Below are positions 1 through 64,000 of a stretch of 64,000 nucleotides of DNA, one piece after another (the first letter of the stretch is position 1; the number at the start of each line of letters is the position of its first letter). Source of the DNA: a virus. Its lineage: Duplodnaviria > Caudoviricetes. The DNA lies in IMG/VR virus record IMGVR_UViG_3300009610_000008, positions 918 through 64,917 of that record, one strand, 5' to 3'. Under the pieces are notes generated by a model. That model was not told the origin of the DNA. It was given only the letters and a program-made list of their open reading frames with translations, and made no database searches. The position numbers were made by a program, and so were the translations under genes.

Positions 1-175
1 TGACATTGGTGAAGGATGGCGTGGAGGTGGAGACCCACTTCGCCCCCCGTCCATACCCCAAGGGGAGTGCAGGGGACGACAGCATACAGTAACATGGGCT
101 GAGCACCGACCACGTGGATAGTGGATAGTTAGTAACCAACTACTGTCACCTATCCACACTGGTGGAGGTTCGACT

Positions 176-1375
176 ATGGCTAGACTAACGCAAGCAGACT
201 TACTGCACCAGTGGTGTAACCGGGGGGTAACTGAGCATCAACACTCGGGTAACCTTGCCATCACCACCAACGGCAGGGTAATGACCTACGATGGCACAGT
301 GGTAGGCGTGCATCTCAACATAGGCGGGGTACTAATCACACTCTATGCCGACTATGTGGACACCCCATCCCGCTCCCGTGTCTCACCCCACTGGATACCA
401 GGGGAGATACGGCGCGGCATGCCCACTGACCAGCATCATGCGGTGCGGGTATCCAAGCATGTCCTGGGGTACCAGTTGTACTGGCTCAATGGACGGGATG
501 ACCATGCATTACTACGCCACCTGGGGTATCGCATGGTGTCGCAATGGGGTGGGCTGGAGCGGGATGATGCCAAGCTGGCACGCATGAAGGGCAGGCGGTA
601 CGGCGCAATGGTTGCCCACCAGGGGGAATGCGAGGAACGGGCTGAGACGCTGGCCCGGCTGGACACTCTAACTAATGGCACGGTGGGTGAGTTGGCCACC
701 TATCGCAAGGCCCTGCTCGATTCACGATGGACAGACAGTGAGATGGAGGTGGCCAAGGTCTACAGCGACAAGTGGCAGGAGGTGGACAGTGACCGGGTCC
801 ACAGGCATGGGGCATTTGGCCGTGTCTCCTGGGAGGAACAGCAGCGGCGGCGTCGGCAACGTGACATAGAGAGGCAGGCCAAGGAGGAGAAGGACAGTGA
901 GTACTGGACAGCGGATCGCATTGCTGAACTCATCCAGCAGTGGAAGGCCGGGTCCAACAGTGGCCTGTCATACAGCAGTACTGTCCCCCAGTGGGTACTC
1001 ACCAGTGTCGGTGTGACTACCTATCTACGCATCGTAGGCAACGAGGTCGAGACATCACGTGGCGCACGCATAGGTATACGGGCGGCGGCACGGCTGTTGC
1101 AACTGTGTGATGCCACATGGGCAGGCGGGGTGGAGTTGGTCTACGACTATGCCAACCCCGGCCCACAGATTGGACCGTACCAACTGCAATGCATCACCAT
1201 GGACAAGGTCGTCATAGGATGTCATACTCTGTTACGCACCACCATCAATGAATTTAGACCCGTGTTCATGGAGCACGCGGCCAAGCTACGGCAACGGGAT
1301 GCGCGGGAAGATGACATCCTCGCCGAGGAACTGCGACCCATACTGGACACAGTGGACGGCGCGGTTAGTCACTAA
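176..1375 (+). CDS. Hypothetical phage early protein (399 aa)
   Basis: Long ORF with GGAGG SD. The C-terminal segment LRIVGNEVETSRGARI...IGPYQL...VIGCH resembles uncharacterised phage proteins. Its stop codon lies inside the palindrome at 1364. Confidence 0.8.
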   Translation: MARLTQADLLHQWCNRGVTEHQHSGNLAITTNGRVMTYDGTVVGVHLNIGGVLITLYADYVDTPSRSRVSPHWIPGEIRRGMPTDQHHAVRVSKHVLGYQLYWLNGRDDHALLRHLGYRMVSQWGGLERDDAKLARMKGRRYGAMVAHQGECEERAETLARLDTLTNGTVGELATYRKALLDSRWTDSEMEVAKVYSDKWQEVDSDRVHRHGAFGRVSWEEQQRRRRQRDIERQAKEEKDSEYWTADRIAELIQQWKAGSNSGLSYSSTVPQWVLTSVGVTTYLRIVGNEVETSRGARIGIRAAARLLQLCDATWAGGVELVYDYANPGPQIGPYQLQCITMDKVVIGCHTLLRTTINEFRPVFMEHAAKLRQRDAREDDILAEELRPILDTVDGAVSH

Positions 1376-1394
1376 CAACAAAGGAGAACATCAC

Positions 1395-1742
1395 ATGGAA
1401 AAGACATCACGACGCACCGCCAGTGCCACAATGGCTGACCCCAAGGCCAAGGAGCCGGTGCCCACCGAGGCCAGGGTCATTGCCCCGGATGGCACCATCA
1501 CTGAGGTGCAACCAGTCAATGGACATGACTTCAAGCTGGAGGAATTGTATACCCATACCCAGTCCACCACCGTCCAGATGATCGACATGCCCGACGGCCG
1601 CATCATGTGGATGGATGAGGAAGGGAAGTTGAATGGCAAACCACCAAACCCCACGGCTACTGCACTGGTGGCCAAGTGGCTAATGGCTGGTGATTACATT
1701 GCCGGTCATGCCCTGGTGTGTACGAAACGGATGGTGAGATAG
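1395..1742 (+). CDS. DUF3846-like phage protein
   Basis: AAGGAG SD before ATG 1395. The pattern VIAPDG...LEELY...MWMDEEGKLNGKPPNPTAT...YIAGHALV is typical of DUF3846. Confidence 0.75.
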   Translation: MEKTSRRTASATMADPKAKEPVPTEARVIAPDGTITEVQPVNGHDFKLEELYTHTQSTTVQMIDMPDGRIMWMDEEGKLNGKPPNPTATALVAKWLMAGDYIAGHALVCTKRMVR

Positions 1743-1780
1743 GCACCGTCGCACAGCAACCTATTGATTCGCAAGGAGAG

Positions 1781-2257
1781 ATGAACAACATGAAGAACAC
1801 CGCATCGACATCTAAACTATCCAACTTCCTGGCCGAGCTTAACCTCGTGCTGGCCGGTAGCCACAACCTGCCACTGGACGACGACTGCACTGGTGGCATT
1901 GCCATACTGGGCGAGGATGAGAAGTTGGTAGGCACTGTCCCAGAAGGGTTGACACGTGTCCTGTACCTTGTCTCACGGTACTACGATCTCCTCGCCGCCG
2001 AACACCACCTCGCCTATCAGTTCACCGCCGATGGCAGCAAAGCGGAGACTGTCGCCCAGTCTATGAGTATCCTGTGTAAGGAACGTGCCGACACCTACCG
2101 TGCCATGTTCTGGTGCAGTGTCCACGACACCTACCCCCCAGGTAAGGGATACCAGGGGTTGACACTGAGACAGGGGTGGGCAATCACTGAAACCCCCGAG
2201 GAGGATGCGACAACCATTGTGTCCCTACTCAATCTACTCAAGGGTGGAAGGAGGTGA
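1781..2257 (+). CDS. Hypothetical protein
   Basis: AAGGAG SD before ATG 1781/1790; fits operon packing. Confidence 0.7.
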   Translation: MNNMKNTASTSKLSNFLAELNLVLAGSHNLPLDDDCTGGIAILGEDEKLVGTVPEGLTRVLYLVSRYYDLLAAEHHLAYQFTADGSKAETVAQSMSILCKERADTYRAMFWCSVHDTYPPGKGYQGLTLRQGWAITETPEEDATTIVSLLNLLKGGRR

Positions 2258-2364
2258 TGGGATAGCGGACAACTAGCCAGTCACGAGGTGGTGTACTTGG
2301 GTCAACCGCTTGGTACACCACCGCCACCACCAATGATAATGAAACGCAAGGGAGTAAGCATTGT

Positions 2365-4230
2365 ATGGCATTGAAACTAAACAACAAGAGACAACAACAA
2401 CAACCAATCACCACAGTTAGTAACCAACCACCGGCTGACCGCTCGGCGGAGCTTGAGGGTCGCGACACCAGCAACGACGCCATCTACTGGCAGGCAGAGA
2501 TGCTCGACAGCTTGACACGGGAGATGCACGCCTCGATCCCCGCCATTACCTCTATCCGCTACGTGGCATTCGGCGCGGATGCACGTGACGAGGAACGTGA
2601 GAAGTTGCTCACCCTCATGGACCGGCCGAGGTTACAACTCACAGGCCAACAGCTTGCGGTACTCCGGGAGTTAGTCACTAACCCACGCCACATCATGGTA
2701 CGTGCACGCGCAGGCACGGGTAAGACTACCATGATCAATGAGTGCATTGCTTGGCTTGTCCTACTGGCACGGGCACGCGGCGCAGTGGCCCCAACGTATA
2801 GCGCACTCAGCTATCACCAGCTTGGCATCGAGTTTATGAGAGACAATGGCATCGAGGGGCGTGACATAGGCAGGCTCATCGAACTGGGCAAGAGCAATGC
2901 GGGTGGCATCTGGGCAATGCTTGACGCACTGGGTATCAAGGCCAACCCCAACGACGACCAGTTAACCAAGGCACGGGTACGGAAGTTACGTGTCAACCTG
3001 CGCCGCCTCCTTGGGTACTGCAAGAACGAGTGGCGCACCCCGACCGACGCCAATGTCAAGGCCCTATGTGACCGCTATGATGTGACACTGGACAACGGCA
3101 CACTAGACGAGGTGTGTGCTGCACTGCGGGAGTTGCTCGTCATGTCATTGGACCTACGCAAGTGGGGGATCGGCTTTGATGACCAACTCTGGTGGCAAGC
3201 GGAGACACGCGCCGAGTTGACCACTGCACCATCACTCGTATTCGTTGATGAGTACCAGGATACCAACCAACCCCAGGCCGAGATGGTGAGGAAGTTAGTA
3301 CTGGCCGGGGCACGGGTGGTGGTGGTAGGGGACGAGAGACAGGCGATCTTTGGATTCCGCGGAGCCGACACCCGTGCCATGGACAATGGGGAGGTACTGC
3401 TACGTGGCACCGATGATAGAGGGTTGACTGTACTGCCACTGACACAGACGAGGCGCTGTTCCGAGATGGTGGTGCGCCTCACCCAGGCGATAGTACCAGA
3501 CTTCGAATGCCTCCCCGGCACTGCCAAGGGTGGGCTGGGCGTGGTGCAGGACACTGAGCTAATCGCATGGCTGAAACCCGGTGACGTGGTACTCTGCCGC
3601 AACAACGCTGACTTGGTTGCACTCGCCTACAGGTTACTGTCTAAGTCAATCCCCTGCATGATCAAGGGGCGGGACATTGGCGATAAGCTATGCGACCTCG
3701 TCGATGAGGTCAACGCTGGTGGTGAACTGGGTAGGGTGGAGGAGTTTGGTATATCACTGCGGGATTGGTACATGGCCAAGCGGAAGCCACTGCTCATGGA
3801 GGGGGATGATGCCGAGCGACGCCTTGCCACCCTCCAGGACCAGTACGACTGCTTGAACATACTCGCAATGGAAGGCATGGACGCGGGTAAGATCAAGAAT
3901 ACAATACGCTTTGTCTTTGGCGACGGGGCAAGGAATGGGAAGGTAACACTCAGCACTGGCCACAAGTTCAAGGGCTTGGAAGTAGAGACAAGTGATAACA
4001 GACTGGTACTGCTACGCCCCGATAGGCTGGGGTTAACTGGCCGTAACCAGGAGGACACCATGCAGGAGAGCAATGTATTGAATGTCATGTTGACACGTGC
4101 CAAGGGTGGGCTGTACTTTGTCCCATTCGTTGGCAAGAAGGGCACGATGGTCACCATCCCACGGGTACTGGAGGGCCGGTGGTTGGAACTGATAGCCGAG
4201 ACAAAGGAGGTGATTGACAATGCCGATTGA
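2365..4230 (+). CDS. SF1 UvrD/Rep-like DNA helicase
   Basis: Walker A ARAGTGKT, Walker B FVDEYQD, motif III VGDERQAIFGFRGAD, IV LTQTRRC, V STGHKFKGLE, VI LTRAK. Confidence 0.92.
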   Translation: MALKLNNKRQQQQPITTVSNQPPADRSAELEGRDTSNDAIYWQAEMLDSLTREMHASIPAITSIRYVAFGADARDEEREKLLTLMDRPRLQLTGQQLAVLRELVTNPRHIMVRARAGTGKTTMINECIAWLVLLARARGAVAPTYSALSYHQLGIEFMRDNGIEGRDIGRLIELGKSNAGGIWAMLDALGIKANPNDDQLTKARVRKLRVNLRRLLGYCKNEWRTPTDANVKALCDRYDVTLDNGTLDEVCAALRELLVMSLDLRKWGIGFDDQLWWQAETRAELTTAPSLVFVDEYQDTNQPQAEMVRKLVLAGARVVVVGDERQAIFGFRGADTRAMDNGEVLLRGTDDRGLTVLPLTQTRRCSEMVVRLTQAIVPDFECLPGTAKGGLGVVQDTELIAWLKPGDVVLCRNNADLVALAYRLLSKSIPCMIKGRDIGDKLCDLVDEVNAGGELGRVEEFGISLRDWYMAKRKPLLMEGDDAERRLATLQDQYDCLNILAMEGMDAGKIKNTIRFVFGDGARNGKVTLSTGHKFKGLEVETSDNRLVLLRPDRLGLTGRNQEDTMQESNVLNVMLTRAKGGLYFVPFVGKKGTMVTIPRVLEGRWLELIAETKEVIDNAD

Positions 4231-4420
4231 TTGGAATGAGGACGACTGGCGCAGTGTATGGATGGCGGATGGCTCACACTGGATAGGGTATGCCTATGGT
4301 GGGGAGTTTGTCCAGACACGTGATGGACACATCCAGTTGCGCTTCCCCATGTGTGAGGCATGTAACGCACACTGCAAGTCATTGAAAGCAAAGGAGATAC
4401 TGCATGACATGGGTGGATAG
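4214..4420 (+). CDS. Small hypothetical protein (CxxC-containing)
   Basis: AAGGAGGTGA SD; start may be ATG 4220; overlaps the helicase stop. Confidence 0.6.
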   Translation: MTMPIDWNEDDWRSVWMADGSHWIGYAYGGEFVQTRDGHIQLRFPMCEACNAHCKSLKAKEILHDMGG

Positions 4421-4706
4421 ATGGAGGTCCAAGTGGAGGAGGGGGATGTCACTCATCGGTGGTCGCCCAGTCTTTGATGGTGACCTTGTCTACTGGCGGG
4501 GTGATCATACATTCCGCCACCGTGGCTGGGTCTATGCCATGCCGGTCCCACCCGGTGACCCCATGTACCGCGCTGGTGTCAATGCCACATTACTATTGCT
4601 CCCCACTAGTGGTGACTGTATACTGGTACGGCCATTGGCACTGGATGAGATACACAATGCCGGTGTCGTCTATGGGTTGGTGGTGGAAAGGGAACAACAA
4701 CAATGA
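4404..4706 (+). CDS. Hypothetical protein
   Basis: AAGGAG SD; ATGA-coupled to the next gene. Confidence 0.6.
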   Translation: MTWVDRWRSKWRRGMSLIGGRPVFDGDLVYWRGDHTFRHRGWVYAMPVPPGDPMYRAGVNATLLLLPTSGDCILVRPLALDEIHNAGVVYGLVVEREQQQ

Positions 4707-5176
4707 CAATCAGCGAGAACTTCGACAGCGAGGAGTTTGCCTGTAGCTGTGGCTGTGGGCAGGGTGCTGGGTGGGCGGACGAGGCGGTGCCCGAGAACCT
4801 GTATGACATGGACGACCGCCTCATCGAGGGCCTGCAACTGCTACGTGACAACACGGGGGTGCCGGTAATTATCGTCAGTGGGGCGAGATGTCAAACATCC
4901 AACGACGCCATCCCCAATAGTGCGCCGGGATCAAAGCACCTGGAGAATCTGGCGGCGGACATCGCCATGCCGGGGTGGACGATGGCCATGATCTACGACG
5001 AGTTGATCAAGATCCCCCAATTCAATCACGGCGGTATTGGCATAGGCCACGGCATCGTACACGTAGACGTTAGTGATGAACGGCGTTGGTCATACGATTG
5101 TCACGGCCAACAGTGTGACTTCATCGACCCACGGGGGGAGGACGGCATTGCCAGCACAGCCGACGACCTTGCCTGA
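4703..5176 (+). CDS. Peptidase M15A (Peptidase_M15_3)-like zinc peptidoglycan peptidase
   Basis: SENF..EEFAC at the N-terminus, SGARC, SKH..xxAADI, GIG...VHVDV zinc-ligand motifs. Confidence 0.88.
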   Translation: MTISENFDSEEFACSCGCGQGAGWADEAVPENLYDMDDRLIEGLQLLRDNTGVPVIIVSGARCQTSNDAIPNSAPGSKHLENLAADIAMPGWTMAMIYDELIKIPQFNHGGIGIGHGIVHVDVSDERRWSYDCHGQQCDFIDPRGEDGIASTADDLA

Positions 5177-5398
5177 TGGTTCACCACAATGCGAACACCG
5201 GTGGACAATCGACCACCTCAGCGGGGAACGTGAACGTTGTAGTAGTCCCGCCACCCACTACTGCGCGAATTGCGACAAAGCCCTCTGTCTCACCGACGTG
5301 CTGGTGTGCGGGGACTTTGGTTTCAATGGTGGTTGCGACGCCAAGTTGGGAGGTCGACCACTGTTGCCCCCGCCTGCGGGGCGGTTGGTGACTAACTG

Positions 5399-5457
5399 AA
5401 ATTTTATTTTACATTTTTCAGTTGACACGCCGCGTCAATCGTTGTATATTCAAATAG
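5399..5457 (+). promoter_or_regulatory. Sigma70 promoter with AT-rich UP element and overlapping TTGAC-N7-GTCAA inverted repeat
   Basis: TTGACA 5422-5427, 17-bp spacer, TATATT 5445-5450; AT tract 5399-5419; inverted repeat 5422-5438. Confidence 0.85.
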
Positions 5458-5681
5458 TGGCGCACGACTTCGCAACCCTCGCTCAACATATAGGAATATC
5501 CACTCGCCACCTATACCGCATACTCAATGAGGGTAGTAGACCTAGTGTCGCAGTGCTAGGCAGGTTGGCGGCAGCCATGGATGTAACCATGGATGAACTA
5601 TTGAACACTATAGACGGCGCGGCAGATGTACAGTTAAGGAAACGTGCTGGCCGTGGCAAGCGACGTAGAGTTAGTAACTAA
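5457..5681 (+). CDS. Small XRE/Cro-type HTH regulator, probably leaderless
   Basis: FATLAQHIGISTRHLYRILNEGSRPSVAVLGRLAAAMDVTMDEL is an HTH_3 pattern. GTG 5457 coincides with the predicted +1; the ORF-track TTG 5442 lies inside the promoter. Confidence 0.85.
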   Translation: MAHDFATLAQHIGISTRHLYRILNEGSRPSVAVLGRLAAAMDVTMDELLNTIDGAADVQLRKRAGRGKRRRVSN

Positions 5682-5707
5682 CCAATCAAGGAGAACAGTT
5701 AACTCGT

Positions 5708-6940
5708 ATGGCAACCGAACAAGTAGCAGTAACCAAGACACCCAAGGCCCCGCCCGTGGCACCATCCAAGGGCAGCAAGGGTACCACGGTGGACCTCACC
5801 GCCACACCCCTGGTCATCACCTCAGCCCAACAGTTGGACGTCAAATCCATTGTCCTGGTTGACAACCCCGGCCGAATGGATGGCGATAACAAGTTGGAGA
5901 CCCTACGCCATGCCATTGAGCAGGCTGGCCAAGTCCTCAACCCCATCACTATTAGACCTACCACCGAAGATGATGGCGACCTCCACGCTGATGGCAAGTA
6001 TGCAGTGGTAGATGGCAGACGACGCTTTCGATGCGCCAAGTCCATTGGATTCAAAACTGTACCCGTTGTCTTGTGGAACCCCGGCAAGGGCAAGGAGCGT
6101 ATCACCAGTGTGCAGGGTGCGATACTTGCCAACCTCGCCAACCGCTCTCTCACTGCCCCTGAAATGTTAAATGCATTCCTGGCCCTGGCTGACGACATGG
6201 ACTGGGATGTCAAGGTCCCCAAGCTGGGCGAGAAGGGCATTGGGACATGTGGCAAGGACGTCGAGAAGTTGGCCCGTTACACTGAGACATCCAAGGCCAC
6301 CATCTACAGGACATTACGTCTCGGTCTACTGGACAAGGACATCCTCAAGAAGGTCCACAACAAAGAAGTTGGTGCCGACGCCGCCCGTGACATGGGTGGG
6401 CTGGTGCAAAATGGGTACCTCACCGAGGAGCAGGCAACGCTTGTCTTCGAGGAAGCCCTGGACATGAATGCCAAGAAGGCGAAGATCGACAATCGCCGTG
6501 ACCCCAACGCCCCAGACACCCGTACCCCCGATCAAATACGGCTCGACAACCTGGAACGTAAGCGTAAGAAACTCAAGCGCGCCGCCGCCGCCAAGGCCAA
6601 CGGGGGTGGTGGTGAGGTTGAGGAAGAGGAGGTCATCGCAGTGTCAAAGGCTGACCTCAAAGTTGCTGCCGCCAAGCTGGAGAAGGAGGGGAAGTTGACC
6701 ACCAAGGCCAGTGCTGCTGTCGCTGAGGCCAGTGCCAAGGGTGCGGGGATCTCGGCTGATGCCAAGCAGATGGCCATGCGATTGAAACATCTCGATGACG
6801 TATGTGAGGATCTCATTAACGATGAAAATCCCCACATCGCCAAGCTGGGTGCGGCTCTCACCAAGTTCATGGAAGGACAACTCCTTGCCCCCGAGTTGGT
6901 GAAACAATTCGAGAAGCACTGCCTCCCCGCCACTGAGTAG
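5708..6940 (+). CDS. parB: ParB/Spo0J/KorB-family protein (ParB N-domain + HTH + K/A/E-rich tail)
   Basis: NPGR, VLNPITIRP, YAVVDGRRRFRCAK..G.KTVPV (GxxR motif), NLANRSLTAPE, then HTH-like VEKLARYTETSKATIYRTLRL; AAGGAG SD. Confidence 0.88.
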   Translation: MATEQVAVTKTPKAPPVAPSKGSKGTTVDLTATPLVITSAQQLDVKSIVLVDNPGRMDGDNKLETLRHAIEQAGQVLNPITIRPTTEDDGDLHADGKYAVVDGRRRFRCAKSIGFKTVPVVLWNPGKGKERITSVQGAILANLANRSLTAPEMLNAFLALADDMDWDVKVPKLGEKGIGTCGKDVEKLARYTETSKATIYRTLRLGLLDKDILKKVHNKEVGADAARDMGGLVQNGYLTEEQATLVFEEALDMNAKKAKIDNRRDPNAPDTRTPDQIRLDNLERKRKKLKRAAAAKANGGGGEVEEEEVIAVSKADLKVAAAKLEKEGKLTTKASAAVAEASAKGAGISADAKQMAMRLKHLDDVCEDLINDENPHIAKLGAALTKFMEGQLLAPELVKQFEKHCLPATE

Positions 6941-6970
6941 CCCACAGTAGCCCACAGTAGACAACAGTTC

Positions 6971-7058
6971 CCCTGGTCATGGCCTACACGTCCCCCCTGG
7001 GGACTACAGCGTGGCCAGGGTAACGCCGGGTGGTAGGGACGGCATACTTGCCACCCGG
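6971..7058 (+). other. Structured intergenic element (nested hairpins)
   Basis: Outer stem CCCTGGTCA/TGGCCAGGG around the GTCCCC-CCT-GGGGAC hairpin; second hairpin CCGGGTGGTAG/TTGCCACCCGG at about 7026-7058. Confidence 0.55.
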
Positions 7059-7089
7059 TAGTTAGTGACCAACAACTGGAGAACCAATC

Positions 7090-8370
7090 ATGGCATTACG
7101 TTTCCGCCCACACGAATCCCTATCATCCATCACCCGTGTCTTGCGCCAGTACCTCCATCTCCCTGACCCCCAGGTGTTGTATGTCGTACTTGGCACAGTC
7201 GCAGGTAACCATCTCCCTGGCCCACCCATCTGGACAATGTTAATCGGTGGCCCCAGTGCCGGTGGCTCGACACTCATCAATGCCTTACTTGGCTACACTG
7301 ACGAGGAGAGTGGTGAACATCTCGTCACCCCAGTTAGACATACATACGGTCTCGACAGTGTCAAGGGTGAGGCCGCATTCTTATCTGGTACACCCAAGCG
7401 GGACAAGGCCAAGGATGCGACAGGTGGTGTACTGAAACAGATCGAACGCGCTGGCGGCAATGGCCTACTGGTCATGAGTGATTTCACCAACATCCTCAAC
7501 CTCAGGCCAGAACAACTCAACGAGGTGGTGGCCTGCCTGCGTATGATTTATGATGGCAAGTTCTACCGCGCCGTGGGCACTGATGGTGCTCGAATGTTAC
7601 AGTGGCAGGGCAAGGTTGGGTGTATCACTAAATCCACTGGTGCCATTGAATCCCATCACGGTGTCATGGGTGAGATGGGCCAACGGTTTATTATGTGGAG
7701 GTATACGACAACCTGGGGCCACAGTGAGAACCTCAAGGCATTGGCGGTACGTAGTAAACGTGACATGGCTATCGACATTGCCCGCGCCGTAAGTGACCAC
7801 CTCAATCGCACACTGGACATTGTCGACAAGGGTGATACACCGTTTGAACTGGAGGTGTACGAGAACCAGTGGACAAACTTTGCCGCCCAGTTTATATGCA
7901 GAGCACGCAGTATCATCCGCCGCGACAAGTTCAAGAGCGACATTGTCGAGTTCGTCCCACCCCCCGAAGGTCCAATGAGACTATCACAGGAGTTCAAGTC
8001 CCTGTTCCTGGGGATGCAGGCCGCTGGCGTGGATGATAGTGATGCCCACCGTGCCTTGAATGCCATGCTATGGGGGTCGATGCAAAGTGTCCGTGGTCTC
8101 ACATTGCAAGTGATGCTGTCCATCCTGCGTGACAAGGGCGCACCCACCGCGAAACATAGCTTCAACAGTGAGGAGATAGACAAGGGGATGGATGTGCAGT
8201 TCGAGGCTATGGGTTACCGCATGACTAGCCCCACGACGATACATCGCACTATGGATGACATTGAACATCTCGGTCTCATACGACGCACTGCCGGGAGACG
8301 GGGTAAGAAGTTGGAATGGAAACTTGCCGACGACACCGCCGAGTTGTGCAAGGGATTACGCATACTGTAG
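7090..8370 (+). CDS. AAA+/MCM-like P-loop protein with C-terminal winged helix (putative replication helicase or loader)
   Basis: PIWTMLIGGPSAGGST (Walker A-like, lysine missing), LLVMSDF (Walker B-like), LRMIYDG, GQRF arginine finger, C-terminal TTIHRTMDDIEHLGLIRR. Confidence 0.6.
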   Translation: MALRFRPHESLSSITRVLRQYLHLPDPQVLYVVLGTVAGNHLPGPPIWTMLIGGPSAGGSTLINALLGYTDEESGEHLVTPVRHTYGLDSVKGEAAFLSGTPKRDKAKDATGGVLKQIERAGGNGLLVMSDFTNILNLRPEQLNEVVACLRMIYDGKFYRAVGTDGARMLQWQGKVGCITKSTGAIESHHGVMGEMGQRFIMWRYTTTWGHSENLKALAVRSKRDMAIDIARAVSDHLNRTLDIVDKGDTPFELEVYENQWTNFAAQFICRARSIIRRDKFKSDIVEFVPPPEGPMRLSQEFKSLFLGMQAAGVDDSDAHRALNAMLWGSMQSVRGLTLQVMLSILRDKGAPTAKHSFNSEEIDKGMDVQFEAMGYRMTSPTTIHRTMDDIEHLGLIRRTAGRRGKKLEWKLADDTAELCKGLRIL

Positions 8371-8386
8371 AAGGAGAATGGAACCA

Positions 8387-9049
8387 ATGACAATCAATCG
8401 AGACGAAGTACCAACAGTGGCAGAGCAAGTGTCCTCGCTGGAGAATGGGTATGCTGACCTGCTGTTGGAGAACAAGGCTCTTGGTGAGTCGATCCAGTTA
8501 CTAACCAAGCAGGTGCATGAACTGGAGGATCAACAGGCGATCACGCGGCAGGCATACCAGAACCTACTGGCTGAGAAGGATGGCACTATCGCTGGGCTGG
8601 ACGCCATTGTCGCCGAGAAGAACGCAGAGATCAAAGCCTGTCATGAGACGATCAGGCACAGCAACGAGACGATCAAGGGATTAGACGCGGCACTGGCCCA
8701 GGCGCGGGAATGCAATGCTCGGCTCGACCACCAGTTGGAACAGCAGGGTCGCCGCACGGCCACCAGTGTACGCATCGAGGGGTGGGATAAGCAGGACAAC
8801 ATGGTGAGGGCGAACAGCAGTACCTGCGACTGTGACCACCCAGGCCCGTTCGACAGCAACAACCACTGCGTCAAGTGTGGGCGCAAGTACAACGCACCCA
8901 ACCCTGGCCTCAAGTTTGGCGAGATCCAATTGGCCAAGCGCATCTACCATAACATCCACTACCCGGCGATACGGGCATTGCTTGGGTACGAGACGTGCCG
9001 CATACTGGACATCGTGCTGGACCTGGACCAGCCGGGGGTTAGTGACTAA
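8387..9049 (+). CDS. Coiled-coil protein with Cys-rich (zinc-ribbon-like) segment
   Basis: Heptad-rich N-half, CDC...HCVKCG; AAGGAG SD; stop lies inside the palindrome at 9038. Confidence 0.7.
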   Translation: MTINRDEVPTVAEQVSSLENGYADLLLENKALGESIQLLTKQVHELEDQQAITRQAYQNLLAEKDGTIAGLDAIVAEKNAEIKACHETIRHSNETIKGLDAALAQARECNARLDHQLEQQGRRTATSVRIEGWDKQDNMVRANSSTCDCDHPGPFDSNNHCVKCGRKYNAPNPGLKFGEIQLAKRIYHNIHYPAIRALLGYETCRILDIVLDLDQPGVSD

Positions 9050-9051
9050 CC

Positions 9052-9261
9052 ATGACCATCACATTCCACGAGAAGGGCAAGGACCCTATCACCCAGCCGT
9101 ACACCATTGACGTCATGATTGCCATGGGTACCATCAACGAGGACAACGACTCACCCGGCGTACTCATGGCCATGCCGGATGGCGAGTGGCAACTCACTGT
9201 GTCCAACCATAGTGAGGTGTACCTTGGGACGATCACTGTCGACGACGAGAGGGGTACATAG
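9052..9261 (+). CDS. Small acidic hypothetical protein
   Basis: Fills the gap between adjacent genes. Confidence 0.6.
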   Translation: MTITFHEKGKDPITQPYTIDVMIAMGTINEDNDSPGVLMAMPDGEWQLTVSNHSEVYLGTITVDDERGT

Positions 9262-9264
9262 CCT

Positions 9265-10887
9265 ATGCCACTACTTACCCCATCTAAACTGGATCTCCCG
9301 CAGTTCGACAGTTGGCGGGACCAGCAACCCGGTGCCATTGTCGAACTCATCGAAGCCCTCACCCCACTAGACGATGGTGGTGGGGGCTATGATACTGCGG
9401 TACTACCCGACCAAGCAGGGTTTGGTAAATCTGGCGTCTACCTGGGCCTGTCCCAACTAATGCGCCGCAGCGGTAGTGTACGCCGCACCATCATCATGAC
9501 GCAATCCCGTGGCCTACAGGACCAGGTGGGCCGCGATGCGACATTTAGCCAGGACATGAAGGGCAGGGCAAATTATCCCTGTAAGTACAGCGGGTCGCGC
9601 ACCAAGTTCCTCACCTGCAAGACTGGGCCAGATCATGGGTGTGACGTAGGTGATACGTGTACCTACAACAATCGCAAGAACATCTGTGCCAACCACCACA
9701 CGGTAGTCACTAACTATGCCTGCCGCCTATCGATGTCACTGTATCCAAATGCTAAGGGTCTTGGTGACTTCGATCTCAATGTATTAGATGAGGCCCACTT
9801 AGTCCCAGATGAAATCACCCGTGCCCTAGCTGTCGAGCTGGATGGTGGCGAACAGGCCAGGGTACTGAATGACATAGACATGCCCACCCCCGCCACCCCC
9901 AACGGCTGGCAACCCGTCGCACGCAAGTGGCTGCACTGGTACGCCAGTGAGTACACCAGTATGGATGGCAATGGTGCTGTCCAGGACGACGCCGATAGTG
10001 AGGCCAAGGATCTCAAGGACAAGCTGGTCAAGGTCGCCACCTGTAGTGGGCATGAGAACTGGCTGACATACCACAAGGAAGGCGACGGCACCCTGTACAT
10101 GGACGTCATCTGGCCAGGGTTATATGCTAAGAGTGCCTTGTATCCAACTGGCAAGGTACTGCTCACCAGTGCGACCATTACAGCCAAGTCCCTGTCCCAG
10201 CTTGGCATAGCTAGAGACAAGGTCTACTGGCGTAACACTGGTGGGCAGTTTGATCCCCGGCGTTGGCCAGCAGTGTGGATCAAGACATGCCAAGTGAAAC
10301 AGTCCATGCCATCCCACGCCAAGTCTAAGTTACTCAACACCATTGATCAAATCATCCGCACCCGCGCCGTCGAGGGTAATCGCAATGGGATAATCATTAC
10401 GCCCAGTTACGATCTGGCCAAGTGGATTAAACAGGAGTCAATGTATGGACAACGCATTGTCGTGCCTACAACCGCTACTACCCGAATGGAGGTGGACAGG
10501 TTCAAATCCCCCACATCTCTACACCGTGGGGCAGTTCTGTGTAGTCCCGCTATCGGCACAGGTTATGACTTCCCAGGGGACACTAGTAGGTGGGTTATTG
10601 TTCCTAAAGTTCCATACACGTACCATGGAGATCCACTGACGCGAGCTAGACAGGAACGGGATGGGCGTTACAGTGATGGGCTGGTGGCACAGGAGTTGGC
10701 CCAGATGGTGTCACGTTGTATGCGGGGGCCAGCCGACTGGTGTGAGGTGTTTGTGCTGGATGACCTCATCGCCCCGTTCCTCAATAGAAATAGGGATCTA
10801 ATGGTGGACTGGTTCCCCTTGTTTGAACATCGTGGTATACGCAGTGTCGACTGGTTGCCCAAGCTGATGGAGGTGCCAAGTGCCTAG
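9265..10887 (+). CDS. SF2 DinG/XPD-like helicase (Fe-S cluster type)
   Basis: Q-motif WRDQQ, AGFGKS, KGRANYPC plus three further Cys, LDEAH, TSAT, GTGYDFPGD, PKVPY, QMVSRCMR. Confidence 0.9.
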   Translation: MPLLTPSKLDLPQFDSWRDQQPGAIVELIEALTPLDDGGGGYDTAVLPDQAGFGKSGVYLGLSQLMRRSGSVRRTIIMTQSRGLQDQVGRDATFSQDMKGRANYPCKYSGSRTKFLTCKTGPDHGCDVGDTCTYNNRKNICANHHTVVTNYACRLSMSLYPNAKGLGDFDLNVLDEAHLVPDEITRALAVELDGGEQARVLNDIDMPTPATPNGWQPVARKWLHWYASEYTSMDGNGAVQDDADSEAKDLKDKLVKVATCSGHENWLTYHKEGDGTLYMDVIWPGLYAKSALYPTGKVLLTSATITAKSLSQLGIARDKVYWRNTGGQFDPRRWPAVWIKTCQVKQSMPSHAKSKLLNTIDQIIRTRAVEGNRNGIIITPSYDLAKWIKQESMYGQRIVVPTTATTRMEVDRFKSPTSLHRGAVLCSPAIGTGYDFPGDTSRWVIVPKVPYTYHGDPLTRARQERDGRYSDGLVAQELAQMVSRCMRGPADWCEVFVLDDLIAPFLNRNRDLMVDWFPLFEHRGIRSVDWLPKLMEVPSA

Positions 10888-11185
10888 TTATGTCGCCTAC
10901 TGGCGTGCGATTAGTAAACAGGCAGTCCACCGTGGTGATGAGACCCCCATGGGGATTGGCAAGTCGTCACCATTTAGTCACCGGGAGGATGCCGAGAAGT
11001 GGTTGGATGCAATATGTCATGAGTACCACACTGACCCAGCTCACGTGGCCGAGGGTGTGTCCTGCATTGGGCAGATAGTCGCCACTACCATCCCACCACT
11101 AGTGATCAGGCATTGTCATACCCTGGTACTGGTGGACAACCGGTGCCCGAAGTGCAACTCGTTAGTGACTAACCGCGACCGTTGA
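10880..11185 (+). CDS. Hypothetical protein with C-terminal CxxC
   Basis: GGAGG SD, GTG start overlapping the helicase stop. Confidence 0.6.
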   Translation: MPSYVAYWRAISKQAVHRGDETPMGIGKSSPFSHREDAEKWLDAICHEYHTDPAHVAEGVSCIGQIVATTIPPLVIRHCHTLVLVDNRCPKCNSLVTNRDR

Positions 11186-11212
11186 CGCAACGTTGACGCA
11201 ACGTTGACGCAA
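11180..11212. repeat. Three tandem copies of the 11-mer CGTTGACGCAA
   Basis: Direct reading; lies between a palindrome copy and a promoter. Confidence 0.95.
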
Positions 11213-11225
11213 AGTAAAATCTCAC

Positions 11226-11254
11226 TTGACACCAGCCTTTGATTTTGGTAACAT
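11226..11254 (+). promoter_or_regulatory. Sigma70 promoter
   Basis: TTGACA 11226-11231, 17-bp spacer, extended -10 TGgTAACAT 11246-11254. Confidence 0.8.
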
Positions 11255-11358
11255 AGTAGAGGCCCAACTCTATGAAAACGCAGGGGTTACGTTCCCTTGT
11301 GTGTGGCAATCAACCAACTAACTAATGTACCTAATAGGGTACTGGAGAATAGCTCAAC

Positions 11359-12333
11359 ATGGCATTGAAAGCAAGAGTCGAAGATCAAGTACTAGGTGGT
11401 GGGTTCCAAATCACCGCCGACGACACCGTGTATAAGTTACAACTCGGCGGCGCCCTCCGTCATTACGAACCCAAGCCGGGTGACAAAGCCTTTGATGGCA
11501 GTGCCGCCCAACCAGCCGACGCCCCGTACATCTTTGTCACCGCCACCCCCGTCAATCCCAAGACGCACAAGCCCATCACTGGTGCCGATTCCATGACCCA
11601 GTACTACCGCGCCGGTTGGGACCTCACCCACTTTGTCCCGGCCAATGTTGTCGACGGTGACCTGGATAAACTCGCCGCCAAGGTACAAGTAAGTGACAAG
11701 ACATTGGTGGGGTACCGTACACTCGCCACTCAAAAGGGGGAAGACACTGGGTTCCTCAAGGGGAGTGAAGCTGGACTATTGATGGCGGCAATACAAATGG
11801 GGGTCGACTTTAACGTTGACTTCCTCGATGAGTTGACCGGCATCGTCTGCACATTCACCCAGGTCGACACCGGCAAGAAGGACAAGCTCAACAAGCCCAA
11901 GCTGTTGTCGGTCCCCAGCAAGATTCTCGCCGGTCCGGGGGGTGAGAGTGTTAATGGGCAACCCGGTGGTGCCAAGGCGACGGCAGAGGAGGAGGAAGTA
12001 GAGGAGGTTGCCCCAGTCAAGGCCAAGGTGGCAACCAAGAAGAAGGCTGCTGTTGTCGAGGAAGAGGAAGAACCCGCACCAGTCAAGGGCAAGGTCACTG
12101 GTGGCAAGGCGAAGGTGACACTCACTGCCGAATCCATCGCCACCCGCATTGTCGAGGAGACCATTGAATCACTCAATGCCAAGGGGACTGAGTACGATGC
12201 GGCGAAGTTGGCCAAGTCATCGAAACGCAATGCGACAATGGACGACCAGCTGGAGGCCAACCCCGACCTCAACGATGACGTCATGGACCTGCTTGGCAAC
12301 CTCAAGTGGATCACCAAGCAGATGCCCGAGTAG
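11359..12333 (+). CDS. Hypothetical protein, possible ssDNA-binding protein with K/A/E-rich linker
   Basis: Own promoter and SD; beta-rich N-half; position in the replication/recombination module. Function is inferred from context only. Confidence 0.55.
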   Translation: MALKARVEDQVLGGGFQITADDTVYKLQLGGALRHYEPKPGDKAFDGSAAQPADAPYIFVTATPVNPKTHKPITGADSMTQYYRAGWDLTHFVPANVVDGDLDKLAAKVQVSDKTLVGYRTLATQKGEDTGFLKGSEAGLLMAAIQMGVDFNVDFLDELTGIVCTFTQVDTGKKDKLNKPKLLSVPSKILAGPGGESVNGQPGGAKATAEEEEVEEVAPVKAKVATKKKAAVVEEEEEPAPVKGKVTGGKAKVTLTAESIATRIVEETIESLNAKGTEYDAAKLAKSSKRNATMDDQLEANPDLNDDVMDLLGNLKWITKQMPE

Positions 12334-12360
12334 TGCATAGCAGTTAGTCACTAACCACAT

Positions 12361-12452
12361 GGTCCCGGTCCAAGCCAGGGGTAAGGGCGCAACCGTAGAC
12401 GCTGGCTTCTTAACACGTCCCCCATGGGGACTACTGGGTCGCCGCCGGGACC
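12361..12452 (+). other. Structured intergenic element / possible small RNA
   Basis: Closing stem GGTCCCGG/CCGGGACC, internal AGCCAG/CTGGCT, and hairpin GTCCCC-CAT-GGGGAC. Confidence 0.5.
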
Positions 12453-12479
12453 ACCACCAAGGAGAATGGAGATACAAAG

Positions 12480-12860
12480 TTGGGATACCAATACACAATC
12501 AATGACCGCGTTGACCAAGTCGTCAAGGCCAATGCCAAGTGGTGGACCGACCCCACGACCGGCCAACCCAAAGACCGCAACCGCGCCGAGATGCTCATGC
12601 TCACCGTAAGTGAACTAGCCGAAGCCATGGAGGGGGATCGCAAGTCCCTCATGGACGACCACCTGCCGCACTACCCCATGTATGTGGTGGAACTGGTCGA
12701 TGCCATGATACGTATATTCGACCAGCTTGGCAATGCCACCATGCCGGACGGCAAGCCAGTGAATGTGGAGCAGATCTTCATCGACAAGATGGAATACAAT
12801 GCCCAGCGGCACGACCACACCATTGATGGTCGCCTCGCCGCTGGCGGAAAGAAGTACTAA
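12480..12860 (+). CDS. MazG-like / all-alpha NTP pyrophosphohydrolase
   Basis: LMLTVSELAEAMEGDRK...VELVDAMIRIFD...KMEYNAQR is the EXXE...EXXD pattern. Confidence 0.85.
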   Translation: MGYQYTINDRVDQVVKANAKWWTDPTTGQPKDRNRAEMLMLTVSELAEAMEGDRKSLMDDHLPHYPMYVVELVDAMIRIFDQLGNATMPDGKPVNVEQIFIDKMEYNAQRHDHTIDGRLAAGGKKY

Positions 12861-12868
12861 AGGACATA

Positions 12869-13087
12869 ATGGAACCCATCATGCAGTTCTTTGCCTACGC
12901 CCACCTACCGGCCCATCTCCAGGAGGTGAGTGCGCCATTCGGTGTACTCGCCGAGACCATTGTCAACATGTTGCCTCGTAACCCCGAGCGCACTGTGGCA
13001 TTGCGTAAGTTGCTCGAAGCCAAGGACGCAGCAGTACGCGCGCGGCTATACACCGATGACGGCTACTCAAAAGTGCCGGGTAGTTAG
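12869..13087 (+). CDS. Small conserved helical-hairpin phage protein (possibly Acb2/Tad1-like fold)
   Basis: FFAYAHLP...LPRNPERTVALRKLLEAKDAAVRA; AAGGA SD. Confidence 0.6.
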   Translation: MEPIMQFFAYAHLPAHLQEVSAPFGVLAETIVNMLPRNPERTVALRKLLEAKDAAVRARLYTDDGYSKVPGS

Positions 13088-13113
13088 TCACTAACGCCAC
13101 ACAGGGGGACAGA

Positions 13114-13848
13114 ATGAAAGTAGTACTAGTAGAAACCATACCAACCGTCAACCCTGTCCCCTACACCTACACGCCATACGCCATCCGCAGTGGTGGGTGG
13201 CACATGAAGGCAGTACTCCAAGCCATTGGTGAACAAGCCGGTCTACTCGACCCATGGGAACGCCCCGCCAGTGGGTGGAGTGAGACCAGCGGTGATGATG
13301 GCAATGGCGGGGTGGGTGTCGCCTGTACCTGGGCCGCGCCCCTCTGGCCATTGATGGGCCTCGCCTGGGAGGCAATGATATTACCGGCCACTGCCCCCAA
13401 TGGCCACCCCATACCAGAACAGTCATACGAATTTGACTGCGGCGAGACGGTGTACTTTAGTCCAGACTGGGCCGTGAAACTTGACGAGTGGCCAGTCGAT
13501 GGCAAGTTAGTCACTACCGGTCGTCGCCGTGTCCCCTGCCTCGACGAATGCAAATGCACCTGGAGGAGTGCCAATAAAACAATCGCCGACTGGTGGCTAG
13601 CCATTACTCAACTCAAGTCGTACTGCATGGCCATGGGGGTATTTCGTGGGCGTCTCACTGTCGTCTATGTCAATGGGCATTATGAGAAAAACGTCGTGGG
13701 TGTACCAGTACTGAAACGTCATTGGATCGAGTTCACCCGCGCAGACTTCGATATGCAAGAGGAACTAATAAACACGTGGCTACAAGAACGCGCAACACTA
13801 CGCAAGGCTTTTCACAATCATCGGCGGCAACGAGTGACACTAGACTAG
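13114..13848 (+). CDS. PD-(D/E)xK exonuclease (Cas4/RecB-like)
   Basis: GLAWE, SPD, LDECKCTW, QLKSY motifs. Confidence 0.8.
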   Translation: MKVVLVETIPTVNPVPYTYTPYAIRSGGWHMKAVLQAIGEQAGLLDPWERPASGWSETSGDDGNGGVGVACTWAAPLWPLMGLAWEAMILPATAPNGHPIPEQSYEFDCGETVYFSPDWAVKLDEWPVDGKLVTTGRRRVPCLDECKCTWRSANKTIADWWLAITQLKSYCMAMGVFRGRLTVVYVNGHYEKNVVGVPVLKRHWIEFTRADFDMQEELINTWLQERATLRKAFHNHRRQRVTLD

Positions 13849-14834
13849 CTGGCTTCTGGGATGACCAGGAGGACATACCCAATGAGAAACCACGATTGAA
13901 GTTGGCCATTGCCGGTCTGTCTGGCAGTGGCAAGACACGTATTGCACTAACAGCCGAGGAAGCCATAGGCGCCATACTCGTCGACCCTAATGGACGCAGT
14001 ACTGTCATGGATGCGGTGCATGGGCGGGGTGAGTGGAAGGGTAAACCACGTCGTATATTTATCCCAAAGGACGACCTGCGTGCCCCGCTGTTTAATCCAC
14101 TACGTCTTGGTCAACTCATCAAGGAGGCCGAGGCCGCTGTCGCCCGGGGTGAGAAGGACCCCACTCAACTTGTCCACAAGGAACACATGATGCGGGTCCA
14201 GGCGGCGGTGGGTGCCCTATGTGTGGATGACAGGGTACGCACAATACTCATTGATGGGGCCAATAAGATCCACCAATCGGCATCATTCGCCGAGCATGGC
14301 CGTATCGAGAAGGTCATGCAACGTGAGAGAGGAGAGATGAACCGCATACTCACCGACATCATGCAAGCCCCCGACCTTGCCGGTAAACATACAATCATCA
14401 CTGCTGAAGCCGGGTCACGTTACGTTGATGTCACCAGTCGTGGTCGTGACGGCCAATCACAGGTCAAGAGTGTCGAGACCCAGTTCTTGAAACGTGGCGG
14501 CTGGTCTGGACTTGGTGGCACAGTGAGAGTGGAGGCGATGTCCATGTTCTGCAATGACAACCAGATGGTGGACAGGGCCAACTTCATCCTGGAGGATCAC
14601 TTCGACGGCTTTACCGCCAGTGGGGGTGAGTTTTGGAAACGGGTACGCAAACGCAATCCCAGGAGTGTAGACAGTTGTGTCGTGGGTGACTTCCTCCTCA
14701 TCCTCCAGCAAAGCAAGGACAACGTCGATCTACTCATTGGCGAGCGGGAATGGTCGGTCTTTGTCAACAAGGAGATCACCTTCCCAGAACTGTATCGCCG
14801 TATATGGGACAGGGAGTTGGATGATGACGAGTAG
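13776..14834 (+). CDS. Sak4/AAA_24-like P-loop ATPase (putative recombinase)
   Basis: LKLAIAGLSGSGKT, TILIDG, KHTIITA; adjacent to the exonuclease. The GTG 13776 start after GAGGA is uncertain. Confidence 0.75.
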   Translation: MATRTRNTTQGFSQSSAATSDTRLAGFWDDQEDIPNEKPRLKLAIAGLSGSGKTRIALTAEEAIGAILVDPNGRSTVMDAVHGRGEWKGKPRRIFIPKDDLRAPLFNPLRLGQLIKEAEAAVARGEKDPTQLVHKEHMMRVQAAVGALCVDDRVRTILIDGANKIHQSASFAEHGRIEKVMQRERGEMNRILTDIMQAPDLAGKHTIITAEAGSRYVDVTSRGRDGQSQVKSVETQFLKRGGWSGLGGTVRVEAMSMFCNDNQMVDRANFILEDHFDGFTASGGEFWKRVRKRNPRSVDSCVVGDFLLILQQSKDNVDLLIGEREWSVFVNKEITFPELYRRIWDRELDDDE

Positions 14835-15225
14835 TAGTTCACCATCATTACCACCGTCACCGCCAACACGTGAACTAACACTGGATGAGTTCGACAACCT
14901 AGTGGTACTACTCTACGCCGACCCCACCAAGCCCACAGTGGGTTATCTCGCCGACTACTTGGGGGTGGGTTACAGTGTCGTCTACCGGGCATTGAAACGC
15001 CAGGGAGTGCGCCGTCGCCTGCAAGGCCCATCGAGGGTTGACTTCATACCGGGGAGTAAGAGTGCCAAGGCCGCCACGCTGTTGGTCACTAACTCGTATC
15101 GCAAGAAGAGTGATCCACAGTGGGTGTCGCAAGCAAAGATAGCTAGACAGGTTGGATGTACCAGGGAGCTGGTCAAGAAGGTGCTGGACAAACTTAGAGA
15201 GCGAGGAAGGATAACCAACAAATGA
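14821..15225 (+). CDS. HTH DNA-binding protein (two HTH-like segments)
   Basis: TVGYLADYLGVGYSVVYRALKRQG and SQAKIARQVGCTRELVKKVL. Confidence 0.75.
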   Translation: MMTSSSSPSLPPSPPTRELTLDEFDNLVVLLYADPTKPTVGYLADYLGVGYSVVYRALKRQGVRRRLQGPSRVDFIPGSKSAKAATLLVTNSYRKKSDPQWVSQAKIARQVGCTRELVKKVLDKLRERGRITNK

Positions 15226-15731
15226 GTGACAAGCCAGTACCAGCCAAGAAGGCGATGGCCATGTGCCCAGAGTGCAAGGTCATCGTCAACATCGTAGTCA
15301 AGGAGGGGAACCAGTTGTACCGGGATCACCTCGCCCCCAACGACGTGGACATGTGCAAGGGGTCGTTTGCCATAGTGGGGACGAATGTAGTAGACCACCC
15401 CGTGGAGGCGAAGCGGGTACCAGTAGACTACATCTATCACCAACTCAACTGGGACTTCATCCACGGGATGGCGCAGATTGCATCCTATGCCCACGGTAAG
15501 TATGGGTCGGTGCAACAGTATGCCGACAGTCGCCTCGCTGGTGAGAAGTCGCCGGTCAACCACATGGCGGCGCACCTCAAGCAGTACATCACTGGCGAGA
15601 AGCATGACCACTTCCAAACCATGGAGGCACACTTACTAGCCATTGCCTACAACGCCATGATGGAATACTACTACTACCAACGTTATGGACGAGAGGACTA
15701 CAAACTAAATGTCGATCCAAGGGTTGAATAG
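15222..15731 (+). CDS. dATP/dGTP diphosphohydrolase (DUF5664-like) with N-terminal zinc ribbon
   Basis: FIHGMAQIASYAHGKYG...HMAAHLKQYITGE..D...HLLAIAYNAMM; CPEC at the N-terminus. Confidence 0.7.
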   Translation: MSDKPVPAKKAMAMCPECKVIVNIVVKEGNQLYRDHLAPNDVDMCKGSFAIVGTNVVDHPVEAKRVPVDYIYHQLNWDFIHGMAQIASYAHGKYGSVQQYADSRLAGEKSPVNHMAAHLKQYITGEKHDHFQTMEAHLLAIAYNAMMEYYYYQRYGREDYKLNVDPRVE

Positions 15732-16158
15732 ACCCATAGCCGAGAGGCTGATTGAAACCCCCGCAGGGATAGTGCATATGTACACTGTCGAGAAACCCGA
15801 CCACAGCCTGGAGGTGACCGCGACACTGAAGGTCAAGGTCACTGTCCATGCCGACGCCCTGCTCATGCACGACAAGATGGGCCGGGAGTTGGTCAAGGAA
15901 GCCGAGGACACCGCAGTGCGGAAGTTAATCTCCACGGTACTCCTCCCCCCGCCGCTGTTGAATATCGTGCGTGAATTGAACGTCCTGTGTATGGAGTGCC
16001 TTGTCACCATGCAGGACACCCCACACCTGGAGTATCTCAAGCTCAAGCGCATGGAACTGACCGACCAGTTGGCCAAGATCCAGGCCATCGTGCGCCAACC
16101 ATACCTGGAAGGAACCTATAACCATGGCGACCCTGGAACTACCGACGATCAGGGTTGA
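15709..16158 (+). CDS. Hypothetical protein
   Basis: GAGG SD; overlaps both neighbours. Confidence 0.6.
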   Translation: MSIQGLNRPIAERLIETPAGIVHMYTVEKPDHSLEVTATLKVKVTVHADALLMHDKMGRELVKEAEDTAVRKLISTVLLPPPLLNIVRELNVLCMECLVTMQDTPHLEYLKLKRMELTDQLAKIQAIVRQPYLEGTYNHGDPGTTDDQG

Positions 16159-16933
16159 TATGCGTGAGGGTAGTAAGACGCTGGTGCCACTGCTGGAGAA
16201 TACGTGCAATGTCATCAAGGTGCCTCAGCTACCGGCGGGGGATTTTATGTGGAGGTCTCGTCTCCGTGATGGATCAACTGTCAAGACCCTCTGTGAGTAC
16301 AAGACCTTCAGTGATTTCCTTACCAGCAAACGTGACGGTCGCCTACTCGAACAGGTCGTCAACATGTTGGAATATGGGGATCGCAACATCCTCCTCATCG
16401 AAGGGGACTGGGGACTTGGACCCAAGGGTCTAGCGGTGGTACGAGGTAAGCCATGGACAAAACCAGGGGCGAGGTTCACCGCCGAGGGGAGGTATCAAGT
16501 ACCACTCACCGGCACGGCCCGGTCACCATCATTCGCTGAACTGTCCGGTTTCCTCTGGGAGTTGCAGTACGTTGCCAACTTCCAAATCTGGCGGTCAATG
16601 ACAAAGGATGAGTCGGCAGCATTGGTATCACAAGCCTGCCGCCTCGAATGGAAGCCCTGGGATAGTCACGATGCACTGGGGGTGGGTGGTGTAGTGGGGG
16701 CAAGGGTTGAGAAGTCCACGCCCAGTGGTGGTCCGCGGTTTATAACTCCAGGTAAGTGTTGGCGGATGGCCGCACAAATAGATGGCCTTGGTGCATTGGC
16801 GTCCTATACTCAGCATGGATTTGATACGCCATACGAGATGGTAACAGCTAGTGTCGAGTCATGGGAGGCAGTGTTACCCCCCAAGCAGAAGTGGAGAGCA
16901 CGAGACATCCACAAGTGGTTGAGAGAAAGGTAA
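16124..16933 (+). CDS. ERCC4-domain (XPF/Mus81/Hef-type) structure-specific nuclease
   Basis: IRVDMRE, LPAGDF, CEYKTFSDFLTS..DGRLLEQ, ILLIEG. Confidence 0.88.
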   Translation: MATLELPTIRVDMREGSKTLVPLLENTCNVIKVPQLPAGDFMWRSRLRDGSTVKTLCEYKTFSDFLTSKRDGRLLEQVVNMLEYGDRNILLIEGDWGLGPKGLAVVRGKPWTKPGARFTAEGRYQVPLTGTARSPSFAELSGFLWELQYVANFQIWRSMTKDESAALVSQACRLEWKPWDSHDALGVGGVVGARVEKSTPSGGPRFITPGKCWRMAAQIDGLGALASYTQHGFDTPYEMVTASVESWEAVLPPKQKWRARDIHKWLRER

Positions 16934-16969
16934 AGGAGTCCCCGTAGGGGCGACAGGAGAATAACAACT

Positions 16970-17419
16970 ATGGCAACCGCATTGTCAGTGGTTCGGCAAT
17001 TCTATCCCAATGTCAGGACCATAAGTGATGGGTCCAGGGACATTGAGATCAACGTAGGCGACAAGGATATAGCCAATGCCCAACGGCGCAAGCACCCCAC
17101 CTGTGCATTGGCAGTGGCCTGTAAACGTGAGTACCAAGTCAAGGGCATCATTGTCGCCCTAAGCGTGGCATACCTCATCACCAAGGATGACGAGGCCATA
17201 CGGTACATGGTCCCGCAAAGTGCTCGTAACGAGATCATCATCTACGACCGCAACGGCGAATTCGCCCCTGGTGTCTACCACTTCCTCAAACCAGACAGCC
17301 ACCACAAGCTGGGGGCGAGGGCACCACGGACTAACCCTAACAAGGGCAAAAATGGCAAGTCTAAGGGGCGGTACCGTCACCTGACCGAGAATGTGCGATC
17401 ATTGCACACCCCCAGTTAG
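16970..17419 (+). CDS. Hypothetical basic protein
   Basis: AGGAG SD; stop lies inside the palindrome at 17415. Confidence 0.7.
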   Translation: MATALSVVRQFYPNVRTISDGSRDIEINVGDKDIANAQRRKHPTCALAVACKREYQVKGIIVALSVAYLITKDDEAIRYMVPQSARNEIIIYDRNGEFAPGVYHFLKPDSHHKLGARAPRTNPNKGKNGKSKGRYRHLTENVRSLHTPS

Positions 17420-17443
17420 TGACTAACAAAGGAGTACAGAACT

Positions 17444-17821
17444 ATGAGAACGACATCGACATTGGTTACCGCACATGGTAGATGGCTTGAAGTGATGGTC
17501 AACGCCCGTCGCCTGTTAAGTAAACCCGGCAAGTGGTCCCGCACCACCCACAACCTCAACAACCGTGGCCTCCCCTGTGTCGTCACAGAGGCGCAACGCT
17601 ATAGTCTCATTGGCGCACTCGAATGGGGCCTGGATGATCCCAATGAGTTATACGCAGTATGCGCCTACATGTGTCGCATCCTGGGGATGAAGGGTAATCT
17701 CCACGACTGGCACCGCCGCCTGGAGGAAGCTGGTGAGATGGTGGTATTGGCAGACGTACTGGCACTGCTGGACAAGGCCATCAAGGCGACAGAGAAAGTG
17801 ATGGTGACATCTAATGCCTAG
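17444..17821 (+). CDS. Hypothetical protein (DUF6197-like)
   Basis: AAGGAG SD; ARRLLSKPGKW...YSLIGAL...VLALLDKAI pattern. Confidence 0.6.
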   Translation: MRTTSTLVTAHGRWLEVMVNARRLLSKPGKWSRTTHNLNNRGLPCVVTEAQRYSLIGALEWGLDDPNELYAVCAYMCRILGMKGNLHDWHRRLEEAGEMVVLADVLALLDKAIKATEKVMVTSNA

Positions 17822-17999
17822 AAAATACAACCCGGTCCCCGGCCTGGACCCGGCCCCCGGTGATGGGGACTGGGTGGATTGGTTGAATGGAGTAGTGGCG
17901 ATTGTTATTAGCATGGGTACTCTACTCATACTCGCGGGAATACTGTTGACCACCGTTGGCTGGGTATGGAGAACGCTGGTGGTGGCCAATGTCCAATAA
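17814..17999 (+). CDS. Small membrane protein
   Basis: One long hydrophobic stretch. Confidence 0.5.
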   Translation: MPRKYNPVPGLDPAPGDGDWVDWLNGVVAIVISMGTLLILAGILLTTVGWVWRTLVVANVQ

Positions 18000-18141
18000 C
18001 GGTAACAGTCTGTGGCACACCTGGTTACGCGGTCTCGCCGACATCATCATCCATCTCATGTGGATCATCGCCCTAACCACCTATCTAATGCCCCTACTCT
18101 GGGAGGTACATAAAGTGGTCAACGTCCAGGGGGCACGGTGA
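17989..18141 (+). CDS. Small membrane protein
   Basis: Hydrophobic stretch LADIIIHLMWIIALTTYLMPLLW; fills the gap. Confidence 0.45.
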   Translation: MSNNGNSLWHTWLRGLADIIIHLMWIIALTTYLMPLLWEVHKVVNVQGAR

Positions 18142-18144
18142 ACC

Positions 18145-19614
18145 ATGGCAGTAGACTTTTGGCCGTATTTGACACGCGGTGTCGGTGGTAGGTGTAACCA
18201 GTGCATCTCCCGTCTCGACCACACCCAGGTGTCGCATGTCGTACCCCCATGTGGGCCAAGTGATGCTGAAGTAATATGCATTGGTGAGGCCCCCGGCGGA
18301 CAGGAACGTGATGAGCCATTCCAAGGCAATGCCGGGATGGAGTTGGACAACCACTACCTGCCACTGGCTAAGTTGGATCGCAGTGAGGTGTACATCACCA
18401 ACGTCTGTAAGTGCCGCCCACCGTCGAACCGCACCCCCAATGCCAGGGAGATCGACGCATGTAGCAGGCACTTCCTGGCACGGGAGTTGGACAGACTGTC
18501 ACCACGGCTTGTTGTACTGATGGGCGGTACAGCCAGTTCAATCATTGATGGCGACCCAATAGACCTGGAGAGTGATCATGGACGATTGTATAGAGGTACG
18601 ATACTGGGTCGGGGACCCTACGACATCTTCACCACATATCATCCGGCGCTGGGCCTCCACATCCCAGTACACATCGGCAACATCGAAGACGACTTTCGCA
18701 GTATCGAGTCGTTCCTCAGGGGGAGGTACACGGAGCCGGTTGACGAATGGGAAGGTGAGGAAGAGTATGTCTACTGGCATGAGTGGGGCAAGCAGCTATA
18801 TCCATCGCGCCCAGTATTCATAGACAGCGAGAGTGAGTATGGACAATTGTACTCATGGCAGTGTACACAGTTACCAGGCATGGGGGTGATGGCTAAGGAG
18901 TATGGGGCAACGTCGCATGAGATAGATGATATGAGACGGCACCTGCAACACATTGTCAATACATGTACCACACTGGTGATGCAGAACGCCATCGTGGAAG
19001 TGGCGGCCTTTCGACAGTTGGGTATCCACGTCGACTGGGCCAAGGTGATTGACACCATGCAGATTGCGTATCGCCGGGGGATGCCCCAAGGGTTGAAGCC
19101 ATTGGCACGTCGCCACTGTGGCATGAAGATGCAAAGTTACCTGGAGGTGACGAATAGAGCTAGTAAACGTAAAGTACAACAGTGGATTGTGGATGTTGTC
19201 GACCATCTCCCCGACTTAGTCACTAACCGCATTAGTGAGAAGACCGGCAAGTATCTCAAACCCAAACGTTCATCCAACCCAATGGTCGCGGTACTGGATG
19301 GGATGTTGCGATCCATGACCACCAATCCCAAATATGATCCGTGGAAACGCTGGAGGGAACATCGCGAGGAGTTACCCAGTGCCGCCACCCCAGCGGCGAT
19401 TGAGACGAAACGTAAGCAGTGGTATTGGCGGGAGTGGCTACTAGACCATGTTGGCAGTGATATGCCACAGCGGGGGTTACGTCACGTGGAGCCATCCATT
19501 GCCAAGTGGTATGCGGTACGTGACGCCGATGCCACCTGCCGGGTGTACTATACGATTGGCAAAGACCTGGATAGTCTATGGAAAGTGAGAGAGTATGACT
19601 GGAACAACCGATAG
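18145..19614 (+). CDS. Family-4 uracil-DNA glycosylase fused to a PolA-type 3'-5' exonuclease (N-terminal half of a split DNA polymerase)
   Basis: UDG: IGEAPG, PFQGNAG, YITNVCKCRPP, TYHPA. Exonuclease: FIDSE (ExoI), QNA..E (ExoII), DTM, GLKPLA, YAVRDADAT (ExoIII). Confidence 0.88.
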   Translation: MAVDFWPYLTRGVGGRCNQCISRLDHTQVSHVVPPCGPSDAEVICIGEAPGGQERDEPFQGNAGMELDNHYLPLAKLDRSEVYITNVCKCRPPSNRTPNAREIDACSRHFLARELDRLSPRLVVLMGGTASSIIDGDPIDLESDHGRLYRGTILGRGPYDIFTTYHPALGLHIPVHIGNIEDDFRSIESFLRGRYTEPVDEWEGEEEYVYWHEWGKQLYPSRPVFIDSESEYGQLYSWQCTQLPGMGVMAKEYGATSHEIDDMRRHLQHIVNTCTTLVMQNAIVEVAAFRQLGIHVDWAKVIDTMQIAYRRGMPQGLKPLARRHCGMKMQSYLEVTNRASKRKVQQWIVDVVDHLPDLVTNRISEKTGKYLKPKRSSNPMVAVLDGMLRSMTTNPKYDPWKRWREHREELPSAATPAAIETKRKQWYWREWLLDHVGSDMPQRGLRHVEPSIAKWYAVRDADATCRVYYTIGKDLDSLWKVREYDWNNR

Positions 19615-19873
19615 AGTAATCACGATGGAGGACCTCAACGTCGCCTCCATCAACCGCAAGGGCTTGGCACATGCCACCTACATGAAGGTAGACGTGCAAC
19701 TGGAGGTGTACCTGTTGAGTATCCTGAAGAGGATGGTGGACACCAGGGATAAGACTGACCTGTTTGCCATCCTCCACACGGTGATCGAGATTGCCATCCA
19801 AGCTGGCATTGACAGTGAGCGTAAACAGGTACATGACGCCATTGCCAAGGCCAGCGATGCTGTGGTAGACTAG
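19595..19873 (+). CDS. Hypothetical protein
   Basis: Operon packing. Confidence 0.55.
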   Translation: MTGTTDRVITMEDLNVASINRKGLAHATYMKVDVQLEVYLLSILKRMVDTRDKTDLFAILHTVIEIAIQAGIDSERKQVHDAIAKASDAVVD

Positions 19874-19912
19874 TACAGTTAAGTAGTTGATTCTAAAGGA
19901 GAACTAATCACA

Positions 19913-20395
19913 ATGAGAAAAGATACAATAGGCAAACCATTCATCACCCCTACCCCCGTGCGTTCCCTGGAGGAGCTGGCTAAACCCAAGGTGGAACTAG
20001 CCACTGCTGGCGAGATGGAGAGTTTGATACGCGAAAGACAAGGCTACAAGGCCCAGGAGAAGGTGGCCCTCAACCTCATCGCCAAAATCAACCCTGTCAT
20101 CTACTCGCACATGGCCCGGATGGAAGATGGTGTACAAATCCTGGTAGCCGACAGCCGTCTCCCCGAGGGCAAGGTATGGAAGGCGGTACTGGGGGGTGCG
20201 ACACGTACCACTGTCAACCTGCCAGCCCTCAAAATGTCAATGCTCGCCCATGGGATACAACCTGCCAAGATCGACACCATTCTCAACTACGAGGTGCAGG
20301 TCGTGGACGAGGAGACCGGGAAGTTGACCCTGACTCAAGTGGTTAAGACGTCTACTAGTGATAGTGTCAACATCCGCATGGTCAACGCCGGTTAG
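19913..20395 (+). CDS. Hypothetical protein
   Basis: AAGGAGAAC SD; stop lies inside a palindrome variant at 20391. Confidence 0.7.
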   Translation: MRKDTIGKPFITPTPVRSLEELAKPKVELATAGEMESLIRERQGYKAQEKVALNLIAKINPVIYSHMARMEDGVQILVADSRLPEGKVWKAVLGGATRTTVNLPALKMSMLAHGIQPAKIDTILNYEVQVVDEETGKLTLTQVVKTSTSDSVNIRMVNAG

Positions 20396-20400
20396 TCACT

Positions 20401-20571
20401 ATGAAGGCAACCGAACTGATCGACAGGCTAAAGCGTCTTGTAGATACCTACGGGGACCAGCCCCTACGGGTAAACACCGAGGATGGTTACGCCCAGGTAC
20501 AGGACGTGGCGCTAACCACTGATGACGACTACGCCTTCTACGGCTTCCAGATAGAAGTAGGCGGTCGTTAG
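20401..20571 (+). CDS. Small hypothetical protein (56 aa, MKATELIDRLKRLVDTYGDQPL...)
   Basis: Not in the ORF track; read manually. Phage-like N-terminus, bracketed by palindrome copies at both ends. Confidence 0.6.
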   Translation: MKATELIDRLKRLVDTYGDQPLRVNTEDGYAQVQDVALTTDDDYAFYGFQIEVGGR

Positions 20572-20689
20572 TCACTAACAATTCGCTGGATGTCGCGCCC
20601 ACCTGTGGGCCTTACGCCAGCGCGGGGGCGGTGAGATAAGCCATGTTAAGGGTGGCCGCCGTCCCCAACTATTACCAAGGAGAACAACC

Positions 20690-20968
20690 ATGATGAGCAA
20701 AACGTGGTCTGGCACGGAAGACATGGACGATGATTTGAATGGAGAACCAATCATGAACGACGAAGAGATATTGAACCGTATGCGCGAGGCCATCGCCTGC
20801 CTGGAGGAAGCCACCTTCGCCATACCCATTGAGGACCGGCAACAGTCTAAGTTGCGTAACCGCATCCAGGACGCCTACTGCCGGTTGGTGGAGGCACGCG
20901 AGGAGATGAGTGTACGTATTACAGTACAGGACAACGCCCGTAAGGCCATCGAAAGGATGTCACGATGA
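20690..20968 (+). CDS. Hypothetical helical protein
   Basis: GGAGAAC SDs before both ATG 20690 and ATG 20753; start ambiguous. Confidence 0.6.
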   Translation: MMSKTWSGTEDMDDDLNGEPIMNDEEILNRMREAIACLEEATFAIPIEDRQQSKLRNRIQDAYCRLVEAREEMSVRITVQDNARKAIERMSR

Positions 20969-21531
20969 TGACCCCCGCAGAACGCGCACATCTAGCTCAG
21001 GTTGCCGCCTATGGGGTGAAGCCCACCAATGCCCTGTTCCCTGTGATAGGGGACATGTTCAACGCCCACTGGGAGAGATGTGATGCACTGTTAGTCACTA
21101 CCAACGCCCACAAACGCACCGACCACTCTATCGTCATGGGCCGGGGTGCGGCGAAACAACTGGCCCTGATGGTCGATGGCATAGACGTGGACTTTGGTAG
21201 ACAGATTGACCACCTCAAACCCTATGGCATAGTGTGGAGTAAGTTCGAGATCGAGGACGGCGACTGGGTTGTCCCCAACATCGGCGCATTCCAGGTCAAA
21301 CGTTCCTTCAAGGACAAGGCCAGCATTGATTTGATCGAGCGTAGTTGTGTCATGCTCGACAAGTGGTGCCGCCAACATCCACGTGCGAAGGTGCGGTTAA
21401 ACTACCCAGGTATTGGCAACGGTGGCCTCAGTGAGGATGAGGTGAGACCAATACTTGAGGAGTGCCTGAACATGCGACAGGTATCAATCTGGAAATGTCC
21501 CGTAGTGGACGAGGTGGTGGTTGGTGACTAA
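20965..21531 (+). CDS. Macrodomain (ADP-ribose binding/hydrolase, DarG/TARG1-like) protein
   Basis: GDMF, LVTTN, VMGRGAAKQ, FQVK..F, YPGIGNGGL. Confidence 0.85.
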   Translation: MMTPAERAHLAQVAAYGVKPTNALFPVIGDMFNAHWERCDALLVTTNAHKRTDHSIVMGRGAAKQLALMVDGIDVDFGRQIDHLKPYGIVWSKFEIEDGDWVVPNIGAFQVKRSFKDKASIDLIERSCVMLDKWCRQHPRAKVRLNYPGIGNGGLSEDEVRPILEECLNMRQVSIWKCPVVDEVVVGD

Positions 21532-21625
21532 CCACTGTGACCCGTGCTTTCTACTGGGGCTTGGCATAGGCATATTGCTCGTCCACTGGTGGCATTACTG
21601 GCATAGAGACAAGAGGTAACCATCC

Positions 21626-21820
21626 ATGCCCATTAAGCGATTCATGCTGTTCGCCTACGACGCCTTCTACCCCAGCGGCGGGTGGAGTGACTTCCGTGGG
21701 TCATTCAATACTCTCGACGAGGCTGTCGCCGCCTGGGTGGCACTACACCGGGAACGCCTGCTCGACTACTACCAGATTGTTGACCTGCACACTGGTGAGG
21801 AGATTGAGGTTAGGGGTTAG
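21626..21820 (+). CDS. Small phage protein
   Basis: GAGG SD; KRFMLFAYD.FYPSGGW.DF..SF pattern. Confidence 0.65.
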   Translation: MPIKRFMLFAYDAFYPSGGWSDFRGSFNTLDEAVAAWVALHRERLLDYYQIVDLHTGEEIEVRG

Positions 21821-21828
21821 TGACTAAC

Positions 21829-23346
21829 ATGTACATCCCATCACGAGTACGACACCCGTCGTTCACCAACACCCAGGCCCTCGACCGCTTGCCCATGCCC
21901 ACCATCGAGGACATGATGAACCTCGGCGTGGCCATCGACGTCCCCTACCTTGCCACCCTCGCCGAGGAAATGCGTGATATGATGGAGACACTCTCTGCCA
22001 AGGTTAGACGACGGGTTCCGGCTGACAAGCTGGCTGAGTTTCTCGGCGCTGATGATGACACCGTTGACGCCGAGAATAGTGGGGAGGTGACCTCCTGGTC
22101 ACAGGTGGGGCAACCAGAGTCATTCCTGGGACGCTTTAAAATCACCTCCCCCGAACAGATCGCCTGGTTTTTATTTGACAACCTGGGCATTGGCAAGGGA
22201 CGACAGTTAGTCACTACCCCAGATGGCAGTAGGATAAGCACTGGTAAAAAGCAGTTAGAGGCACTCAAGTCTGAGCATGAAGCGATCCAGGAGATTCTTG
22301 CGTTTAGGGAAGTACACAAACTCTACACCACCTACGTCGTCAAACTCCCCCGCATTGCCCGACACCATCCTAAGGGCCGCCATTGCCCTGTATGTGGTCA
22401 TACTCATCGTGAGCCTAGTGATCGAGTACATTCGACAATAGTAGCCACCAGGACCGACACTGGTCGCTTGGCAGGACGACGGCCCAACCTCATGAACATC
22501 GCTGTACGCAGTCCACTAGGCGCGAGGGTACGTGCGGGATTCATCCCCAGCCATGGCATGTCCCTGGTCAGCGCAGACTACAGCCAGATTGAACTACGTA
22601 TCCTCGCCAGTGAGAGTGCCGACCCGTTCATGATGAGGTGTTTCCTCGATGGCCGCGACATACACGCGGAGTCCACCCTGGAAGCGATGGGCATTCGTGA
22701 CAAGGTAGGGTTTGATCCCAAGTCCAAGGCGATCTATCCACTCACCCCCGGTGCCGCCATCCCCACCATTCAGGAGTTCATGACAATGAGGGCAGGGATG
22801 AAGAACGCCAACTTTGGCATAGTCTATGGGATTACGTGGATGGGACTCCAGGCTCAACTTGTACTGATAGGTATCTATTGGAGTAAGGAACAGACAATCG
22901 CCTTTATCGAGGAGACATGGCACAAGGTGTTCATGTCCATCCGGCCCTATATGCGTGAGCAGGAGTATCGGGCCAGGAAGTATGGGTTCGTCTGGGACCT
23001 GATGGGAAGTATCCGGTACATCCACGGCATACGCAGTGCTGTCAAACGAGTCGTCGCCGAGAGTGTCCGCCAAGCTGGTAACATGCCCATCCAAAGTGCC
23101 GGTTCCGCTTTCCTCAAGATCGCCATGTGGACGTTACGTGGAGTGTACGACAAGTTTAGGGCGGCGGGATATGAGGTGAACTTTCTTATGCCGGTTCATG
23201 ACGAGATTGTAAGTGAATGTGACACAGCCATCGCTGAGGAACTCAAGGTTGCCACTGTCAAGTGTATGGCGGATGTCAACCAGTACACCCAACTGCTGGT
23301 ACCAGTCATGGCTGAGGGCAAGGTAACCAGTAGATGGACCAAGTGA
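21829..23346 (+). CDS. polA: DNA polymerase family A, polymerase domain only
   Basis: TGRL, PNLMNI, motif A ADYSQIELRILA, motif B RAGMKNANFGIVYG, NMPIQ, motif C VHDEI. Start ATG 21829 or GTG 21820. Confidence 0.95.
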   Translation: MYIPSRVRHPSFTNTQALDRLPMPTIEDMMNLGVAIDVPYLATLAEEMRDMMETLSAKVRRRVPADKLAEFLGADDDTVDAENSGEVTSWSQVGQPESFLGRFKITSPEQIAWFLFDNLGIGKGRQLVTTPDGSRISTGKKQLEALKSEHEAIQEILAFREVHKLYTTYVVKLPRIARHHPKGRHCPVCGHTHREPSDRVHSTIVATRTDTGRLAGRRPNLMNIAVRSPLGARVRAGFIPSHGMSLVSADYSQIELRILASESADPFMMRCFLDGRDIHAESTLEAMGIRDKVGFDPKSKAIYPLTPGAAIPTIQEFMTMRAGMKNANFGIVYGITWMGLQAQLVLIGIYWSKEQTIAFIEETWHKVFMSIRPYMREQEYRARKYGFVWDLMGSIRYIHGIRSAVKRVVAESVRQAGNMPIQSAGSAFLKIAMWTLRGVYDKFRAAGYEVNFLMPVHDEIVSECDTAIAEELKVATVKCMADVNQYTQLLVPVMAEGKVTSRWTK

Positions 23347-23373
23347 CACAACGTTAGTGACTAACTGGGGGTA

Positions 23374-23460
23374 CGGGGGCAAGCCCCCGAGTGACTAACT
23401 AAATAAAAAATGGGTGGGCAACCCAGGGAAGATATGAGGGAAACCTGGATCGCCCACCCG
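23374..23460. terminator. Terminator region between convergent transcription units
   Basis: Hairpin CGGGGG-CAAG-CCCCCG 23374-23389. On the - strand, a long stem GGGTGGGCGATCCAGG/CCTGGGTTGCCCACCC is followed by a U-tract (23401-23460). Confidence 0.75.
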
Positions 23461-23507
23461 GTCGTTGTTGTTTAGAAATCTCCTGGAGGGGAGATGGTTG
23501 GACTATA

Positions 23508-24206
23508 CTACACTACTCGACGGCGTTTTGCAAGGTAAATTCCAACCAGCCCAACCCCCATGAGTGCATACGTCCCCGGCTCGGGCACCTCCGGTTCACA
23601 GTTCTCGGTGCAGAACGGGTCAATCCCCGGCCCCACGTAGAACTGGTCAATGAGTGAGATACTCGCATACCCCAGCCCATCGGTGTCACTGCCCACCAGG
23701 AAGATATCCTTGGTGATCTTGAGGAAATGGTAGGCGTTGTCGAGGAGGATCGCATCGGCGAGGGGTCCGCTGGGTGCATCGACCTGCCCTTGCCCCGCAA
23801 CGTGGAGAAACGGCGTAATGGCAATGACGGTCTCGACGACCTGGGCAAACGACGAGTCACCGACGACTGCCCCATTAAACAACAACCCCACTGCCCCAAT
23901 CGCCGGCACCGACAGCAGGTCATAGCCTACCAGGAAGTCGGCAGTGGCAAACCCACCACCCGGATTAAGTGCGGTGAACCCACCGGCAAAGTGGAGTTGA
24001 TTGCCCACCAGCGTGACATCAATGCCACTCGCATCAAGTGGCGCACACACGCCGGTCCCGCCGCAGGTGCGGATGAACGTGAAGTTATCGACGGTGATGT
24101 TGGCATTCGACAAGCTACCCCCGGCCACCAGGGTGGACAATAGCGTCGCCCCCAGGTTGAGACTGGACAAGGCCAGTATCGCGGACACAAGCACAAAGCG
24201 TTTCAT
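23508..24206 (-). CDS. PEP-CTERM sorting-domain surface protein
   Basis: Signal peptide MKRFVLVSAILALSSLNLGA; C-terminal VPEPGTYALMGVGLVGIYLAKRRR. Confidence 0.92.
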   Translation of the reverse strand: MKRFVLVSAILALSSLNLGATLLSTLVAGGSLSNANITVDNFTFIRTCGGTGVCAPLDASGIDVTLVGNQLHFAGGFTALNPGGGFATADFLVGYDLLSVPAIGAVGLLFNGAVVGDSSFAQVVETVIAITPFLHVAGQGQVDAPSGPLADAILLDNAYHFLKITKDIFLVGSDTDGLGYASISLIDQFYVGPGIDPFCTENCEPEVPEPGTYALMGVGLVGIYLAKRRRVV

Positions 24207-24340
24207 ACAGTAACTACATTTCCCTTCTAGATTGCCGCCGGTCCTGGAAACCGAACGTTCATGGGCCTCCAGGCAGACAGCTGATATAGTGTACCACAAC
24301 GTATCAAAATGGTGAGAGTGAGTCACTAACTGGGGTCCAC

Positions 24341-27300
24341 CTACTGCAACTTCCCCGCCCCGGTAATGGTTGCCCCACCGGTAATAGCCGTCCCTGTACC
24401 AACCGGTGCCGCTGACACGACTATTGACAGTGCCGCCGTATCGGCTGGTGCGGCAATACTATCAGTGCAACTCACGGTGAAGTTGGACGTCCCCGCCGTG
24501 GTAGGTGTGCCGCTAATGGTTGCCACACTAATGGTCAACCCGTTAGGTAAACTACCCACGGGGATGGAACAGTTGTATGGGGGATTCCCCCCGGTGATGG
24601 CCAGTGTCTGCGAATACCCGCTCCCCACTGTGCCGTCAGGTAGGCTGGTGGTGGTAATATCAATCGCCGCCGCCACTGTCCCCGCAGTAATCGACCCAGC
24701 CGGTACCCCAGGGCAAAACATGGTCCTGTCCGTCCCCAGTGTCATGGTCTCGCAGCCGGTTACCACCACCCCGTTCCTATACATGGCATAGGAACCCGCC
24801 GCCGCACCGCTCACCAGTATGTCGTTGGTGGCGGTAGTGGTAAACGCAGGCACTGTCGTGGGCGAGGCGTCCGCCCTGGCTACCAGGAACGCCTGCCCAT
24901 GACATTCCTTGCCCATCCAGCCGGTAGGGTTCAACGCATTGCACGATATGGTTGTCGTCCCCGTGCCATTGAGTAGTCGATGCGCGGCCACCACCTCCAT
25001 GATGTTGACATTCCCATTTGGCCCGTAGGTGAAGCGGGAGGTATAGCCGAATCCACCAGGATAACTGCCGCTGGCATTGTCCACCCGCAGTGTCCCGGCC
25101 GATGGAAAGCTGTAGTCCGAGATGATCGTATTCACCGGACTCTGCGACAGGATCTGCCCACTGGGGCAATCAAGCGAGACTAGTCCGCCAATGCATGACG
25201 TATTCCCTTCCGTATACGAGGGGGTGGTACCGGCAGTCTGGCCATTTTGTGTGTAATGGGTATACCCCACCATGGGGATTGAGGTGGACGCCGCCGCATC
25301 CGCGATGACAAACACCATCCCCGGTCCACCGGCCTTGCCCATGTGCGCCACCCATTGGTACTCCCGTGTCAATGTCGCCGCAGTGGTGGACCCGCGCATA
25401 TTGGCCCTCCATGTCACATACCGGTTACTGGCATCCACCTTGTACCTGTCCATGTACGCCCCTGTCTCGCCCACATCCCCCAGGAACTGCTTGACGGCCC
25501 CAATATTGAGCGTAGACATACGTCCATTGGGAAACTGCCCATTGGTGCCATCATCACAATCCGGGCTATCATCGCCGACTAAGCAGTTGCCTATGTTCCG
25601 CACCGCCCCACCCTGGATGTGGAGGTCACCATGTTGGGCGCTGTCGTGGTCGACAAAAAACACTGCCGAGATCATGCTGATTAGCCAATCCGTATTCGCA
25701 GCGGCAATGGAGAACCCAGTGCGTGACGCGGCCCACGCCAACGCTGGAGTAGACACAGTTGGTGGACAGTACTTCATCCCCACTGCCGAGCAACCGGCGA
25801 ACCCCTCGTTGGTAAATACCCGCCCAGTCAACGGTGGGTCCTCATACGCGGGGGCGTTGGGGTTCCAACCCATGAATCCCATCCACGGATACCTACCGGA
25901 ACTATACCCAAAGTAGAGGGCGTTCAAGCCCTGCGACTGTCTAAATAACCATGCTCTCCACCACTTGTCCTGCGGGGTACCCTCGATTAACCGGGGGATG
26001 ATGTATATCTCGGGATTATGCACGGCTCTCATATCATCTGGTGCCTGCCCATAGAGGAGCCAATACCTGCCATAATTTTGGGCCGCACCGCCATTGCCTG
26101 TCTCATTCGGCGATGCGCCATAGACAGCCGCTTCCGCCAGGGAGTTGACAAAAGGAGTCCACCCAATATCCGGGTAGTCAGTGTAGTTCTTGAGAATGAA
26201 TATCGGCTCCAGCAACATGGGGTACGACCTACCCCTGCCGTAGAGAGAACCGTGAGTGAGACCGCTGCGGGACATGAAGAACGCCATGGCATTGTCGTAG
26301 TACGCCGCCCATGATCTCTGTGCAAAATCCCTGGCGGTGGGCGAGATGTCCACGAACGTCATGCTTACCACGAACGTTCCCCATAGCTGGGTGAGGATCA
26401 GGTTATTGGTCTGGCCCCAAAGGGACTGGGCATTGGCAAAGTTACTATACTTCCCGCCCGGTGTGCCATAGCTTAGGGTGGTGTTATTGTGGTGCTGCTG
26501 CCACTCGATGATCCCGCAGTTAAGGGCGGTCATGCGGGGAACCCAACTCCAACTGGACGTGGTAGTGGACTTGGGTTGCGTGGACGTTAATGTCGGGGTG
26601 TTGGTGCCCCCGCCTGTCGATATCCTGCTCATGTCGCCCTCGTCGGTGGAGGTTGACCAGAAGATGAGGTCGCCATTGGACAGGGCAGACAGGTTGGAGC
26701 CATTGCCGGTCAGCGAGGTGCCAGCCGCCGTGATCGACCCGCTACCCACTGTCTTGGTTGGGTACACACAACCCTCGGCTTCCTGGGCGAATACTTTACG
26801 CTCCCATAATGTGAACTCGGCGGAGGTGCATTGCCCCGCAATGTTGACAAATGTCCCCAGTGGCGCACATAGTATCCGTACCGCTTTGGCCGCTTGATCC
26901 ATGGAGGTGCGGCTATAGTCCAGGGACGAGCGGTTGTTGGGTTCGCACAGGTTCTGCGTCTTGTCACAGAACGTATTGCCAAACACCACGTCCTCGACTT
27001 GTAACAGGGCAATGCGTGCCTTGGTCAATGCCGTGGCATCACGGGTAATGAACCACTTGATGGCCGCGCCCAACTGGTTGGCCATATAGGTACTGCCATC
27101 GGGTGCGGTGTCGGCATTGTAGGTAGCCGGGGTCCAGCTAGTGACTTGGTCTGACATTTGCGTCCAGAGTGTGTTATTTGTCTGGGCGTACTTGGAGAGG
27201 GTTAATCCAGTCTCGGTGTAGACCCCGTTGCCCACGCTGGCGGTATTGATGGTGAAGGTGTTGGCAGTATCATTCTTGGACTGGACGATATATGTCCCAT

Positions 27301-27883
27301 TGAGATCCACATCACCAGTGGCTAACCATATGCCAATCCTGGATGTAGTAGGCGTCAATTCATCAGTGTACCCATCGGCGACAGTGATGGTTGCGACGTT
27401 GCTAGTCACCGAGATGGAGACGAGACAGGGGTCGGCGGTATCAATGGCACAGCGTAAACGTCTGGTCATCGTCCCACCGGGGCCATCGAGCAATCCAAAC
27501 TTAGTCACTAACGTCGCCCTGGCCTTGCCGTTGACATAGTTACGATTGGGTTCTGTCCAACTGCCGCAACCAGTACCCGCCACGTTGACATCACCAGTGG
27601 TCTTGAGATCCAGGGTGGTGGTGGTGACTGCGGCCACCTTGAATAGACCAGTAAGGACAGTGCAATTCTTGTCCTCATTACTAGTCACCCAATAATCATT
27701 CACTGCCAAGCCGGTCCAGGCGGCATTAGTAGTGAGGCGTATGGGTGTAGTGGTAGATACTCCAGTGACTCTCACTGCCCCCGCCGGTGTGCCGTATCGC
27801 AGGTAGATGGTCACCGGGTCGGCCACCAGGGGCTTGGCCATGAGGAGTAGGCACAGGTTAGTGACTAACTTGATATTGGTCAT
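24341..27883 (-). CDS. Large tailspike/depolymerase-like protein (polysaccharide lyase, heparinase II/III-like; C-terminal He_PIG Ig domain)
   Basis: Start ATG 27883 coupled to the upstream stop; signal-peptide-like N-terminus; aromatic-rich helical core; DHDSAQHGDLHI; ITTTSLPDGTVGSGYSQTLAITGGNPPY Ig repeat. The lyase call is tentative. Confidence 0.6.
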   Translation of the reverse strand: MTNIKLVTNLCLLLMAKPLVADPVTIYLRYGTPAGAVRVTGVSTTTPIRLTTNAAWTGLAVNDYWVTSNEDKNCTVLTGLFKVAAVTTTTLDLKTTGDVNVAGTGCGSWTEPNRNYVNGKARATLVTKFGLLDGPGGTMTRRLRCAIDTADPCLVSISVTSNVATITVADGYTDELTPTTSRIGIWLATGDVDLNGTYIVQSKNDTANTFTINTASVGNGVYTETGLTLSKYAQTNNTLWTQMSDQVTSWTPATYNADTAPDGSTYMANQLGAAIKWFITRDATALTKARIALLQVEDVVFGNTFCDKTQNLCEPNNRSSLDYSRTSMDQAAKAVRILCAPLGTFVNIAGQCTSAEFTLWERKVFAQEAEGCVYPTKTVGSGSITAAGTSLTGNGSNLSALSNGDLIFWSTSTDEGDMSRISTGGGTNTPTLTSTQPKSTTTSSWSWVPRMTALNCGIIEWQQHHNNTTLSYGTPGGKYSNFANAQSLWGQTNNLILTQLWGTFVVSMTFVDISPTARDFAQRSWAAYYDNAMAFFMSRSGLTHGSLYGRGRSYPMLLEPIFILKNYTDYPDIGWTPFVNSLAEAAVYGASPNETGNGGAAQNYGRYWLLYGQAPDDMRAVHNPEIYIIPRLIEGTPQDKWWRAWLFRQSQGLNALYFGYSSGRYPWMGFMGWNPNAPAYEDPPLTGRVFTNEGFAGCSAVGMKYCPPTVSTPALAWAASRTGFSIAAANTDWLISMISAVFFVDHDSAQHGDLHIQGGAVRNIGNCLVGDDSPDCDDGTNGQFPNGRMSTLNIGAVKQFLGDVGETGAYMDRYKVDASNRYVTWRANMRGSTTAATLTREYQWVAHMGKAGGPGMVFVIADAAASTSIPMVGYTHYTQNGQTAGTTPSYTEGNTSCIGGLVSLDCPSGQILSQSPVNTIISDYSFPSAGTLRVDNASGSYPGGFGYTSRFTYGPNGNVNIMEVVAAHRLLNGTGTTTISCNALNPTGWMGKECHGQAFLVARADASPTTVPAFTTTATNDILVSGAAAGSYAMYRNGVVVTGCETMTLGTDRTMFCPGVPAGSITAGTVAAAIDITTTSLPDGTVGSGYSQTLAITGGNPPYNCSIPVGSLPNGLTISVATISGTPTTAGTSNFTVSCTDSIAAPADTAALSIVVSAAPVGTGTAITGGATITGAGKLQ

Positions 27884-29409
27884 TATCGTGCCGCTAGGAT
27901 GGCTGGCATGAACGTTCCATTGGTGGTCAATGCTGTCGCCGTGCCACAACTGGCCGGTAGCAATAGTGATGCCCCACTGCCTGTCGATGGATTGGAACAT
28001 GACACCATGCGCGGCACGCTGGCCACAAACCCCTGGATAATAAACGGCGACAACGACAACCCGGTCTCGCCACTGCCATAATACTGTGATAGTACACCCT
28101 CGCTGGAGATGGCGATCCAATGGACCCCGGCGGCAATGGTCGACCCACCCCCCACGGCCCATGTACCGGTCTTTTGAGTAATACCACTGGAGTCGCCATT
28201 GACAAACCTTGCTTCCAGTGCCCCCGGCGTATCACTGCTGTCGGCGTATATGCCAACCGTAGTGCCGTCAGTGGATGCACCCCCTGTGTTCTGGTAGTAG
28301 ACCCACTTGTTGAGTACCAGTGGTCCGGGTAAGTACGCCTGCATCATCACCACCCCCTTGTTCTGGGCGGCGGAGACCAGGATGGCTCGATTACTGATCT
28401 GCGGCTGGGTGCAATTGGTAAACAGGAAACAGGACGACATATTGGGCGTGCTACCCGCACTGGGAGTGAATGTCTCCATCACCCTACAGGTCTTGGTGGC
28501 AATGGTCACGGTGGTGGCCGACCCGCGCCATGATTCCCCATTACCCAGTGCGCCGGTGAACACGACACATCCATCGACAGTTTGATTAGCCGCCCCATAG
28601 ACGCGGAAGTCGTTGGTGCCGTTGGCAGTAAGTTCCGGGAGTACCAGCCCACTCTGTGCCGTGCCGTCCCCAGCCGTGAATCCACCAGTGCAGGTAATGT
28701 TATTGGACGCATACGAGCACCCCGTCCCCTGCGTCACTGTCCCCGCCGACGAGACAATCACCACCCTGGTAGCCGTGGTGAGGTTGGACCCGCCCAGCAC
28801 ATCCCCACTACCACCCCCTGGTGCCACACTGGTTCCATCTACCCGCACAAGGTTGGTACCCGCCCCCGTAACGACACTCGATATCCCGGCGGTCTGCTTG
28901 ATTACCCCGGTGAGGGTACTACGGGTCAACACCGTCCCTGCCGCATTGATGTTGGTATCCTCGCCACCAGTGCCAGCCGAGGGGCCAGTGACATTGCCCC
29001 CACCACCCCCCGCCGCACTTGTACCGTCGACCCGTACAAAGTCAGTAGCAGTACCAGTCACCACACTTGGCACGCCGCCAGCGGTCTTGATCACCCCGGT
29101 CAATGCGGATCGTGTCAGTGCCGTACCCGCCGCATCCACGGTGGTGATCGCCCCAGCGGTACCGGGAGCCGGACCAACCACATTACCTGTCCCAGCCCCA
29201 CCAGCACCGCTAAGTACAGTCCAGGTATTATTCGCGGTACATGAGGCGAGACGTAATGCATCGGCGACACCAACAGTAGTGTTTAGCCAAAAGTCACGCC
29301 CAGCCACACAGTTAACGGGTGCAGTAGGTCCAGTATAGTACCGGGCAGTGCCACTTGTCTGGGCCAGGATGGGCAGTGCCACCAGGATGGATAGAATGAG
29401 ATGTCGCAT
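27883..29409 (-). CDS. Tail fibre-like Gly/Thr-rich protein with internal tandem repeat
   Basis: Signal-peptide-like MRHLILSILVALPILAQ; two ~63-aa repeats (NV.GP..GT.G...AAGT.LTRS.LTGVIK...VVTG....VRVDGTS). Confidence 0.7.
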   Translation of the reverse strand: MRHLILSILVALPILAQTSGTARYYTGPTAPVNCVAGRDFWLNTTVGVADALRLASCTANNTWTVLSGAGGAGTGNVVGPAPGTAGAITTVDAAGTALTRSALTGVIKTAGGVPSVVTGTATDFVRVDGTSAAGGGGGNVTGPSAGTGGEDTNINAAGTVLTRSTLTGVIKQTAGISSVVTGAGTNLVRVDGTSVAPGGGSGDVLGGSNLTTATRVVIVSSAGTVTQGTGCSYASNNITCTGGFTAGDGTAQSGLVLPELTANGTNDFRVYGAANQTVDGCVVFTGALGNGESWRGSATTVTIATKTCRVMETFTPSAGSTPNMSSCFLFTNCTQPQISNRAILVSAAQNKGVVMMQAYLPGPLVLNKWVYYQNTGGASTDGTTVGIYADSSDTPGALEARFVNGDSSGITQKTGTWAVGGGSTIAAGVHWIAISSEGVLSQYYGSGETGLSLSPFIIQGFVASVPRMVSCSNPSTGSGASLLLPASCGTATALTTNGTFMPAILAAR

Positions 29410-29469
29410 AGTTTTCCTTTCACGCTGTTGGTCCACAGGTGGACCCTGTTGGTCACTAACTGTCGTTAA

Positions 29470-32304
29470 CTACTGTGGATTGAGGTCCAGCATCCTCTGC
29501 CAGTAGTCCGCCCGTCTGCTGGGGTCCAGTTTACCACTCCGGGTAGTAAGTCTGCCCAGGAACCGCTGTGCCCGTTTGGCCACTTGTGTATCAAGTACTT
29601 CCTTCTGTTGGGCGGCAGTCATCCGTGCCCACGATGGATCGTTCATGGCATCGGTCATAAAGTTGCGTATCATCCTGCCCTTGAGTTGTTGGCGTATAGC
29701 AATCACCGCATCACTATCCCCAGCTAGTGGCTTCACGGGCGGCACCCCCATGCCAAACTGTTTCAATACCTCTCTATGCGCTGGCGTCAACTCCGCTGAT
29801 AGACCTTGGTACGACACATCCTGCTTGGCCCTGGCCTCAGTCAAATCAATATCCTTCACCCGTCCGCCACGTCCCTGGACGAAACGGTTCTTCAGTGCCG
29901 TGACCGTATCGACTCCCCCACTCTTGCCCTCGGGTAATAACCCCACCGCTGTCCCCGCCCAGTCAAGCGCATTCAACACCAGCGGTATCCCCTGTCCACC
30001 ACCCGCCGTGATCCTCCCGTGCCACTTCGCGGGTGACGCCCCCGCAGCTTGGGCCAGGGCAGTGATGGTCTTACTCGTATCCTTGTCAATCTGCTCTGTC
30101 TCGGGTAGACCTTCCAACTTCTTACTCACAAATGGCCGTCCACTAAACTGGTGCGTCCCGCTCCTAATGTCGCTAACCACCTTGAACAGTTGCGGGTTGA
30201 TCGTGTCCAGCATGGTTTCAAGCGCATCACCAGCCGTGCCATACTGTGTCGCATACTTGGGATCGGTGGCGGGTGCAAAGTTGGCGTTGATGCCCAGGTC
30301 GTCGGCAATAGATTGTAATGACGCGGGGTCATCTCTCCACATGGTCTCTATCGCCATACGGATGGGGCGTGACAGGTTGTTGAATGGCTGGGCGAGTGGG
30401 ATTTTGCCCATCCAATGTTTCCCATCCTCGTTGACCAGCCCATCGCCCGACATGAATGCAATATTGTCATCCAACTCATGGTCGGGTGTGTCGGCGTATT
30501 GCTTCTGTCGATCGGGGGAGGACAGGTTGTAGATAGTGGCGGCAATCTGGGGCATGACTACCCAAAAGGCGGTGCGGGCGGCAAATTTAGCAGGATCATT
30601 TTTCAATGTGTCCCAACTCGACGCTGTCCCCTCGATGGCCGCATTGAGGTATGGCGTCACCTGGACGATATCCCCCATCTTGGACCCCACCCGCCGGTAG
30701 TTGGCCATCTGATTACGTGCCGCTTCAAATGCCGCCGCCTCGGCCTCTTGCAGTGACTTCCCTGCCTTGATCTCAGTGGCCTTCACGTCAAGGTAAACCC
30801 GTAGCCGCCCCATCTCCTCCGACTTGGATGCCACGTCCTCCAGCCACGAGAAGAACTGCTTGGACGCCTCCTTCTTGTTGGTGGCCGCGTACTTGCCAAC
30901 CGACGTCAACTTGTTAGTCACTCCCTCGCGCGACTTGGCAATCATGTAGTCAATCTGCGTCCGGGGACGATTGCGAAACTGTTCTGCACTGATAAACGCC
31001 CCACCACCCTCACGTAGACGGTCCAGGTTCTTGGACCACTTCTTGATCCCCAGCGTACTGGCCAGTACCTCCCCTGTCGCCTGCGGGGCCTTGAGTAGAG
31101 ACAATGACCCGGTGTTGATGGCGTTGGTCCATATGTCCCTGACGAGGTTGGCCGCTTGAAATGGGGGATTGTACAACCCGGTAGCCGTGGCACGTAATAG
31201 CCGCGCCCCGGCCTTCATCACCGTGATGGCGACGTGGGTCTCACGCGGGGTCAGTTGTTTCGCGGCCATCGCCATCACGTCAGGCACCGCTAGTGTAACC
31301 TTACGTCCATCCTCCAGGAAGTTGACATGGTTGTTGTCGGTCGGCTTGAACCGCCCCGCCTCGATGTCTTGCGGCGATACCCTGTAGATCAGCTTGTCCC
31401 ACCCAGGGTAGAGAGTGGCGACCCGCTCGAACTCCCGGCCGACCTTGTTACGGGATGCTTCACGGGTATCTTGGAATGTCCTGGTGACTAGTGACTTCCA
31501 CATGTCCTCGGTCGCCAGATCACTACCCCCCTCGCTTAACTTCTTGACTGTCTGTTGTTTAGACAATGACCCAGGTTGCGTACTGCCCCAGGGGTTACCG
31601 TCTTGGATGGCGTCCAGTATGCGGTTGATGGGGACATATTTGTCATACATGTTCTTGAGCGTGGCATTCAATTCCTTGGAGATGCGCCCATCGGCGGTGG
31701 CATCATCGAGCATTGTTCTAAAGTAATCCTGCACCTCCTTGACTGCCGCCCCGTGGTGGGGCATCCCCCGGGCTACCAGTGCGTCGATGTCGGCCAGCTT
31801 CTCCGCTGTGTAGTGGACACCTTTCTCACCGGCGGCAGACTTGGCTTGGTACTCCTGTATCCCCATGATCTTCATGTGGTTGGATCTCATCTGCATGGCG
31901 ACGGGATCACTCTTGTTGGCATTGGCATTGATGGTGGCCAGGGCCGGGTCGGTCTTGATGGCCTCATTCCACTTAGCCTCGCCCATTTGGTTGACCTCGA
32001 TCTGCTGCTTCTGCAATGCCTGCGCGAGGATACCCGTGTCGGCCACCTTTTGCACCGCTTGGTCGTAGGTCATGCCCGCTGTGTGGTTTTTCAAGAAGGT
32101 ATCGATAGTGCGATTCACCTTGGCCTCGGCCCGGTCGTCACTAGCCGTCGCATCATCCAATATGTTGCCATACCTGTCACTGGCTGCGGCCATCTTGCCA
32201 ACCGCTTGGCGGGGGCGGGGACCTATGGCGGACTTGTCGACCTTGTTTTGCAGGGTTTGTGTCGCCCGGACAGGGGATACCCAGTTGGCGACGGGGTTGG
32301 CCAT
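29470..32304 (-). CDS. Large internal virion / DNA ejection protein, C-terminal part (LPD38-like)
   Basis: YVPINR, NPPFQAANLVRD, NYRRVG...PYLNAAIEG patterns typical of podophage large ejection proteins. The frame stays open upstream to 32649. Confidence 0.7.
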   Translation of the reverse strand: MANPVANWVSPVRATQTLQNKVDKSAIGPRPRQAVGKMAAASDRYGNILDDATASDDRAEAKVNRTIDTFLKNHTAGMTYDQAVQKVADTGILAQALQKQQIEVNQMGEAKWNEAIKTDPALATINANANKSDPVAMQMRSNHMKIMGIQEYQAKSAAGEKGVHYTAEKLADIDALVARGMPHHGAAVKEVQDYFRTMLDDATADGRISKELNATLKNMYDKYVPINRILDAIQDGNPWGSTQPGSLSKQQTVKKLSEGGSDLATEDMWKSLVTRTFQDTREASRNKVGREFERVATLYPGWDKLIYRVSPQDIEAGRFKPTDNNHVNFLEDGRKVTLAVPDVMAMAAKQLTPRETHVAITVMKAGARLLRATATGLYNPPFQAANLVRDIWTNAINTGSLSLLKAPQATGEVLASTLGIKKWSKNLDRLREGGGAFISAEQFRNRPRTQIDYMIAKSREGVTNKLTSVGKYAATNKKEASKQFFSWLEDVASKSEEMGRLRVYLDVKATEIKAGKSLQEAEAAAFEAARNQMANYRRVGSKMGDIVQVTPYLNAAIEGTASSWDTLKNDPAKFAARTAFWVVMPQIAATIYNLSSPDRQKQYADTPDHELDDNIAFMSGDGLVNEDGKHWMGKIPLAQPFNNLSRPIRMAIETMWRDDPASLQSIADDLGINANFAPATDPKYATQYGTAGDALETMLDTINPQLFKVVSDIRSGTHQFSGRPFVSKKLEGLPETEQIDKDTSKTITALAQAAGASPAKWHGRITAGGGQGIPLVLNALDWAGTAVGLLPEGKSGGVDTVTALKNRFVQGRGGRVKDIDLTEARAKQDVSYQGLSAELTPAHREVLKQFGMGVPPVKPLAGDSDAVIAIRQQLKGRMIRNFMTDAMNDPSWARMTAAQQKEVLDTQVAKRAQRFLGRLTTRSGKLDPSRRADYWQRMLDLNPQ

Positions 32305-32645
32305 GTGCTTGTTGATAATGGTTGCCGCCCACGAGGGTTGCTTTGATTGGGCAATAGCTTGGTTGGCCCGTGCAGCACTGTAAACCTGGTTGTACAGTTG
32401 GTCACTAACCCAGGCTGGTGGTGGTTGCGGGGGACCAGGGGGTGTGTTGAGGTGGTTCCACAGACGCTTGGCATTGGTGGCAATAGCTTGCGATCCAAGG
32501 AAACCTAGTGATCCAGATGTTGGTCCACCACTGCTGGGGTCGCTTGGGTCCAGTTCGCCAAAGCTGAACCCCTGCTTGCCTACCGGTGGTGGTGGTGTGG
32601 TAACCGGTGGGGTAGTGACTAACTCGCCACCCTCGCCGCTAGTCT

Positions 32646-34862
32646 CTACTTTTTTTTTACCCTTCCACCCTTGCCGCCCCGGCCCACGACAAGTGGGGTT
32701 GGCAATGGCTCCTCAATGATGGGAGGTTGCTCAATAGTGGCACCAGCAGCGGCGGCGGCGTCATCCATCTCCTGGATAATCAATCCCTCGGGGGTGGGTG
32801 GGCCGGTGGTGGTCATCTTGGGACGGGTGCCACGTTTACCCTTACCTTTGGGTTTGTTAGTCACTAACGGGGTGAGTTCCCCACTTTTGAACATCTCGGC
32901 TACTGCGGCATCCTCACCCTCATCGGCCTGTGATCGCCACGGTCTACCCAGTGTCCCCTCGCGTGCACGTTGGATGGCCTCCTGCGATTCTTGAGCTGAC
33001 TTCCATGGGGTACGCAGTCCCAGTGATGCCCCGGTTGTCGGCCCCATAGGTAGTGGTGGGGCACCGGCAGGGGTACCGGGGTAACCAGTGGTGCCTAGTC
33101 CCATGCGCCCAACATCACCCTTTGTCCCTGGACCCTCACGCCCAACGCCAAACCCGGCGAGTGGTACTGGTGGGATGTCATGGGTGGGTGGTGGGTTTTG
33201 GGTATCGTACAACCCCTGCATCTGTCCCACCAGTGGGTCGGGTGGCGGGACGGGGCGTGGTGGGAGTAGTGGTCTAGTGGGTGGGATGTAGGTGGGTTGC
33301 GGCTTGGCAATAGAGGACAGGTCAACAGGTGGCGTGGATGATGGCCCACCACCTGGACCCAGGTAGGGGGGACCTTCGGTTGGACCTAGACGTGGTGGAC
33401 CCTCGGCTGGGCCAAGGAGTGGCGGCTGTTCCATCGGCCCCTGGATGGGGGGTTGGGGTTGTGGACCCTGTAGTGGTGGTTGTGGCTCTGGACCATATGG
33501 GAGATCCATCTCAGTCACACCTTCACCCACCTTGGTGACAGTTGGGGTAATGGGGGGTTCGCCGGGGGCACGGCGAATGGGTGGTATATAGCCCAGGTTT
33601 GGTGGTCCGGGGGGTGGTTGATTCACTTCGCCTGCCAATGGTACAGGCGGAGTGTAACCGGGAGTGGATACTGGGCGTCCACCGGGGGCTGGGGATGGGC
33701 GCAGCGGGGTGGGTCCAGCGGGGGCCTGTGGGAAAAATGCGCCCATCAGGTCAGCGCCGGTGTTAGTCACTAACGGGGTGGGTCGGGGTGCTGGTCCCTG
33801 GAGTGGGGGTTGTGGTTCCGGCCCATACATTGGCCCAACTGGTGGTGTCGCCGCTGGTGGTGTCGCCTCACCCGGCACAAAGTTCTTCCACCACGCATCC
33901 TCTCCCGGCGCAAATGCCTGCCACCAGGGGGCAGTGGGGGATGGACGTAACGGGGCACTGGTGGCGGGTGCACCACGGGGGACAGTGGTGATGGGGGAAT
34001 GGGGCAATACCGCACCCACCCCGCCCTGGATCGCCGCGCTGGCCAACCTGTCCTTTGACCCCCAGTCACCCTCGCCGCCAAGGTAGCCTAGACCAGTTTG
34101 CAATGCGGTACGCACCGCCCGTCCCTTAGCCGCCCCGGCCCAGTCACTGAGACCCCCGACAACAGCTTGTGTCACACCCTCAGTGCCGGGATCACGTCTC
34201 TCCACCCCAGGGACAGGCGTCTCCATGGCACGCTTGGCCGCAGCCAGCCCACCCTGTGCGGCACCACTGGTGATCATGGCCCCCAGCTTGGTGGCGGGAC
34301 GGACGATACCGCGTGCGACACCTGTTGCCCCGGCATATTGGGCAATCTCGGGGATAAGTTCACCGACGAATTGACCAGTCTGTGAACTCATGGACGGCTG
34401 GGGCTTCTCACCAGTGACGAGGTTGGACAGGCCCATGGATGGCTGACCGGTGATCCAATCCCCCGCCGATTGAATGTCCTTGCCTACCCATGATGGATGG
34501 GCGTAGGATGGCGCATACTCGCGTAGACCGGCGGCGATAGTGTCCTCTAGGTCACCCACTGTCCGCCCAACCCCAGTAATGGCCCCACCAACCACACCCC
34601 GTCCAAAGTCGCTAGACCCGGTAATGAGGTCACGTGAGAGTTGTGCCCCCCTGCCAATGATACCGGGACTAGCCTTGGGTTTGGCAGTAGTGGTACGTGG
34701 GGCATCCTTGGCACCTTGTGGCACCACGTAGTCGTCATATCTACCGGGGAACTTGGCCTGCATCTTGCGGACGAGGTCGGCATCATCTGGGAATTGAGTA
34801 TCCAGCTTCCCCCCGGCGGCGGCGCGGAGTTTGCTTGCTAGCTCGTGGTAATCCTGTGCCAT
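32646..34862 (-). CDS. Internal virion / ejection protein, N-terminal part (Pro-rich)
   Basis: Gly/Ala-rich hydrophobic middle and long Pro-rich tract; ends at an A9 run. Confidence 0.7.
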   Translation of the reverse strand: MAQDYHELASKLRAAAGGKLDTQFPDDADLVRKMQAKFPGRYDDYVVPQGAKDAPRTTTAKPKASPGIIGRGAQLSRDLITGSSDFGRGVVGGAITGVGRTVGDLEDTIAAGLREYAPSYAHPSWVGKDIQSAGDWITGQPSMGLSNLVTGEKPQPSMSSQTGQFVGELIPEIAQYAGATGVARGIVRPATKLGAMITSGAAQGGLAAAKRAMETPVPGVERRDPGTEGVTQAVVGGLSDWAGAAKGRAVRTALQTGLGYLGGEGDWGSKDRLASAAIQGGVGAVLPHSPITTVPRGAPATSAPLRPSPTAPWWQAFAPGEDAWWKNFVPGEATPPAATPPVGPMYGPEPQPPLQGPAPRPTPLVTNTGADLMGAFFPQAPAGPTPLRPSPAPGGRPVSTPGYTPPVPLAGEVNQPPPGPPNLGYIPPIRRAPGEPPITPTVTKVGEGVTEMDLPYGPEPQPPLQGPQPQPPIQGPMEQPPLLGPAEGPPRLGPTEGPPYLGPGGGPSSTPPVDLSSIAKPQPTYIPPTRPLLPPRPVPPPDPLVGQMQGLYDTQNPPPTHDIPPVPLAGFGVGREGPGTKGDVGRMGLGTTGYPGTPAGAPPLPMGPTTGASLGLRTPWKSAQESQEAIQRAREGTLGRPWRSQADEGEDAAVAEMFKSGELTPLVTNKPKGKGKRGTRPKMTTTGPPTPEGLIIQEMDDAAAAAGATIEQPPIIEEPLPTPLVVGRGGKGGRVKKK

Positions 34863-36511
34863 TATTGATTCCCTTCCAATAGCTCGTTGACATCGGCAAA
34901 TATCTGCTCGTCCTCAGCCGCCTCGTCACCCCCACCACCACCAAGTAATGCGGCGACATCGGCCTGCATCTGCGGGGTGAAGTTAGCAGTAGTACCGGGA
35001 CGGGTGGGGGTGGTGGTACCAGGGGTGGTGGTGCGGGTGGCGGTGTCTGGTACACCCTTGGGAGTTTGACGGTCCCGTATAAAGCCAATGGCTGTCCCCA
35101 GGTCTATGTCACGCACATTGCGCTGTCCGGGGGCGTTGGCCAAATCACGTTGCAATAGACCCCGATTGGCATCACTAATGAACCGTGGCCAGTCGACATC
35201 ACCCGTAGTTGGGTTAGTGTACCGGTGAGCGTTGTACTGGATGATGTCGCCAATGTGACCGGCGGCGAGGCGATTGGCGGCGGCAACCCCAGCACCAGCA
35301 CCAGCTTGACGAGGCGGCCGCATGGAGTTGACAATGGCCCCCGCACGCCTGATCTCCGCGATGGCCGCATCACCCCTTGCCTTGTCGGGGTCAGCCAGTG
35401 CCCGTAGGATCTTATCCATAGTGGAACCAGCGGGAACATTTGGTGGGTTTGCGCCATTGTACGCACGGTGGATGGCCGCCTGTTGGGCCGGGGTTAGCTG
35501 GCCACCAGATAAGTCATTGAGTATGCCGACTAGCTTTTTGCCTGCTTCGAGCTTGGCTTCCGGGGTACTGAGGACAGGGGCCTTGGGGTTGGCGTATGAC
35601 TCTGGTGGTTGCCCAGGCTTGCCACGGATGGCTACCCCACCTTCTGGGATGTTATGCCACTTGTCGCGTGCAGTTTCAGCGATAATCTTCTTGGTCTGGG
35701 CGTCTATACCCTCGTTGACACCACGTTTTTGATAGTACGCACCACGTTGTCTCAAATAGTCGGCATAGGCCAATGCCCGTTGACCCTCGGCACTGCGCTT
35801 CTCACCCTCAGTGAGTTTGTCGTAGTACTTCAGCCAGTACTCCTCACCAGCGGCGATTTGACTAATCACCTGCCCCGCGTATTGGCCTTGAGTGGCTCTA
35901 TCGTAGTCCTTGAGACCCAGGTATGTATCTAGTCCCTGGGCGTAACCGCGTGCGGCGTCCTTGAATGTATCACCGGTACCGGGTTGCGAGGCGCTGTGGA
36001 AGGCACTGGATAGCATACGTGACATCTTCTCACTACGGGACATACCGGGGTAGGGGCGGAGTTGTTGATACAGAGCGGCGCGGTCAACTGGTGTTGGCGG
36101 CTGGAGACGGCGTGCCGGTGGTGGTGGGGTGGTGGTAGGGAGTTGACCACTACCCCTGACTGGTGGGGTGGTGGGTAGTACCTGGTCCTGGGCCTCGCGG
36201 GTAGCTTGGGCATATTCACCGGCAGTGTCCCCACCACCACCACCACCCTTACCCATGGGCGGGATGGTTGTCGATGTTGGCGATGGTGGTGGGACAACTT
36301 GGGCACTGGCCTGTCTATAACTTACAGGGGTTGGCGGTAACAGGACATTGGGGGATGAGACGCCACTTGGTTCATCGCCCTCGGACATTGACTCCAACTG
36401 GTCATCACCACCACTATAGCCGAACCCACCTGGGTATAGCTGTTGCAACATGGCCAGGGAGTTGTCTTGGTCGTCGTCAGTGTAGATGCCGCGCCTGTAG
36501 TCAATGGCCAT
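34862..36511 (-). CDS. Putative internal virion (ejection) protein
   Basis: Position and low-complexity composition; GAGGA SD. Confidence 0.6.
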   Translation of the reverse strand: MAIDYRRGIYTDDDQDNSLAMLQQLYPGGFGYSGGDDQLESMSEGDEPSGVSSPNVLLPPTPVSYRQASAQVVPPPSPTSTTIPPMGKGGGGGGDTAGEYAQATREAQDQVLPTTPPVRGSGQLPTTTPPPPARRLQPPTPVDRAALYQQLRPYPGMSRSEKMSRMLSSAFHSASQPGTGDTFKDAARGYAQGLDTYLGLKDYDRATQGQYAGQVISQIAAGEEYWLKYYDKLTEGEKRSAEGQRALAYADYLRQRGAYYQKRGVNEGIDAQTKKIIAETARDKWHNIPEGGVAIRGKPGQPPESYANPKAPVLSTPEAKLEAGKKLVGILNDLSGGQLTPAQQAAIHRAYNGANPPNVPAGSTMDKILRALADPDKARGDAAIAEIRRAGAIVNSMRPPRQAGAGAGVAAANRLAAGHIGDIIQYNAHRYTNPTTGDVDWPRFISDANRGLLQRDLANAPGQRNVRDIDLGTAIGFIRDRQTPKGVPDTATRTTTPGTTTPTRPGTTANFTPQMQADVAALLGGGGGDEAAEDEQIFADVNELLEGNQ

Positions 36512-36551
36512 GTGGTCCTCTGTTAGTGACTAACAATTGTACCGCCATTGC

Positions 36552-38255
36552 CTAGTCGTTGCCATAATAGCCCTCGCCGTAGGGGTCATCGCTTGGCATC
36601 CTGGTGCGGTTGGACCCAGTAGTGGTACCACCACCTGCCTGCCCAGTGCGGCGGTTCTTGAAATAATCACTCGCCGCCCCACCAACACTACCGGCTAGGT
36701 TGCTCACTAGGCTGGAGAATGACCCACTGTTGGCGTTGGCGCGGTTGGCATTGGCATTGTAACCAGCGGCGGCTTGATTACCGGCACCAAGGGCGGTACG
36801 GATACGGTCGAGGTTGCGTTGAAATGCATCATTGGAGGCTTGACCAATGCGATCTGTGCCACGGTCTTTACGTGCGAGATCAGCGGTGGTGAACCCCATG
36901 CCGACATTGTACTGGCGTTCACGTAACTGGTTTTGATATTCGCGGTCCTGGTTACGCCGGTCAGCCAGTCCAGTAGCAATGGCAAGGTCACCACGGCTAT
37001 TGGTCAACCTGTCGGTGGCGGCGGCAATACGTCCCGCGTAGACCTCGTTGGCCTTGTCCTGGTAGCGGTAGGTGTTGTTGAGATTGAGGTTGGTGTTGCG
37101 GGTGTCCTCGGCAATGCGGCGGGTGGCGGCAGTGTCGACCGTGCCACGATCAATGGCACCGCGATCCAGTATCAACCCACGCCGTATTGCCTCGTCTGCT
37201 GTAGACAAGTTGATGTCCTTGCCCATCTCGTCCCTGCTAATGCCCAACCCGGTGTCAAGCACATTCTTGGATATCCCCAGTCCAGTGTCGAGCACCCTGT
37301 TGCCGATACCTAGTCTAGTGTTGAGTACATTGCCAGCAAGGTCGTAACGCAGGCCAGCCTGTTTCTCGGCACCAGCGGCGAGTGCATCGTCTACGGCACG
37401 ACTACGGCTTGCCTCGACCCGGCTGGCCATCGCATTGTAGGTGGGGTCAGTGGATGATAACCCCGCGCGGCGTGCTCTGAATGCGGCATCGGCGGCGGCA
37501 GGGGCAAATGCACGACCCACTCTCGCACTGGTGGCATCGGGGGCGAAGGCGCGGTCGATGGCGGCGTTGGCGTCGACCTTGTACTCATTCTCCAGGGCAC
37601 CAGTGGCACCGGTTTCGTACTTTTTCAGGGCACCCGTGGCGTCGGTTTTGTATTGCCCAAGCTGACCACGCTGTTCCTTGAAACCCTCGCCCATGCGACC
37701 GCGTAGTTCGCCGTAGAGTTTCTCGTGAATTGCTCCTGCGGCGTCGAAAGTGGACCCCGTCATCTCCAGGATCTTCTTCTCGACGTCGTTGATGGTGCCT
37801 ATGACACGGTTATTGGAGTCACGTATTAGACCCTCTGCCGCATCAAATGTGGCACCTGCCCCAATGCCCATCTGGTCGAGAATGCTTGACACATCCCCCC
37901 AGGTGGTCTCGGCGTTGGGACCGTTTTGGAACCGCTCCTGTAACTGGGTCGTCTCCTGTCGCCGCGCATCACTTTGCCCGGTGTCTTGGATGACCTCACT
38001 ACCCCGCTGGACAATGTCGCCGGGAGTGCCATACCCCTGGTCAGACATTTCCTGGATCTTGGTGGTATAGGTTCCCCACAGTTGTCGGGCACTCTCCTCA
38101 TCGAGGTTGGCGTCGCCCAGGAGTTGCTTCATGATGGCATGAAACTCGGCGGGCATGGCCTCGGCCTGTTGGGTCTCCTTGTTCTTGCCCCCGCCAAAGA
38201 GCTTGAACAGGAATGGCACGGCGGCGGTGATGATGGGGATTACGGCAGCGGCCAT
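36552..38255 (-). CDS. Putative DNA pilot / ejection protein
   Basis: Hydrophobic N-terminus followed by GGG, Ala/Asn/Arg-rich helical body, 11-aa VL(D/N)T.LGI repeats. Confidence 0.65.
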   Translation of the reverse strand: MAAAVIPIITAAVPFLFKLFGGGKNKETQQAEAMPAEFHAIMKQLLGDANLDEESARQLWGTYTTKIQEMSDQGYGTPGDIVQRGSEVIQDTGQSDARRQETTQLQERFQNGPNAETTWGDVSSILDQMGIGAGATFDAAEGLIRDSNNRVIGTINDVEKKILEMTGSTFDAAGAIHEKLYGELRGRMGEGFKEQRGQLGQYKTDATGALKKYETGATGALENEYKVDANAAIDRAFAPDATSARVGRAFAPAAADAAFRARRAGLSSTDPTYNAMASRVEASRSRAVDDALAAGAEKQAGLRYDLAGNVLNTRLGIGNRVLDTGLGISKNVLDTGLGISRDEMGKDINLSTADEAIRRGLILDRGAIDRGTVDTAATRRIAEDTRNTNLNLNNTYRYQDKANEVYAGRIAAATDRLTNSRGDLAIATGLADRRNQDREYQNQLRERQYNVGMGFTTADLARKDRGTDRIGQASNDAFQRNLDRIRTALGAGNQAAAGYNANANRANANSGSFSSLVSNLAGSVGGAASDYFKNRRTGQAGGGTTTGSNRTRMPSDDPYGEGYYGND

Positions 38256-38288
38256 AGGGGATGTGGACTCCTTGGGGTTAAGTATATA

Positions 38289-38582
38289 CTACTTAGTCAC
38301 TAACTTGGGGTTGCGGTCCACCCACGTGCCGCTGTGGATGTCGATCTCGAACGTGTCGCCGACCTTGTATTCGAGACGCTTGGCATTAATGTATCTAGTG
38401 TACTCATCCATCTTGGCCTGCTGCTCGGCCTGAAGCCGGAGGATGGTGATCTCGATGACACGTATGCGGTCAATGAGTAGTAGATGTTTAATCTGATCAT
38501 TAGGCGAGACGGCAACAGGTTTAGGGTCACCACCCTCCTGGGCAAGCAGGGCAACAGTGGCCAGTAACAGTAGCGGTCGCAT
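38289..38582 (-). CDS. Small exported coiled-coil protein
   Basis: MRPLLLLATVALLAQ signal-like N-terminus followed by a coiled coil. Confidence 0.6.
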   Translation of the reverse strand: MRPLLLLATVALLAQEGGDPKPVAVSPNDQIKHLLLIDRIRVIEITILRLQAEQQAKMDEYTRYINAKRLEYKVGDTFEIDIHSGTWVDRNPKLVTK

Positions 38583-38593
38583 ACAGTTGGTCA

Positions 38594-39673
38594 CTAACAG
38601 GTGCGGTTGATGACAATCCCACCCCGCATGGTGAGGGTACAGCCACTGACACTAAAGACGCCATCTATGCCCACATAATTGGTACCACTCTGGGTGATGG
38701 AGTAGTAGGTGGTGAAGTTGGCAGTGCCGCTCGATATCGTATTACCACTGCTGCTGGTGATGCTGAACGTAGTGGTGCCTGCGCCGGTAGAGCCGGGGTC
38801 CACGGCATTGCGTATCGTAAGCCCCCCGGCAGATAGAGTACCCCGTAACAGTGCCGTGGGGCCGGTGCTGGCATAGACGTAGTAGGCGCTGGTGGCGTGG
38901 ACGCTGTTGGGACGGCCACTGGTTGGTAGTCCAATATCGCCACCGCCATCAGTCGTCCAGCGGAGGTTGCCGTTGACTTCCAGCTCACTGTTGATCAGCA
39001 CGTCGTTCTCGACCAGGATCTTGTCAAAAGGAGTGCCGCTTGAATCGTAGGTACTCAACCTCCAGTTAGCCGAAGAGGTGGCGGTGTCGGTAGAGCGGTT
39101 GACGGTGATGGCGACTAGGTTTTTGTTGGCCCCGCCGATACGGGCTTGATAGGATTCGCGCGAGACGGCATCCCCAGTGACGACATTAGCGGGGACGGCT
39201 TCAGTACCACGAGCACGTCGTACCGCCCATTCTACAAGGTCAGTGGCAGTGTTGGACCACACGCTGGACTGGTGGATGTTGTAGCCGTCGTGGGTGGCGG
39301 TGATCCACTCACTACCACCGGATGGTGCACAGATGTCGAAGCGTAACGGGATAGAGTTGACGCCATCGCCATCGACGACAGTGGCCCCACGCTTGAGACA
39401 GTAGTCGACCACGCCAATAGATGGTGGGAGTACCATGCGGTACGACGTGGACTGTGAGACGACAGCACGGATGGAGGCGTACTCCAGGCCAAATGTCTTG
39501 CTCTCGCGAAAGCGCAGTTCCCCCGTGTTTGACCCCAGTGGTGGTGGGTCAGGTAATATCTCCACTGGTCCCTGCCACGAGTACTTCACTGTCCCTTGCG
39601 AGTAGATGGGGTTAGTGACTAACAATGCCAATGCCACTATGGCACATAGCCGCGATAACTTAACATGGTCCAT
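38594..39673 (-). CDS. Short tail fibre / tail appendage-like protein
   Basis: Signal-like N-terminus; beta-rich Ser/Thr/Gly body; C-terminal LTMRGGIV. Confidence 0.55.
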   Translation of the reverse strand: MDHVKLSRLCAIVALALLVTNPIYSQGTVKYSWQGPVEILPDPPPLGSNTGELRFRESKTFGLEYASIRAVVSQSTSYRMVLPPSIGVVDYCLKRGATVVDGDGVNSIPLRFDICAPSGGSEWITATHDGYNIHQSSVWSNTATDLVEWAVRRARGTEAVPANVVTGDAVSRESYQARIGGANKNLVAITVNRSTDTATSSANWRLSTYDSSGTPFDKILVENDVLINSELEVNGNLRWTTDGGGDIGLPTSGRPNSVHATSAYYVYASTGPTALLRGTLSAGGLTIRNAVDPGSTGAGTTTFSITSSSGNTISSGTANFTTYYSITQSGTNYVGIDGVFSVSGCTLTMRGGIVINRTC

Positions 39674-40293
39674 TTGAGTCCTATTGCTGTAAAGAAGAAT
39701 AAGTTCCGCGCCCCGGGTACATCATTGATTGTAATGGGGACACTGGTATCAAACGTCCCACCCCATTGTAACCAGTACGACGCGGTGGGGGATGCGCCAA
39801 TGGGGATGGTGATGTCGACAGTGAGGAAATCCCCGTTCTGGGCCGGTGCAGCATGGGTGATGGTGGTCATCCCGGCGGCGAGGAGGATAGTGAGGGAGTA
39901 GAGGCTAGTACTATAAATGGTTGGGGGTGGGGCAGTGATGGGGACTAGTGAGCCAATCATGGGGATACGGGCAGACTCACTACCGGTGGTGGCGTTGTAG
40001 GTCGACACAAACACACTGTCCCCAACCAAGCCGTCGTTGATGTACAGTTGGTCGGCGTGGACCTGTCTCACTAACTTGTCGTCACCGTCACCGGGGGCAT
40101 AGACCCTAAAGTGCGTGTACATTCCTGGATGTGATGGGTGAGGTGGGGTCCAGCTTAGTATTTGGCCACTACCACGTACTTCACGCGGCTCACTGGGGGC
40201 GACACGGGACAGACGGGCGGCGCGGTCGAGTTCAGCCAGTTGCCGTTCGACCTGTCCCCGTTGACTCTGTGTGTAGCCTCGCTCGGTTGGCAT
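39637..40293 (-). CDS. Putative tail component
   Basis: Position downstream of the nozzle gene; Fn3-like beta pattern. Confidence 0.55.
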   Translation of the reverse strand: MPTERGYTQSQRGQVERQLAELDRAARLSRVAPSEPREVRGSGQILSWTPPHPSHPGMYTHFRVYAPGDGDDKLVRQVHADQLYINDGLVGDSVFVSTYNATTGSESARIPMIGSLVPITAPPPTIYSTSLYSLTILLAAGMTTITHAAPAQNGDFLTVDITIPIGASPTASYWLQWGGTFDTSVPITINDVPGARNLFFFTAIGLKWTMLSYRGYVP

Positions 40294-40308
40294 GTGGTTA
40301 GTGACTAA

Positions 40309-40515
40309 CTACGGGCGGTGTGGGAGGATACTGCCGCCGCCGCTGCCGACTCCCAGTTGGCGCGACAGGAATAGCAGGATAACGATTAGTAATATCCCGC
40401 CCACGATCCAACGGATGGGCTGCGGTATGGCATAGGTAATACACACCCAGTTGAGTCCATAGGCGACTACACAGAACAGGATGATGTAGACGATGAGCAT
40501 GATAAGTTGATCCAT
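40309..40515 (-). CDS. Two-TM small membrane protein, candidate holin
   Basis: 68 aa starting MDQLIMLIVY with two hydrophobic helices; TAATG coupling to the upstream gene. Confidence 0.6.
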   Translation of the reverse strand: MDQLIMLIVYIILFCVVAYGLNWVCITYAIPQPIRWIVGGILLIVILLFLSRQLGVGSGGGSILPHRP

Positions 40516-42599
40516 TACTGTAACCTGATCCTTCCTTTTGACAACACAAAGCCAATCTTCCCCACGATGCCTACCATGGTTTTGACTAATGGCAACCGCC
40601 CGTATTGATACATGGTGGGGTAGTGGGTTTCCACGGCGTCGGCGACGAGACGTATACGCAGTTTCAATGTGAAGACAGAGCCAAGTAGGGCTTTCCCCAC
40701 TGCCACCATGTAGTTGGCCGCACTGAAGATGGCGCTGGTCATCACATTGGGTATACCAGTGGCATCTAGTGGCTCCTGGTGGTCGCGCCACGCGTGGATG
40801 GTGAGGTTGCCACTTCGCACATCACCATGAACGTGGGTCTCGGCCACATTGCCAATAGAGGACGGGTCGCCAAAGTCCATCCAATGTGATTCGTATTCAC
40901 CAGTACGGCGGGTGGGTGTACCGGTGACGCCGACCACGACATCATCACGTACCAGTTCACGTCCCATGGGGTCATCTGGTTGACCAGCGGCAGTGAACAG
41001 GTCACGGTTGCCCAGCATGTGGTACCGCTTTGTTCCCTGATCCATGAGGGACTTGCCACCAGTGAAGTCGCCATCCGCACTATACCCTTGCCCTGTCACA
41101 AAGTCATGCACCCACTCGGTGCCGTCGTCAAAGAACAACTCGTACCTGTCGATCATGTTTGGCGGGTCGAAGGTGTGGGTGGCGAAACGGGATACTTTGC
41201 CGCGTAGTTTGTCCTGGTATGGGCGAGAGAGGATGTCGATGGCGCCGCTCTCGTTGAGGACGACGATCTCACCATTCTGTGTCTCCCAGATTGAGCCGTG
41301 GGGTGTCCGCTCACAGTAGGTGTAGAGGTTGTAGATGCCATAGCGGCCAGGGATTTCGGTGAATGAATGGCGCTCGTCAATGTCCTCGTAGACGATGTAG
41401 TTGGTGGTTTGCGTAACGACATGCAGTGACCTCCCCTCTGGTGAACGGGCACCCCAGATGGGTTGTTCACTGTTGGGGGTGGCCCTAAAGTTGTCGAGTG
41501 GCCATGCGTGCTCAGGCGCACCTAGAAAGAAGGTTTCACTGACATCACTGGCGGCCGCAGACCATACAATACCTGCTAGATAATGTGTTGGCGGCACATA
41601 GCTGAAGTCGGGCATCAGGGGCGACTCCCCAGCGCCCGGTAACAGTGCCCCATAGATGCGACCTTCTACATATGCTATCCAGCGCATAGGCCGTGGTGGG
41701 AAGTTATCTACTGGGGCCTCCTTGAATACATCCAGCACGTAGTTGGGTATCTGCTTGGACAACTCGGTGATGTCCTGGGTAATCGGCATGGTGGGGTTGG
41801 CCGGGTCCATCATGAGGTAGCCGACCTCGGCGTTTTGCAGGTCGACTGTCGCATAGAACACAAACTTCTGCGCCCCCTGCTCGTAGGCAGAGTGGAAGTT
41901 CATGTGGATGCCGTTGAGGAAGTTGAATTGGATGCCTAAGCTGGTCCCTGGGCCAAGGGTACCGGCGTAGACGACGTTGGAGAAATGATATGTACGGGTG
42001 TTGAACAAGCCAACATAGAATGAGACGCTGTTGACGATAGTGACACCACCAGCGACATAGGTTGATACTACTGGTGGGACAGAGATGTCACTGACGTAGC
42101 AGTCCAGGCCAAGGAACATTAGCTGGTTGACGTCGACGAGGTAGATGCTGAATGGGGGGTAGGAGCCGCTGGTTTCGTGGCGCAGACCCAGGCCATTGTA
42201 CAGGACGATACCCTCGTTGGTGTTACAGGTGGGGGCCGGGTTGGTGCGGCAGTAGGACCCACCGAATAACTGGTTGATGTTGAGTATCAATGTCCCGCCC
42301 CAGGTTTCCAGTACTATGGACCACCACTCGACGACGGTACCGGTCACCTTGAGCATGAGGTGGTGCAGGTAACCGACCACGCGCGGATCGCGGTACTCCT
42401 GGAATTGCTTCCATAGGCCACCCGCGAAGGTCGCACGCCACTTACGCCCACCAAATAGGCGTAACCACAGTGAGCCATCGACGCTGGGCATGATGCGGAA
42501 GTTGTGGCAGTGGACGGCGGCGGGGAGTGGGGCACTGGGGTTGACTTGGGTGACGACGCCAGTGAGGGGGATGTAGACGGGCGGTTTGGAGTCAGCCAT
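40515..42599 (-). CDS. Tail tubular protein B / nozzle (P22 gp10-like)
   Basis: Size, beta-propeller-like composition, GRIY...IVWS motif, YESHWMDFGDP near the C-terminus, synteny. Confidence 0.7.
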   Translation of the reverse strand: MADSKPPVYIPLTGVVTQVNPSAPLPAAVHCHNFRIMPSVDGSLWLRLFGGRKWRATFAGGLWKQFQEYRDPRVVGYLHHLMLKVTGTVVEWWSIVLETWGGTLILNINQLFGGSYCRTNPAPTCNTNEGIVLYNGLGLRHETSGSYPPFSIYLVDVNQLMFLGLDCYVSDISVPPVVSTYVAGGVTIVNSVSFYVGLFNTRTYHFSNVVYAGTLGPGTSLGIQFNFLNGIHMNFHSAYEQGAQKFVFYATVDLQNAEVGYLMMDPANPTMPITQDITELSKQIPNYVLDVFKEAPVDNFPPRPMRWIAYVEGRIYGALLPGAGESPLMPDFSYVPPTHYLAGIVWSAAASDVSETFFLGAPEHAWPLDNFRATPNSEQPIWGARSPEGRSLHVVTQTTNYIVYEDIDERHSFTEIPGRYGIYNLYTYCERTPHGSIWETQNGEIVVLNESGAIDILSRPYQDKLRGKVSRFATHTFDPPNMIDRYELFFDDGTEWVHDFVTGQGYSADGDFTGGKSLMDQGTKRYHMLGNRDLFTAAGQPDDPMGRELVRDDVVVGVTGTPTRRTGEYESHWMDFGDPSSIGNVAETHVHGDVRSGNLTIHAWRDHQEPLDATGIPNVMTSAIFSAANYMVAVGKALLGSVFTLKLRIRLVADAVETHYPTMYQYGRLPLVKTMVGIVGKIGFVLSKGRIRLQ

Positions 42600-42622
42600 G
42601 GGGGTTAGTCACTAACTGTCGC

Positions 42623-43378
42623 CTAGTTTGACCCCACCATGTGGTAGCCGCGTGGGGAGGCTTGCATAACTGGGTCTAATGTCTCCAGCGCGGCATAGAA
42701 ACGTTTCATCTGCCGCTCGAAACGGGTGTCATTATTCCCTGCCTCCCTATCCCCGTAGATGTAGGCGCGGTGGAAGATGGACAGGATGGGGATGAGTTGA
42801 TTGGGAATGTAGAGAGATAGGTTGGTGTCGGCCCAGACGCCTAATGGGTGGGCGGGGATCATCGGGCGCTGGACGTAGGTGATACGCAATGTCAACCCAG
42901 CCACGGCGGGACAGTTGAATACAATGACTTTGTAGTCACCCTCAGAGTCATCACCTGGGGGAAGTTCTGGGATCAGGGCGGCGGCAATGCGATATGAGGA
43001 TGGGTAACCTGGCTGTGGGTGCGGGAAGTCGGCGTGGGCGTTGTGCTCTGTGACTGCGGCAATGGCGGGTATCCCATTGTTGGGGACAATCTCGTACCCG
43101 GCCCACTGGATGTTGTTGCCCAGGATGGGGGCACCGGTGATGAATGCGCCATGCGGCTCGATGGTGAGGACATCCTGTGGTAGGACGATGCGGTTGTCAT
43201 TGACTGGGATGGGGATGGAGAGGGTGGTGGTGTTGAAGTAGCCCTTGCCGTGCCGGTTGTAGACCTCATTGGCAAACTGGGGCAGGATGAGGTACCAGAA
43301 TTGCCAATCATGGGGGTAGCCGCCAACCGCGGATTCGTCGTAGTTGACGAGATTCTTCCAGTAGGACGAGTAGAGCAT
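42623..43378 (-). CDS. Head-tail adaptor (tail tubular protein A-like)
   Basis: Synteny; IVLPQD...P...LTLRITY..RP...IP pattern; GGAGG SD. Confidence 0.65.
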   Translation of the reverse strand: MLYSSYWKNLVNYDESAVGGYPHDWQFWYLILPQFANEVYNRHGKGYFNTTTLSIPIPVNDNRIVLPQDVLTIEPHGAFITGAPILGNNIQWAGYEIVPNNGIPAIAAVTEHNAHADFPHPQPGYPSSYRIAAALIPELPPGDDSEGDYKVIVFNCPAVAGLTLRITYVQRPMIPAHPLGVWADTNLSLYIPNQLIPILSIFHRAYIYGDREAGNNDTRFERQMKRFYAALETLDPVMQASPRGYHMVGSN

Positions 43379-43418
43379 TGACGGCTACCTCCCGCGTGAC
43401 ATTAACTTGCCTATTGTA

Positions 43419-44144
43419 CTACTTGCGTTTACCTGCCTTGGATCTACGGGCCTCCTCCAGCATGACATTGTCGTTGTCATCATCCTGGGGTGGGCGCATG
43501 AGTTTGGTGGGGTCGGCTACGGCGTCACCAGCTTCACCAAGGGCGTCACCACTAGACATGGCGTCCAGGTCGACATCCGGGTCAACCGCAATGTTGGCAG
43601 TCTTGTCGCCACTGAGTTTGGCAACCATGGTGCGGAGGCGCGATAGTTCGGTCTCCTGGGCGGCGAGTTGCTGTTTCTGCTGGCGAATAAGTGGGTTCAA
43701 TGTTGCTGAGACGTCGCCAACTATTTTGTCAGCCATCCGTTGGGCCTGGGTCTTGGTGGCCTCGACCATCTCTTCGGCGATGAGGATGGAGGCGACCCCA
43801 CCTTCGGCAATCTCGGCCTCGCGGGAATCGTCCAGGGCCTTGATCCACAGCGGGTTGTTGGTACGCAGGACGCCCAGTGAGACATTGTGGCCGGGGGCGA
43901 TGGTTTTGGGGACCGTCATGAATCTCATTTGTGCCGTAATGATGGAGTCCTTGCCTTGCGGGGTGGGCTTGGGGTTGACGAAGTGGACCTGCTTAGTGAG
44001 ACCGGGGTATGTCAGTGAGTAGTATTCACGCATGGGTAGACTACGCCCATGGATCATGGGGTCGACCAGAGACAATATTGACAATCCATACGACGGGTTG
44101 GCCAAGTAGTCGGCGACGACGGTGTCTGGGATGGTGGCGGTCAT
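43419..44144 (-). CDS. Hypothetical protein
   Basis: AAGGAG SD; coiled coil in the C-half. Confidence 0.65.
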   Translation of the reverse strand: MTATIPDTVVADYLANPSYGLSILSLVDPMIHGRSLPMREYYSLTYPGLTKQVHFVNPKPTPQGKDSIITAQMRFMTVPKTIAPGHNVSLGVLRTNNPLWIKALDDSREAEIAEGGVASILIAEEMVEATKTQAQRMADKIVGDVSATLNPLIRQQKQQLAAQETELSRLRTMVAKLSGDKTANIAVDPDVDLDAMSSGDALGEAGDAVADPTKLMRPPQDDDNDNVMLEEARRSKAGKRK

Positions 44145-44338
44145 GAGTTGCGGTGCTCCTTTTAGTGACTAACTGTTGCGGTGATTGATTGCCATTGAAT
44201 GCCATTGAAACATCTGGGGGCGGGTCGGCACCGCATATACCTCCCGCCCCCGCTCGAAACGTGACTGGCACTGGGGAGAACAGAACCACGTGTTGCCAGT
44301 GTCGCCCAGTCACGGCGAGATGGTGACTACGCCATTGT

Positions 44339-44473
44339 CTACTTCTTGGACTTACCCTTGCCCGCCTTGTTCATGGCGATGGCAACCGATTGCTTGCCTG
44401 GGTAGCCCTCGTGGCGTAGTTTGGATATGTTACTGGAGACTGTCGATTTGGACGACCCTTTCTTGAGTGGCAT
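44339..44473 (-). CDS. Small basic phage protein (MPLKKGSS...SNI..L..EG.P..Q.VAIA)
   Basis: Recognisable small basic protein often found near head genes. Confidence 0.7.
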
Positions 44474-44490
44474 GATGTGTACCATGTACT

Positions 44491-45729
44491 CTAGAACGGG
44501 GCCGTGTAGTCGGTGACGTTTTGCAGCACGCCGTGCTTCTTTTCGTGGCGCACTTTGAGTCCACAAATCATGCGGGTTTGATCGACCCAACGTCCCGCGC
44601 CGTCCTTGATGACATCTTCCATGACGGTGGGTTCGCCGTAGGAGGCGCCATTGCCTTGGAGGAAGACGATTTCGACATTGGCAAAGTCGACCGCAAAGGC
44701 GATGTGACCAAAACCACGGGTTTGTCCAGTGAGGGTCTCAAGGGTCTTGTCGTGAATGAGACGTAGATCGCCAAAGCCGGTTTGAACCATCCTGGTCTTG
44801 ACGCCGTACATCTTCTCGGTGGGGCCGACCATCAAGAACTGGTGTTGCCATGCGTTGATGGCGTTGATGATCATGGCGGGGCAGAGGAGACCCAGTTCAG
44901 ATTGGGAGTCGTGGTATTGGAAGACACGTTCGCAAAAGCCCAGGAAACCCTTGTAGGTCAACAGCCCACCGGCGTCGACGACATTGGTGACAATCTCACT
45001 GCGGAGGCCGGCCATCGACCGCATTTCACCGTTGACGTCATTGAGGTCCTGGAATGCCTTACCCCAATACGCGGTGCGGTTGTAGTCCAGCTTCATCTCG
45101 TTCATCATCTTGGACTGGAGGTCGTCGCGTAGACCTTGGGGGGAGGCGTACTGGTTTGATGCCGCCTGTTCCAACGTAATGCGCTTCGTCTTGCTGAAGT
45201 GCTGCATGTACGTGGTCTTGGTCATGGCGATGGTGGACTTGCTGTCGGGAGCAGCCGCACCTTCGTTCATGGCCGGGCCGTTGATGGACAGGGCACTGCC
45301 GTTGGCGATGGCCGCCGGGGTGGTGCCAGCGAAACCGCGTGTCACGGTAAGGACATTGGTGGCGGGGTTGTTGGCGGTGACCCGTACCAGTTCCCCGTGG
45401 GCGACAGTGGCATTGGCCGGTGGGAAGTAGAGGACATCACCGGGGACGACAACCTTGCTGTCTACGAGGGTGAACGAGGTGGCCACACCGTCGGCGACAG
45501 CCGCCCCCATGATCACCCACTGGGTCATCCAGTCGTCTTCTTTCCACTCGATGAGGGTGGAGGACTGGCCCTTTTTGCGGGACTTTTTGAGGCCCTCGAT
45601 GAGGAGAGTGGTCAATGGGGCGATATCGGGGCGAATGAGCATTCCGTCTACTCCGACGACACGCACGTTGTCGGATGCGGCAAACATCTGCTGGGTATGG
45701 CGATTACCCAGGGCGTAAGAGATGGGCAT
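44491..45729 (-). CDS. Major capsid protein (SU10/DUF5309-type HK97 fold)
   Basis: [47 protein letters not shown]; follows the scaffold gene. Confidence 0.88.
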
Positions 45730-45765
45730 GGAGGACTCCTGTGATGAGAGATTTGGCGTTAGTAA

Positions 45766-47049
45766 CTAACTAAAAATGCTGGTCGACTTGTTCGCAGCGA
45801 TACGGAGGCGTTCCGCATCGGGGTTAGCGAATCGGCGCTGACTGGATGTCGCACTGGCATTGGCACCACCATTGGCGACACCGGCACTACGTTTGGCAAT
45901 GATACTCGCGGCGGCTTTGGCGGCGGCAGTGGAGACAGTGGCACCTTTGCGTACCAGGGCTGTGGCGGCGGCGACCTTGGCGGTACGGGATTGCGACGAG
46001 GCGGCGTTACTGCGGGCTGAACGTGGCGCGAGATCGTGGGCTAGACGAATACGGTCAATCTCTAGCAACACTGCGCGGCGCTCGGCAGGAAGGTCAGCGT
46101 ATTCCGGGTTTTCACTCAACCGGGAGACGCGCTGAGCAATCCTTGGATCAGACTTGAGGACTGCGACATACGCGGAGGGCCTGCCGTCCTTGGAGGGCTT
46201 GACGAACTCGGCGATGTCGGGGTCTGTCTTTTCCAACTTACTGAGTTGCACTATAGCAGACCTCTCGGCGGCTTGTCTACCGCGATAGTGGGCGGCGGTG
46301 GCATTGAGATGGTCGAATTGGGCAAGTTTTGGGGTGACGTCAGCGAGGAGTTTCTCACGCAGCCAGTCCAGGACAACGGGCGACTTCATGTTGTGGACGA
46401 AGTCCTTGGCGAACTCGTAACGTCGGTGTTCCCGTAGTTCTTCAAAGGCACGGCGGCGCTGGGGTGCGCTGAGATTGGCATCCATCGAGTCACTGTAGAG
46501 TTGTGCCTCCACGGTGTAGTGTTGCGCGGGGTCCATCACGATGGGGTCGGCATTGTCATCGGATGGCGCAGGGCGGGTGGGTGGTGGCGGGGTGGTGGTG
46601 GGGGTAGTGGGGGCGGTCAACTTGGCACGTTCGGCCTTGATTTCCCGTTCCAACTCGGTGAGGCGGCTGTCGTCGGGGGTGTCACTGGGGGTGTCGTCGA
46701 CAGAGGTTTCAGCAATGGTGGCCATCACCTCCTCGATCACCTTGACCTGCTTGGGGGTGAGGTTGTCGAGATCGTACCCTAATTCGTCGGCGATGGTGGC
46801 GCGCTGGGTGTCGGCAGTGTCAGGGTCACCAGTGGGGGTGGCGGTGGCGGGCTTGGATGGCTTGGTTGCGAGTTCCTCCTCACCATCTATGGGTTCACCA
46901 TCACCAGTAGTGCCATCACCATCATCGTCCTGTTGTACCGCCCCTGTCCCCTCCTCCTGGGGGTCTTCCAACACGTTGTCGCCGCCGACTTGCTTGATCT
47001 CATCCATCGTGGTGGTACCCGTGGGATTGCCAAATGTTTGCATTGCCAT
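45766..47049 (-). CDS. Putative capsid scaffolding protein
   Basis: Acidic low-complexity N-terminus, helical body, basic C-terminus; lies between portal and capsid; AAGGAGAAC SD. Confidence 0.7.
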   Translation of the reverse strand: MAMQTFGNPTGTTTMDEIKQVGGDNVLEDPQEEGTGAVQQDDDGDGTTGDGEPIDGEEELATKPSKPATATPTGDPDTADTQRATIADELGYDLDNLTPKQVKVIEEVMATIAETSVDDTPSDTPDDSRLTELEREIKAERAKLTAPTTPTTTPPPPTRPAPSDDNADPIVMDPAQHYTVEAQLYSDSMDANLSAPQRRRAFEELREHRRYEFAKDFVHNMKSPVVLDWLREKLLADVTPKLAQFDHLNATAAHYRGRQAAERSAIVQLSKLEKTDPDIAEFVKPSKDGRPSAYVAVLKSDPRIAQRVSRLSENPEYADLPAERRAVLLEIDRIRLAHDLAPRSARSNAASSQSRTAKVAAATALVRKGATVSTAAAKAAASIIAKRSAGVANGGANASATSSQRRFANPDAERLRIAANKSTSIFS

Positions 47050-47106
47050 AATGTGTCTCTGTTCTCCTTGATACTTAGTCACTAACTGTCGCTTACTGTA
47101 ACACGA

Positions 47107-47508
47107 TTACAATATCCCGCGTATGGCCAGTTCTTGCGCCATATACATCTCCAGGTCCTCCAACAACTCGCCCAGGAGGTCGAACTTGGCGGCGTGGACA
47201 GTGGCCTTGTTGTGGTCGCCCGACAATGCGGCGGTGGCCATCTCGGCAACGGCTTGGCTACTACGGGACTGGATATAGTCGTCCAGGAACGGTCTAAGTG
47301 AGCGGTACACCTCCCCGACTCGCAAGCTGTCCCTCCAGTTCGACCCCACCCCCTGCGACATTGCCTGGGAGTTGTAGTCCTGGGACAGTGATTGGTGGTA
47401 TCCCATTGGGTTTGCCGCCGCCTCCTCCGCCGGGTACAGGGGAAGTGGGATTTGTATTGGCCGGTCCCTGTCCAGGTTCACTGGGTGGACCACTGTTTTG
47501 TTTGCCAT
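47107..47508 (-). CDS. Small hypothetical protein overlapping the portal 3' end
   Basis: AAGGAGG SD before ATG 47508; helical C-half fills the portal-scaffold gap. Confidence 0.6.
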   Translation of the reverse strand: MANKTVVHPVNLDRDRPIQIPLPLYPAEEAAANPMGYHQSLSQDYNSQAMSQGVGSNWRDSLRVGEVYRSLRPFLDDYIQSRSSQAVAEMATAALSGDHNKATVHAAKFDLLGELLEDLEMYMAQELAIRGIL

Positions 47509-49654
47509 CGGCTGGGCCTCCTTTACCGCCCATTAGACCTTGTAATGCAGCCATGGGGTTGGCTTGAGCAGGTGAGCCGGGGGGTGGGGGCGGGATCATC
47601 AGGCGTTCGATATCCTTGCCCTTACCCATAGCCTTCAACACATCCTTGATCGCCTCGTCGATGTGCATCTTGTCCGGGTTTTCCTTGGCCAAGCCGTAGA
47701 CCAAGTTGGCCTCGTTGACCTTGTTCATCTTGGCGTCGGGGAACATGGAGGTGGAGTCGACAATGATTTCCCCATCATCCTCGTAGTCCTCGGGTTCCAT
47801 GGTGACCATTGAGGTTTCGACGTCTTCTAGCTGGGACGACTGACCTGTCATGAGATGGTATTGGCCAAGATCCAATGCGAGATCCTCGTTGAGTTCACTA
47901 CGTAACAATTCGCGCATCATCTCGCAATCTTCGCCGATCTTTTGGACAAACATCGATGTCGTCTGCCCAGACATTATCGCGGCATTGCGGTCCATGATAC
48001 GGGCACCCGTGGCGGTGTCGTTTTGGTTGGGTTGCAACTCAGCCATGTTGCTCAAGTTGTTGTCACCCACTGTGGATGAGATCAACTTCATGGACGACTC
48101 GTCAGTGTTCATGGACGACAGGGCAGAGGCAATGGCTGGACCAGATTGCTCGAAGCCGAATGACTTGCCACCGCCACGGGTGTAGACGACCCGGAAGCCG
48201 CTGGTGTTGCGGGTGAAGAACTCGGGGTTTGACCATAGGGCGGCGTCATCAGTCCACAGCAATGGTCTACTAATGGCGTCGATGAGGTCGTGGCGTTGGA
48301 AGAACGACTGGGCATACATGTCGGCCAGGGAGACGATGTGATGCGCGGGAGAGTCACCAGGACCCCCAAGGATGTTGTCGACAATGCGGAGTTCGGTACG
48401 TGCAATCTTGCCATCGCCAATTAGATAGGGGTAATAGAAGTGGCCTAGCCAGATGTCGCCGCATTTGTATTCGACAGTGGCATCGTCACCACCACGGCCA
48501 GGGTATTCGATTTTATGGATGGACCACCGCACCTCGATGTCGTCACTGTTGACACTCTCATTCGCGGGGTTGGTGGCCGCAGAACGTTTGACAAGGTTGT
48601 ACATGTTGAGACGTAGGCGTTCACTTTGTGTGCCAATGCCACGGGGTTCACCGTTCGGCTTGTCGGTCATCACCAGTTCAATCCGACGGGCGAGGTCGGG
48701 ATCGTAGTTGCCATCTGGGAGTTTATGTCGCTCGTACAGTTCCTGGAACCACTCAATGCCGACACGCATGTACTCACCCACGTAGGCACAGGTAGAGAGG
48801 GTGTCGAACTCTGGCTCGGGGAAGATGTCGCCGGGGAAGGTGTACTTGACACTGGGGCCAACGTAACCGCGTTCGTCGTAGATAATGCGTAGCCTACCCT
48901 TATGTCCATATTGTTGGGCGAGGACAGGGATCGCTTGCAATGCGGCATCATCCATGGCCTCCTCGTCATTGGGGTCGAGACTGGCGGCATTGGCAATGTC
49001 TTCAATAATAGGTACCAATTGAGGTTCGTAGGTTTCCAGGACTGCCGCAATCATGTCGTCGGTCATGCGCTCTGGACGTACTAGGCGTACCCGTTTGATG
49101 GTCGTATCATCCCAGCCCCAGCTATTGGGACCCCAACCGGTGATCCAGGCACTAGTGAGGGTCTTGTTGACGACACGTGACTTGCGTTGGGCCTTGTCGT
49201 AGAAGTACATGTATGAGGCAGAGAGACGGTCGGCACGTGCAGTGTCTTGGGATCGACAGGTGATGATGGGGACGTTGGCGTTGACACGGGCGACCATGCG
49301 CTGGCAGGCATTCCATAGGACGGGTAGACCATCTGTGCGATCCTGGCGCTTGATACGGGATGAGGCTTGGCGTAGAATGGCGACACTGTCACTGGCGAAT
49401 GCCCCGTCTAAATTCATGGGTGGGGCAATGGTGGGGTCATTGAGTGTGATGGGTTGGCGATAACCACTATACGACTCCCAGGTTCTCTCCCACATTGGCC
49501 AGTAGTTCAACTCCAGCCATGACTCACTACGGTGGATGCGGTCATCCATATTGCGGGCGCGGTCCTCGTCGTGGTCCTTGGTGGAGAAGTCACTGTTACC
49601 CGTGGGAGTATATGGCCCACCACCGGCGACATCTACTTGTTCTTGTGTTGTCAT
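47294..49654 (-). CDS. Portal protein (P22/SU10-like)
   Basis: Size and synteny after TerL; ITGWG, DIFPEP, NDTATGA motifs; Pro/Gly-rich tail. Confidence 0.85.
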   Translation of the reverse strand: MTTQEQVDVAGGGPYTPTGNSDFSTKDHDEDRARNMDDRIHRSESWLELNYWPMWERTWESYSGYRQPITLNDPTIAPPMNLDGAFASDSVAILRQASSRIKRQDRTDGLPVLWNACQRMVARVNANVPIITCRSQDTARADRLSASYMYFYDKAQRKSRVVNKTLTSAWITGWGPNSWGWDDTTIKRVRLVRPERMTDDMIAAVLETYEPQLVPIIEDIANAASLDPNDEEAMDDAALQAIPVLAQQYGHKGRLRIIYDERGYVGPSVKYTFPGDIFPEPEFDTLSTCAYVGEYMRVGIEWFQELYERHKLPDGNYDPDLARRIELVMTDKPNGEPRGIGTQSERLRLNMYNLVKRSAATNPANESVNSDDIEVRWSIHKIEYPGRGGDDATVEYKCGDIWLGHFYYPYLIGDGKIARTELRIVDNILGGPGDSPAHHIVSLADMYAQSFFQRHDLIDAISRPLLWTDDAALWSNPEFFTRNTSGFRVVYTRGGGKSFGFEQSGPAIASALSSMNTDESSMKLISSTVGDNNLSNMAELQPNQNDTATGARIMDRNAAIMSGQTTSMFVQKIGEDCEMMRELLRSELNEDLALDLGQYHLMTGQSSQLEDVETSMVTMEPEDYEDDGEIIVDSTSMFPDAKMNKVNEANLVYGLAKENPDKMHIDEAIKDVLKAMGKGKDIERLMIPPPPPGSPAQANPMAALQGLMGGKGGPADGKQNSGPPSEPGQGPANTNPTSPVPGGGGGGKPNGIPPITVPGLQLPGNVAGGGVELEGQLASRGGVPLT

Positions 49655-49673
49655 GTGGTCTCCTTGTTAGTGA

Positions 49674-51485
49674 CTAACTCGCCAGACGGGATGTTGCAAA
49701 GTGTTCGGTTGTGGTAAAGCGGGCCGAGGCCATCATCTCGGTGTAGAATATGTTACCACTCAGTAGATATCTACAGTTGTCCAGCATGTGGGTGCGGAAT
49801 TGAGACACCCGCTGGGTGAGGTCCTTAGATGGGGATGACGACGTCTCGGCGTAGCGATGATTACGGAACTCGGCGCGCAGCTCAAGTAGGGATTCGGCAA
49901 TAAATAGCCTGGGCCTAACAGTATGACGCCAGGGCTTGGGTTCCAATAGTTCGTCGATCTTGTCATTACCAACCGCATGTGACTTGCGCGGGTCCTGGCA
50001 GTAGATGCCATATTTGCGGTACTCGTCATAGATAAATAAATCTGGCGTCCCTTCCCCTGATATGCGAAACCCCTTGCCGGCCTGGTCCATAAGACGCGAT
50101 ACGATGCGTTCACCACCATCCCGGTGAGTGTAGGTGTACATTTCGTATGGGGTGCCGACGTGTTGACCCACAATTTCGTTGCCTTCTAGAAATGCTAGAT
50201 ACTCGGCGTAGGTGCGGACAGTGTAACGGTTACATTCATCTTCATCTCGGAGCCGTCGTCCAGTGCCGTAAACGTTACTGGGCCAGGATTCCCGATAAAA
50301 GTAGAAGTCATAATCTCTAGTAACCAACATCCATAGGGAGGCATGCTCAGTGCGTGGATGAGGATCAATGGACATGTATAGACAACCGTATTCGGGGATG
50401 GCGGTGTCTTTGATGACGTGGATTTGCTCATTGTATTTTGGGTGGACGAGTGCTCCACCTAATGCCTCGGCCTCAATCTCCATCTCACGTCTCCACATGG
50501 GTGAGCCACGCCCACCGAAGACCTTGGAGACACGTTTGAGTTTGGCCTCGTCGCGCATGGAGGGGTCACAGGAGTAGTGGACACGCAGGAATACCCAGCC
50601 TTGGGGAGAGAGATGTTTGGTTAGGCCGGGGATTGGCCCGGTGACTTCACCACCAAGCGATGGGGTTGGGACGAGTAGGCCACTGAGTCCAACCTTAGAT
50701 AGATCACTGCGGTCGAAGAGATGGGCATAGTTGTAGTCGTCCTGGTGTAGTAATTGATTGTACGACCATGGTACTTGGCGGCACTCTTTCCATACCTCGT
50801 TGAGTGGGCCGGGTTTGGCGGTGGCGATGAGCCAGATGTAGGGGGTTTTGGCGGCCAGGGCATTGGTGACACACTCCAATAGCTCATCCTCTAGGGATGC
50901 CTCGTCAAAAATATATACTGTACCGTGCTCGAAACGTATCTTGTCACTACCACTGGCGAAGGCGGCAGCACTACTGCCATTGGGGAGATTGCATTCCGCG
51001 TATGACTGGCTGTAGAGGTCAAGGGTCAGGTCGCCCAGCCAGTGTTTGCGTAGACGGTCCGTGGAGTTCATGAACAACACCTTGATCTTCTCGATGATCT
51101 TGGCGGCACGGGGTTGGTCGGCACTTTGGACGACTACACGGGTGTCGGGTTGGGTGGCCATCATATGGGCGGCGAGACCGGCGGCGGTCCAGGACATCAT
51201 GAGGGTGCGGGACTTGTAGGCGGCATGGATGATGGACTCGCCACGTGGGGGTCTAACCATGAGGTCGTCGGCGATGTAGTCAAAATAGGGGGAGAGTGGG
51301 AAACCTTTACGACTGTTGGAGTCCTGTTCGTCGACGGTTTTGGTGCCATTGCGTAGCCAATACATGGCCGATTTGGCACTATTGTCCAATGACTCGCGGT
51401 AGATGAGTTCATCGGTTAACTCGGCAATGCTGGTGGCTAGCCGTACGTTGTCGAGCGCCGGGAGTGGGATGAAGGTGTCGGCCAT
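49674..51485 (-). CDS. terL: Terminase large subunit
   Basis: KSRTLMMSW (Walker A variant), YIFDEA, ATAKPG, WRREMEIE, nuclease SIDPH, HMLDNCRY. Confidence 0.92.
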   Translation of the reverse strand: MADTFIPLPALDNVRLATSIAELTDELIYRESLDNSAKSAMYWLRNGTKTVDEQDSNSRKGFPLSPYFDYIADDLMVRPPRGESIIHAAYKSRTLMMSWTAAGLAAHMMATQPDTRVVVQSADQPRAAKIIEKIKVLFMNSTDRLRKHWLGDLTLDLYSQSYAECNLPNGSSAAAFASGSDKIRFEHGTVYIFDEASLEDELLECVTNALAAKTPYIWLIATAKPGPLNEVWKECRQVPWSYNQLLHQDDYNYAHLFDRSDLSKVGLSGLLVPTPSLGGEVTGPIPGLTKHLSPQGWVFLRVHYSCDPSMRDEAKLKRVSKVFGGRGSPMWRREMEIEAEALGGALVHPKYNEQIHVIKDTAIPEYGCLYMSIDPHPRTEHASLWMLVTRDYDFYFYRESWPSNVYGTGRRLRDEDECNRYTVRTYAEYLAFLEGNEIVGQHVGTPYEMYTYTHRDGGERIVSRLMDQAGKGFRISGEGTPDLFIYDEYRKYGIYCQDPRKSHAVGNDKIDELLEPKPWRHTVRPRLFIAESLLELRAEFRNHRYAETSSSPSKDLTQRVSQFRTHMLDNCRYLLSGNIFYTEMMASARFTTTEHFATSRLAS

Positions 51486-52115
51486 TTAGTCACTAACTGG
51501 TGTGACATCAATTATACCTTTGACCCCCGATGCACGTAACGTCCCACCGGCTTGTTGGACGAGTTCGAGGAGCCGTAACTTCAGGTCGTCGGTGGAGAGG
51601 GCGGCTAGTTTGTCGCCGATTTCGTGCTCGACAACAGCCTTGGATGGGTGGTTGGCACCGAGGACATCGAGTAGTTTGGCTGCGGCCATTGTCCTAGTTC
51701 TATGATCGGCTGTGAAATGGGGGTTGCCACCCCTGTCATAGGTCACACGCTCGGCAATCATGGCGTCGTCCAGGACAGCGAATGCCCGTGCAATACGTAC
51801 CCCAACGAGTGCCGCCACCTCCTGGGCCTTGAGGAACATGGCACGTTCCATGGTGGCCTGGGCGACCAGACGTCCATTGCGAATACGTTCACGTAGATAA
51901 GTGGAGAGTTCGGCTTCTGGGATACGAAAGCGGATGGCGAGGGCGGCGATGTATTCGTCAATGTTATCGGCGGCTGGCGGGTAGGCGGCAGTGAAGTCGT
52001 CAATGGTGCGTGACCACCTGGGACTAGATGACCCCACTGCCTTACCCGCCCCGTTGGTGGACACCGTGGGGGAGGTGACCAGGAGAGAGTTACGAGAGTT
52101 GAGTTTAAGTGCCAT
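51486..52115 (-). CDS. Putative terminase small subunit
   Basis: Immediately upstream of TerL; helical; DHRTRTMAAAKLLDVLG...LSTDDLK. Confidence 0.65.
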   Translation of the reverse strand: MALKLNSRNSLLVTSPTVSTNGAGKAVGSSSPRWSRTIDDFTAAYPPAADNIDEYIAALAIRFRIPEAELSTYLRERIRNGRLVAQATMERAMFLKAQEVAALVGVRIARAFAVLDDAMIAERVTYDRGGNPHFTADHRTRTMAAAKLLDVLGANHPSKAVVEHEIGDKLAALSTDDLKLRLLELVQQAGGTLRASGVKGIIDVTPVSD

Positions 52116-52138
52116 GCGGTGGACCACTTAGTGACTAA

Positions 52139-52579
52139 CTATGCCGATTTGCCAAATACAAGCTCCTGGTGAACCACCATCCGTGGGCCAAGTTCCACCT
52201 CACCAGTGCCGACATCATACATATAAGTACGGCCATACATGTCGGGGCCTTGCGAGTAGGCGACGTGGGTGGGGGTGATGGCTTCGATCTCGCAGTAGTC
52301 GTACATCCCACTGCACATCTCGCCATTCCCATTGCCATTCTTGCCCTTGGCCTTTTTAGACTTCGCCTGGGCGCGTGCCTCCTCCATCAGGGCCTCCTGG
52401 ACTTTAGCGGTCTTGGTGGCCTGATTCTCCTTGTCGGTGATGCGGACCCCGTTGGACGCATTGCTGGTGGAGGCACGCTTGGCCTCACGCCGTTCATTGC
52501 TGTACACCTCGGCCTTGGACCCAGTGGGCTTGAGACCCATGTACAGCACTTTCTCGTTCATGTCCATTTTGCTGGGCAT
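52139..52579 (-). CDS. Hypothetical protein
   Basis: GGGAG SD before ATG 52579; downstream of a promoter. Confidence 0.65.
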   Translation of the reverse strand: MPSKMDMNEKVLYMGLKPTGSKAEVYSNERREAKRASTSNASNGVRITDKENQATKTAKVQEALMEEARAQAKSKKAKGKNGNGNGEMCSGMYDYCEIEAITPTHVAYSQGPDMYGRTYMYDVGTGEVELGPRMVVHQELVFGKSA

Positions 52580-52601
52580 GTGTTGATACTCCCTAGACGA
52601 T

Positions 52602-52631
52602 AGAGTACAGGAGAGTGACACGAGATGTCAA
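52602..52631 (-). promoter_or_regulatory. Putative promoter with TTGAC-N7-GTCAC inverted repeat
   Basis: On the - strand: TTGACA 52631-52626, 18-bp spacer, TACTCT 52607-52602. Confidence 0.6.
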
Positions 52632-52691
52632 CAGGTCCCCCAAGGGGGACGCAACGACAAAGTGAGACGACAGTATTGTAACGTTTCAATC

Positions 52692-53051
52692 CTATGCCGG
52701 GTTAGTGACCAACTCCAGTTTGGGATGGCGCAATTGGAATACCAGATTCACTAACCATGCGGCATCGGCGACACGCACGGGGGTGGCGGTTTCGATAGCG
52801 GCGGCAAGTGCAGCGGTTTCATCAACTTCCAGGTTGACGTCGCGGGTGCCGTAGCCGTTGGGCATTTGTTGCCAACTGTACTGCTGGCCAACAATGGTGA
52901 ACCCAGTCTCCACCTGTTCCTGGTCGGTCAGGCGCACCTTGTCGAGGATACGTAAATAGATACTCGCGTCCTTGAGGCTGGTGGCGTTGTGGTTGCCCAC
53001 CATGTTCCACAGGATGATGCGCTGGGGGAAGGTGACGGTGATGGACTGCAT
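52692..53051 (-). CDS. Hypothetical protein (possible fibre chaperone)
   Basis: Follows the fibre gene; TAATG coupling. Confidence 0.6.
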   Translation of the reverse strand: MQSITVTFPQRIILWNMVGNHNATSLKDASIYLRILDKVRLTDQEQVETGFTIVGQQYSWQQMPNGYGTRDVNLEVDETAALAAAIETATPVRVADAAWLVNLVFQLRHPKLELVTNPA

Positions 53052-53338
53052 TAGAGTATCTTATTCACCACTCCCTCTACTGCCGCCTGCAATGCCTCGT
53101 CTGTGACCGCACTGCCAGCCGTTTGTACTGCGGGGTCCATGACGGTGGGTGGTTGGATCTGACCGGCGATGGCGTCCGGGTTCTGCATGGCCAGGACGGC
53201 CCACTTTTCGCGGGTATTGTGAGCTGGCACACTACTGGCTTCGATCATAATGCTGTCGGCGTACTTGAGCACCGCCACCTTGACCCTGCCCCTGAAGGTC
53301 ATGTCTGACATGAGGGCTGCCGATTCTGTATAAGTCAT
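53051..53338 (-). CDS. Hypothetical protein
   Basis: GAGGA SD; fibre-associated position. Confidence 0.65.
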   Translation of the reverse strand: MTYTESAALMSDMTFRGRVKVAVLKYADSIMIEASSVPAHNTREKWAVLAMQNPDAIAGQIQPPTVMDPAVQTAGSAVTDEALQAAVEGVVNKIL

Positions 53339-53352
53339 GATATATTTCCTCT

Positions 53353-55353
53353 CTAAGTTGCTTTGACGAAACCACTGCCGTCAACCGATAGTGTCTTCAA
53401 CGTCCCGCCCAGATACATCTTGATCACGGTATCGCTGACAGTGAACATGGCACGGGCGGCGGTGACATTGAATAACGTCCAGACACCCATTCCCGACGCT
53501 CCGACATTGATCCCCATTTTGTACTCCCTAGACACATCCTTGATGGTGATCCCCATGTCGGCGTTGCCCACGGTGCTAACGAGCCTCATCGACGCATACT
53601 GGTCCAGGATGTCCAACTTCACCCCAGGGGTGTCGGTGCCGATACCGAAGTTACCGCCGATGACATTAGTGGCAATGTTGCGCCATGCCACGTAGGCACT
53701 GACGCACTCTAGCCTCCCGCAGTTGGCAATGCCGTCGTAGTATATGCCAAAGCCGGTCTCCCCTGATGCTATGATGTGGTCGCCCCTGGCCCCCAGGACG
53801 ACGTGTGAGGAGCCGACTGAGGAGATTATGGTGCCGCTTACCTCCAGCTTGTTGTTGGCCTGGGCTGGGACCGTGCCGATACCAACGTTGCCATCCGTCC
53901 CCAGGTAGAGTTGACGGACGACGCCGCCGTTGCTGTTGGCCGAGAAATCCAGGACACCGTTAGCCGAGTGCAGGCGAAACCCGGTAGGTGAGGTCGTGGT
54001 CTCGATGGTAAACACGTTGAGCAGGCCGCTGTCTTCGACTGTGAAGCGGGTGGTACCGGCGAGGTTTCTACGCACGGTGGCCTGATTCATGATGCAGATA
54101 CCGGCAGCCATGTAGAGGGTTCTATCGGGATTGCTGCCGCTGTCGATATGGATCACCCTGCCCGCGGTGATGTGGTCGTAGAGGATGAAGTTGTTGGAGC
54201 CGCTGTCGCCGACGCCGATGCCGAACGACCACTTGGAACTGCTGCTGGCCGACAGGCGGATGTAGGTGCCGCCACCGCCTGGGGCGTTCATGAATAGACC
54301 TTCCGGGCCGGTGGTGGCGAGGCTGTAGGCGTTGGACAGGGAGAAGCCGTTGCCGTCGATGTTGGCGATCCAGGGGTTGTTGCCGGGGATGGTGACGTTG
54401 GTACGGCCATTGGCGATGTCGTCTACAGCGGTGACACCAGGACCCACGAGGTTGACGACGCCACGGAGAGGTAATGGGATACCGTCGTCCTGGACAATAG
54501 AGGCACCACCGGCGGGACCGATGGGACCGGGGATACCTGGGGGGCCTGGGGGGCCGGTGGCACCCTTTGCCAGGATGAGGATGTCGACGTCGGTGTTATT
54601 GGAGAAGGTGCCCGCACCACTAGATGAGACAAATTCAACGGGGGCGTAGAACCAGTCGGGCATGTTGACGGCGGGGCCGACGAGACGCCAGATTTGATAG
54701 TTGGTGGTGAGGTCCCTGGCCTGGATCATGAACTCGTCGGGCGGGGTCATCGCCATGAAGATGTTGACGACGTCGAAGCCGTCCTGGGTGATCCAGTCGA
54801 TGATCAGGTTGGTGGACAGGGACTGGGTGGGGTTGTCGTATTTGAATTTGCCGGTGCCGGGGTCGCTGAGGGCGTTGTTGGTGGTGTCGACGCTGTAGGA
54901 GAAGATCGAGGCCGATGCGCCGGGAGGTCCAACTTCACCTTGTGGGCCAGCGGGGCCAGCTGGGCCTGGGGCACCGGTGGGGCCGGTGTTGTCGGCATCC
55001 GGGGTGAGCATTTGGAACGACGGTCCCCACGGGTAGTAGGCGAGTTGGACGTACTGGTGGGTGACGATGTCACCAGGAGCTAATGACACATTTATGGCGT
55101 GATCGACCTTGTAGATGGGGAGTGGCGGGAGGCCGTTGAGACTGAGGGTGACTGGGCCAGTGTTGATACCGGAGGCAAAGAAGGCGACTTGGACGTAGGG
55201 TAGTTGTTCGGTGAGTTGGTCGTAACTGGATAGGGCAGGGGATGGGTTGCCCGTGATGGTAGTCGTCCCTACGGGGGTAAAGGTGATGACACCTTGGGGG
55301 CGGGCTGGTTCTTCGACGCTGGTGGTCTCGATGGAACGGGTGTGGATACTCAT
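53353..55353 (-). CDS. Tail fibre protein with collagen-like GXY repeats
   Basis: GPTGAPGPAGPAGPQGEVGPPG and GATGPPGPPGIPGPIGPAG; GNVGIGT and GNFGIGTDTP fibre repeats. Confidence 0.85.
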   Translation of the reverse strand: MSIHTRSIETTSVEEPARPQGVITFTPVGTTTITGNPSPALSSYDQLTEQLPYVQVAFFASGINTGPVTLSLNGLPPLPIYKVDHAINVSLAPGDIVTHQYVQLAYYPWGPSFQMLTPDADNTGPTGAPGPAGPAGPQGEVGPPGASASIFSYSVDTTNNALSDPGTGKFKYDNPTQSLSTNLIIDWITQDGFDVVNIFMAMTPPDEFMIQARDLTTNYQIWRLVGPAVNMPDWFYAPVEFVSSSGAGTFSNNTDVDILILAKGATGPPGPPGIPGPIGPAGGASIVQDDGIPLPLRGVVNLVGPGVTAVDDIANGRTNVTIPGNNPWIANIDGNGFSLSNAYSLATTGPEGLFMNAPGGGGTYIRLSASSSSKWSFGIGVGDSGSNNFILYDHITAGRVIHIDSGSNPDRTLYMAAGICIMNQATVRRNLAGTTRFTVEDSGLLNVFTIETTTSPTGFRLHSANGVLDFSANSNGGVVRQLYLGTDGNVGIGTVPAQANNKLEVSGTIISSVGSSHVVLGARGDHIIASGETGFGIYYDGIANCGRLECVSAYVAWRNIATNVIGGNFGIGTDTPGVKLDILDQYASMRLVSTVGNADMGITIKDVSREYKMGINVGASGMGVWTLFNVTAARAMFTVSDTVIKMYLGGTLKTLSVDGSGFVKAT

Positions 55354-55524
55354 GTTAGTAACTAACCGGTGCTATCGTCGCTTATTGTACTACGCCGGTC
55401 CACTGGTCGCCCGTCGACAGGACAAGATGGAAGAGAGATCCTGCCGTAACCGAGTGGACCGGCGTGTAGTTGGCCAGTGTGGTCGTCCACTCCAACACTG
55501 GCCAAGATGGTGACTAGTAAGTGA

Positions 55525-56244
55525 CTAGCGGTTCTTACGTGCGTAGAGCGAGGTGCCCACGGTGGACTTGGGGGTCGTGGTGCTGGAGGCGGTGGCGGTG
55601 ACAGGGGCATCACCGGCTGGGGGTGTGGCCGGTTGGACGGTGTGGGCGACATCGATGGATAGGGTACCATCACCGCCAATGAGGGAGCCACCAGACATGG
55701 AGAGGGTGAGGGGCATGTCGACAATGGGAGTGACACCGGGGAGGGCGGCGAAGGTGGCGGTACCGCCAGTGGCAGAGGTGAGGAAGGTGACCGGGACATC
55801 ACTGGAGACGACAGTGTCGCCGCATTTGATTTGCAACATCCCACTCCCGGTATAGGTGGTGGTGCCGTAGGTGTAGGTGGCAAGGGCACTTTGGAATACC
55901 AGGGCCTCACCAGCGGCGGGTGCTGGGACGAGAGTGAGTGGGGTGGTGGATAGGGCAAGGATGTCGCTGGATGTGACCGGGGCAGTGACAGTGACTGGAG
56001 GCAATGGGGGCACTGGTGGTACATCTACTGGGGGGATGTAGTTGGTCGAGATGGTGCGCGACCCTGACACATCCTGGGTGATCATGACGGGCGGGACGGT
56101 CTCGCCCTCGCGCGGGGCCGGGATGATATACGGGTCGTCGCCGTCGCCGGTACGGGTCTGTGGGAACGGGGCGAGAGGGGTGGCGGTGACCGTGGGTGGT
56201 GCAGTGACCACTGGGGTATGGGTGGTGGAAGTGGTGCTAGGCAT
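55525..56244 (-). CDS. Pro/Thr-rich hypothetical (possibly virion decoration) protein
   Basis: AGGAG SD; ILALSTTPLTLVPAPAAGEAL beta-sandwich-like domain. Confidence 0.65.
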   Translation of the reverse strand: MPSTTSTTHTPVVTAPPTVTATPLAPFPQTRTGDGDDPYIIPAPREGETVPPVMITQDVSGSRTISTNYIPPVDVPPVPPLPPVTVTAPVTSSDILALSTTPLTLVPAPAAGEALVFQSALATYTYGTTTYTGSGMLQIKCGDTVVSSDVPVTFLTSATGGTATFAALPGVTPIVDMPLTLSMSGGSLIGGDGTLSIDVAHTVQPATPPAGDAPVTATASSTTTPKSTVGTSLYARKNR

Positions 56245-56266
56245 GATGGTAGAACGCTCCTACGGA

Positions 56267-56332
56267 GGAGTATACACTATTACACTATTACACGGAGTAG
56301 ACACTATTACACGGAGTAGACACTATTACACG
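56267..56332. repeat. Tandem repeat, 19-bp unit ACACTATTACACGGAGTAG (2 full copies plus partial and degenerate copies)
   Basis: Full units at 56282-56300 and 56301-56319, partial at 56320-56332, degenerate copy upstream. Confidence 0.9.
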
Positions 56333-56865
56333 CTGAAACCGGCGGCTTTTAGTTCTGCGTTGCGTTGCTGGAAGGCGGCGGCGTCACCGTCCTTGTCGTA
56401 GTCGAATGCCCACCACCCGGCACTGTACACTTCATACAAGCTGGAGCCGTTAGTGACTAACAGCCAGAACTGTGGGACAGTGACGTAGCCATCTGGGGTC
56501 GGGGCGTAGATGTCGAATATCAACTGCGGCCAGTAGTTCCTGGCCCACTGTAGTACTGCGTCTGCCGTCTCGGGGGTGCAGTAGTCAACTGGGTTAAGGG
56601 GGTAGACGGGACGTTCAAAGCTGTAGCCTAAATTCACACTCCAGGGCCGCTCAAATGTCGATGGACCCACTGGTTGGAGGTTGTTGACATAGTAGATGCA
56701 CTTGGTCACCGGGCTGTAGAGGTAACCGGGCATGGCGCGGACGAGGATTTTGGATAGGTCGATGGCGCGGGCGACAGCCTGCTGGTTGGGGGCAACGCCC
56801 TGAGGACCGGGTGCCGCAGGCACAGTAACAGTAGATGGTGTAGATGGCGTAGATGAGGTAGACAT
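56326..56865 (-). CDS. Hypothetical protein, first gene of the leftward structural operon
   Basis: AGGAGAAC SD. Confidence 0.7.
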   Translation of the reverse strand: MSTSSTPSTPSTVTVPAAPGPQGVAPNQQAVARAIDLSKILVRAMPGYLYSPVTKCIYYVNNLQPVGPSTFERPWSVNLGYSFERPVYPLNPVDYCTPETADAVLQWARNYWPQLIFDIYAPTPDGYVTVPQFWLLVTNGSSLYEVYSAGWWAFDYDKDGDAAAFQQRNAELKAAGFSV

Positions 56866-57058
56866 GGACTATGTGGTTCTCCTGGGGTAGTGGTCAACAG
56901 TGGTCAACATAACCATGCGCCCAGCGGTGGGACAAGGGAGGAAGGTGGGGGAGAACCAATCACTGAACCACCCCACCCCACTACTCCCCTGTAACCACTA
57001 CTGGACGCATGGCCTGCTCGTATGGCATCAACGTGACTAGAACAACACTACACTATAT

Positions 57059-57088
57059 ATGGTAGCAGATGTTGACGTGGCGTGTCAA
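57059..57088 (-). promoter_or_regulatory. Putative structural-operon promoter with TTGAC-N7-GTCAA inverted repeat
   Basis: On the - strand: TTGACA 57088-57083, 18-bp spacer, TGcTACCAT ending at 57059. The 17-mer is 16/17 identical to 5422-5438. Confidence 0.75.
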
Positions 57089-57199
57089 GTAGTGGGTGGA
57101 GTGACTAACTTTTTAATCCTTGACAAATGCGACATCCTGTGGTACGCGCGTGCGCGCCCGTTTCCTTTATATGTTTCATTTCAACTTTTCACCAGCGTT

Positions 57200-57865
57200 T
57201 CATTTCAACGTTGCGCCAAACTTCGCATCCATCCGTTGTTTGACCAGTGGCAGTGCCTTGTACAGGGGGAGGTAGTCGCCGGTGGTGGGGTCGCGCCACG
57301 TGTCGGGCTTGATACCTACCCGCCATCCCGCTTGGTGCATGACGACGCGCCAGTCGATGATGCGATGCATTGACAGGTAGAGGGTCAGGTCATGGATGGT
57401 GGTCATCAGGACGTTGTTGGGGAGTTGGAATGACGGGAGTTCACCACTAGACATTAACAGGGCGGCACTGCGGGGAGTGATGTTGAGAATAGTGGCTACT
57501 GACTCAGTGTCGATGAACACCGCATTGAGCACATCACTTAGCCCACCGTGGACCGGCACATCCCACCAGTCGATTGGCAGGTTGTGCTTTGTGGCCAAGC
57601 GGTGGCGGTATTGGATGGCTTGGGAGTAGCGGCACATTTGGGCGAAGTATCGACGCCAGCTGGGGGGTAGTGGTTCCACTGGGGGTAGTGGTCGGACGGC
57701 TGCGGCCAACACTGGCGCACTGGCTAGGATCTCGTCACGTGTGAGGCCGATGTCGTCGCGCATCGCTTGAGGTAACTTGTACCTGCGTGACACCAGGGTG
57801 CGGTTGCGGCGTGGTTGGGTTGGCTTGGCCTTTGGGGTGCCATTGACAGTGATGGTCCTAGCCAT
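57200..57865 (-). CDS. Excisionase/MerR-like (HTH_17) DNA-binding protein
   Basis: IDTESVATILNITPRSAALLMSSGELPSFQL. Confidence 0.65.
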   Translation of the reverse strand: MARTITVNGTPKAKPTQPRRNRTLVSRRYKLPQAMRDDIGLTRDEILASAPVLAAAVRPLPPVEPLPPSWRRYFAQMCRYSQAIQYRHRLATKHNLPIDWWDVPVHGGLSDVLNAVFIDTESVATILNITPRSAALLMSSGELPSFQLPNNVLMTTIHDLTLYLSMHRIIDWRVVMHQAGWRVGIKPDTWRDPTTGDYLPLYKALPLVKQRMDAKFGATLK

Positions 57866-58202
57866 TGCGGGTCACCCCCAGCGAGATATTTAATTTACAG
57901 GTTCTGGCGATGGCGGCAAGGGTGGTGATGGTAGGGAGACGGCCACGCAGGTAGATGTTGCGGATGGTTTGTTCATTCACACCACTACGCTTGGCGAGGG
58001 TCGCTATCGAGCGGTTCGGCACGGTGTCGAGACAGGTATTGATGAATTGCTTTATGTCGTCGCGCAGCAAGCCAGTGTGTGGAGATCCAGGCGCGGTAGT
58101 GCGGCGTGGTGATGGTTTCGTTGGTGGTCTCACTGGTGGTGGTGATGGTGATGGGTGGTTGTGGGTACGCAGTGGTGGGGGTGCGAGGGGTGTTAGTTTC
58201 AT
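57858..58202 (-). CDS. XRE-family HTH regulator
   Basis: AAGGAG SD; SIATLAKRSGVNEQTIRNIYLRGRLPTITTLAAIARTC. Confidence 0.75.
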   Translation of the reverse strand: MKLTPLAPPPLRTHNHPSPSPPPVRPPTKPSPRRTTAPGSPHTGLLRDDIKQFINTCLDTVPNRSIATLAKRSGVNEQTIRNIYLRGRLPTITTLAAIARTCKLNISLGVTRNG

Positions 58203-58920
58203 ATCCAAATATCTCCTTATAGAGTGAATCAATCTGCGGCTGGACGCCAGCGAGTTCTACTGATAGGGTGCGGTGGGCACGAATGGTGGCTGGGAGTGAT
58301 AGTCCATATACCTCTGGCCATTTGGTGGCGAGACTCATGGCAAACGCGGGTGACATGATGGTGCCATCCATGTTGAGGAATAGATAACTACTCGCACGTC
58401 GTCGGCCCTGGCCACGTTTTAAGTTGTAACGACGGGTAGCGACGAGCTTGTCAATGTAACTCCACGCCCACTGGGTGTAACACCCCAATCGTTTGTAGAG
58501 GTCGCGTATTTCCTCCAGGCGGCCGATGTTTAGGGTCGATGCGTCGGCGGGACGGATGCCCAAACCAAGGGCAAACATGAACAGGGCGTTGCGCCGAATA
58601 GTGGAATATCTCATCCGCCGGTCGATCCCGGACAGGGCATGTTCGAGACGGGCACGGGATAGAGATGAGAGTTGGGGTGTGGTTGGGGAACGGGAGAAGG
58701 ACCATAAGTCGGCAAATTGCTCGGGAGTAACTAACCCGCGACTTTTGAGCCATAATGCCAACTTCCTCACCACTTGCCGTAGGGCGCGTTGATCATCGTG
58801 GGGTAGTGTGGTGGACCCGGTGGCTAGATTTGTTGCGTTGTAGGTACCGCCAAGGTCCAGCAATGCCCTAACCCCATGATGGTGGGGGGTGAGGCCGATG
58901 ATGTCGGGGTCAATTGTCAT
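57985..58920 (-). CDS. Degenerate tyrosine recombinase/integrase-like protein
   Basis: RRNALFMFALGLGIRPADASTLNI (box I-like), YLFLNMDG, PATIRAH in place of HxLRH; the box II H/Y is not evident. Confidence 0.55.
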   Translation of the reverse strand: MTIDPDIIGLTPHHHGVRALLDLGGTYNATNLATGSTTLPHDDQRALRQVVRKLALWLKSRGLVTPEQFADLWSFSRSPTTPQLSSLSRARLEHALSGIDRRMRYSTIRRNALFMFALGLGIRPADASTLNIGRLEEIRDLYKRLGCYTQWAWSYIDKLVATRRYNLKRGQGRRRASSYLFLNMDGTIMSPAFAMSLATKWPEVYGLSLPATIRAHRTLSVELAGVQPQIDSLYKEIFGYETNTPRTPTTAYPQPPITITTTSETTNETITTPHYRAWISTHWLAARRHKAIHQYLSRHRAEPLDSDPRQA

Positions 58921-59205
58921 TTTGTCAAAACCGGAAAAACACAGTACTGTGTGTCTTATATTTCTTCAAAGTATATACTGTGTATTACTGGATTTGAGAC
59001 GATGTATATGAAAACATTGGGGTTAGGTGCGATTTTGAAATGTTTTGAATTGGGGCAAATGGACGGTTTGGGCCGACGTTGGCGCAGGACGTAAAAATGA
59101 CCATTCCGTGTAGGGGAGTACGTGGGATGGTGGAAAATGGTCGTCCTGGGTCAATTGTGTGGGTTTTCGCCATATATTCGCCCCTTGTTAGTCACTAACC
59201 GCCCG

Positions 59206-59454
59206 TTAGTCACTAACTTTCGACATAATTTCCCGTATTTGCGCCATAATCTGGTCCGGGGTCAGCATCCGCGCCCTCGATTTTGCCACTAATGTACGAA
59301 TTTGCTGTATTGCCCACAACTTCTGGTCCACTTTTGGCCGTTTCCCCAACTTATTGTAGTCAACGTTCATCCAGATGCCATATTTTGGCTCTGGTGTCGG
59401 GTTCACTGTCACCTCGTAGCCTGCAATCCACGGTTTCAGCGGTATTTTTGCCAT
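59206..59454 (-). CDS. Small hypothetical protein
   Basis: 82-aa ORF whose stop lies inside the palindrome at 59205. Confidence 0.55.
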   Translation of the reverse strand: MAKIPLKPWIAGYEVTVNPTPEPKYGIWMNVDYNKLGKRPKVDQKLWAIQQIRTLVAKSRARMLTPDQIMAQIREIMSKVSD

Positions 59455-60195
59455 GTTTCCATTATACCATATTTAATTATGGTGGCAAACGTTTGAAAAT
59501 TGGTCTCGTTCAGAATCCCGTATGGGACCCAGTGGCCCCGCCCCCTGGCCACGTCGGGGTGGTGGTGGTCACCCCATGTGAGGGTATCGCCGTGTCCCGT
59601 ATGGGGGTATCGACAGGCAGTACGTACCAAGAAACGGCCGATGTCAACGTCGTCCACATTAGAGAATGCGATTTTGTGGCGTCCTTTATATAAGGTTTGC
59701 CCCCATTATTGCCCAATTGTCGAAATAGCCTAGGATCATCCGGTAGACATTGGCACGTACCTTGGGACGGTGGCAGAATCAGCCGCGCTAAATTGATCCT
59801 AGGCGCAATGACGGCATATGTGGACGTTGTCAACTTTCGAGCATTTTTGACCGCGCTATATAAAGGTTGCGCTGGCCGCACTGGCCGCTAATCGTTAGTC
59901 ACTAACCTATAGCTATCGCTTATGGGGTATCGCTGGCCGCTATGACACTGTCTATAGGATGTTGCGCTACCACATGCGAAATGATCAATTAAGTACCCCC
60001 CGCTACAACATATTGTCTTCATTACACTTGCCAGTACCGCCTATTGGACGTCGATGTTGACACTGTCCACAATAATACTTTATTTGCCTTGTTATCATAC
60101 ACTTACGATGGGTACTGAATTATTTGTTTTACATCTCTAAAAAATTATGGTTAGATAGTTATGTCAGTTCGATGTTTGATAGCTTAACGGTTCGA

Positions 60196-60894
60196 TGGCG
60201 CGGGGGGACGCAAGTCCCGCGTAAGGCGCGATTGAGACCGCGGGAAACGGTCCCGCGTTAGGCTAATTTGGCTGATAGATCTTTGACATATTCGACGTAT
60301 CAAGCGAGAATCCAAACGGGCGTTAGCTAGGTAACCTAGCCATAGTCAATACGCAACCATGTGGGAGTAAGGCGGACGGTAGTCAATCCGTTGTCGGTCT
60401 AGTTAGGTCTCGTAGGCCACCTTGTAGGGCGGTACGTTTAGGAGCGACTGCGGAAAACGTCACGTGAACTGTCGAGACGATAGTTTAGAGACGCGACGGT
60501 CGCAAAGGTTAAATGACATAAGCTAGTCGACGATACGTGTGTCCGAAACTCTAGCTGGTAGGCGTGGAATTAGTATATCTCCCATCCATAGCCCTAGCAA
60601 TGACGGCGCGGCATACGTTGTCCCTAACAATTCCAGCGTATTGGTATGACCACTGGTAGGCGCGTCGATGCTTGAGCGAACGGTCAGTGGTAAAACGATT
60701 TAGTGGCCTAGGGTGCGTCCGCCGATACACCCATGGTTTCACAACATAGACAATACCGCCTGACGGTTAGTCACTAACGAACAGAACGCGATAACTCCGC
60801 GAGAGTTGCGTCCCTGCGACGGTGGCTAGGCATGTCGGGCGGTACGGCTATGGCGATATAGATGCTATAAGTGTATCTGTACCGCCATAGCCGT
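60196..60894 (+). ncRNA. Candidate large structured non-coding RNA or structured early leader
   Basis: No credible ORF; nested long-range stems and GNRA hairpins (see findings); boxA-like GATCTTTGACA at 60278-60288. Confidence 0.6.
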
Positions 60895-60934
60895 CCTGGT
60901 ATACAGGGAATGCGCTATTGGAGAATCAATCACA

Positions 60935-61363
60935 ATGGCTATCAATTTCGTTCAGAAGACCAATGGCTCCGCCAAGGTTGCGACAGTACCGTCAGCAGTC
61001 CCGCCGATGGACATCTCGGCTCTCATCGCTGCTGCCGTGGCCGACGCCATGGCCAAGGTAATGGCACCGTCCCACGTGGCCGCACCCAAAGCCCAAGCTG
61101 TCGATCCGGCCATGGTTGCCGAGATTGCACGCCTGAAGGCTGAGAATGCCAAACTTGCCGCAGCCAAGCCCGTCGCCAAGGTCAAGCGCCCATTGGTTTT
61201 CAAGGTCTCGGAGAAACGCGCCATGTCCATCTACAACCTGGGCGCTCGGTTTCCCGTCACGCTGTACAAAGAGCAGATGTTGGCCTTACTCGATGCCGAG
61301 AAGGACATCCGCGCCTTCCTCAAAGACAACGACGCCCTACTAGCCAACAAGGGCGATAACTAG
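60935..61363 (+). CDS. Early protein, Ala-rich N-half with conserved-looking C-domain
   Basis: GGAGAA SD; FKVSEKRAMSIYNLGARFPVTLYKEQ segment. Confidence 0.8.
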   Translation: MAINFVQKTNGSAKVATVPSAVPPMDISALIAAAVADAMAKVMAPSHVAAPKAQAVDPAMVAEIARLKAENAKLAAAKPVAKVKRPLVFKVSEKRAMSIYNLGARFPVTLYKEQMLALLDAEKDIRAFLKDNDALLANKGDN

Positions 61364-61491
61364 TACCATCTAGCGGCCTGGGGTAGAGCCGGAATCTACC
61401 CTCACGATTAGGCCATACACGGGAGAACTGTGTGTGGCCTAACCGTGTTTTGGATGACTAGTCCATCACGGTAGTAGGAGAACCAATCACC

Positions 61492-61656
61492 ATGTCCATG
61501 TTCCAAGTCATGTTCACGCCCGTCAAGGGTGTCGCTGTCCTAGCCACGACTCCGCTAGGTGCCCGTCGCAAGGCGGAACGCATCTACTACCGCGAAGGCA
61601 AGGCTATCAGTGTCGATCCTATCCCGCAGGATAGCGATTGGACCAACGAGGACTAA
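61492..61656 (+). CDS. Small early protein (54 aa)
   Basis: Read manually; AGGAGAACCAATCACC-ATG. Confidence 0.6.
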   Translation: MSMFQVMFTPVKGVAVLATTPLGARRKAERIYYREGKAISVDPIPQDSDWTNED

Positions 61657-61749
61657 GCTAGCTACACCGCCGACAGGCCCACCAATCACACGGCCTGTCG
61701 GCGTCATAGTTCGCTTGACCTAACGAGTGAACACAGGAGAACTGTATCT

Positions 61750-62010
61750 ATGAAACTACTCGTGTCCCTTATCCTGGCTGCTGGCCTGTGCCTTGCCGAG
61801 CCTGTCTACTTCACCAAATCTGGCAAGAAGTTCCACAAGGCCACCAAGTGTGGGCAGATGACGCCCGACAAGGCCATGACGGCTGATCGCACAGAGGCTA
61901 CGTCACATGGCCTGTCCCAGTGTGGGCGCTGCTACCGTGTCACGACAGGTAAGTCCAGTGGCAGCGACAAATCGTGGGCCAAGCCAGTAACGCCCACACC
62001 CGCCAAGTAG
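61750..62010 (+). CDS. Small secreted protein with putative zinc-binding domain
   Basis: Signal peptide MKLLVSLILAAGLCLA; VYFTKSGKKFH...C...GLSQCGRC. Confidence 0.75.
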   Translation: MKLLVSLILAAGLCLAEPVYFTKSGKKFHKATKCGQMTPDKAMTADRTEATSHGLSQCGRCYRVTTGKSSGSDKSWAKPVTPTPAK

Positions 62011-62111
62011 GCGGACAGCTAGTAGGCAGGGCGAATGCGACAATCGTATCGCCCTGGCCCGTTAGCTGGGTTAACCCCAGTGATATCAACAACTTAGGAG
62101 AGAACCAATCC

Positions 62112-62399
62112 ATGCGATACTTCAACTCGCTCATCCGGGCCATGGCCTACGCGACAGTCGCCACCTATGCCTTGTACACAGTAGGCGACATGCATACCAA
62201 GCATCTCGCGGTCGAACTGGCCGACATCCAGGCCAAGGCCGACCAAGTACGGTACGACAGTGAGTTTGCCGTGACCCTCGGTGGCTGCGCAACCGACACC
62301 GAGTGTGCCATGGCGGAAGCCGCTGCTGTCAAGGCTGTGGCTAAAGAGCGTAGCCTGGGTAGCAACGGTGGTGGCGGACGGCTAATGGCTGGACGATAG
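62112..62399 (+). CDS. Small membrane-anchored early protein
   Basis: AGGAGAACCAATCC-ATG; N-terminal hydrophobic segment. Confidence 0.65.
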   Translation: MRYFNSLIRAMAYATVATYALYTVGDMHTKHLAVELADIQAKADQVRYDSEFAVTLGGCATDTECAMAEAAAVKAVAKERSLGSNGGGGRLMAGR

Positions 62400-62488
62400 A
62401 CTGCTAGGATTCACGGTCAATGCCTTACCGGGTAGTGACCGTGTCCCTTAGTTGGCTGACGTCAACGACATGCAAGGAGAACTAGACT

Positions 62489-62971
62489 ATGACAATGCAA
62501 CAGGCCGCTCAACAGGCCATCGACATACAGGACGCCTGTAACCTGTCGGGTGTGGTGTACAGTTTCGCTCGGGTAATGGACACGCTCTGTGCCAACACCA
62601 CGGCCACCCGTGACAGGAATAGCCATCCCATCGTGACGATGTTTCTGCTCAAGCTGTGTGAACTCAATGGCTGCGGCAGTACCCTGCACGAGACCTATGA
62701 GGCGGCAGAGAAGGCGTGCCATGAACTGGCGCAGTCAACTGGGGATGGGCATCACCACTACGAGGTTGTAGTGAGCAACATTGGCCACGTCTACAACGGC
62801 ATGGACCAGGGGATAGCCGAGACCAAGTACGACAGCTATGTCAAGCTCAGTGCCGCCGGGTATGGCATCACTGGGTACGAGCATGTAACCATGCTGCGGG
62901 ATGGCGACGTGGCCAAGGACTACGACGGCGGGGAACAGCGGTTGATAGACATCGAGAGCCGCATGGAGTAG
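62489..62971 (+). CDS. Hypothetical early protein
   Basis: AAGGAGAAC SD. Confidence 0.7.
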   Translation: MTMQQAAQQAIDIQDACNLSGVVYSFARVMDTLCANTTATRDRNSHPIVTMFLLKLCELNGCGSTLHETYEAAEKACHELAQSTGDGHHHYEVVVSNIGHVYNGMDQGIAETKYDSYVKLSAAGYGITGYEHVTMLRDGDVAKDYDGGEQRLIDIESRME

Positions 62972-63071
62972 CGTAGCGCAGACAACTAGACAGCGCATGG
63001 GTAGTGACAGTATCCATGCTCTGGCGTAGCTGCCTGGGATACAGGGACAGTGACAAGGGAGAACTAAACAC

Positions 63072-63323
63072 ATGGATTACGGTGATTGGGAAGACGCGAT
63101 CAGGGATCTGGATGACCCGCAACTGGCGGATGTCATCAAGGCAATAGCCACACTGCGGGACTGGCCTGTCTTCTATCAGGAGTTCAAGGGACTAGGCACA
63201 TTCGGCTTGCAGGTACCGCTACTCTACGAGGCGGAACGCAGGCGTCGCGCGGAGATGCCATTGGGTAGCCCCAAGCGGTACTTCGACTCGCAGTTCATGG
63301 AGTTCCGCGACGTGACCAGCTAG
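63072..63323 (+). CDS. Hypothetical early protein
   Basis: GGGAGAAC SD. Confidence 0.65.
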   Translation: MDYGDWEDAIRDLDDPQLADVIKAIATLRDWPVFYQEFKGLGTFGLQVPLLYEAERRRRAEMPLGSPKRYFDSQFMEFRDVTS

Positions 63324-63401
63324 TCTACAGCCAACAGGGTGCATGAGTTAGTGACTAACAACCACTGGATCATGTACCCGATTGGAAGGAGAACTAGACA
63401 T

Positions 63402-63836
63402 ATGCGAACAGACGCGACAATCGACAGGCAGCAGGTGCTATGCCGCAATGCCGACCGGACAGGCTATGGCAAATTCACTGCCCAGGTGGGCGACATCCTG
63501 TGGTGGCGGATAAACGGCGAGGGCAACACCAGTGTGGGACGGGTGGTTGGCCGCATCGCCTATGCCCCAGCCCTGGATGGTGACCGTGAGCCAATCAAGA
63601 GCTACATCCTGGTAGGCAAACTGTCGTCTGACATGACCTACGTGAGTGAGGCATGGGTTAACCCGGCGGATGTATGGAAGGTCGAGGAGCCGCGCCACCA
63701 GTTGGACACCATGAAGTGGTTCTTCTCCAACACCATTGTCGAGCAGGACATTAGCATGGTGCGGCGGTGCCTGTCGGAACTGTGGTCCACGTGGGATGCG
63801 TTCATGGTGTACCTGATTGGCAAGGGTAAGGTATAG
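63402..63836 (+). CDS. Hypothetical early protein
   Basis: AAGGAGAAC SD before ATG 63402. Confidence 0.7.
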   Translation: MRTDATIDRQQVLCRNADRTGYGKFTAQVGDILWWRINGEGNTSVGRVVGRIAYAPALDGDREPIKSYILVGKLSSDMTYVSEAWVNPADVWKVEEPRHQLDTMKWFFSNTIVEQDISMVRRCLSELWSTWDAFMVYLIGKGKV

Positions 63837-63853
63837 TAAACAAAGGAGTTACG

Positions 63854-63988
63854 ATGAAGCACAAGACATGGGGACACGTGATATATCTCAGGCTGCACCG
63901 GGTACTCTGTGCCTTGTGCTGCCACCCTACCTTCACTGACCAGTGGGGTGGGCAGGAGTGTGGTTGTGGCAAGATCAGCCACGACTAG
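63854..63988 (+). CDS. Small Cys-rich hypothetical protein (44 aa)
   Basis: Read manually; AAGGAG SD. Confidence 0.45.
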   Translation: MKHKTWGHVIYLRLHRVLCALCCHPTFTDQWGGQECGCGKISHD

Positions 63989-64000
63989 GCAATAGGCTAA

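Follow-up and report, generated by a model that had tools for sequence, protein, structure and literature searches.

A genome-wide array of 13-bp palindromes in an uncultured phage, with an orphan ParB-fold protein as candidate reader

What purpose does a short palindrome serve when it recurs throughout a phage genome, and which protein reads it? The genome in question is that of an uncultured ~65-kb phage from groundwater/sediment, with a whole record of 64,917 bp from which a window of 64,000 nucleotides was analyzed, and the palindrome is a 13-bp dyad (GTTAGT-N-ACTAAC) present at ~1 per 1.3 kb, with gene junctions favored. In the window, GTTAGTNACTAAC is matched perfectly 27 times, whereas 100 dinucleotide shuffles average 0.01 matches and never exceed 1; 23 further copies have one mismatch, giving a total of 50 at ≤1 mismatch (shuffle mean, 0.10). 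The recount matches the first-pass annotation, which reported at least 27 perfect and about 23 single-mismatch copies spanning 128 to 63359; the first and last copies are recovered at 128-140 and 63347-63359, and its chance figure of 0.004 at uniform composition (64000/4^12) is arithmetically correct. The full-genome scan that it proposed, when run on the whole record, gives 27, 23, and 6 copies at 0, 1, and 2 mismatches, a steep drop, and the unchanged counts show that the 917 bases beyond the window contribute no copy. A reversed-pattern control has 0 matches. The copies are spread over the early, replication, and structural blocks alike, as had been described.

All 27 GTTAGT/ACTAAC pairs are inverted repeats with a 1-base spacer; there are no inverted pairs with a spacer of 0 or 2 to 8, one everted pair, and no direct pairs. 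Half-sites outside the perfect copies number 40, versus 25.8 expected by composition, with each of the 23 one-mismatch copies accounting for one of them, and single half-sites show no clear excess. Across the 50 copies the information content is limited to the 12 fixed positions; the center base is C in 25, G in 20, A in 3, and T in 2, and the sole flanking signal is an A at -1 (26/50). The palindrome points to double-stranded DNA sites of a dimeric protein rather than an RNA signal.

Placement provides the main appeal of a motif acting at the level of RNA or expression, whether as a stop/re-initiation junction cassette, a hairpin for RNA processing, or a phage-polymerase promoter. Copies are present at 33 of 74 gene junctions, 36 of the 50 are outside genes (curated gene list), a copy supplies the stop codon of 15 of 75 genes, and many start codons follow a copy within 0 to 36 nt, several of them lacking a Shine-Dalgarno (SD) sequence. 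Nonetheless, we consider this very unlikely. Both arms are exact, even at positions 6 and 8, which would be in the hairpin loop, and the potential stem has just 5 AU-rich pairs. In the transcribed orientation, pairing-breaking mismatches (T10>C, six copies, giving A.C) are at least as common as G.U-compatible ones (A4>G, four copies), and none of the six 2-mismatch copies has compensatory changes. Moreover, 12 to 14 copies are intragenic, several of them conserved, four perfect copies including a tandem pair lie in non-coding early DNA, copies precede start codons by anything from 0 to 79 nt, and no T7-type polymerase was found in the phage genome by a search whose control was silent.

The gaps between copies are more even than expected, with a coefficient of variation (CV) of 0.66 versus 0.97 for random positions (P = 0.001), and of 0.63 versus 0.99 for a random choice of junctions when only junctions are considered (P = 0.007). 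Conservation was assessed against a relative, G001, with ~74% nucleotide identity. Identity at the 12 fixed positions is 264/300 (88%), versus 475/750 (63%) for flanks and 15/25 (60%) for the center base (Fisher P = 1e-16). Nineteen of 28 aligned sites are kept at ≤1 mismatch and four more are kept but displaced by alignment gaps; five intragenic one-mismatch copies (2416, 9702, 13506, 21090, and 22206) are not kept. The array is under strong purifying selection, and the genome-wide tiling at ~1 per 1.3 kb noted at first pass is confirmed. We also considered whether the palindromes are short linker homologies that aid exchange of gene modules among related phages, in favor of which gene 12869-13087 has a copy at its end and a location in a different region of G001. 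This is highly improbable, as synteny with G001 is otherwise preserved with copies conserved in place, 13 bp would be a very small target for homologous exchange, the strict dyad and even spacing are left unexplained, and few if any rearrangements are reported at the repeats of Cluster O phages by their authors (PMC4351075).

Positions of the palindrome copies and of the genes and sites discussed with them (window coordinates)
Feature	Position	Strand	Remarks
Perfect copy	1364-1376		Includes 176-1375 stop; next ATG 18 nt on; conserved in G001
Perfect copy	2670-2682		Within helicase gene, L-V-T-N, directly 5' of Walker A motif; G001 has 1-mismatch copy at same place
Perfect copy	5670-5682		HTH_3 gene stop; parB ATG 25 nt on; conserved in G001
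Perfect copy	9038-9050		8255-9049 stop; ATG 1 nt on, no SD sequence
Perfect copy	11161-11173		End of 10880-11185; conserved in G001; non-coding stretch with direct repeats follows
Perfect copy	12343-12355		3' of 11359-12333; conserved in G001
Perfect copy	13083-13095		12869-13087 stop; gene located elsewhere in G001
Perfect copy	17415-17427		16970-17419 stop; conserved in G001
Perfect copy	20567-20579		20401-20571 stop
Perfect copy	21816-21828		21626-21820 stop; PolA ATG immediately 3'
Perfect copy	23353-23365		3' of PolA, end of + block; conserved in G001
Perfect copy	27857-27869		Separates 27883-29436 from 24341-27842
Perfect copy	32856-32868		Within 32646-34862
Perfect copy	33762-33774		Within 32646-34862, Pro-rich stretch
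Perfect copy	36522-36534		Junction 36552-38255 / 34862-36511
Perfect copy	39611-39623		Junction 39637-40293 / 38594-39673; conserved in G001
Perfect copy	40297-40309		40298-40555 stop; ATG 3 nt on; conserved in G001
Perfect copy	42604-42616		40515-42599 ATG 4 nt on; conserved in G001
Perfect copy	45758-45770		45766-47082 stop; upstream of major capsid gene; conserved in G001
Perfect copy	49666-49678		Stop of terminase gene 49674-51485; conserved in G001
Perfect copy	55354-55366		53353-55353 ATG immediately next; G001 has copy
Perfect copy	56449-56461		Within 56326-56865; 1-mismatch copy in G001
Perfect copy	59187-59199		Tandem pair (18 bp apart), member 1; divergent control region
Perfect copy	59205-59217		Tandem pair (18 bp apart), member 2; divergent control region
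Perfect copy	59894-59906		Early region, non-coding
Perfect copy	60766-60778		Early region, non-coding
Perfect copy	63347-63359		Junction 63072-63323 / 63339-63836; conserved in G001
1-mismatch copy	128-140		35 nt 5' of ATG, gene 176-1375; copy at corresponding place in G001
1-mismatch copy	2416-2428		Within helicase ORF 2365-4230; not kept in G001
1-mismatch copy	5384-5396		5176-5391 stop; ~25 nt 5' of -35 box of HTH_3-parB promoter; G001 copy likewise upstream of this promoter
1-mismatch copy	7061-7073		3' of parB, 16 nt 5' of 7090-8370 ATG; perfect in G001
1-mismatch copy	9702-9714		Within 9265-10887; 2 mismatches in G001
1-mismatch copy	13506-13518		Within 13114-13848; not conserved in G001
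1-mismatch copy	15081-15093		Within two-HTH gene; LLVTN in 4/4 lineages; perfect in G001
1-mismatch copy	19215-19227		Within UDG-exonuclease gene; perfect in G001
1-mismatch copy	21090-21102		Within 20965-21531; not conserved in G001
1-mismatch copy	21520-21532		20965-21531 stop; perfect in G001
1-mismatch copy	22206-22218		Within PolA gene; not conserved in G001
1-mismatch copy	24318-24330		Separates 24341-27842 from PEP-CTERM gene
1-mismatch copy	27500-27512		Within 24341-27842; not mapped in G001
1-mismatch copy	29448-29460		Junction 29470-32304 / 27883-29436; nearby copy in G001
1-mismatch copy	32397-32409		Gap 32305-32645
1-mismatch copy	32611-32623		Gap 32305-32645
1-mismatch copy	38292-38304		Junction; G001 has copy
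1-mismatch copy	38586-38598		38594-39673 stop
1-mismatch copy	44161-44173		16 nt 5' of 43419-44144 ATG; perfect in G001
1-mismatch copy	47074-47086		Junction; perfect in G001
1-mismatch copy	51485-51497		51486-52127 stop, adjoins terminase ATG; perfect in G001
1-mismatch copy	52127-52139		Junction; G001 has copy
1-mismatch copy	52701-52713		Separates 52692-53051 from 52139-52621; perfect in G001
HTH_3 protein, XRE/Cro-type, 74 aa	5457-5681	+	GTG start; rival reader or KorA-like partner
Orphan ParB-CTPase-fold protein, 410 aa	5708-6940	+	Central HTH; best candidate palindrome reader
Two-HTH protein, 134 aa	14821-15225	+	Rival reader
Second palindrome, TTGAC-N7-GTCAA	5422-5438		Distinct; covers -35 box; conserved in G001 at 52726
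Second palindrome, second copy	57072-57088		Covers promoter-like site on - strand

Among relatives, the 15 loci whose terminase is ≥84% identical all have 2 to 15 copies each, as do loci L153 and L165, and the motif is unchanged across all lineages; at ≤43% terminase identity, 0 of 63 loci have a copy. The restriction of the array to one phage clade argues against a host-protein site, in which a global regulator, a nucleoid protein, or a LexA- or SlmA-like dimer would be recruited or titrated. This reading draws on the half-site GTTAGT, which may resemble the SlmA site and the LexA boxes of some phyla. However, there are no copies in 744 kb of assorted bacterial DNA (none of it known to be the host's), and at least three conserved HTH proteins belong to the phage's own gene set, so a host protein is unlikely. 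Very probably, the sites serve a phage-encoded dimeric DNA-binding protein.

The 5708-6940 product, which the first-pass annotation had named as a ParB-family HTH protein without a ParA, does have a genuine ParB-CTPase fold along with an HTH domain. It has a Pfam ParB_N match (4.6e-9), and profile searches of solved structures place it nearer to Noc (1.4e-15) and chromosomal ParB (6.5e-14) than to KorB (1.9e-4). Its arginine patch, DGRRRFRCAK, aligns with GERRWRAA of Caulobacter ParB, with G103, R105, and R106 invariant or near-invariant in 70 homologues. The AF2 model has a pLDDT of 82.6, and by Foldseek its N-terminal domain and HTH match Noc, ParB, and KorB (for KorB, the KorB-KorA-DNA chain 8qa9_B; TMt, 0.67). 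The protein scores under the NCBIfam cut-offs for ParB (44.5 versus 58.45) and Noc (41.8 versus 315), and has no KorB-domain Pfam match; Box III is ANLANR rather than ENLQR, and its CTPase chemistry may therefore differ. A six-frame search of the genome found no ParA gene, the protein has no ParA-binding motif, and no tyrosine integrase was found in the phage genome. Orthologues are 77 to 80% identical in G001, L022 to L025, and the complete genome G005. As to the suggestion that motif and parB might co-occur across relatives, array and ParB are found together in 3/3 complete kin genomes searched (G000, G001, and G005), but all array-bearing genomes are of a single clade, and the co-occurrence therefore counts as a single evolutionary event. 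At ParB_N-encoding loci elsewhere, a repeated palindrome is present in 0/3 viral and 0/11 metagenome loci, and the ParB fold alone is no predictor of an array.

We put the chances that this ParB is the reader at about even. It is less probable, though plausible, that another phage DNA-binding protein (HTH_3, the two-HTH protein, or a protein without a family) reads the sites as palindromic stoperators that roadblock or silence transcription, and that ParB has a different job. The HTH_3 and two-HTH proteins are as conserved as ParB in every lineage, the two-HTH gene itself contains a copy kept in 4/4 lineages, and most early proteins lack a Pfam family. XRE dimers typically bind palindromes of ~13 bp, the size of the phage motif. 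The KorB-operator-like label given at first pass is weak, with only 4/6 half-site letters matching (chance, ~0.04 per comparison), and the KorA operator, read by a small HTH protein, resembles the palindrome about as much (PMC11790492). Against these other readers, ParB-family proteins such as Noc and KorB form the class known for binding tens of dispersed palindromes (PMC11790492). The two-HTH protein has the look of a bipartite monomer, a poorer fit for an exact dyad, with weak matches to HTH pairs of the sigma, paired-domain, and transposase types, none at E ≤ 0.001. ParB is favored over HTH_3 because the latter has a separate conserved 17-bp palindrome, TTGAC-N7-GTCAA, at its own promoter, which is probably its own operator. 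The recognition helices of all three proteins are, like the motif, identical across lineages, and covariation therefore cannot name the reader; no contrast separates ParB from the two other conserved HTH proteins.

We propose that ~50 double-stranded sites, ~1.3 kb apart genome-wide, are selectively maintained and placed where their cost would be least, either at junctions, where the TAG, TAA, or TGA of the motif is often the stop of the upstream gene, or within genes in the sole open frame (L-V-T-N). ParB, with a predicted N-terminal arginine-patch domain, HTH, and helical C-terminal part, is probably co-expressed, under a sigma-70-like promoter, with the small XRE-type HTH protein. Each site would dock ParB dimers and, if these behave as do ParB, Noc, and KorB, CTP binding would lead to clamp closure and sliding, such that the 1.3-kb spacing could give a continuous protein coat on the genome. 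If true, the coat could block or time transcription by the host polymerase, in a stoperator- or KorB-like manner, or could alternatively organize or shield the phage DNA.

Density counts against the ParB reading: RK2 has 12 sites per 60 kb, and a sliding clamp ought to need far fewer sites than the one per 1.3 kb of the phage array. The closest published precedent is the 17-bp palindrome of the Cluster O mycobacteriophages, itself unexplained; Corndog carries a palindrome of its own, in 34 copies, and codes for a ParB_N protein, gp90 (PMC4351075).

The window phage carries 27 perfect and 23 one-mismatch copies of GTTAGTNACTAAC, against shuffle expectations of 0.01 and 0.10, respectively, and only six two-mismatch copies, and the genome-wide palindrome array described in the first-pass annotation is thus fully borne out. 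The half-sites are paired solely as inverted repeats with a 1-base spacer (n=27), with one everted pair as the exception, and there are no pairs with other spacers or in direct orientation in the window. Information content is limited to 12 fixed bases; the center position is unconstrained, with C in 25 copies, G in 20, A in 3, and T in 2, and the flanks are without information content, excluding an extended motif beyond 13 bp. The copies are also spaced more regularly than random, with a coefficient of variation (CV) of the gaps of 0.66 versus 0.97 (P = 0.001) and a largest gap of 3.2 kb, and this evenness holds when the control is restricted to real gene junctions (CV 0.63 versus 0.99, P = 0.007). 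In G001, a related complete virus genome, the CV is 0.55.

Placement was scored against a hand-curated list of 75 genes with approximate starts, in which a motif copy is present at 33 of the 74 gene junctions, and 14 of the 50 copies lie within genes, two of them (11161 and 39611) at a gene edge. The motif contains TAG at positions 3 to 5, TAA at positions 10 to 12, and TGA if the center base is G, and it supplies the stop codon of 15 genes; a single frame is open through it on each strand, in which the intragenic copies are translated as L-V-T-N. The junction bias is accounted for by these stop codons together with the very short intergenic gaps. At most junctions the next start codon is 0 to 36 nt beyond the motif copy, in some with a Shine-Dalgarno sequence in between and in others (9038, 21816, 40297, 42604, and 55354) with none. 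The noncoding early region has four perfect copies, two of which are 18 bp apart where the strand blocks diverge. A pure junction signal is disfavored by the conserved copies within genes and by those in noncoding DNA.

A hairpin in the transcript was rejected as the basis of the array. Such a hairpin would form just five AU-rich pairs, with the invariant positions 6 and 8 unpaired in its loop, and in the transcribed orientation the pairing-breaking change T10>C occurs six times versus four for the G.U-compatible A4>G, with no compensatory changes among the two-mismatch copies. As for signals in DNA, a methylation target of a phage methyltransferase is rejected, as PF01555, PF02086, and PF00145 are all absent, and so is a promoter for a T7-type polymerase, as PF00940 is absent, though its control was silent everywhere. 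Exact dyad symmetry at a constant spacing is what marks the binding of a protein dimer to double-stranded DNA, and the view that the copies are where a dimeric DNA-binding protein of the phage itself docks is well supported.

The array is real and striking, and it is under selection. The G001 genome (67,145 bp) is syntenic with the window phage at ∼74% nucleotide identity and carries the motif in 39 perfect and 8 one-mismatch copies; G002 to G004 are near-identical pieces of it, including G003, which is labeled as a provirus in IMG/VR but matches part of G001 at 99.6% and lacks any host flank. Among the 28 window copies inside BLAST alignments to G001, 19 are kept at no more than one mismatch, and four more (128, 1364, 44161, and 51485) are kept in G001 but shifted by alignment gaps. 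A looser, flank-anchored mapping, in which some tolerances are wide, matches 36 of the 47 G001 copies to window copies. For the 25 copies with fully aligned flanks, identity is 264/300 at the fixed bases versus 475/750 over the 30 flanking bases and 15/25 at the center base (Fisher P = 1e-16). Five one-mismatch intragenic copies (2416, 9702, 13506, 21090, and 22206) are not retained in G001, and some weak copies may therefore be decaying or inert. We note that degenerate copies are more common in the window phage (23/50 with one mismatch) than in G001 (8/47), and that twelve of the window one-mismatch copies are perfect in G001.

The array appears to be a property of this group of phages. Scanning IMG/VR with a 14-base form of the motif identified at least 117 stretches; among the listed loci compared, those with three or more copies are 70 to 80% identical to the window phage or G001, or near-identical to G001, and all are thus one clade with several lineages. 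An alignment-based terminase search yielded 17 loci at 84 to 90% identity, each with 2 to 15 motif copies; a further 63 loci, none above 43% identity, have neither a motif copy nor an array of their own, and the apparent repeat at locus L221 consists of just two terminator-like hairpins. There are no motif copies in 744 kb of unrelated bacterial DNA.

Many sequencing runs from groundwater, sediment, and soil contain DNA of the phage, with none of the listed runs carrying it being RNA. Near-identical DNA, sampled over 40000 to 49999, is found in groundwater, freshwater-sediment, sediment, and soil metagenomes, with half or more of the sampled words present in 17 run entries, one of them possibly the source; two DNA runs contain pieces without differences over 36500 to 56499. 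Strain variation is present over this same region in four DNA runs (258 variable places), and none of the 40 variable places listed falls in a motif copy, which is uninformative with only ∼0.4 expected.

Which protein reads the motif is a separate question, and the best candidate is a 410-aa protein, ParB. The first-pass annotation described a ParB-family HTH protein without a ParA, and both parts of this description hold. The protein has a ParB_N domain (Pfam PF02195, 4.6e-9, 36.6 bits versus a cutoff of 26.3), which is its sole Pfam match at E ≤ 0.001, with no KorB-domain family among the matches. Profile searches against the PDB match Noc (1.4e-15), ParB (6.5e-14), and, only at 1.9e-4, the KorB chain 8qa8. 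In the AlphaFold2 (AF2) model (pLDDT 82.6) the N-terminal fold gives Foldseek E values of 1.6e-9 to 1e-7, with alignments of 203 to 261 columns spanning both the N-terminal and HTH domains of Noc, ParB, and KorB, and the HTH at about residues 185 to 207 is modeled as helices 185 to 192 and 196 to 207. The C-terminal part (314 to 405) is confidently predicted to be all-helical, with no match seen to the C-terminal domains known from ParB and KorB. In this class of proteins the arginine patch GxxRxxA (box II) binds the nucleotide phosphates, and box III (ENLQR) contributes hydrolysis and phosphate contacts. The patch is intact, DGRRRFRCAK (residues 102 to 111) aligning to AGERRWRAAQ of Caulobacter ParB, and G103 and R106 do not vary across 70 homologue sequences, with R105 conserved in at least 90% of them. 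Box III is ANLANR, which retains N142 and replaces the E and Q of ENLQR; the homologue P0008 has ENIGRR, and its recognition helix reads QATIYRHLR, versus KATIYRTLR in the window ParB.

No ParA gene (PF13614 or PF01656) is present in six frames, with controls positive in 14 of 14 genomes, and ParB does not have the ParA-binding motif [LFI]G[KR]G[LFI], as that motif is defined in the available text of a survey (PMC12704722). It scores below the cutoffs of both the canonical-partition model TIGR00180 (44.5 versus 58.45 bits) and the Noc model TIGR04285 (41.8 versus 315 bits), and we therefore regard it as a divergent protein of the ParB-CTPase class and as an orphan; it is neither KorB, nor Noc, nor a partition ParB. 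Its immediate family is small. A word-based search found seven proteins, none below 63% identity, and of the 78 matches in a full HMMER search the only full-length kin beyond its own cluster are P0008 (43%), encoded on a 30,302-bp Logan contig, and P0009 (33%). Pfam HTH_ParB (cutoff 22.6 bits) is matched by P0009 (7.3e-5, 23.3 bits) and falls under the cutoff in P0008 (0.004, 17.7 bits). Neither homologue was found in viral contigs or the cultured-phage collection; ParB itself has five matches in that collection, all weak and partial, and metagenome and genome scans return close kin or generic ParBs only.

Two other HTH proteins are plausible readers. The XRE-type protein HTH_3 (74 aa) is encoded directly upstream of ParB, with its GTG start at the transcription start expected from a TTGACA-17-TATATT promoter, and the HTH_3-ParB operon is leaderless. 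A distinct palindrome, TTGACACGCC(G/A)CGTCAA, lies over the −35 box of this promoter and is kept in G001, and a further copy of the TTGAC-N7-GTCAA form is present in each of the two genomes over another promoter-like site. This is probably the operator of HTH_3 itself, and HTH_3 is accordingly less likely to be the reader of the 13-mer. A complex predicted for HTH_3 with ParB residues 38 to 265 scored 0.00 and is uninformative. The second candidate, which is 134 aa long and contains two HTH motifs, has no fold match at E ≤ 0.001, its weak hits being bipartite HTH proteins. Every lineage encodes ParB (77 to 80% identity across lineages), HTH_3 (72 to 92%), and the two-HTH protein (52 to 70%), in each case with an unchanged recognition helix, and the motif is likewise constant, such that comparative data give no choice among the three. 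ParB is preferred because its family is the one known for using many dispersed palindromes and because HTH_3 seemingly has its own operator; we put the chances that ParB reads the motif at about even, and the ParB-clamp reading is the best available, if unproven.

Under that reading, a lytic phage would have its entire genome read by an orphan clamp of the ParB-CTPase class that loads, slides, and coats the chromosome, a scheme that we offer tentatively and consider possible rather than probable. ParB dimers would load at the ∼50 evenly spaced dyads and then slide, converting the entire phage chromosome into a continuous, self-marked nucleoprotein filament, which could time or silence transcription, or shield or compact the DNA. 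HTH_3, the small protein encoded upstream, for which a separate promoter-associated operator is likely, would serve as a KorA-like clamp lock.

The IncP plasmid RK2 has 12 OB sites, each 13 bp long, far fewer than the ∼50 of the window phage. Its regulator KorB is a CTP-dependent sliding clamp that silences at a distance and is locked at promoters by KorA, according to the available text of the KorB report (PMC11790492). As there described, KorB resembles the window ParB in combining a ParB-CTPase fold and HTH with a short palindrome dispersed over a ∼60-kb replicon, and KorA resembles HTH_3 as a small HTH protein whose gene lies just upstream and whose own operator, also a palindrome, is found at promoters. 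The best TM-score of the predicted ParB model to any target is likewise to the KorB-KorA-DNA complex. In contrast, RK2 has IncC (a ParA) and is partitioned by KorB, whereas the phage has no ParA, and the window ParB is nearer to Noc and ParB by sequence, with a helical C-terminal part. The first-pass annotation labeled the motif KorB-operator-like, and the 9/13 match (4/6 per half-site) to TTTAGCGGCTAAA, contained in the OB oligonucleotide of that report, is real; it is weak, however, with a chance probability of ∼0.04, and the OA operator TGTTTAGCTAAACA given in the same text (PMC11790492) is similar to the motif as well, so that operator likeness does not favor ParB over a small HTH protein. 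The KorB label is better loosened to the ParB/Noc/KorB class.

Noc of Bacillus subtilis (PDB 7ol9 and 7nfu) is the best sequence and fold match of the window ParB among solved structures, and is similarly an orphan ParB paralogue without ParA that uses tens of dispersed NBS palindromes. It is chromosomal, with a membrane-targeting N terminus and a role in cell division, and the window ParB differs in falling below the cutoff of the Noc model. The half-site may also resemble some host operators, such as the SlmA site and the LexA boxes of some phyla; inverted repeats are also known in phiC31.

Among phages, stoperators are asymmetric sites oriented with transcription, and the protein that reads them is the immunity repressor of a temperate phage. 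The analogy to them drawn in the first-pass annotation stands for the dispersed arrangement, in that Cluster A stoperators, as the available text describes them, are tens of 13- to 14-bp sites for one phage protein, genome-wide, in short intergenic gaps, and acting away from promoters (PMC4351075). It does not extend to asymmetry or temperate lifestyle, as the sites here are exact dyads and no tyrosine integrase is found in the window phage. The Cluster O mycobacteriophages are closer; they are not obviously temperate and carry more than 30 exact copies of TGTTCGGNNNCCGAACA throughout ∼70-kb genomes, many of them intergenic, about one-third in genes, and the majority away from promoters, and in the accessible part of the report the function is unexplained and a dimeric DNA-binding protein is predicted as the reader (PMC4351075). 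The window phage likewise has more than 30 dyad copies, mostly off promoters, and is not obviously temperate. We counted 34 exact copies of the 17-bp palindrome in the Cluster O phage Corndog, which is also without ParA and encodes a ParB_N protein, gp90 (Pfam 2.7e-6), with no significant pairwise similarity to the window ParB (E = 0.11). The two systems differ in geometry (7-N3-7 in Cluster O versus 6-N1-6 here), sequence, and host phylum, the Corndog copies are crowded toward one genome end whereas those here are evenly spread, and gp90 is not linked to the repeats in the portions of the Cluster O report available (PMC4351075).

Genome-wide palindrome arrays are thus already known in phages (stoperators and the Cluster O repeats), as are ParB-CTPase clamps on dispersed palindromes in plasmids (KorB) and chromosomes (Noc), and no paper in the searchable literature joins a phage ParB to such an array. 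The window phage is an unusually clean case, with a strict 13-bp dyad in ∼50 evenly spaced copies, strong purifying selection on exactly 12 bases, and an orphan ParB that retains its arginine patch, in a genome where neither ParA nor a tyrosine integrase is found. Phages and mobile elements commonly encode orphan proteins of the ParB-CTPase type, according to the available text of the survey (PMC12704722), and if ParB binding is true, it would suggest a function for many orphan phage ParB-fold proteins and for the Cluster O repeats. If those repeats work alike, phages would share a common way of controlling their genomes that has yet to be described.

The virus record is 64,917 bp with a 108-bp terminal repeat and is rated complete, the window comprising bases 918 to 64917. 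Its G+C content is 54 to 61%, and the genes form three strand blocks (see the table). The cultured-phage collection has no similar DNA and no match to a 786-aa structural protein, of terminase or portal size.

Features of the window phage genome discussed in the text
Feature	Position	Strand	Remarks
First block	1 to ∼23.4 kb	+	UvrD-type helicase, M15 peptidase, XRE HTH protein, ParB, second helicase, MazZ-like protein, ERCC4 nuclease, UDG-exonuclease, separate PolA
TTGAC-N7-GTCAA palindrome	5422-5438, 57072-57088		Perfect twice; overlaps −35 boxes of promoter-like sites
HTH_3	5457-5681	+	XRE-type protein
ParB	5708-6940	+	ParB-CTPase-fold protein with HTH
Direct repeats	11175-11215		Noncoding; three of ∼11 bp (CGTTGACGCAA-like), 3′ of the motif copy at 11161
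72-aa gene	12869-13087		Ends in a motif copy
Two-HTH protein	14821-15225	+	
MazZ-like protein	15222-15731		N-terminal dATP/dGTP diphosphohydrolase domain, PF18909; borderline (27.1 bits versus cutoff 27)
UDG and 3′-5′ exonuclease	18145-19614		Part of split family A DNA polymerase
Polymerase	21829-23346		Part of split family A DNA polymerase
Second block	23.5-59.1 kb	−	Capsid, terminase, tail-fiber-like proteins; majority without family
PEP-CTERM protein	23508-24326	−	272 aa; C-terminal sorting motif (Pfam 2.9e-7)
Third block	From 59.2 kb	+	Small early ORFs, no families

Several other features are of note. From the PEP-CTERM protein, the host may be a Gram-negative bacterium that has an exosortase. 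The two genes of the split DNA polymerase are separated by ∼2.2 kb of small genes, and no PurZ-like protein is present among the window proteins scanned to accompany the MazZ-like domain. The direct repeats could be an origin or promoter element. Lastly, the 72-aa gene is in the replication block of the window phage and in the structural block of G001 (65310 to 65482), where it is in the same direction as its new neighbors.

Follow-up and report, generated by a model that had tools for sequence, protein, structure and literature searches.

An evenly spaced 13-bp palindrome across a phage genome, a probable DNA-level binding array, and its candidate ParB-type reader

Precedents and the repeated palindrome

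The repeats described here have their closest precedents in Cluster O mycobacteriophages, which carry 17-bp repeats that are unexplained and between which the authors of the study describe insertion or deletion (PMC4351075), and in the plasmid operators of KorB. In the KorB study the operator core is TTTAGCGGCTAAA and the protein reaches promoters up to 1.5 kb away by sliding (PMC11790492). Phage Corndog is the one published analogue with a ParB-like gene, and its sites are not evenly placed (CV 1.06). The stoperators of Cluster A mycobacteriophages are 13-mers, more than 20 in number, that lie in short intergenic spaces; they lack symmetry, are aligned with the direction of transcription and each bind a protein monomer (PMC9283540).

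The window analyzed here, a stretch of 64,000 nucleotides, comprises bases 918-64917 of the 64,917-bp record of an uncultured phage, nearly the whole of it. We find that it carries the palindrome GTTAGTNACTAAC (GTTAGT-N-ACTAAC, 13 bases, read straight from the phage sequence), which has in common with the KorB operator both the 6+1+6 layout and the TTAG/CTAA core. The window holds 27 exact copies, against 0.01 expected from shuffles, 23 copies with one mismatch and 6 with two; the whole 64,917-bp record contains the same 27 exact copies and none of the pattern read backwards, which served as control. An 11-base core with at most one mismatch matches 51 times, against 0.49 expected. The 50 copies with no or one mismatch form the array used in the site tests, which extends from 128 to 63347, past both ends of the interval 1364..59217 given in an earlier, sequence-only reading of this DNA. 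The sites have no orientation and are listed without strand; "relatives" are two complete genomes, G1 and G2, ~74% identical over an alignment of ~42 kb with this genome, G0.

Sites from 128 to 23365:
128..140, one mismatch (GTTAGTAACCAAC): intergenic, 36 nt before start at 176
1364..1376, exact: its TAA is the stop of ORF 176-1375
2416..2428, one mismatch: within helicase ORF 2365-4230
2670..2682, exact: within helicase ORF (LVTN); retained in both relatives
5384..5396, one mismatch: 26 nt ahead of the -35 element in a sigma-70-like promoter (5422-5450); supplies a TGA stop
5670..5682, exact: TAA stop of small HTH gene, 26 nt before ParB-like gene
7061..7073, one mismatch: 17 nt before start at 7090; exact in both relatives
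9038..9050, exact: TAA stop of 8387-9049; next start 2 nt on
9702..9714, one mismatch: within helicase ORF 9265-10887
11161..11173, exact: LVTN, 12 nt before stop of ORF 10880-11185
12343..12355, exact: intergenic; left border of a two-gene cassette absent here in G1 and G2
13083..13095, exact: TAG stop of 12869-13087; right border of the two-gene cassette
13506..13518, one mismatch: within ORF (LVTT); lost in relatives
15081..15093, one mismatch: within ORF 14821-15225 (LVTN)
17415..17427, exact: TAG stop of 16970-17419
19215..19227, one mismatch: within UDG-exonuclease ORF (LVTN); exact in both relatives
20391, two mismatches: contains the stop at 20395
20567..20579, exact: TAG stop of 20401-20571
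21090..21102, one mismatch: within ORF 20965-21531 (LVTT); lost in relatives
21520..21532, one mismatch: TAA stop of 20965-21531
21816..21828, exact: TAG stop of 21626-21820; overlaps polymerase ORF start
22206..22218, one mismatch: within polymerase ORF (LVTT)
23353..23365, exact: convergent junction of the two arms, 7 nt past polymerase stop; then a G+C hairpin

Sites from 24318 to 63359:
24318..24330, one mismatch: between ORFs 24341-28162 and 23508-24326 (- strand)
27500..27512, one mismatch: within 1273-aa ORF (LVTK)
27857..27869, exact: 14 nt past stop of 27883-29436; within a gene only if 28162 is the start of the long ORF
29448..29460, one mismatch: intergenic
32397..32409, one mismatch: intergenic
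32611..32623, one mismatch: intergenic
32856..32868, exact: within 738-aa ORF (LVTN)
33762..33774, exact: within 738-aa ORF (LVTN)
36522..36534, exact: intergenic, start 11 nt on
38292..38304, one mismatch: last codons (LVTK) of ORF 38289-38594
38586..38598, one mismatch: TAG stop of 38594-39673
39611..39623, exact: 14 nt past stop of 39637-40293; retained in both relatives
40297..40309, exact: fills gap between two ORFs; retained in both relatives
42604..42616, exact: intergenic, ~5 nt before start; exact in G1, G2 alignment ends after 12 of 13 bases
44161..44173, one mismatch: directly before SD; exact in both relatives
45758..45770, exact: TAG stop of 45766-47082, upstream of capsid gene
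47074..47086, one mismatch: before SD; exact in both relatives
49666..49678, exact: TAG stop of terminase-like ORF 49674-51485; retained in both relatives
51485..51497, one mismatch: TAA stop of 51486-52127; exact in both relatives
52127..52139, one mismatch: fills gap between two ORFs
52701..52713, one mismatch: last codons (LVTN) of 52692-53051; exact in both relatives
55354..55366, exact: abuts ATG of 53353-55353
56449..56461, exact: within ORF 56326-56865 (LVTN)
59187..59199, exact: first of a pair 5 nt apart
59205..59217, exact: second of the pair with 59187..59199; TAA stop of 59206-59454
59894..59906, exact: 1.3-kb non-coding region between divergent arms
60766..60778, exact: same 1.3-kb non-coding region as the 59894 copy; retained in both relatives
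63347..63359, exact: intergenic, early right-hand block

Three tandem CGTTGACGCAA units lie directly downstream of the exact copy at 11161..11173.

Placement, spacing and conservation of the sites

The observation from which this analysis started, that the motif supplies the stop codons of many genes, is confirmed: every listed stop matches the ORF list and the site list, with TAA stops at 1375, 5681, 9049, 21531, 51486 and 59206 and TAG stops at 13087, 17419, 20571, 21820, 38594, 45766 and 49674. The listed stop at 20395 is likewise present, in a copy with two mismatches. Copies just before an SD or start codon lie where they had been reported (7061, 36522, 40297, 42604, 44161, 47074 and 55354). 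Set against permutations with uniform placement, a stop codon falls inside 14 of the 50 copies, where the null averages 0.65 and never exceeds 5; 30 copies have a stop no more than 30 nt away (null mean 4.4) and 33 are not wholly within a gene (null mean 4.8). The claim of a site at most cistron boundaries was, however, overstated, since in the ORF map of this analysis 31 of 73 junctions have a copy and 42 do not, which also argues against a role tied to the junction itself. Occupancy differs by block: the structural block has a copy at 16 of 24 junctions, the replication block at 11 of 35 and the early right-hand block at 1 of 6. The early regions have roomy intergenic gaps without the motif, whereas elsewhere copies are squeezed into stop codons.

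On both strands the motif closes with TAA in frame 1 and begins with TAG in frame 3, and the LVTN frame alone is free of stops. Therefore a copy within a gene must use LVTN; intragenic copies do use it, as had been noticed, not by preference but as the sole frame open to them. Barred from two of three frames on both strands, the motif settles at gene ends, and the overlap with stop codons is most likely a side effect of fitting sites into a tightly packed genome. At the gene end upstream of the ParB-like gene, the same motif supplies the stop through TAG in G1 and through TAA in G0 and G2. LVTN tetrapeptides occur 10 times, against 0.34 expected from amino-acid frequencies, and all ten are written TTA/TTG GTS ACT AAC (8 TTA, 2 TTG) in rare codons, the exact TTA/ACT/AAC choice having a joint codon-usage probability of ~0.01. 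This supports the view that the motif is selected as DNA and imposed on proteins at their cost, as the sequence-only reading had proposed.

The sites recur on average every ~1.3 kb, and they do so evenly. The coefficient of variation of the gaps is 0.66, 0.55 and 0.62 in the three genomes, against ~0.97 for random placement; under a junction-aware null, in which sites are drawn from real gene junctions, evenness has P ~0.002 and the largest gap is 3,182 bp where 5,854 is expected. The sites thus appear to be under a density or spacing requirement, one of the roles that had been suggested. Exclusion from coding frames, which had been named as the explanation that would undo that interpretation, fits much of the junction and stop placement, yet both DNA-level selection and even spacing are supported, so that the interpretation as a whole stands in part.

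The array is conserved among relatives. The two complete genomes hold 39 and 43 exact copies and none of the reversed pattern, and three fragments hold 20, 21 and 15; one fragment, G005, is a 99.6% identical stretch of G1. Identity across 45 aligned site pairs is 88.3% at the 12 fixed positions, against 71.4% in the flanks and 57.8% at the centre base. Exact sites have 22 aligned partners, of which 17 are also exact and 4 carry a single mismatch, while 1 has lost the motif. All 9 loci with a capsid protein of 92% identity or more contain the motif, and none of the 53 with a capsid protein of 37% identity or less does. When the breakpoints of relatives were compared, 15 of 92 alignable-block ends lay within 15 bp of a motif, where 3.0 are expected at random and 20.4 for gene junctions in general; there is no excess at motifs over ordinary junctions, contrary to the suggested recombination hot-spot. 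The only clear case of motif-bordered exchange is the two-gene cassette 12343-13095, flanked by two copies here and represented by a single copy in G1 and G2, in which part of the cassette sits elsewhere in the genome.

A candidate ParB-type reader

We consider the palindrome to be, very probably, a DNA-level protein-binding array of ~50 candidate sites. Which protein would read it? Two neighboring genes are candidates:

5708..6940, + strand: ParB/Noc/KorB-family protein of 410 aa with an N-terminal nucleotide-binding domain and a helix-turn-helix (HTH) DNA-binding domain; proposed motif reader
5457..5681, + strand: small Cro/C1-type HTH protein, encoded directly ahead of the ParB-like gene; possible alternative or accessory reader

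The phage encodes a full-length ParB-type protein. The product of 5708-6940 matches Pfam ParB_N, its sequence matches to ParB and Noc structures extend through the HTH region with the GxRRxR box kept, and its AlphaFold model (mean pLDDT 80.7) finds Noc, ParB and KorB chains as best Foldseek matches, over 200-260 columns. The family is as narrow in range as the motif array, only 2 of 1.84 billion representatives scoring below 1e-30. Other findings temper the assignment. The catalytic box reads ANLAN where Noc has ENLQR, therefore a ParB-like CTP-hydrolysis cycle is not assured, and none of the 77 ORFs encodes a ParA partner. Three other DNA-binding candidates, the HTH protein 5457-5681, the winged-helix protein 14821-15225 and the C-terminal winged helix of 7090-8370, are equally kept in both relatives, so presence or absence does not single out the ParB-type protein. 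No repeated palindrome was found when 13 loci surrounding a weak ParB-like match were examined in other contigs, viral and metagenomic, and a ParB-like gene alone is thus no predictor of an array. Nor does the motif sequence itself point to ParB, given that the identical 13-mer in cellular genomes forms tandem operator pairs, beside TetR-family genes in 3 of 15 loci. The uneven placement of sites in phage Corndog speaks against the assignment as well. That the ParB-type protein is the reader of the array is therefore a tentative assignment, which we place somewhat below the probable.

Competing explanations and a possible role

The sites might instead be operators for a small conventional repressor, the HTH protein 5457-5681 or another, that blocks RNA polymerase at many points and silences or times the whole genome as Cluster A stoperators do. 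The recognition region of this HTH protein is invariant in the three genomes, its gene follows the left arm's best sigma-70-like promoter, a motif copy stands ahead of that promoter and another coincides with the gene's own stop codon, and in cellular genomes the identical 13-mer serves as a tandem operator beside TetR-type HTH regulators. Stoperators resemble the phage sites in length, number and intergenic position; unlike them (PMC9283540), the phage sites are symmetric and unoriented. There is no integrase, recombinase or other sign of lysogeny among the 77 ORFs, and the fragment labelled provirus is a 99.6% identical piece of G1 without host flank. A roadblock accounts for neither the even spacing nor the copies deep in long genes. 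We regard this explanation as unlikely.

Reading by a host protein, or use as a mark for a host or phage enzyme (nuclease protection, a base-modification or nicking target, lagging-strand priming), is quite unlikely. Phage thymine dioxygenases are on record with ParB-like partners that have no DNA-binding domain, unlike the phage protein 5708-6940 (bioRxiv 10.1101/2025.08.14.668559). The even spacing of ~1.3 kb would suit a mark recurring along the DNA and the phage carries several nucleotide-pool enzymes, but no dioxygenase, nickase, primase family or above-threshold methyltransferase was found among the 77 ORFs.

In the manner of the late promoters of phage T4, the motif could recur ahead of many genes to drive middle and late transcription, as a promoter element or an activator site; we hold this very unlikely. 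Occupancy does peak in the structural block and many copies lie 11-30 nt ahead of a start codon. However, the flanks show no conservation and no second element, the copies at 9038, 21816, 51485 and 55354 abut or overlap the next start codon, the perfect palindrome has no direction, copies lie within genes and at the convergent terminator region, and no phage RNA polymerase or sigma factor was found in the phage ORFs. The sequence-only reading had likewise argued against promoter control alone.

A role in the transcript at cistron boundaries, which that reading had entertained as RNA processing, is highly improbable, be it a processing site, a protein-bound small hairpin or an A+U-rich aid to ribosome start on the next gene. 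About two thirds of the copies occupy the space from a stop to the following SD or start, and the motif is A+U-rich within a genome of 54-61% G+C. On the other hand, no stable hairpin forms at the motif: the best fold, at -1.1 kcal/mol, has 5 pairs closing a 3-base loop and is not lengthened by the flanks, whose complementarity is at chance (10-16 of 50). Positions 6 and 8 stay complementary though they would be loop positions in any hairpin, single changes preserve a G-U pair no more often than they break the pairing (4 versus 6), the centre base has no strand bias, and no Rfam family matches. Copies also occur deep in genes, and 42 junctions lack one. Because conservation covers both halves and leaves the centre free (G 23, C 22, A 3 and T 2 in transcription orientation, 50 copies), the hairpin is marginal and sites lie both where the arms converge and within the 1.3-kb non-coding control region, the symmetry of the motif points to double-stranded DNA as what is read.

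That the copies are mainly recombination sites for module swaps between relatives, or were spread by such exchange, is extremely improbable, for although the cassette 12343-13095 recalls the insertion or deletion between Cluster O repeats (PMC4351075), block ends near motifs fall below the junction expectation, 13 bp is short for homologous exchange, and the even spacing and strict conservation of intragenic copies are left unexplained.

We therefore return to a DNA-level array for a dimeric protein, with the ParB-type protein as likeliest reader and placement set by geometry, a composite statement that in our judgment falls only just short of probable. The reader would bind as a symmetric dimer at ~50 sites across the whole 65-kb phage chromosome, their spread leaving no stretch longer than ~3.2 kb without one. 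Since TAG and TAA close two of three frames on either strand and ~88% of the genome is coding, sites would go to short spacers or onto stop codons, and long genes without a spacer would take Leu-Val-Thr-Asn. The ParB-type protein is proposed to recognize the motif duplex GTTAGTSACTAAC, to load at each site and then to spread or slide sideways, an analogy drawn from Noc on the Bacillus chromosome and from KorB on plasmid RK2. Such spreading would cover or mark the whole phage genome, and its purpose may be global transcription control, compaction, or discrimination of phage from host DNA.

Placement of the palindrome in and between genes

We find 27 exact copies of the 13-bp palindrome GTTAGT-N-ACTAAC (GTTAGTSACTAAC) where 0.01 would be expected, together with 23 copies that carry one mismatch and six that carry two. 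The 27 exact and 23 one-mismatch copies, considered together below, thus constitute a short palindrome of 13 bp repeated on the same replicon, as in ParB-family site systems. When the 50 copies are aligned by transcription direction they have nothing in common beyond the 13 bases, and the centre base is G in 23, C in 22, A in three and T in two of them. In the same orientation, the mismatches in this genome (G0) fall in the left half-site six times and in the right half-site 17 times.

The sequence-only reading held that the motif is written into stop codons and gene junctions, and comparison of the ORF list with the site list confirms the observation, every stop that it listed being correct. 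In the permutation check, a stop codon lies within 14 of the 50 copies (0.65 expected), 30 copies lie at most 30 nt from a stop (4.4 expected) and 33 are not wholly intragenic (4.8 expected). Likewise, an automatic gene caller applied to G0 and its two complete relatives (G1 and G2) classes 34 of 50, 35 of 47 and 36 of 48 copies as intergenic or at the end of a gene; a further 3, 1 and 1 come within 30 nt of such an end, and 13, 11 and 11 are deep in genes.

Frame 1 of the motif (GTT AGT NAC TAA) and frame 3 (GT TAG) both contain a stop. Frame 2, G TTA GTN ACT AAC, encoding Leu-Val-Thr-Asn, is the only open frame, and because the motif is a palindrome the same restriction applies on both strands. 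Copies that fall inside genes are therefore forced into the LVTN frame, which in itself is no finding. The tetrapeptide LVTN, on the other hand, occurs 10 times where amino-acid frequencies predict 0.34 (19,651 codons), and all 10 occurrences are spelled TTA/TTG GTS ACT AAC, eight with TTA and two with TTG; the joint probability of the exact TTA/ACT/AAC choice under codon usage is about 0.01. Given this overrepresentation and the fixed codon spelling, the peptide is present in the proteins because the DNA carries the motif. Gene ends behave similarly. The gene of the small helix-turn-helix (HTH) protein ends on an orthologous copy with TAA in G0 and G2 and with TAG in G1, indicating that it is the gene end that shifts while the motif stays in place. 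The overlap with stop codons is most plausibly a side effect of fitting a palindrome rich in stops into a tightly filled genome.

Spacing, conservation and probable DNA-level reading of the sites

The coefficient of variation (CV) of the gaps between sites is 0.66, 0.55 and 0.62 in the three genomes, compared with about 0.97 for random placement. In a junction-aware null, with 33 sites drawn from real junctions and 17 from gene interiors, the observed CV and the observed largest gap (3,182 bp vs 5,854 expected) were each reached in about 0.2% of trials. These results support the earlier suggestion that density or spacing is selected. Roles specific to junctions, which had been proposed alongside it, find no such support, as 31 of 73 junctions carry a copy and the ends of alignable blocks show no excess over gene junctions. 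In the early right-hand block six gaps measure 78-128 nt, yet only one copy is present there, and in the structural block the copies are pressed onto stop codons or take up whole gaps of 11-15 nt. Among genes of at least 1.5 kb, four of 13 have one or two internal copies, where the two copies in a 3.8-kb ORF count as internal only if that ORF starts at 28162. The placement fits a need for one site per few kilobases, put where the cost is least.

A search of viral contigs for two motif copies within 30 nt returned four contigs, all of them relatives. G1 (67,145 bp) has 39 exact copies, G2 (65,851 bp) has 43, and three fragments have 20, 21 and 15, one of the fragments (G005) being a 99.6% identical stretch of G1; the reversed-pattern control gave no copies in the relatives. 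Exact and one-mismatch copies number 27 and 23 in G0, 39 and 8 in G1, and 43 and 5 in G2, with similar totals. The three genomes are about 74% identical across about 42 kb. In 45 pairs of aligned sites, identity is 88.3% at the 12 fixed positions, compared with 71.4% in the flanks and 57.8% at the centre. Exact sites of G0 have an exact partner in 17 of 22 alignments, and the 23 aligned partners of its one-mismatch sites comprise eight exact copies, six with one mismatch, one with two and eight that are lost; given this mixed fate, part of the 23 may be decayed or chance copies. All nine loci with a capsid protein of 92% identity or more have the motif, against none of 53 loci in which the capsid is at most 37% identical; those 53 lack other repeated palindromes too. 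By these comparisons the array characterises a single narrow clade. Two further capsid relatives, P0088 and P0089, are 66-74% identical.

Recombination at the copies had been raised as a junction-level role. Of 92 ends of alignable blocks, 15 lie at most 15 bp from a copy. Random points would give 3.0, but gene junctions alone would give 20.4, and a hot-spot is therefore not borne out. In G0 a copy stands on either side of the two genes between 12343 and 13095, where G1 and G2 have a single copy, and part of the segment is found elsewhere in both relatives. Judging from this one clear event, exchange at copies occurs; it is not shown to be their purpose. As regards lysogeny, the 77 ORFs contain no integrase or recombinase family, and a fragment labelled 'provirus' is without host flank.

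Is the motif read as DNA or as RNA? As RNA or single-stranded DNA it could form at most five pairs with a three-base loop (-1.1 and -0.9 kcal/mol), and pairing of the flanks around it is at chance level. Positions 6 and 8 would fall in the hairpin loop, yet they remain complementary. Among single changes, A4 to G or T10 to C is the most frequent; read in transcript orientation, it keeps a G-U pair in four cases and breaks the pair in six. One copy also lies where the arms converge (23353) and two more, 59894 and 60766, in the 1.3-kb non-coding stretch that separates the divergent arms. Rfam contains no family matching the motif. The marginal hairpin, the chance-level flanks, the complementary loop positions, the absence of a G-U bias, the site locations and the Rfam result together favour double-stranded DNA read by a symmetric dimer. 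A phage promoter consensus is improbable, as no flank is conserved and the distance to the next start varies from overlap to 307 nt, and an intrinsic terminator or REP-like hairpin is rejected for want of a stable G+C-rich stem, the terminator scan having picked up one copy only (5384). Scans for sigma-70-type promoters and for terminators gave counts equal to the shuffle level.

The conserved, evenly spread array is very probably a set of binding sites on DNA for a protein.

Genome setting and candidate readers

The G0 record has 64,917 bp with direct terminal repeats of 108 bp, and the window covers its bases 918-64917. The rightward arm (176 to 23346) contains replication genes, which encode two helicases, a family A polymerase, the ParB-type protein and a fusion of uracil-DNA-glycosylase with an exonuclease. 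Structural genes make up the leftward arm (59881 to 23508), for instance those for a terminase-like protein and an SU10-type capsid protein. From 60935 the direction is rightward once more, with small early genes. The phage is present in groundwater or sediment samples, and none of the 24 sequencing runs found to contain it is on record as RNA. The features discussed here are as follows.

Genome bases 1-108 and 64810-64917 (second copy, window 63893-64000): 108-bp terminal repeat, 100% identical between G0 and G2 (loci L017 and L020)
Window 5422-5460: best promoter-like site of the left arm, TTGACA-17-TATATT, ending 7 nt ahead of the GTG at 5457
Window 5457-5681, + strand: small HTH protein, Cro/C1-type, putative DNA binder
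Window 5708-6940, + strand: ParB-type protein, 410 aa, putative DNA binder
Window 7090-8370: ORF with a putative DNA-binding C-terminal end
Window 11181-11254: three exact tandem copies of CGTTGACGCAA, directly after the motif copy at 11161
Window 12480-12860, 15222-15731, 18145-19614 and 20965-21531: cluster of nucleotide-pool and repair functions
Window 14821-15225: winged-helix protein, putative DNA binder
Window 23508-24326, - strand: ORF with a C-terminal PEP-CTERM sorting motif (30.8 bits, cut-off 20.7)
Window 59658-60934: 1.3-kb ORF-free stretch separating the divergent arms, with promoter-like sites in both directions, two motif copies and several G+C-rich inverted repeats

The G0 and G2 records begin at the same base, and the terminal repeat is identical in both whereas the adjoining 460 bp are only 85% identical, which suggests from the alignment that the genome ends are real, physical and strongly conserved rather than an assembly overlap. 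The ORF-free stretch, which gave no match in an Rfam search, could contain an origin of replication or a long structured leader. The tandem copies of CGTTGACGCAA are followed by two sigma-70-like promoters (TTGACG-16-TAAAAT and TTGACA-17-TAACAT) upstream of a 324-aa gene at 11359, and could be iterons or a stacked promoter region. In the relatives, orthologous HTH genes begin at the GTG corresponding to 5457, and the transcript of the small HTH regulator may be leaderless. The PEP-CTERM motif hints at a host with an exosortase system. The nucleotide-pool and repair cluster encodes a MazG-like pyrophosphatase, uracil-DNA-glycosylase fused to a 3'-5' exonuclease, a phosphatase and, with a marginal match (27.1 bits, cut-off 27), a dATP/dGTP diphosphohydrolase N-terminal domain; a non-standard base in the phage DNA is possible. 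Five small genes separate the polymerase from its exonuclease part. A second repeated palindrome, of the kind of a KorA-type operator, was not found, the next most repeated words being coding repeats and GGAGAACCAATCA; GGAGAACCAATCA(TG) is a ribosome-binding site with its spacer and occurs five to seven times per genome in all three, at several start regions of the window (e.g. 7074-7092). Among cultured phages, the phage collection gave no match by DNA and only weak matches by capsid protein, in three records all below 60% identity, the best of which, to Caulobacter phage Kuura, covers 80% of the query at 25.5% identity.

All four putative DNA binders are kept in G1 and G2, and presence or absence therefore cannot choose among them. 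The ParB-type protein matches Pfam ParB_N with 36.6 bits (cut-off 26.3) and Noc over residues 43-203, and it has both the ParB N-terminal nucleotide-binding fold and the helix-turn-helix domain. The arginine box DGRRRFRCA is kept, with G103, R104-R106 and R108 invariant in seven sequences. An AlphaFold-type model (mean pLDDT 80.7) has Noc, ParB and KorB chains as its best Foldseek matches, over 200-260 columns. The family is narrow: only its own cluster and one other score below 1e-30 among 1.84 billion representatives, the phage collection contains a single weak match, to an unannotated record, that covers 52% of the query at 26.8% identity, and no relatives were found in prokaryote genomes. 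P0008, the only distant relative, is 38% identical by BLASTP and 43% by phmmer, and was not placed on contigs of the viral or metagenome collections. ParB-family members are known readers of compact palindromes repeated many times on one replicon. Given the full family layout, this family habit, the likeness to the KorB operator and a family as narrow as the array itself, the phage's ParB/KorB-type protein is our tentative choice as the reader, a possibility we hold somewhat short of even.

Several results weaken this choice. Where Noc has its ENLQR box, the phage protein has ANLAN in the alignment, no ParA/CbiA-type family is found among the 77 ORFs at E up to 0.01, and 13 loci around a weak ParB-like match in other contigs have no repeated palindrome. 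In addition, 15 prokaryote genome contigs (loci L096-L110), mostly of Actinobacteria and small archaea, have tandem pairs of the identical 13-mer immediately ahead of genes; the number of such pairs expected by chance in the collection is roughly estimated at 0.07. The neighbouring genes include those for TetR-family proteins (three loci), dCTP deaminase (two), ThyX (one) and archaeal winged-helix ATPases (two). These pairs look like real operators of cellular regulators, which implies that ordinary HTH dimers can read the 13-mer. A complex prediction that paired residues 40-300 of the ParB-type protein with the small HTH protein scored 0.00 and was counted neither way. A 426-aa ORF adjoining the ParB-type gene resembles viral proteins, with a weak helicase hint.

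Known site arrays and a possible role for the phage array

This kind of array has been seen before, in the Cluster O mycobacteriophages (Corndog and relatives), and never explained. The paper on these phages reports 34 copies of TGTTCGGNNNCCGAACA between and inside genes, with insertions and deletions between copies and similar places in relatives; its authors suggest a dimeric binding protein, leave the role unexplained and doubt promoter control (PMC4351075). The likeness is close: in a phage genome of about 70 kb, a single unvarying palindrome with a free centre (a 17-bp repeat there) recurs more than 30 times, and its copies are partly intergenic, partly intragenic and similarly placed in relatives. 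On the other hand the sequence, TGTTCGG-NNN-CCGAACA there and GTTAGT-N-ACTAAC here, and its length differ, as do host group and phage type, and overlap with stop codons does not figure in that account. We recounted 34 copies in Corndog and find them crowded in one arm and not evenly spaced (CV 1.06), whereas copies here are even. Corndog also encodes a ParB-type protein, gp90, whose match to Spo0J extends through residue 176, into the DNA-binding region. The 13-mer and its core were not found in the literature searched.

KorB of plasmid RK2, a ParB-family protein, reads the operator TTTAGCGGCTAAA and is a clamp whose long-range action relies on sliding by up to 1.5 kb (PMC11790492). Its operator shares with the phage motif a 13-bp palindrome, the 6+1+6 layout and the TTAG/CTAA core, and in both replicons a small HTH gene lies nearby (korA in RK2). 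The similarity to KorB itself is at fold level only, and the ENLQR-type catalytic box is not kept. RK2 has about 12 OB sites on a replicon of similar size and IncC as ParA partner, whereas the phage has 50 sites and no ParA partner was found. Noc of the Bacillus chromosome, the best structural and sequence match, is likewise a ParB-family protein with many dispersed palindromic sites. Its sites are 14 bp long and far sparser, and its N-terminal helix tethers DNA to the membrane; in contrast, the first 38 residues of the phage protein are modelled as disordered.

Other systems fit less well. Cluster A stoperators resemble the phage sites in length, number and intergenic habit, being 13-mers found more than 20 times per genome in short intergenic spaces among early and late genes; they are described as asymmetric, oriented with transcription and bound by the monomeric immunity repressor of a temperate phage (PMC9283540). 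We reject membership in this class, since the phage sites are perfect palindromes without orientation (centre G 23, C 22) and no sign of lysogeny was found. ParB-like partners of phage thymine dioxygenases are described as having no DNA-binding domain (bioRxiv 10.1101/2025.08.14.668559), and no thymine dioxygenase is encoded among the 77 ORFs. A ParABS partition system is rejected, as no ParA-type ATPase was found among these ORFs.

What might such an array do? Every position in the genome has a site within about 1.6 kb, compared with a reported reach of 1.5 kb for KorB (PMC11790492). A ParB/KorB-type clamp would load at about 50 sites spaced to match its sliding range, and clamp and sites would jointly coat or condense the entire phage chromosome. 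The coating could mark phage DNA as self against host DNA, for protection, for a replication or packaging compartment, or for a genome-wide transcription switch. This self-marking system, with the Cluster O repeats as its second case, is more doubtful than the choice of reader itself.

Dense phage arrays of one palindrome have been described in detail once, in Cluster O, and the phage here provides a second, unrelated case. What is new is a DNA sequence selected at a cost to proteins, a spacing rule and a specific candidate reader from the sliding-clamp family. For annotation, the motif fixes gene ends in this clade, and genes that are orthologous end on it in different frames. If the link to the ParB-type protein is true, clamps of this type would act in lytic phages, coating or marking the whole viral chromosome, and their role would extend beyond plasmid partition and long-range repression.

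Follow-up and report, generated by a model that had tools for sequence, protein, structure and literature searches.

A structured, conserved non-coding RNA lies at the head of the early (rightward) operon of an uncultured phage, as a first-pass annotation of the same DNA had proposed. It is highly probable that this RNA is a structured leader of ~0.6 kb encoded on the plus strand at about 60318-60912. Its conserved fold is a row of local hairpin domains consisting of P1, P2, P5, P8, a 95-nt 3′ domain and two further hairpins. Taken as a whole, the element is read as a cis-acting structured leader of the early transcript with a probability of roughly 55%. The first-pass annotation had ended the element at 60830; the element is real and that end is too early, the best-supported domains (60752-60907) lying partly beyond it.

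The window is the whole 64,000-nt stretch of DNA that was analyzed and corresponds to bases 918-64917 of G000, a 64,917-bp metagenomic virus record with terminal repeats. The leader is held in a 1.5-kb ORF-free gap (59454-60935) between divergent operons, with leftward structural genes on one side and rightward replication genes on the other. The plus-strand genes run from 60935 past the end of the record to ~23346 and include helicases, a ParB-like protein and a split family-A DNA polymerase. The minus-strand genes run from 59454 down to 23508 and include an SU10-type major capsid protein and tail-fiber-like proteins. A nucleotide search with 59400-61400 against 50,697 phage records returned zero matches. 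No entry among these records exceeds 33% identity to the DNA polymerase, and the phage is therefore without a cultured relative or host assignment. ARAGORN found no tRNA or tmRNA genes in the 64-kb window. A 13-nt palindrome marks gene boundaries genome-wide, and one copy is located inside the leader (60766-78). No TetR-family protein is encoded among the 77 window ORFs scanned. The longest ORF in the region annotated as non-coding is 36 aa on the plus strand and 63 aa on the minus strand, in agreement with the annotation's statement that no credible ORF is present. Coding is ruled out for the leader because the indels that separate the relatives' leaders (1, 4 and 40 nt) are not multiples of three. 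The parts of the leader and its surroundings are as follows.

60283..60311, plus strand: promoter-like site TTGACA, 17 nt, GAGAAT (10/12 matches); conservation starts here.
60318..60412, plus strand: variable 5′ segment with the 5′ arms of two annotated long-range helices (helices 1 and 2 below), the hairpin 60326-40 and a direct repeat.
60411..60436, plus strand: hairpin P1, CGTA.GCC, 9-nt loop ACCTTGTAG, GGC..TACG.
60444..60503, plus strand: domain P2, with an inner hairpin (60467-85) and the helix CGTC/GACG.
60554..60598, plus strand: hairpin P5, outer stem of 4-7 bp, small internal loop, inner stem of 7-9 bp, large loop.
60622..60662, plus strand: invariant core of 41 nt, CCCTAACAAKTCCAGCGT, 5-7 variable nt, TGACCACTGGTAGGCG.
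60703..60742, plus strand: hairpin P8, outer stem GTG-GCC/GGT-CAC, 2x2 internal loop, inner stem GGGTG/CACCC.
60752..60846, plus strand: 3′ domain, a long closing stem round nested helices, with the palindrome copy.
60844..60894, plus strand: long hairpin, 19-22 bp in each lineage, 41 nt before the ATG.
60895..60907, plus strand: short hairpin CCTG-GTATA-CAGG, paired in all lineages, with U-A changed to A-U in L019.
60920-23, plus strand: ribosome-binding site GGAG, adjoined by the leader in 5/5 lineages.
60935 (ATG) to 61363, plus strand: ORF1, 142 aa, following the element in all 5 lineages.
61408..61442, plus strand: hairpin of 15 bp downstream of ORF1, U-tract weak; terminator-like or a processing site.

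Relatives were collected with an ORF1 protein scan, in which 24 candidate stretches yielded 3 confirmed loci, and further loci came from DNA pattern scans built on conserved blocks. Chance matches of the pattern scans were dropped after a check (L006 and L008, 2 of 4 stretches; L009-L014, 6 of 8; L016 and L017, 2 of 7). L004 was rejected; it shares the ORF1 C-terminal domain only and has neither the element nor the palindrome. The core is carried by 16 stretches, including the window and L001, which is the window's own record, and several of them are one contig fetched twice. They reduce to 7 distinct 780-nt stretches and 5 distinct leaders, which are those of the window, L002, L003 (same as L020 and L026), L019 (same as L015, L018 and L021) and L022. 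The lineage sample is n = 5, with the window and L002 closely related. A scan of genome contigs gave no match to the core. As far as seen, the element occurs in a single clade of uncultured phages, which the organism labels of the runs place in sediment, groundwater and soil metagenomes.

Pairwise identity of the leader among the lineages is 47-76%, and the leader ends at the start of the same ORF (ORF1) in all five. The leader is conserved at least as well as ORF1 behind it. Identity to the window is 85.5% for the leader versus 79.1% for ORF1 in L002, and 76.5% versus 76.7% in L003. L003 and the window become similar from the -35 hexamer onward, at the promoter-like site, and the 830 nt upstream of the conserved stretch show no conservation in the relatives. 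In the alignment, L003 retains the -35 hexamer and L002 nearly does; the -10 hexamer is not preserved. The consensus scan scores a promoter-like site only in the window and none in L002, L003 or L019.

Compensatory change was scored in the 3′ part of the leader. A covariance model of the 3′ domain (96 positions) was built from four lineages with the structure taken from the window's fold, and it finds the left-out L022 where expected (20.2 bits, E = 0.084). With the L022 row of the alignment fitted by the structure model, which favors pairing, 94.6% of 166 cells are paired, 14 of 35 pairs are compensated, and 0/500 shuffles reach any of five measures. Moving the partner by 1-3 columns as a slid control gives 28-36% pairing. 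A plain MAFFT alignment of the terminal hairpins (60844-60907) is 97.2% paired with 6 of 22 pairs compensated, and 0/500 shuffles reach the value for four of the five measures. The first-pass annotation had named covariation among homologs as a check on its RNA, and compensatory changes above controls are seen in these parts. Folded individually, the five leaders adopt the same topologies across 60736-60941. The annotation's expectation for folding energy holds for the whole leader (60318-60912, z = -4.49 against dinucleotide shuffles) and for its 3′ part (60745-60912, z = -7.61) and fails for the core that the annotation itself had outlined at 60340-60750, where the energy is ordinary (z = -1.53 on the plus strand and -0.41 on the minus strand). 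The 60745-60912 segment has a z of -5.04 on the minus strand, which folds 16 kcal/mol worse. The pairing cells of the two counted alignments comprise 235 Watson-Crick, 28 G.U, 3 A.C and 9 other combinations. The excess of G.U over A.C (28:3) and the better plus-strand fold indicate that the RNA is the plus strand, co-directional with the early genes.

The 5′ segment (60318..60412) is mostly different in L002, and L003 is without its first hairpin. It contains an 11-nt direct repeat (60343-53 and 60380-90). Both stems of P1 have compensatory changes in the trio of window, L002 and L003 (A-U to C-G and C-G to U-A). Several sub-helices that the first-pass annotation had placed inside its core are kept in this trio. 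These are the two inner helices of P2, CGTC/GACG (60458-61/60490-93) with 4/4 pairs and AACTGTCG/CGATAGTT (60467-74/60478-85) with 8/8 pairs and an outer A-U to G-C change, together with AGCTAG/CTAGCT (60521-26/60551-56), which has 6, 6 and 5 of 6 pairs in the window, L002 and L003. The outer P2 helix GCGACTG/CGGTCGC (60444-50/60497-503) has 7, 4 and 6 of 7 pairs in the same order. Two others were not kept, TGGAATT/AATTCCA (60565-71/60629-35) having 7, 4 and 5 of 7 pairs and ACCACTG/CAGTGGT 7, 7 and 3 of 7. Compensatory changes occur in 7 of the 29 pairs predicted for 60402-60514 (P1 and P2) from three sequences. The hairpins that the annotation saw flanking its core did not hold up. GGGAC-GCAA-GTCCC (60205-17) precedes the promoter-like site and is not preserved in the relatives, and GCTAGG-TAA-CCTAGC (60326-40) is absent from L003.

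P5 and P8 have the same topology in all five lineages folded singly (P5, z = -2.05, -2.60, -2.77, -1.68 and -2.67; P8, z = -1.83, -2.20, -3.19, -2.85 and -3.53). The columns of P5 in a sequence-only alignment are 80.3% paired, a level reached by 27/500 shuffles, and 213/500 reach the number of compensated pairs. The columns of P8 in the MAFFT alignment are 74.5% paired (19/500 shuffles for the pairing level; 258/500 for the compensated pairs). These column counts are weak because the register shifts between lineages. P8 carries two compensated changes in L003, GTG/CAC to GCG/CGC and GCC/GGT to GTC/GAT. The core is identical in 5/5 lineages except for one K position and the 5-7 nt variable stretch. 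Its pairing offers no variation signal because the sequence is invariant; its first part is predicted to be paired. The window contains no second copy of the core and no antisense match to it with up to 3 mismatches.

In the 3′ domain, the 5′ half of the palindrome copy pairs with 60821-29. The stem of the long hairpin is 21, 22, 20, 19 and 19 bp in the five lineages, a length that is held though the sequence changes, and its 11 outer pairs are kept in 5/5 lineages with 3 compensated. No terminator separates the leader from ORF1. A hairpin follows ORF1 at the same position in L019 and L003, and in L003 it has no U-tract. Two regulatory pairings were considered and rejected. The complementary run behind an anti-Shine-Dalgarno role of the P5 loop is not kept in L019 and L022, and the same is true of a switch between GGCGGTAC (60838-45) and GTACCGCC (60879-86).

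RNA-library contigs of three metatranscriptome runs match the leader at 60335-60594, 60357-60507, 60364-60514 and 60498-60648 with no differing letter. The three runs are from sediment, of one year and one library type, and may represent one campaign. A further RNA-library contig matches the core at 60621-60662 after 235 unlike letters and comes from another lineage, as judged from those letters. These contigs over the 5′ half suggest that the leader is transcribed; they carry neither strand nor ends, and DNA carry-over is possible. The rest of 58000-63900 has no RNA-library contig and a DNA run covers 29 of 30 bins, a comparison that is uninformative on abundance or on a 3′ end near 60660.

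ORF1 has no sequence match in Pfam, PHROG or the PDB. Its C-terminal domain is a member of a widespread family of ~80-aa unannotated bacterial proteins, and the protein atlas places ORF1 in unnamed clusters only. The AlphaFold2 model (pLDDT 67.7) gave nothing at E = 0.001 or better in Foldseek. VIA-align matches the model best to the PC4 DNA-binding domain (Z = 4.6, rmsd 3.1, 49 residues aligned), a score below the level that the tool regards as meaningful, followed by Sub1, Pur-alpha and bacterial PC4 homologues (Z = 2.9-3.9). The predicted fold weakly resembles PC4-type single-strand nucleic-acid binders and is treated as a lead. The N-terminus of the translation is not arginine-rich.

The element is taken to be the leader at the 5′ end of the early transcript, since conservation begins at the promoter-like site, no terminator precedes ORF1 and the leader abuts the ORF1 ribosome-binding site in every lineage. 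After infection, the leader would be the first product that host RNA polymerase makes, starting from the promoter-like site (60283-60311), and it would act in cis on early-gene expression. An RNase III site requires about two turns (~20 bp or more), a length reached by the 19-22 bp of the long hairpin in the five lineages. By its length and position the hairpin (60844-60894) is a putative site for a double-strand-specific RNase of the RNase III type. The cut would separate a stable folded leader RNA from a trimmed ORF1 message and would set the translation efficiency and lifetime of that message. From its sequence conservation, the core is most simply a protein-binding site, with a host factor or ORF1 as the candidate partner. 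This mechanism of cleavage plus core binding is proposed tentatively, as one possibility for how a cis-acting leader may work.

Other readings of the same DNA were weighed. The first-pass annotation had described a multi-domain core of ~385 nt closed by three nested long-range helices. Every complementary segment that it listed is present and its coordinates are correct. In a chance test with 2000 dinucleotide shuffles of 60340-60750, six perfect stems of at least 7 bp were ordinary (418/2000), the mutually compatible stem set (37 bp in 5 stems) was unusual (27/2000) and three nested long-range stems were rare (3/2000). Folding the window sequence also yields helices 1 and 2, in the minimum-energy as well as the centroid structure. 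The loop of P8 is formed by the 3′ arm of helix 2, such that this one pairing could coexist with P8 as a pseudoknot in the window lineage. The closing pairs are, however, not kept in the relatives. Scored on the alignable trio of window, L002 and L003, helix 1 (60355-61/60732-38) has 7/7, 2/7 and 2/7 pairs, helix 2 (60371-78/60716-23) has 8/8, 0/8 and 3/8, and helix 3 (60413-20/60703-10) has 8/8, 8/8 and 6/8. For helices 1 and 2, the relatives either lack the 5′ arm or have one that is not complementary, and the 5′ arm of helix 3 is part of P1, a stem that covaries (GCC/GGC to GTC/GAC in L002). P8 contains the 3′ arms of all three helices, and within it the arms from helices 1 and 3 form a local pairing (GTGGCC 60703-08 with GGT..CAC 60735-42). 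All three changes in the helix 3 arms of L003 are compensated by local partners in P1 and P8 and not by each other; both P8 changes in L003 are compensated locally, yet mismatched in helix 3. These matches between arm changes and local partners indicate that the conserved structure is local. The full-length folds of the leaders also have no common closing helix, and the folding energy of the outlined core is ordinary, as given above. The closed 385-nt core is very improbable, and long-range closure is at most a feature of the window lineage alone. A DNA-level control region, with operators or a replication origin in place of an RNA, would suit a gap between divergent operons that has a copy of the 13-nt palindrome. 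The same palindrome forms paired sites beside TetR-family genes in five actinobacterial genomes. This reading is extremely unlikely given the G.U to A.C ratio, the better fold of the plus strand, the compensatory changes in arms up to 90 nt apart and the RNA-library contigs on the element, and the palindrome is present as a single copy with no iteron-like array.

Two further readings accept the RNA and assign it another role. A stand-alone stable RNA that acts in trans (in host takeover, as a decoy or as a scaffold), is merely made from the early promoter and has the core as its active or binding center would account for a 41-nt core that is invariant across lineages otherwise 47-53% identical. 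The RNA-library contigs on the 5′ half fit such an RNA, the two-turn hairpin could release it, and large phage-associated RNAs of unassigned function exist (GOLLD and ROOL; PMC12286853). The reading is nonetheless unlikely: transcription would meet no terminator before ORF1, the leader adjoins the ORF1 ribosome-binding site in all five lineages, the core has no antisense target within the window, and the domains resemble separate hairpins and not an ornate fold. It is similarly doubtful that the cut-off leader accumulates as a free stable RNA of 0.3-0.6 kb, with the core as a high-affinity site for a host transcription or translation protein or as a catalytic or ligand pocket. A nut-like antitermination leader is quite improbable. 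Its core start would serve as boxA for host Nus factors, ORF1 would be N-like, and the hairpin after ORF1 would be a terminator that is read through. The order of promoter, long leader, two-turn hairpin, small first ORF and terminator-like hairpin is that of lambda pL-nutL-N-tL1, and the start of the core (pyrimidines, then AACAA) may resemble rrn boxA. Against this, the first part of the core is predicted to be paired and the U-tract of the hairpin after ORF1 is weak in the window and absent in L003. The combination that defines nut sites and N-type proteins, boxA with a boxB hairpin and an arginine-rich N protein, was not found here: no boxB-type hairpin was identified and ORF1 has no arginine-rich N-terminus.

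A cis-acting structured leader remains the preferred reading. To our knowledge, very few bacterial or phage non-coding RNAs longer than ~400 nt with conserved structure have been described, and most of them taught new biology. The element would sit on the first RNA made after DNA entry, where a phage gains most, and the invariance of its core suggests a specific partner. Even as no more than a processed leader, it would provide a clear new example, from a non-model phage, of how RNA structure and RNase cleavage can control early genes. A trans-acting role would make it a new RNA tool with which a phage takes over its host, and a free stable form would be the first such takeover product of this phage and would represent a new class of large phage RNAs. 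Either way, a defined 600-nt construct, five natural variants and a seed alignment for a new RNA family are in hand.

The first-pass annotation had assigned the RNA to no known family, and a comparison with Rfam bears this out. Rfam 15 (4227 models) gives zero matches at the gathering threshold in the window, L002, L003, L019 and L022. At E up to 10, 59400-61000 has 4 sub-threshold matches, the best with 19 bits versus a threshold of 90. GOLLD and ROOL neighbor tRNA genes in phages or prophages, whereas the 64-kb window has no tRNA genes. GOLLD and ROOL are large ornate RNAs with Rfam families (PMC12286853). The element resembles them in its length of several hundred nt, its association with phages and its discovery by comparative analysis with no assigned function. 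It differs from them in having no Rfam match, in its place as a leader joined to an ORF and in its restriction to a narrow clade of phages, and its fold gives no hint of an ornate multi-junction architecture.

RNA immunity leaders are found in phages P4 (CI RNA, seqA/seqC) and P1/P7 (c4). Like them, the element is an early-operon leader with short direct repeats (60343-53 and 60380-90). A leader of the P4 type was rejected; a duplex between the core and the 5′ region is no better than shuffles in 4/5 lineages (z = -0.23, -2.17, +0.74, +0.80 and +0.66). Riboswitches and other cis-regulatory leaders also have a conserved core with variable flanking helices and lie between a promoter and an ORF. 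The element, in contrast to riboswitches, matches no known aptamer. Neither a terminator nor a clear sequestering helix is present to serve as its expression platform, and those alternative pairings that were found in the leader lack conservation.

The same layout is seen in the leader of lambda N (pL-nutL-RNase III hairpin-N) and in the early leader of T7, where an RNase III site precedes gene 0.3. Each is a long untranslated leader behind an early promoter read by host polymerase; the first small early gene has a long double-stranded hairpin just before its ribosome-binding site and another hairpin downstream. The element differs in being 2-3 times longer, in its conserved hairpin domains, of which there are at least seven, and in its 41-nt core that does not vary. 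It has no sequence similarity to the lambda and T7 leaders and lacks boxB and an N-like arginine-rich protein, and cleavage is here only putative. By analogy, the element would work most like these processed early leaders of lambda and T7. It is classed as a new family within a known kind of RNA, that of structured phage leaders or non-coding RNAs.

The 13-nt palindrome GTTAGTSACTAAC occurs in 54 copies with up to two mismatches in the whole window, compared to an expectation of 0.9, and it is common in the relatives as well. The copies lie mainly between genes, 0-26 nt 5' of start codons, and the stop codon of the preceding gene is often found inside the palindrome. At some window genes it occupies the position where a Shine-Dalgarno sequence would stand. 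One copy (60766-60778) is paired within the 3' domain of the structured leader RNA that precedes the early gene ORF1. The palindrome may be an operator-like site for a dimeric regulator or, alternatively, a signal in the RNA. Example copies are:
1364-1376
9038-9050
17415-17427
36522-36534
49666-49678
59187-59217
60766-60778

The following features were located in the DNA upstream of the leader:
59488-59461, leftward, good promoter-like site (11/12 matches, with TG)
59454-60283, ORF-free spacer of about 830 nt
59865-59940, three copies of a 15-nt repeat, in the spacer
59894-59906, palindrome GTTAGTSACTAAC, one copy, in the spacer
60196-60263, two GC-rich hairpins with a 14-nt direct repeat (60214-60227 and 60250-60263)
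The spacer is not conserved in comparison to L003, a relative's lineage with the leader and the same ORF. The GC-rich hairpin pair is immediately 5' of the promoter-like site at 60283-60311, and the relatives have different hairpins at the matching position.

ORF1 (60935-61363) encodes a protein whose C-terminal 80 residues form a coiled coil, three strands and helices. This domain is a member of a protein family that numbers at least 294 and corresponds to no Pfam family; most of the members are stand-alone, about 80 residues long and from bacterial contigs. The fold matches PC4/Sub1/Pur-alpha weakly, with Z scores of 4.6 and below. A long hairpin follows ORF1 in every lineage examined:
window 61408-61442
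L019 (a second relative with the leader) 4502-4536
L003 approximately 6450-6510
The loop, conserved between the window and L003, is of the ACGGGAGA type, and the U-tract is weak. Either this hairpin terminates transcription or it is a second site of processing.

A 276-nt contig from RNA run X22 contains the invariant core of the leader, aligned at window 60621-60662, preceded by 235 nt that do not resemble the window. It also differs from the relative L022 over 30 loose letters compared by eye. The contig may represent a further, sixth lineage of the leader, which would suggest that leaders of relatives are present in RNA libraries too.

Elsewhere in the window, a family-A DNA polymerase is split over two ORFs (18145-19614 and 21820-23346). 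The first combines a uracil-DNA-glycosylase-like domain with the 3'-5' exonuclease; the other, 2.2 kb further downstream with small ORFs intervening, holds the polymerase domain. One protein carries a hint about the host:
23508-24326, minus strand, 272-residue protein with a PEP-CTERM sorting motif at its C-terminus (E = 2.9e-7)
The motif may point to an exosortase system in the host.

GTTAGTSACTAAC is also found in GC-rich actinobacterial genomes (stretches L027-L031), where it occurs in pairs spaced 4-20 nt apart. Three or more of the five stretches have the pairs directly 5' of genes whose product starts are TetR-like, as judged by eye. A scan of the 77 window ORFs detected no TetR-family protein encoded by the phage, and the likeness of its palindrome to the actinobacterial sites is therefore probably convergence. 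These actinobacterial occurrences do mark GTTAGTSACTAAC as typical of a repressor operator.
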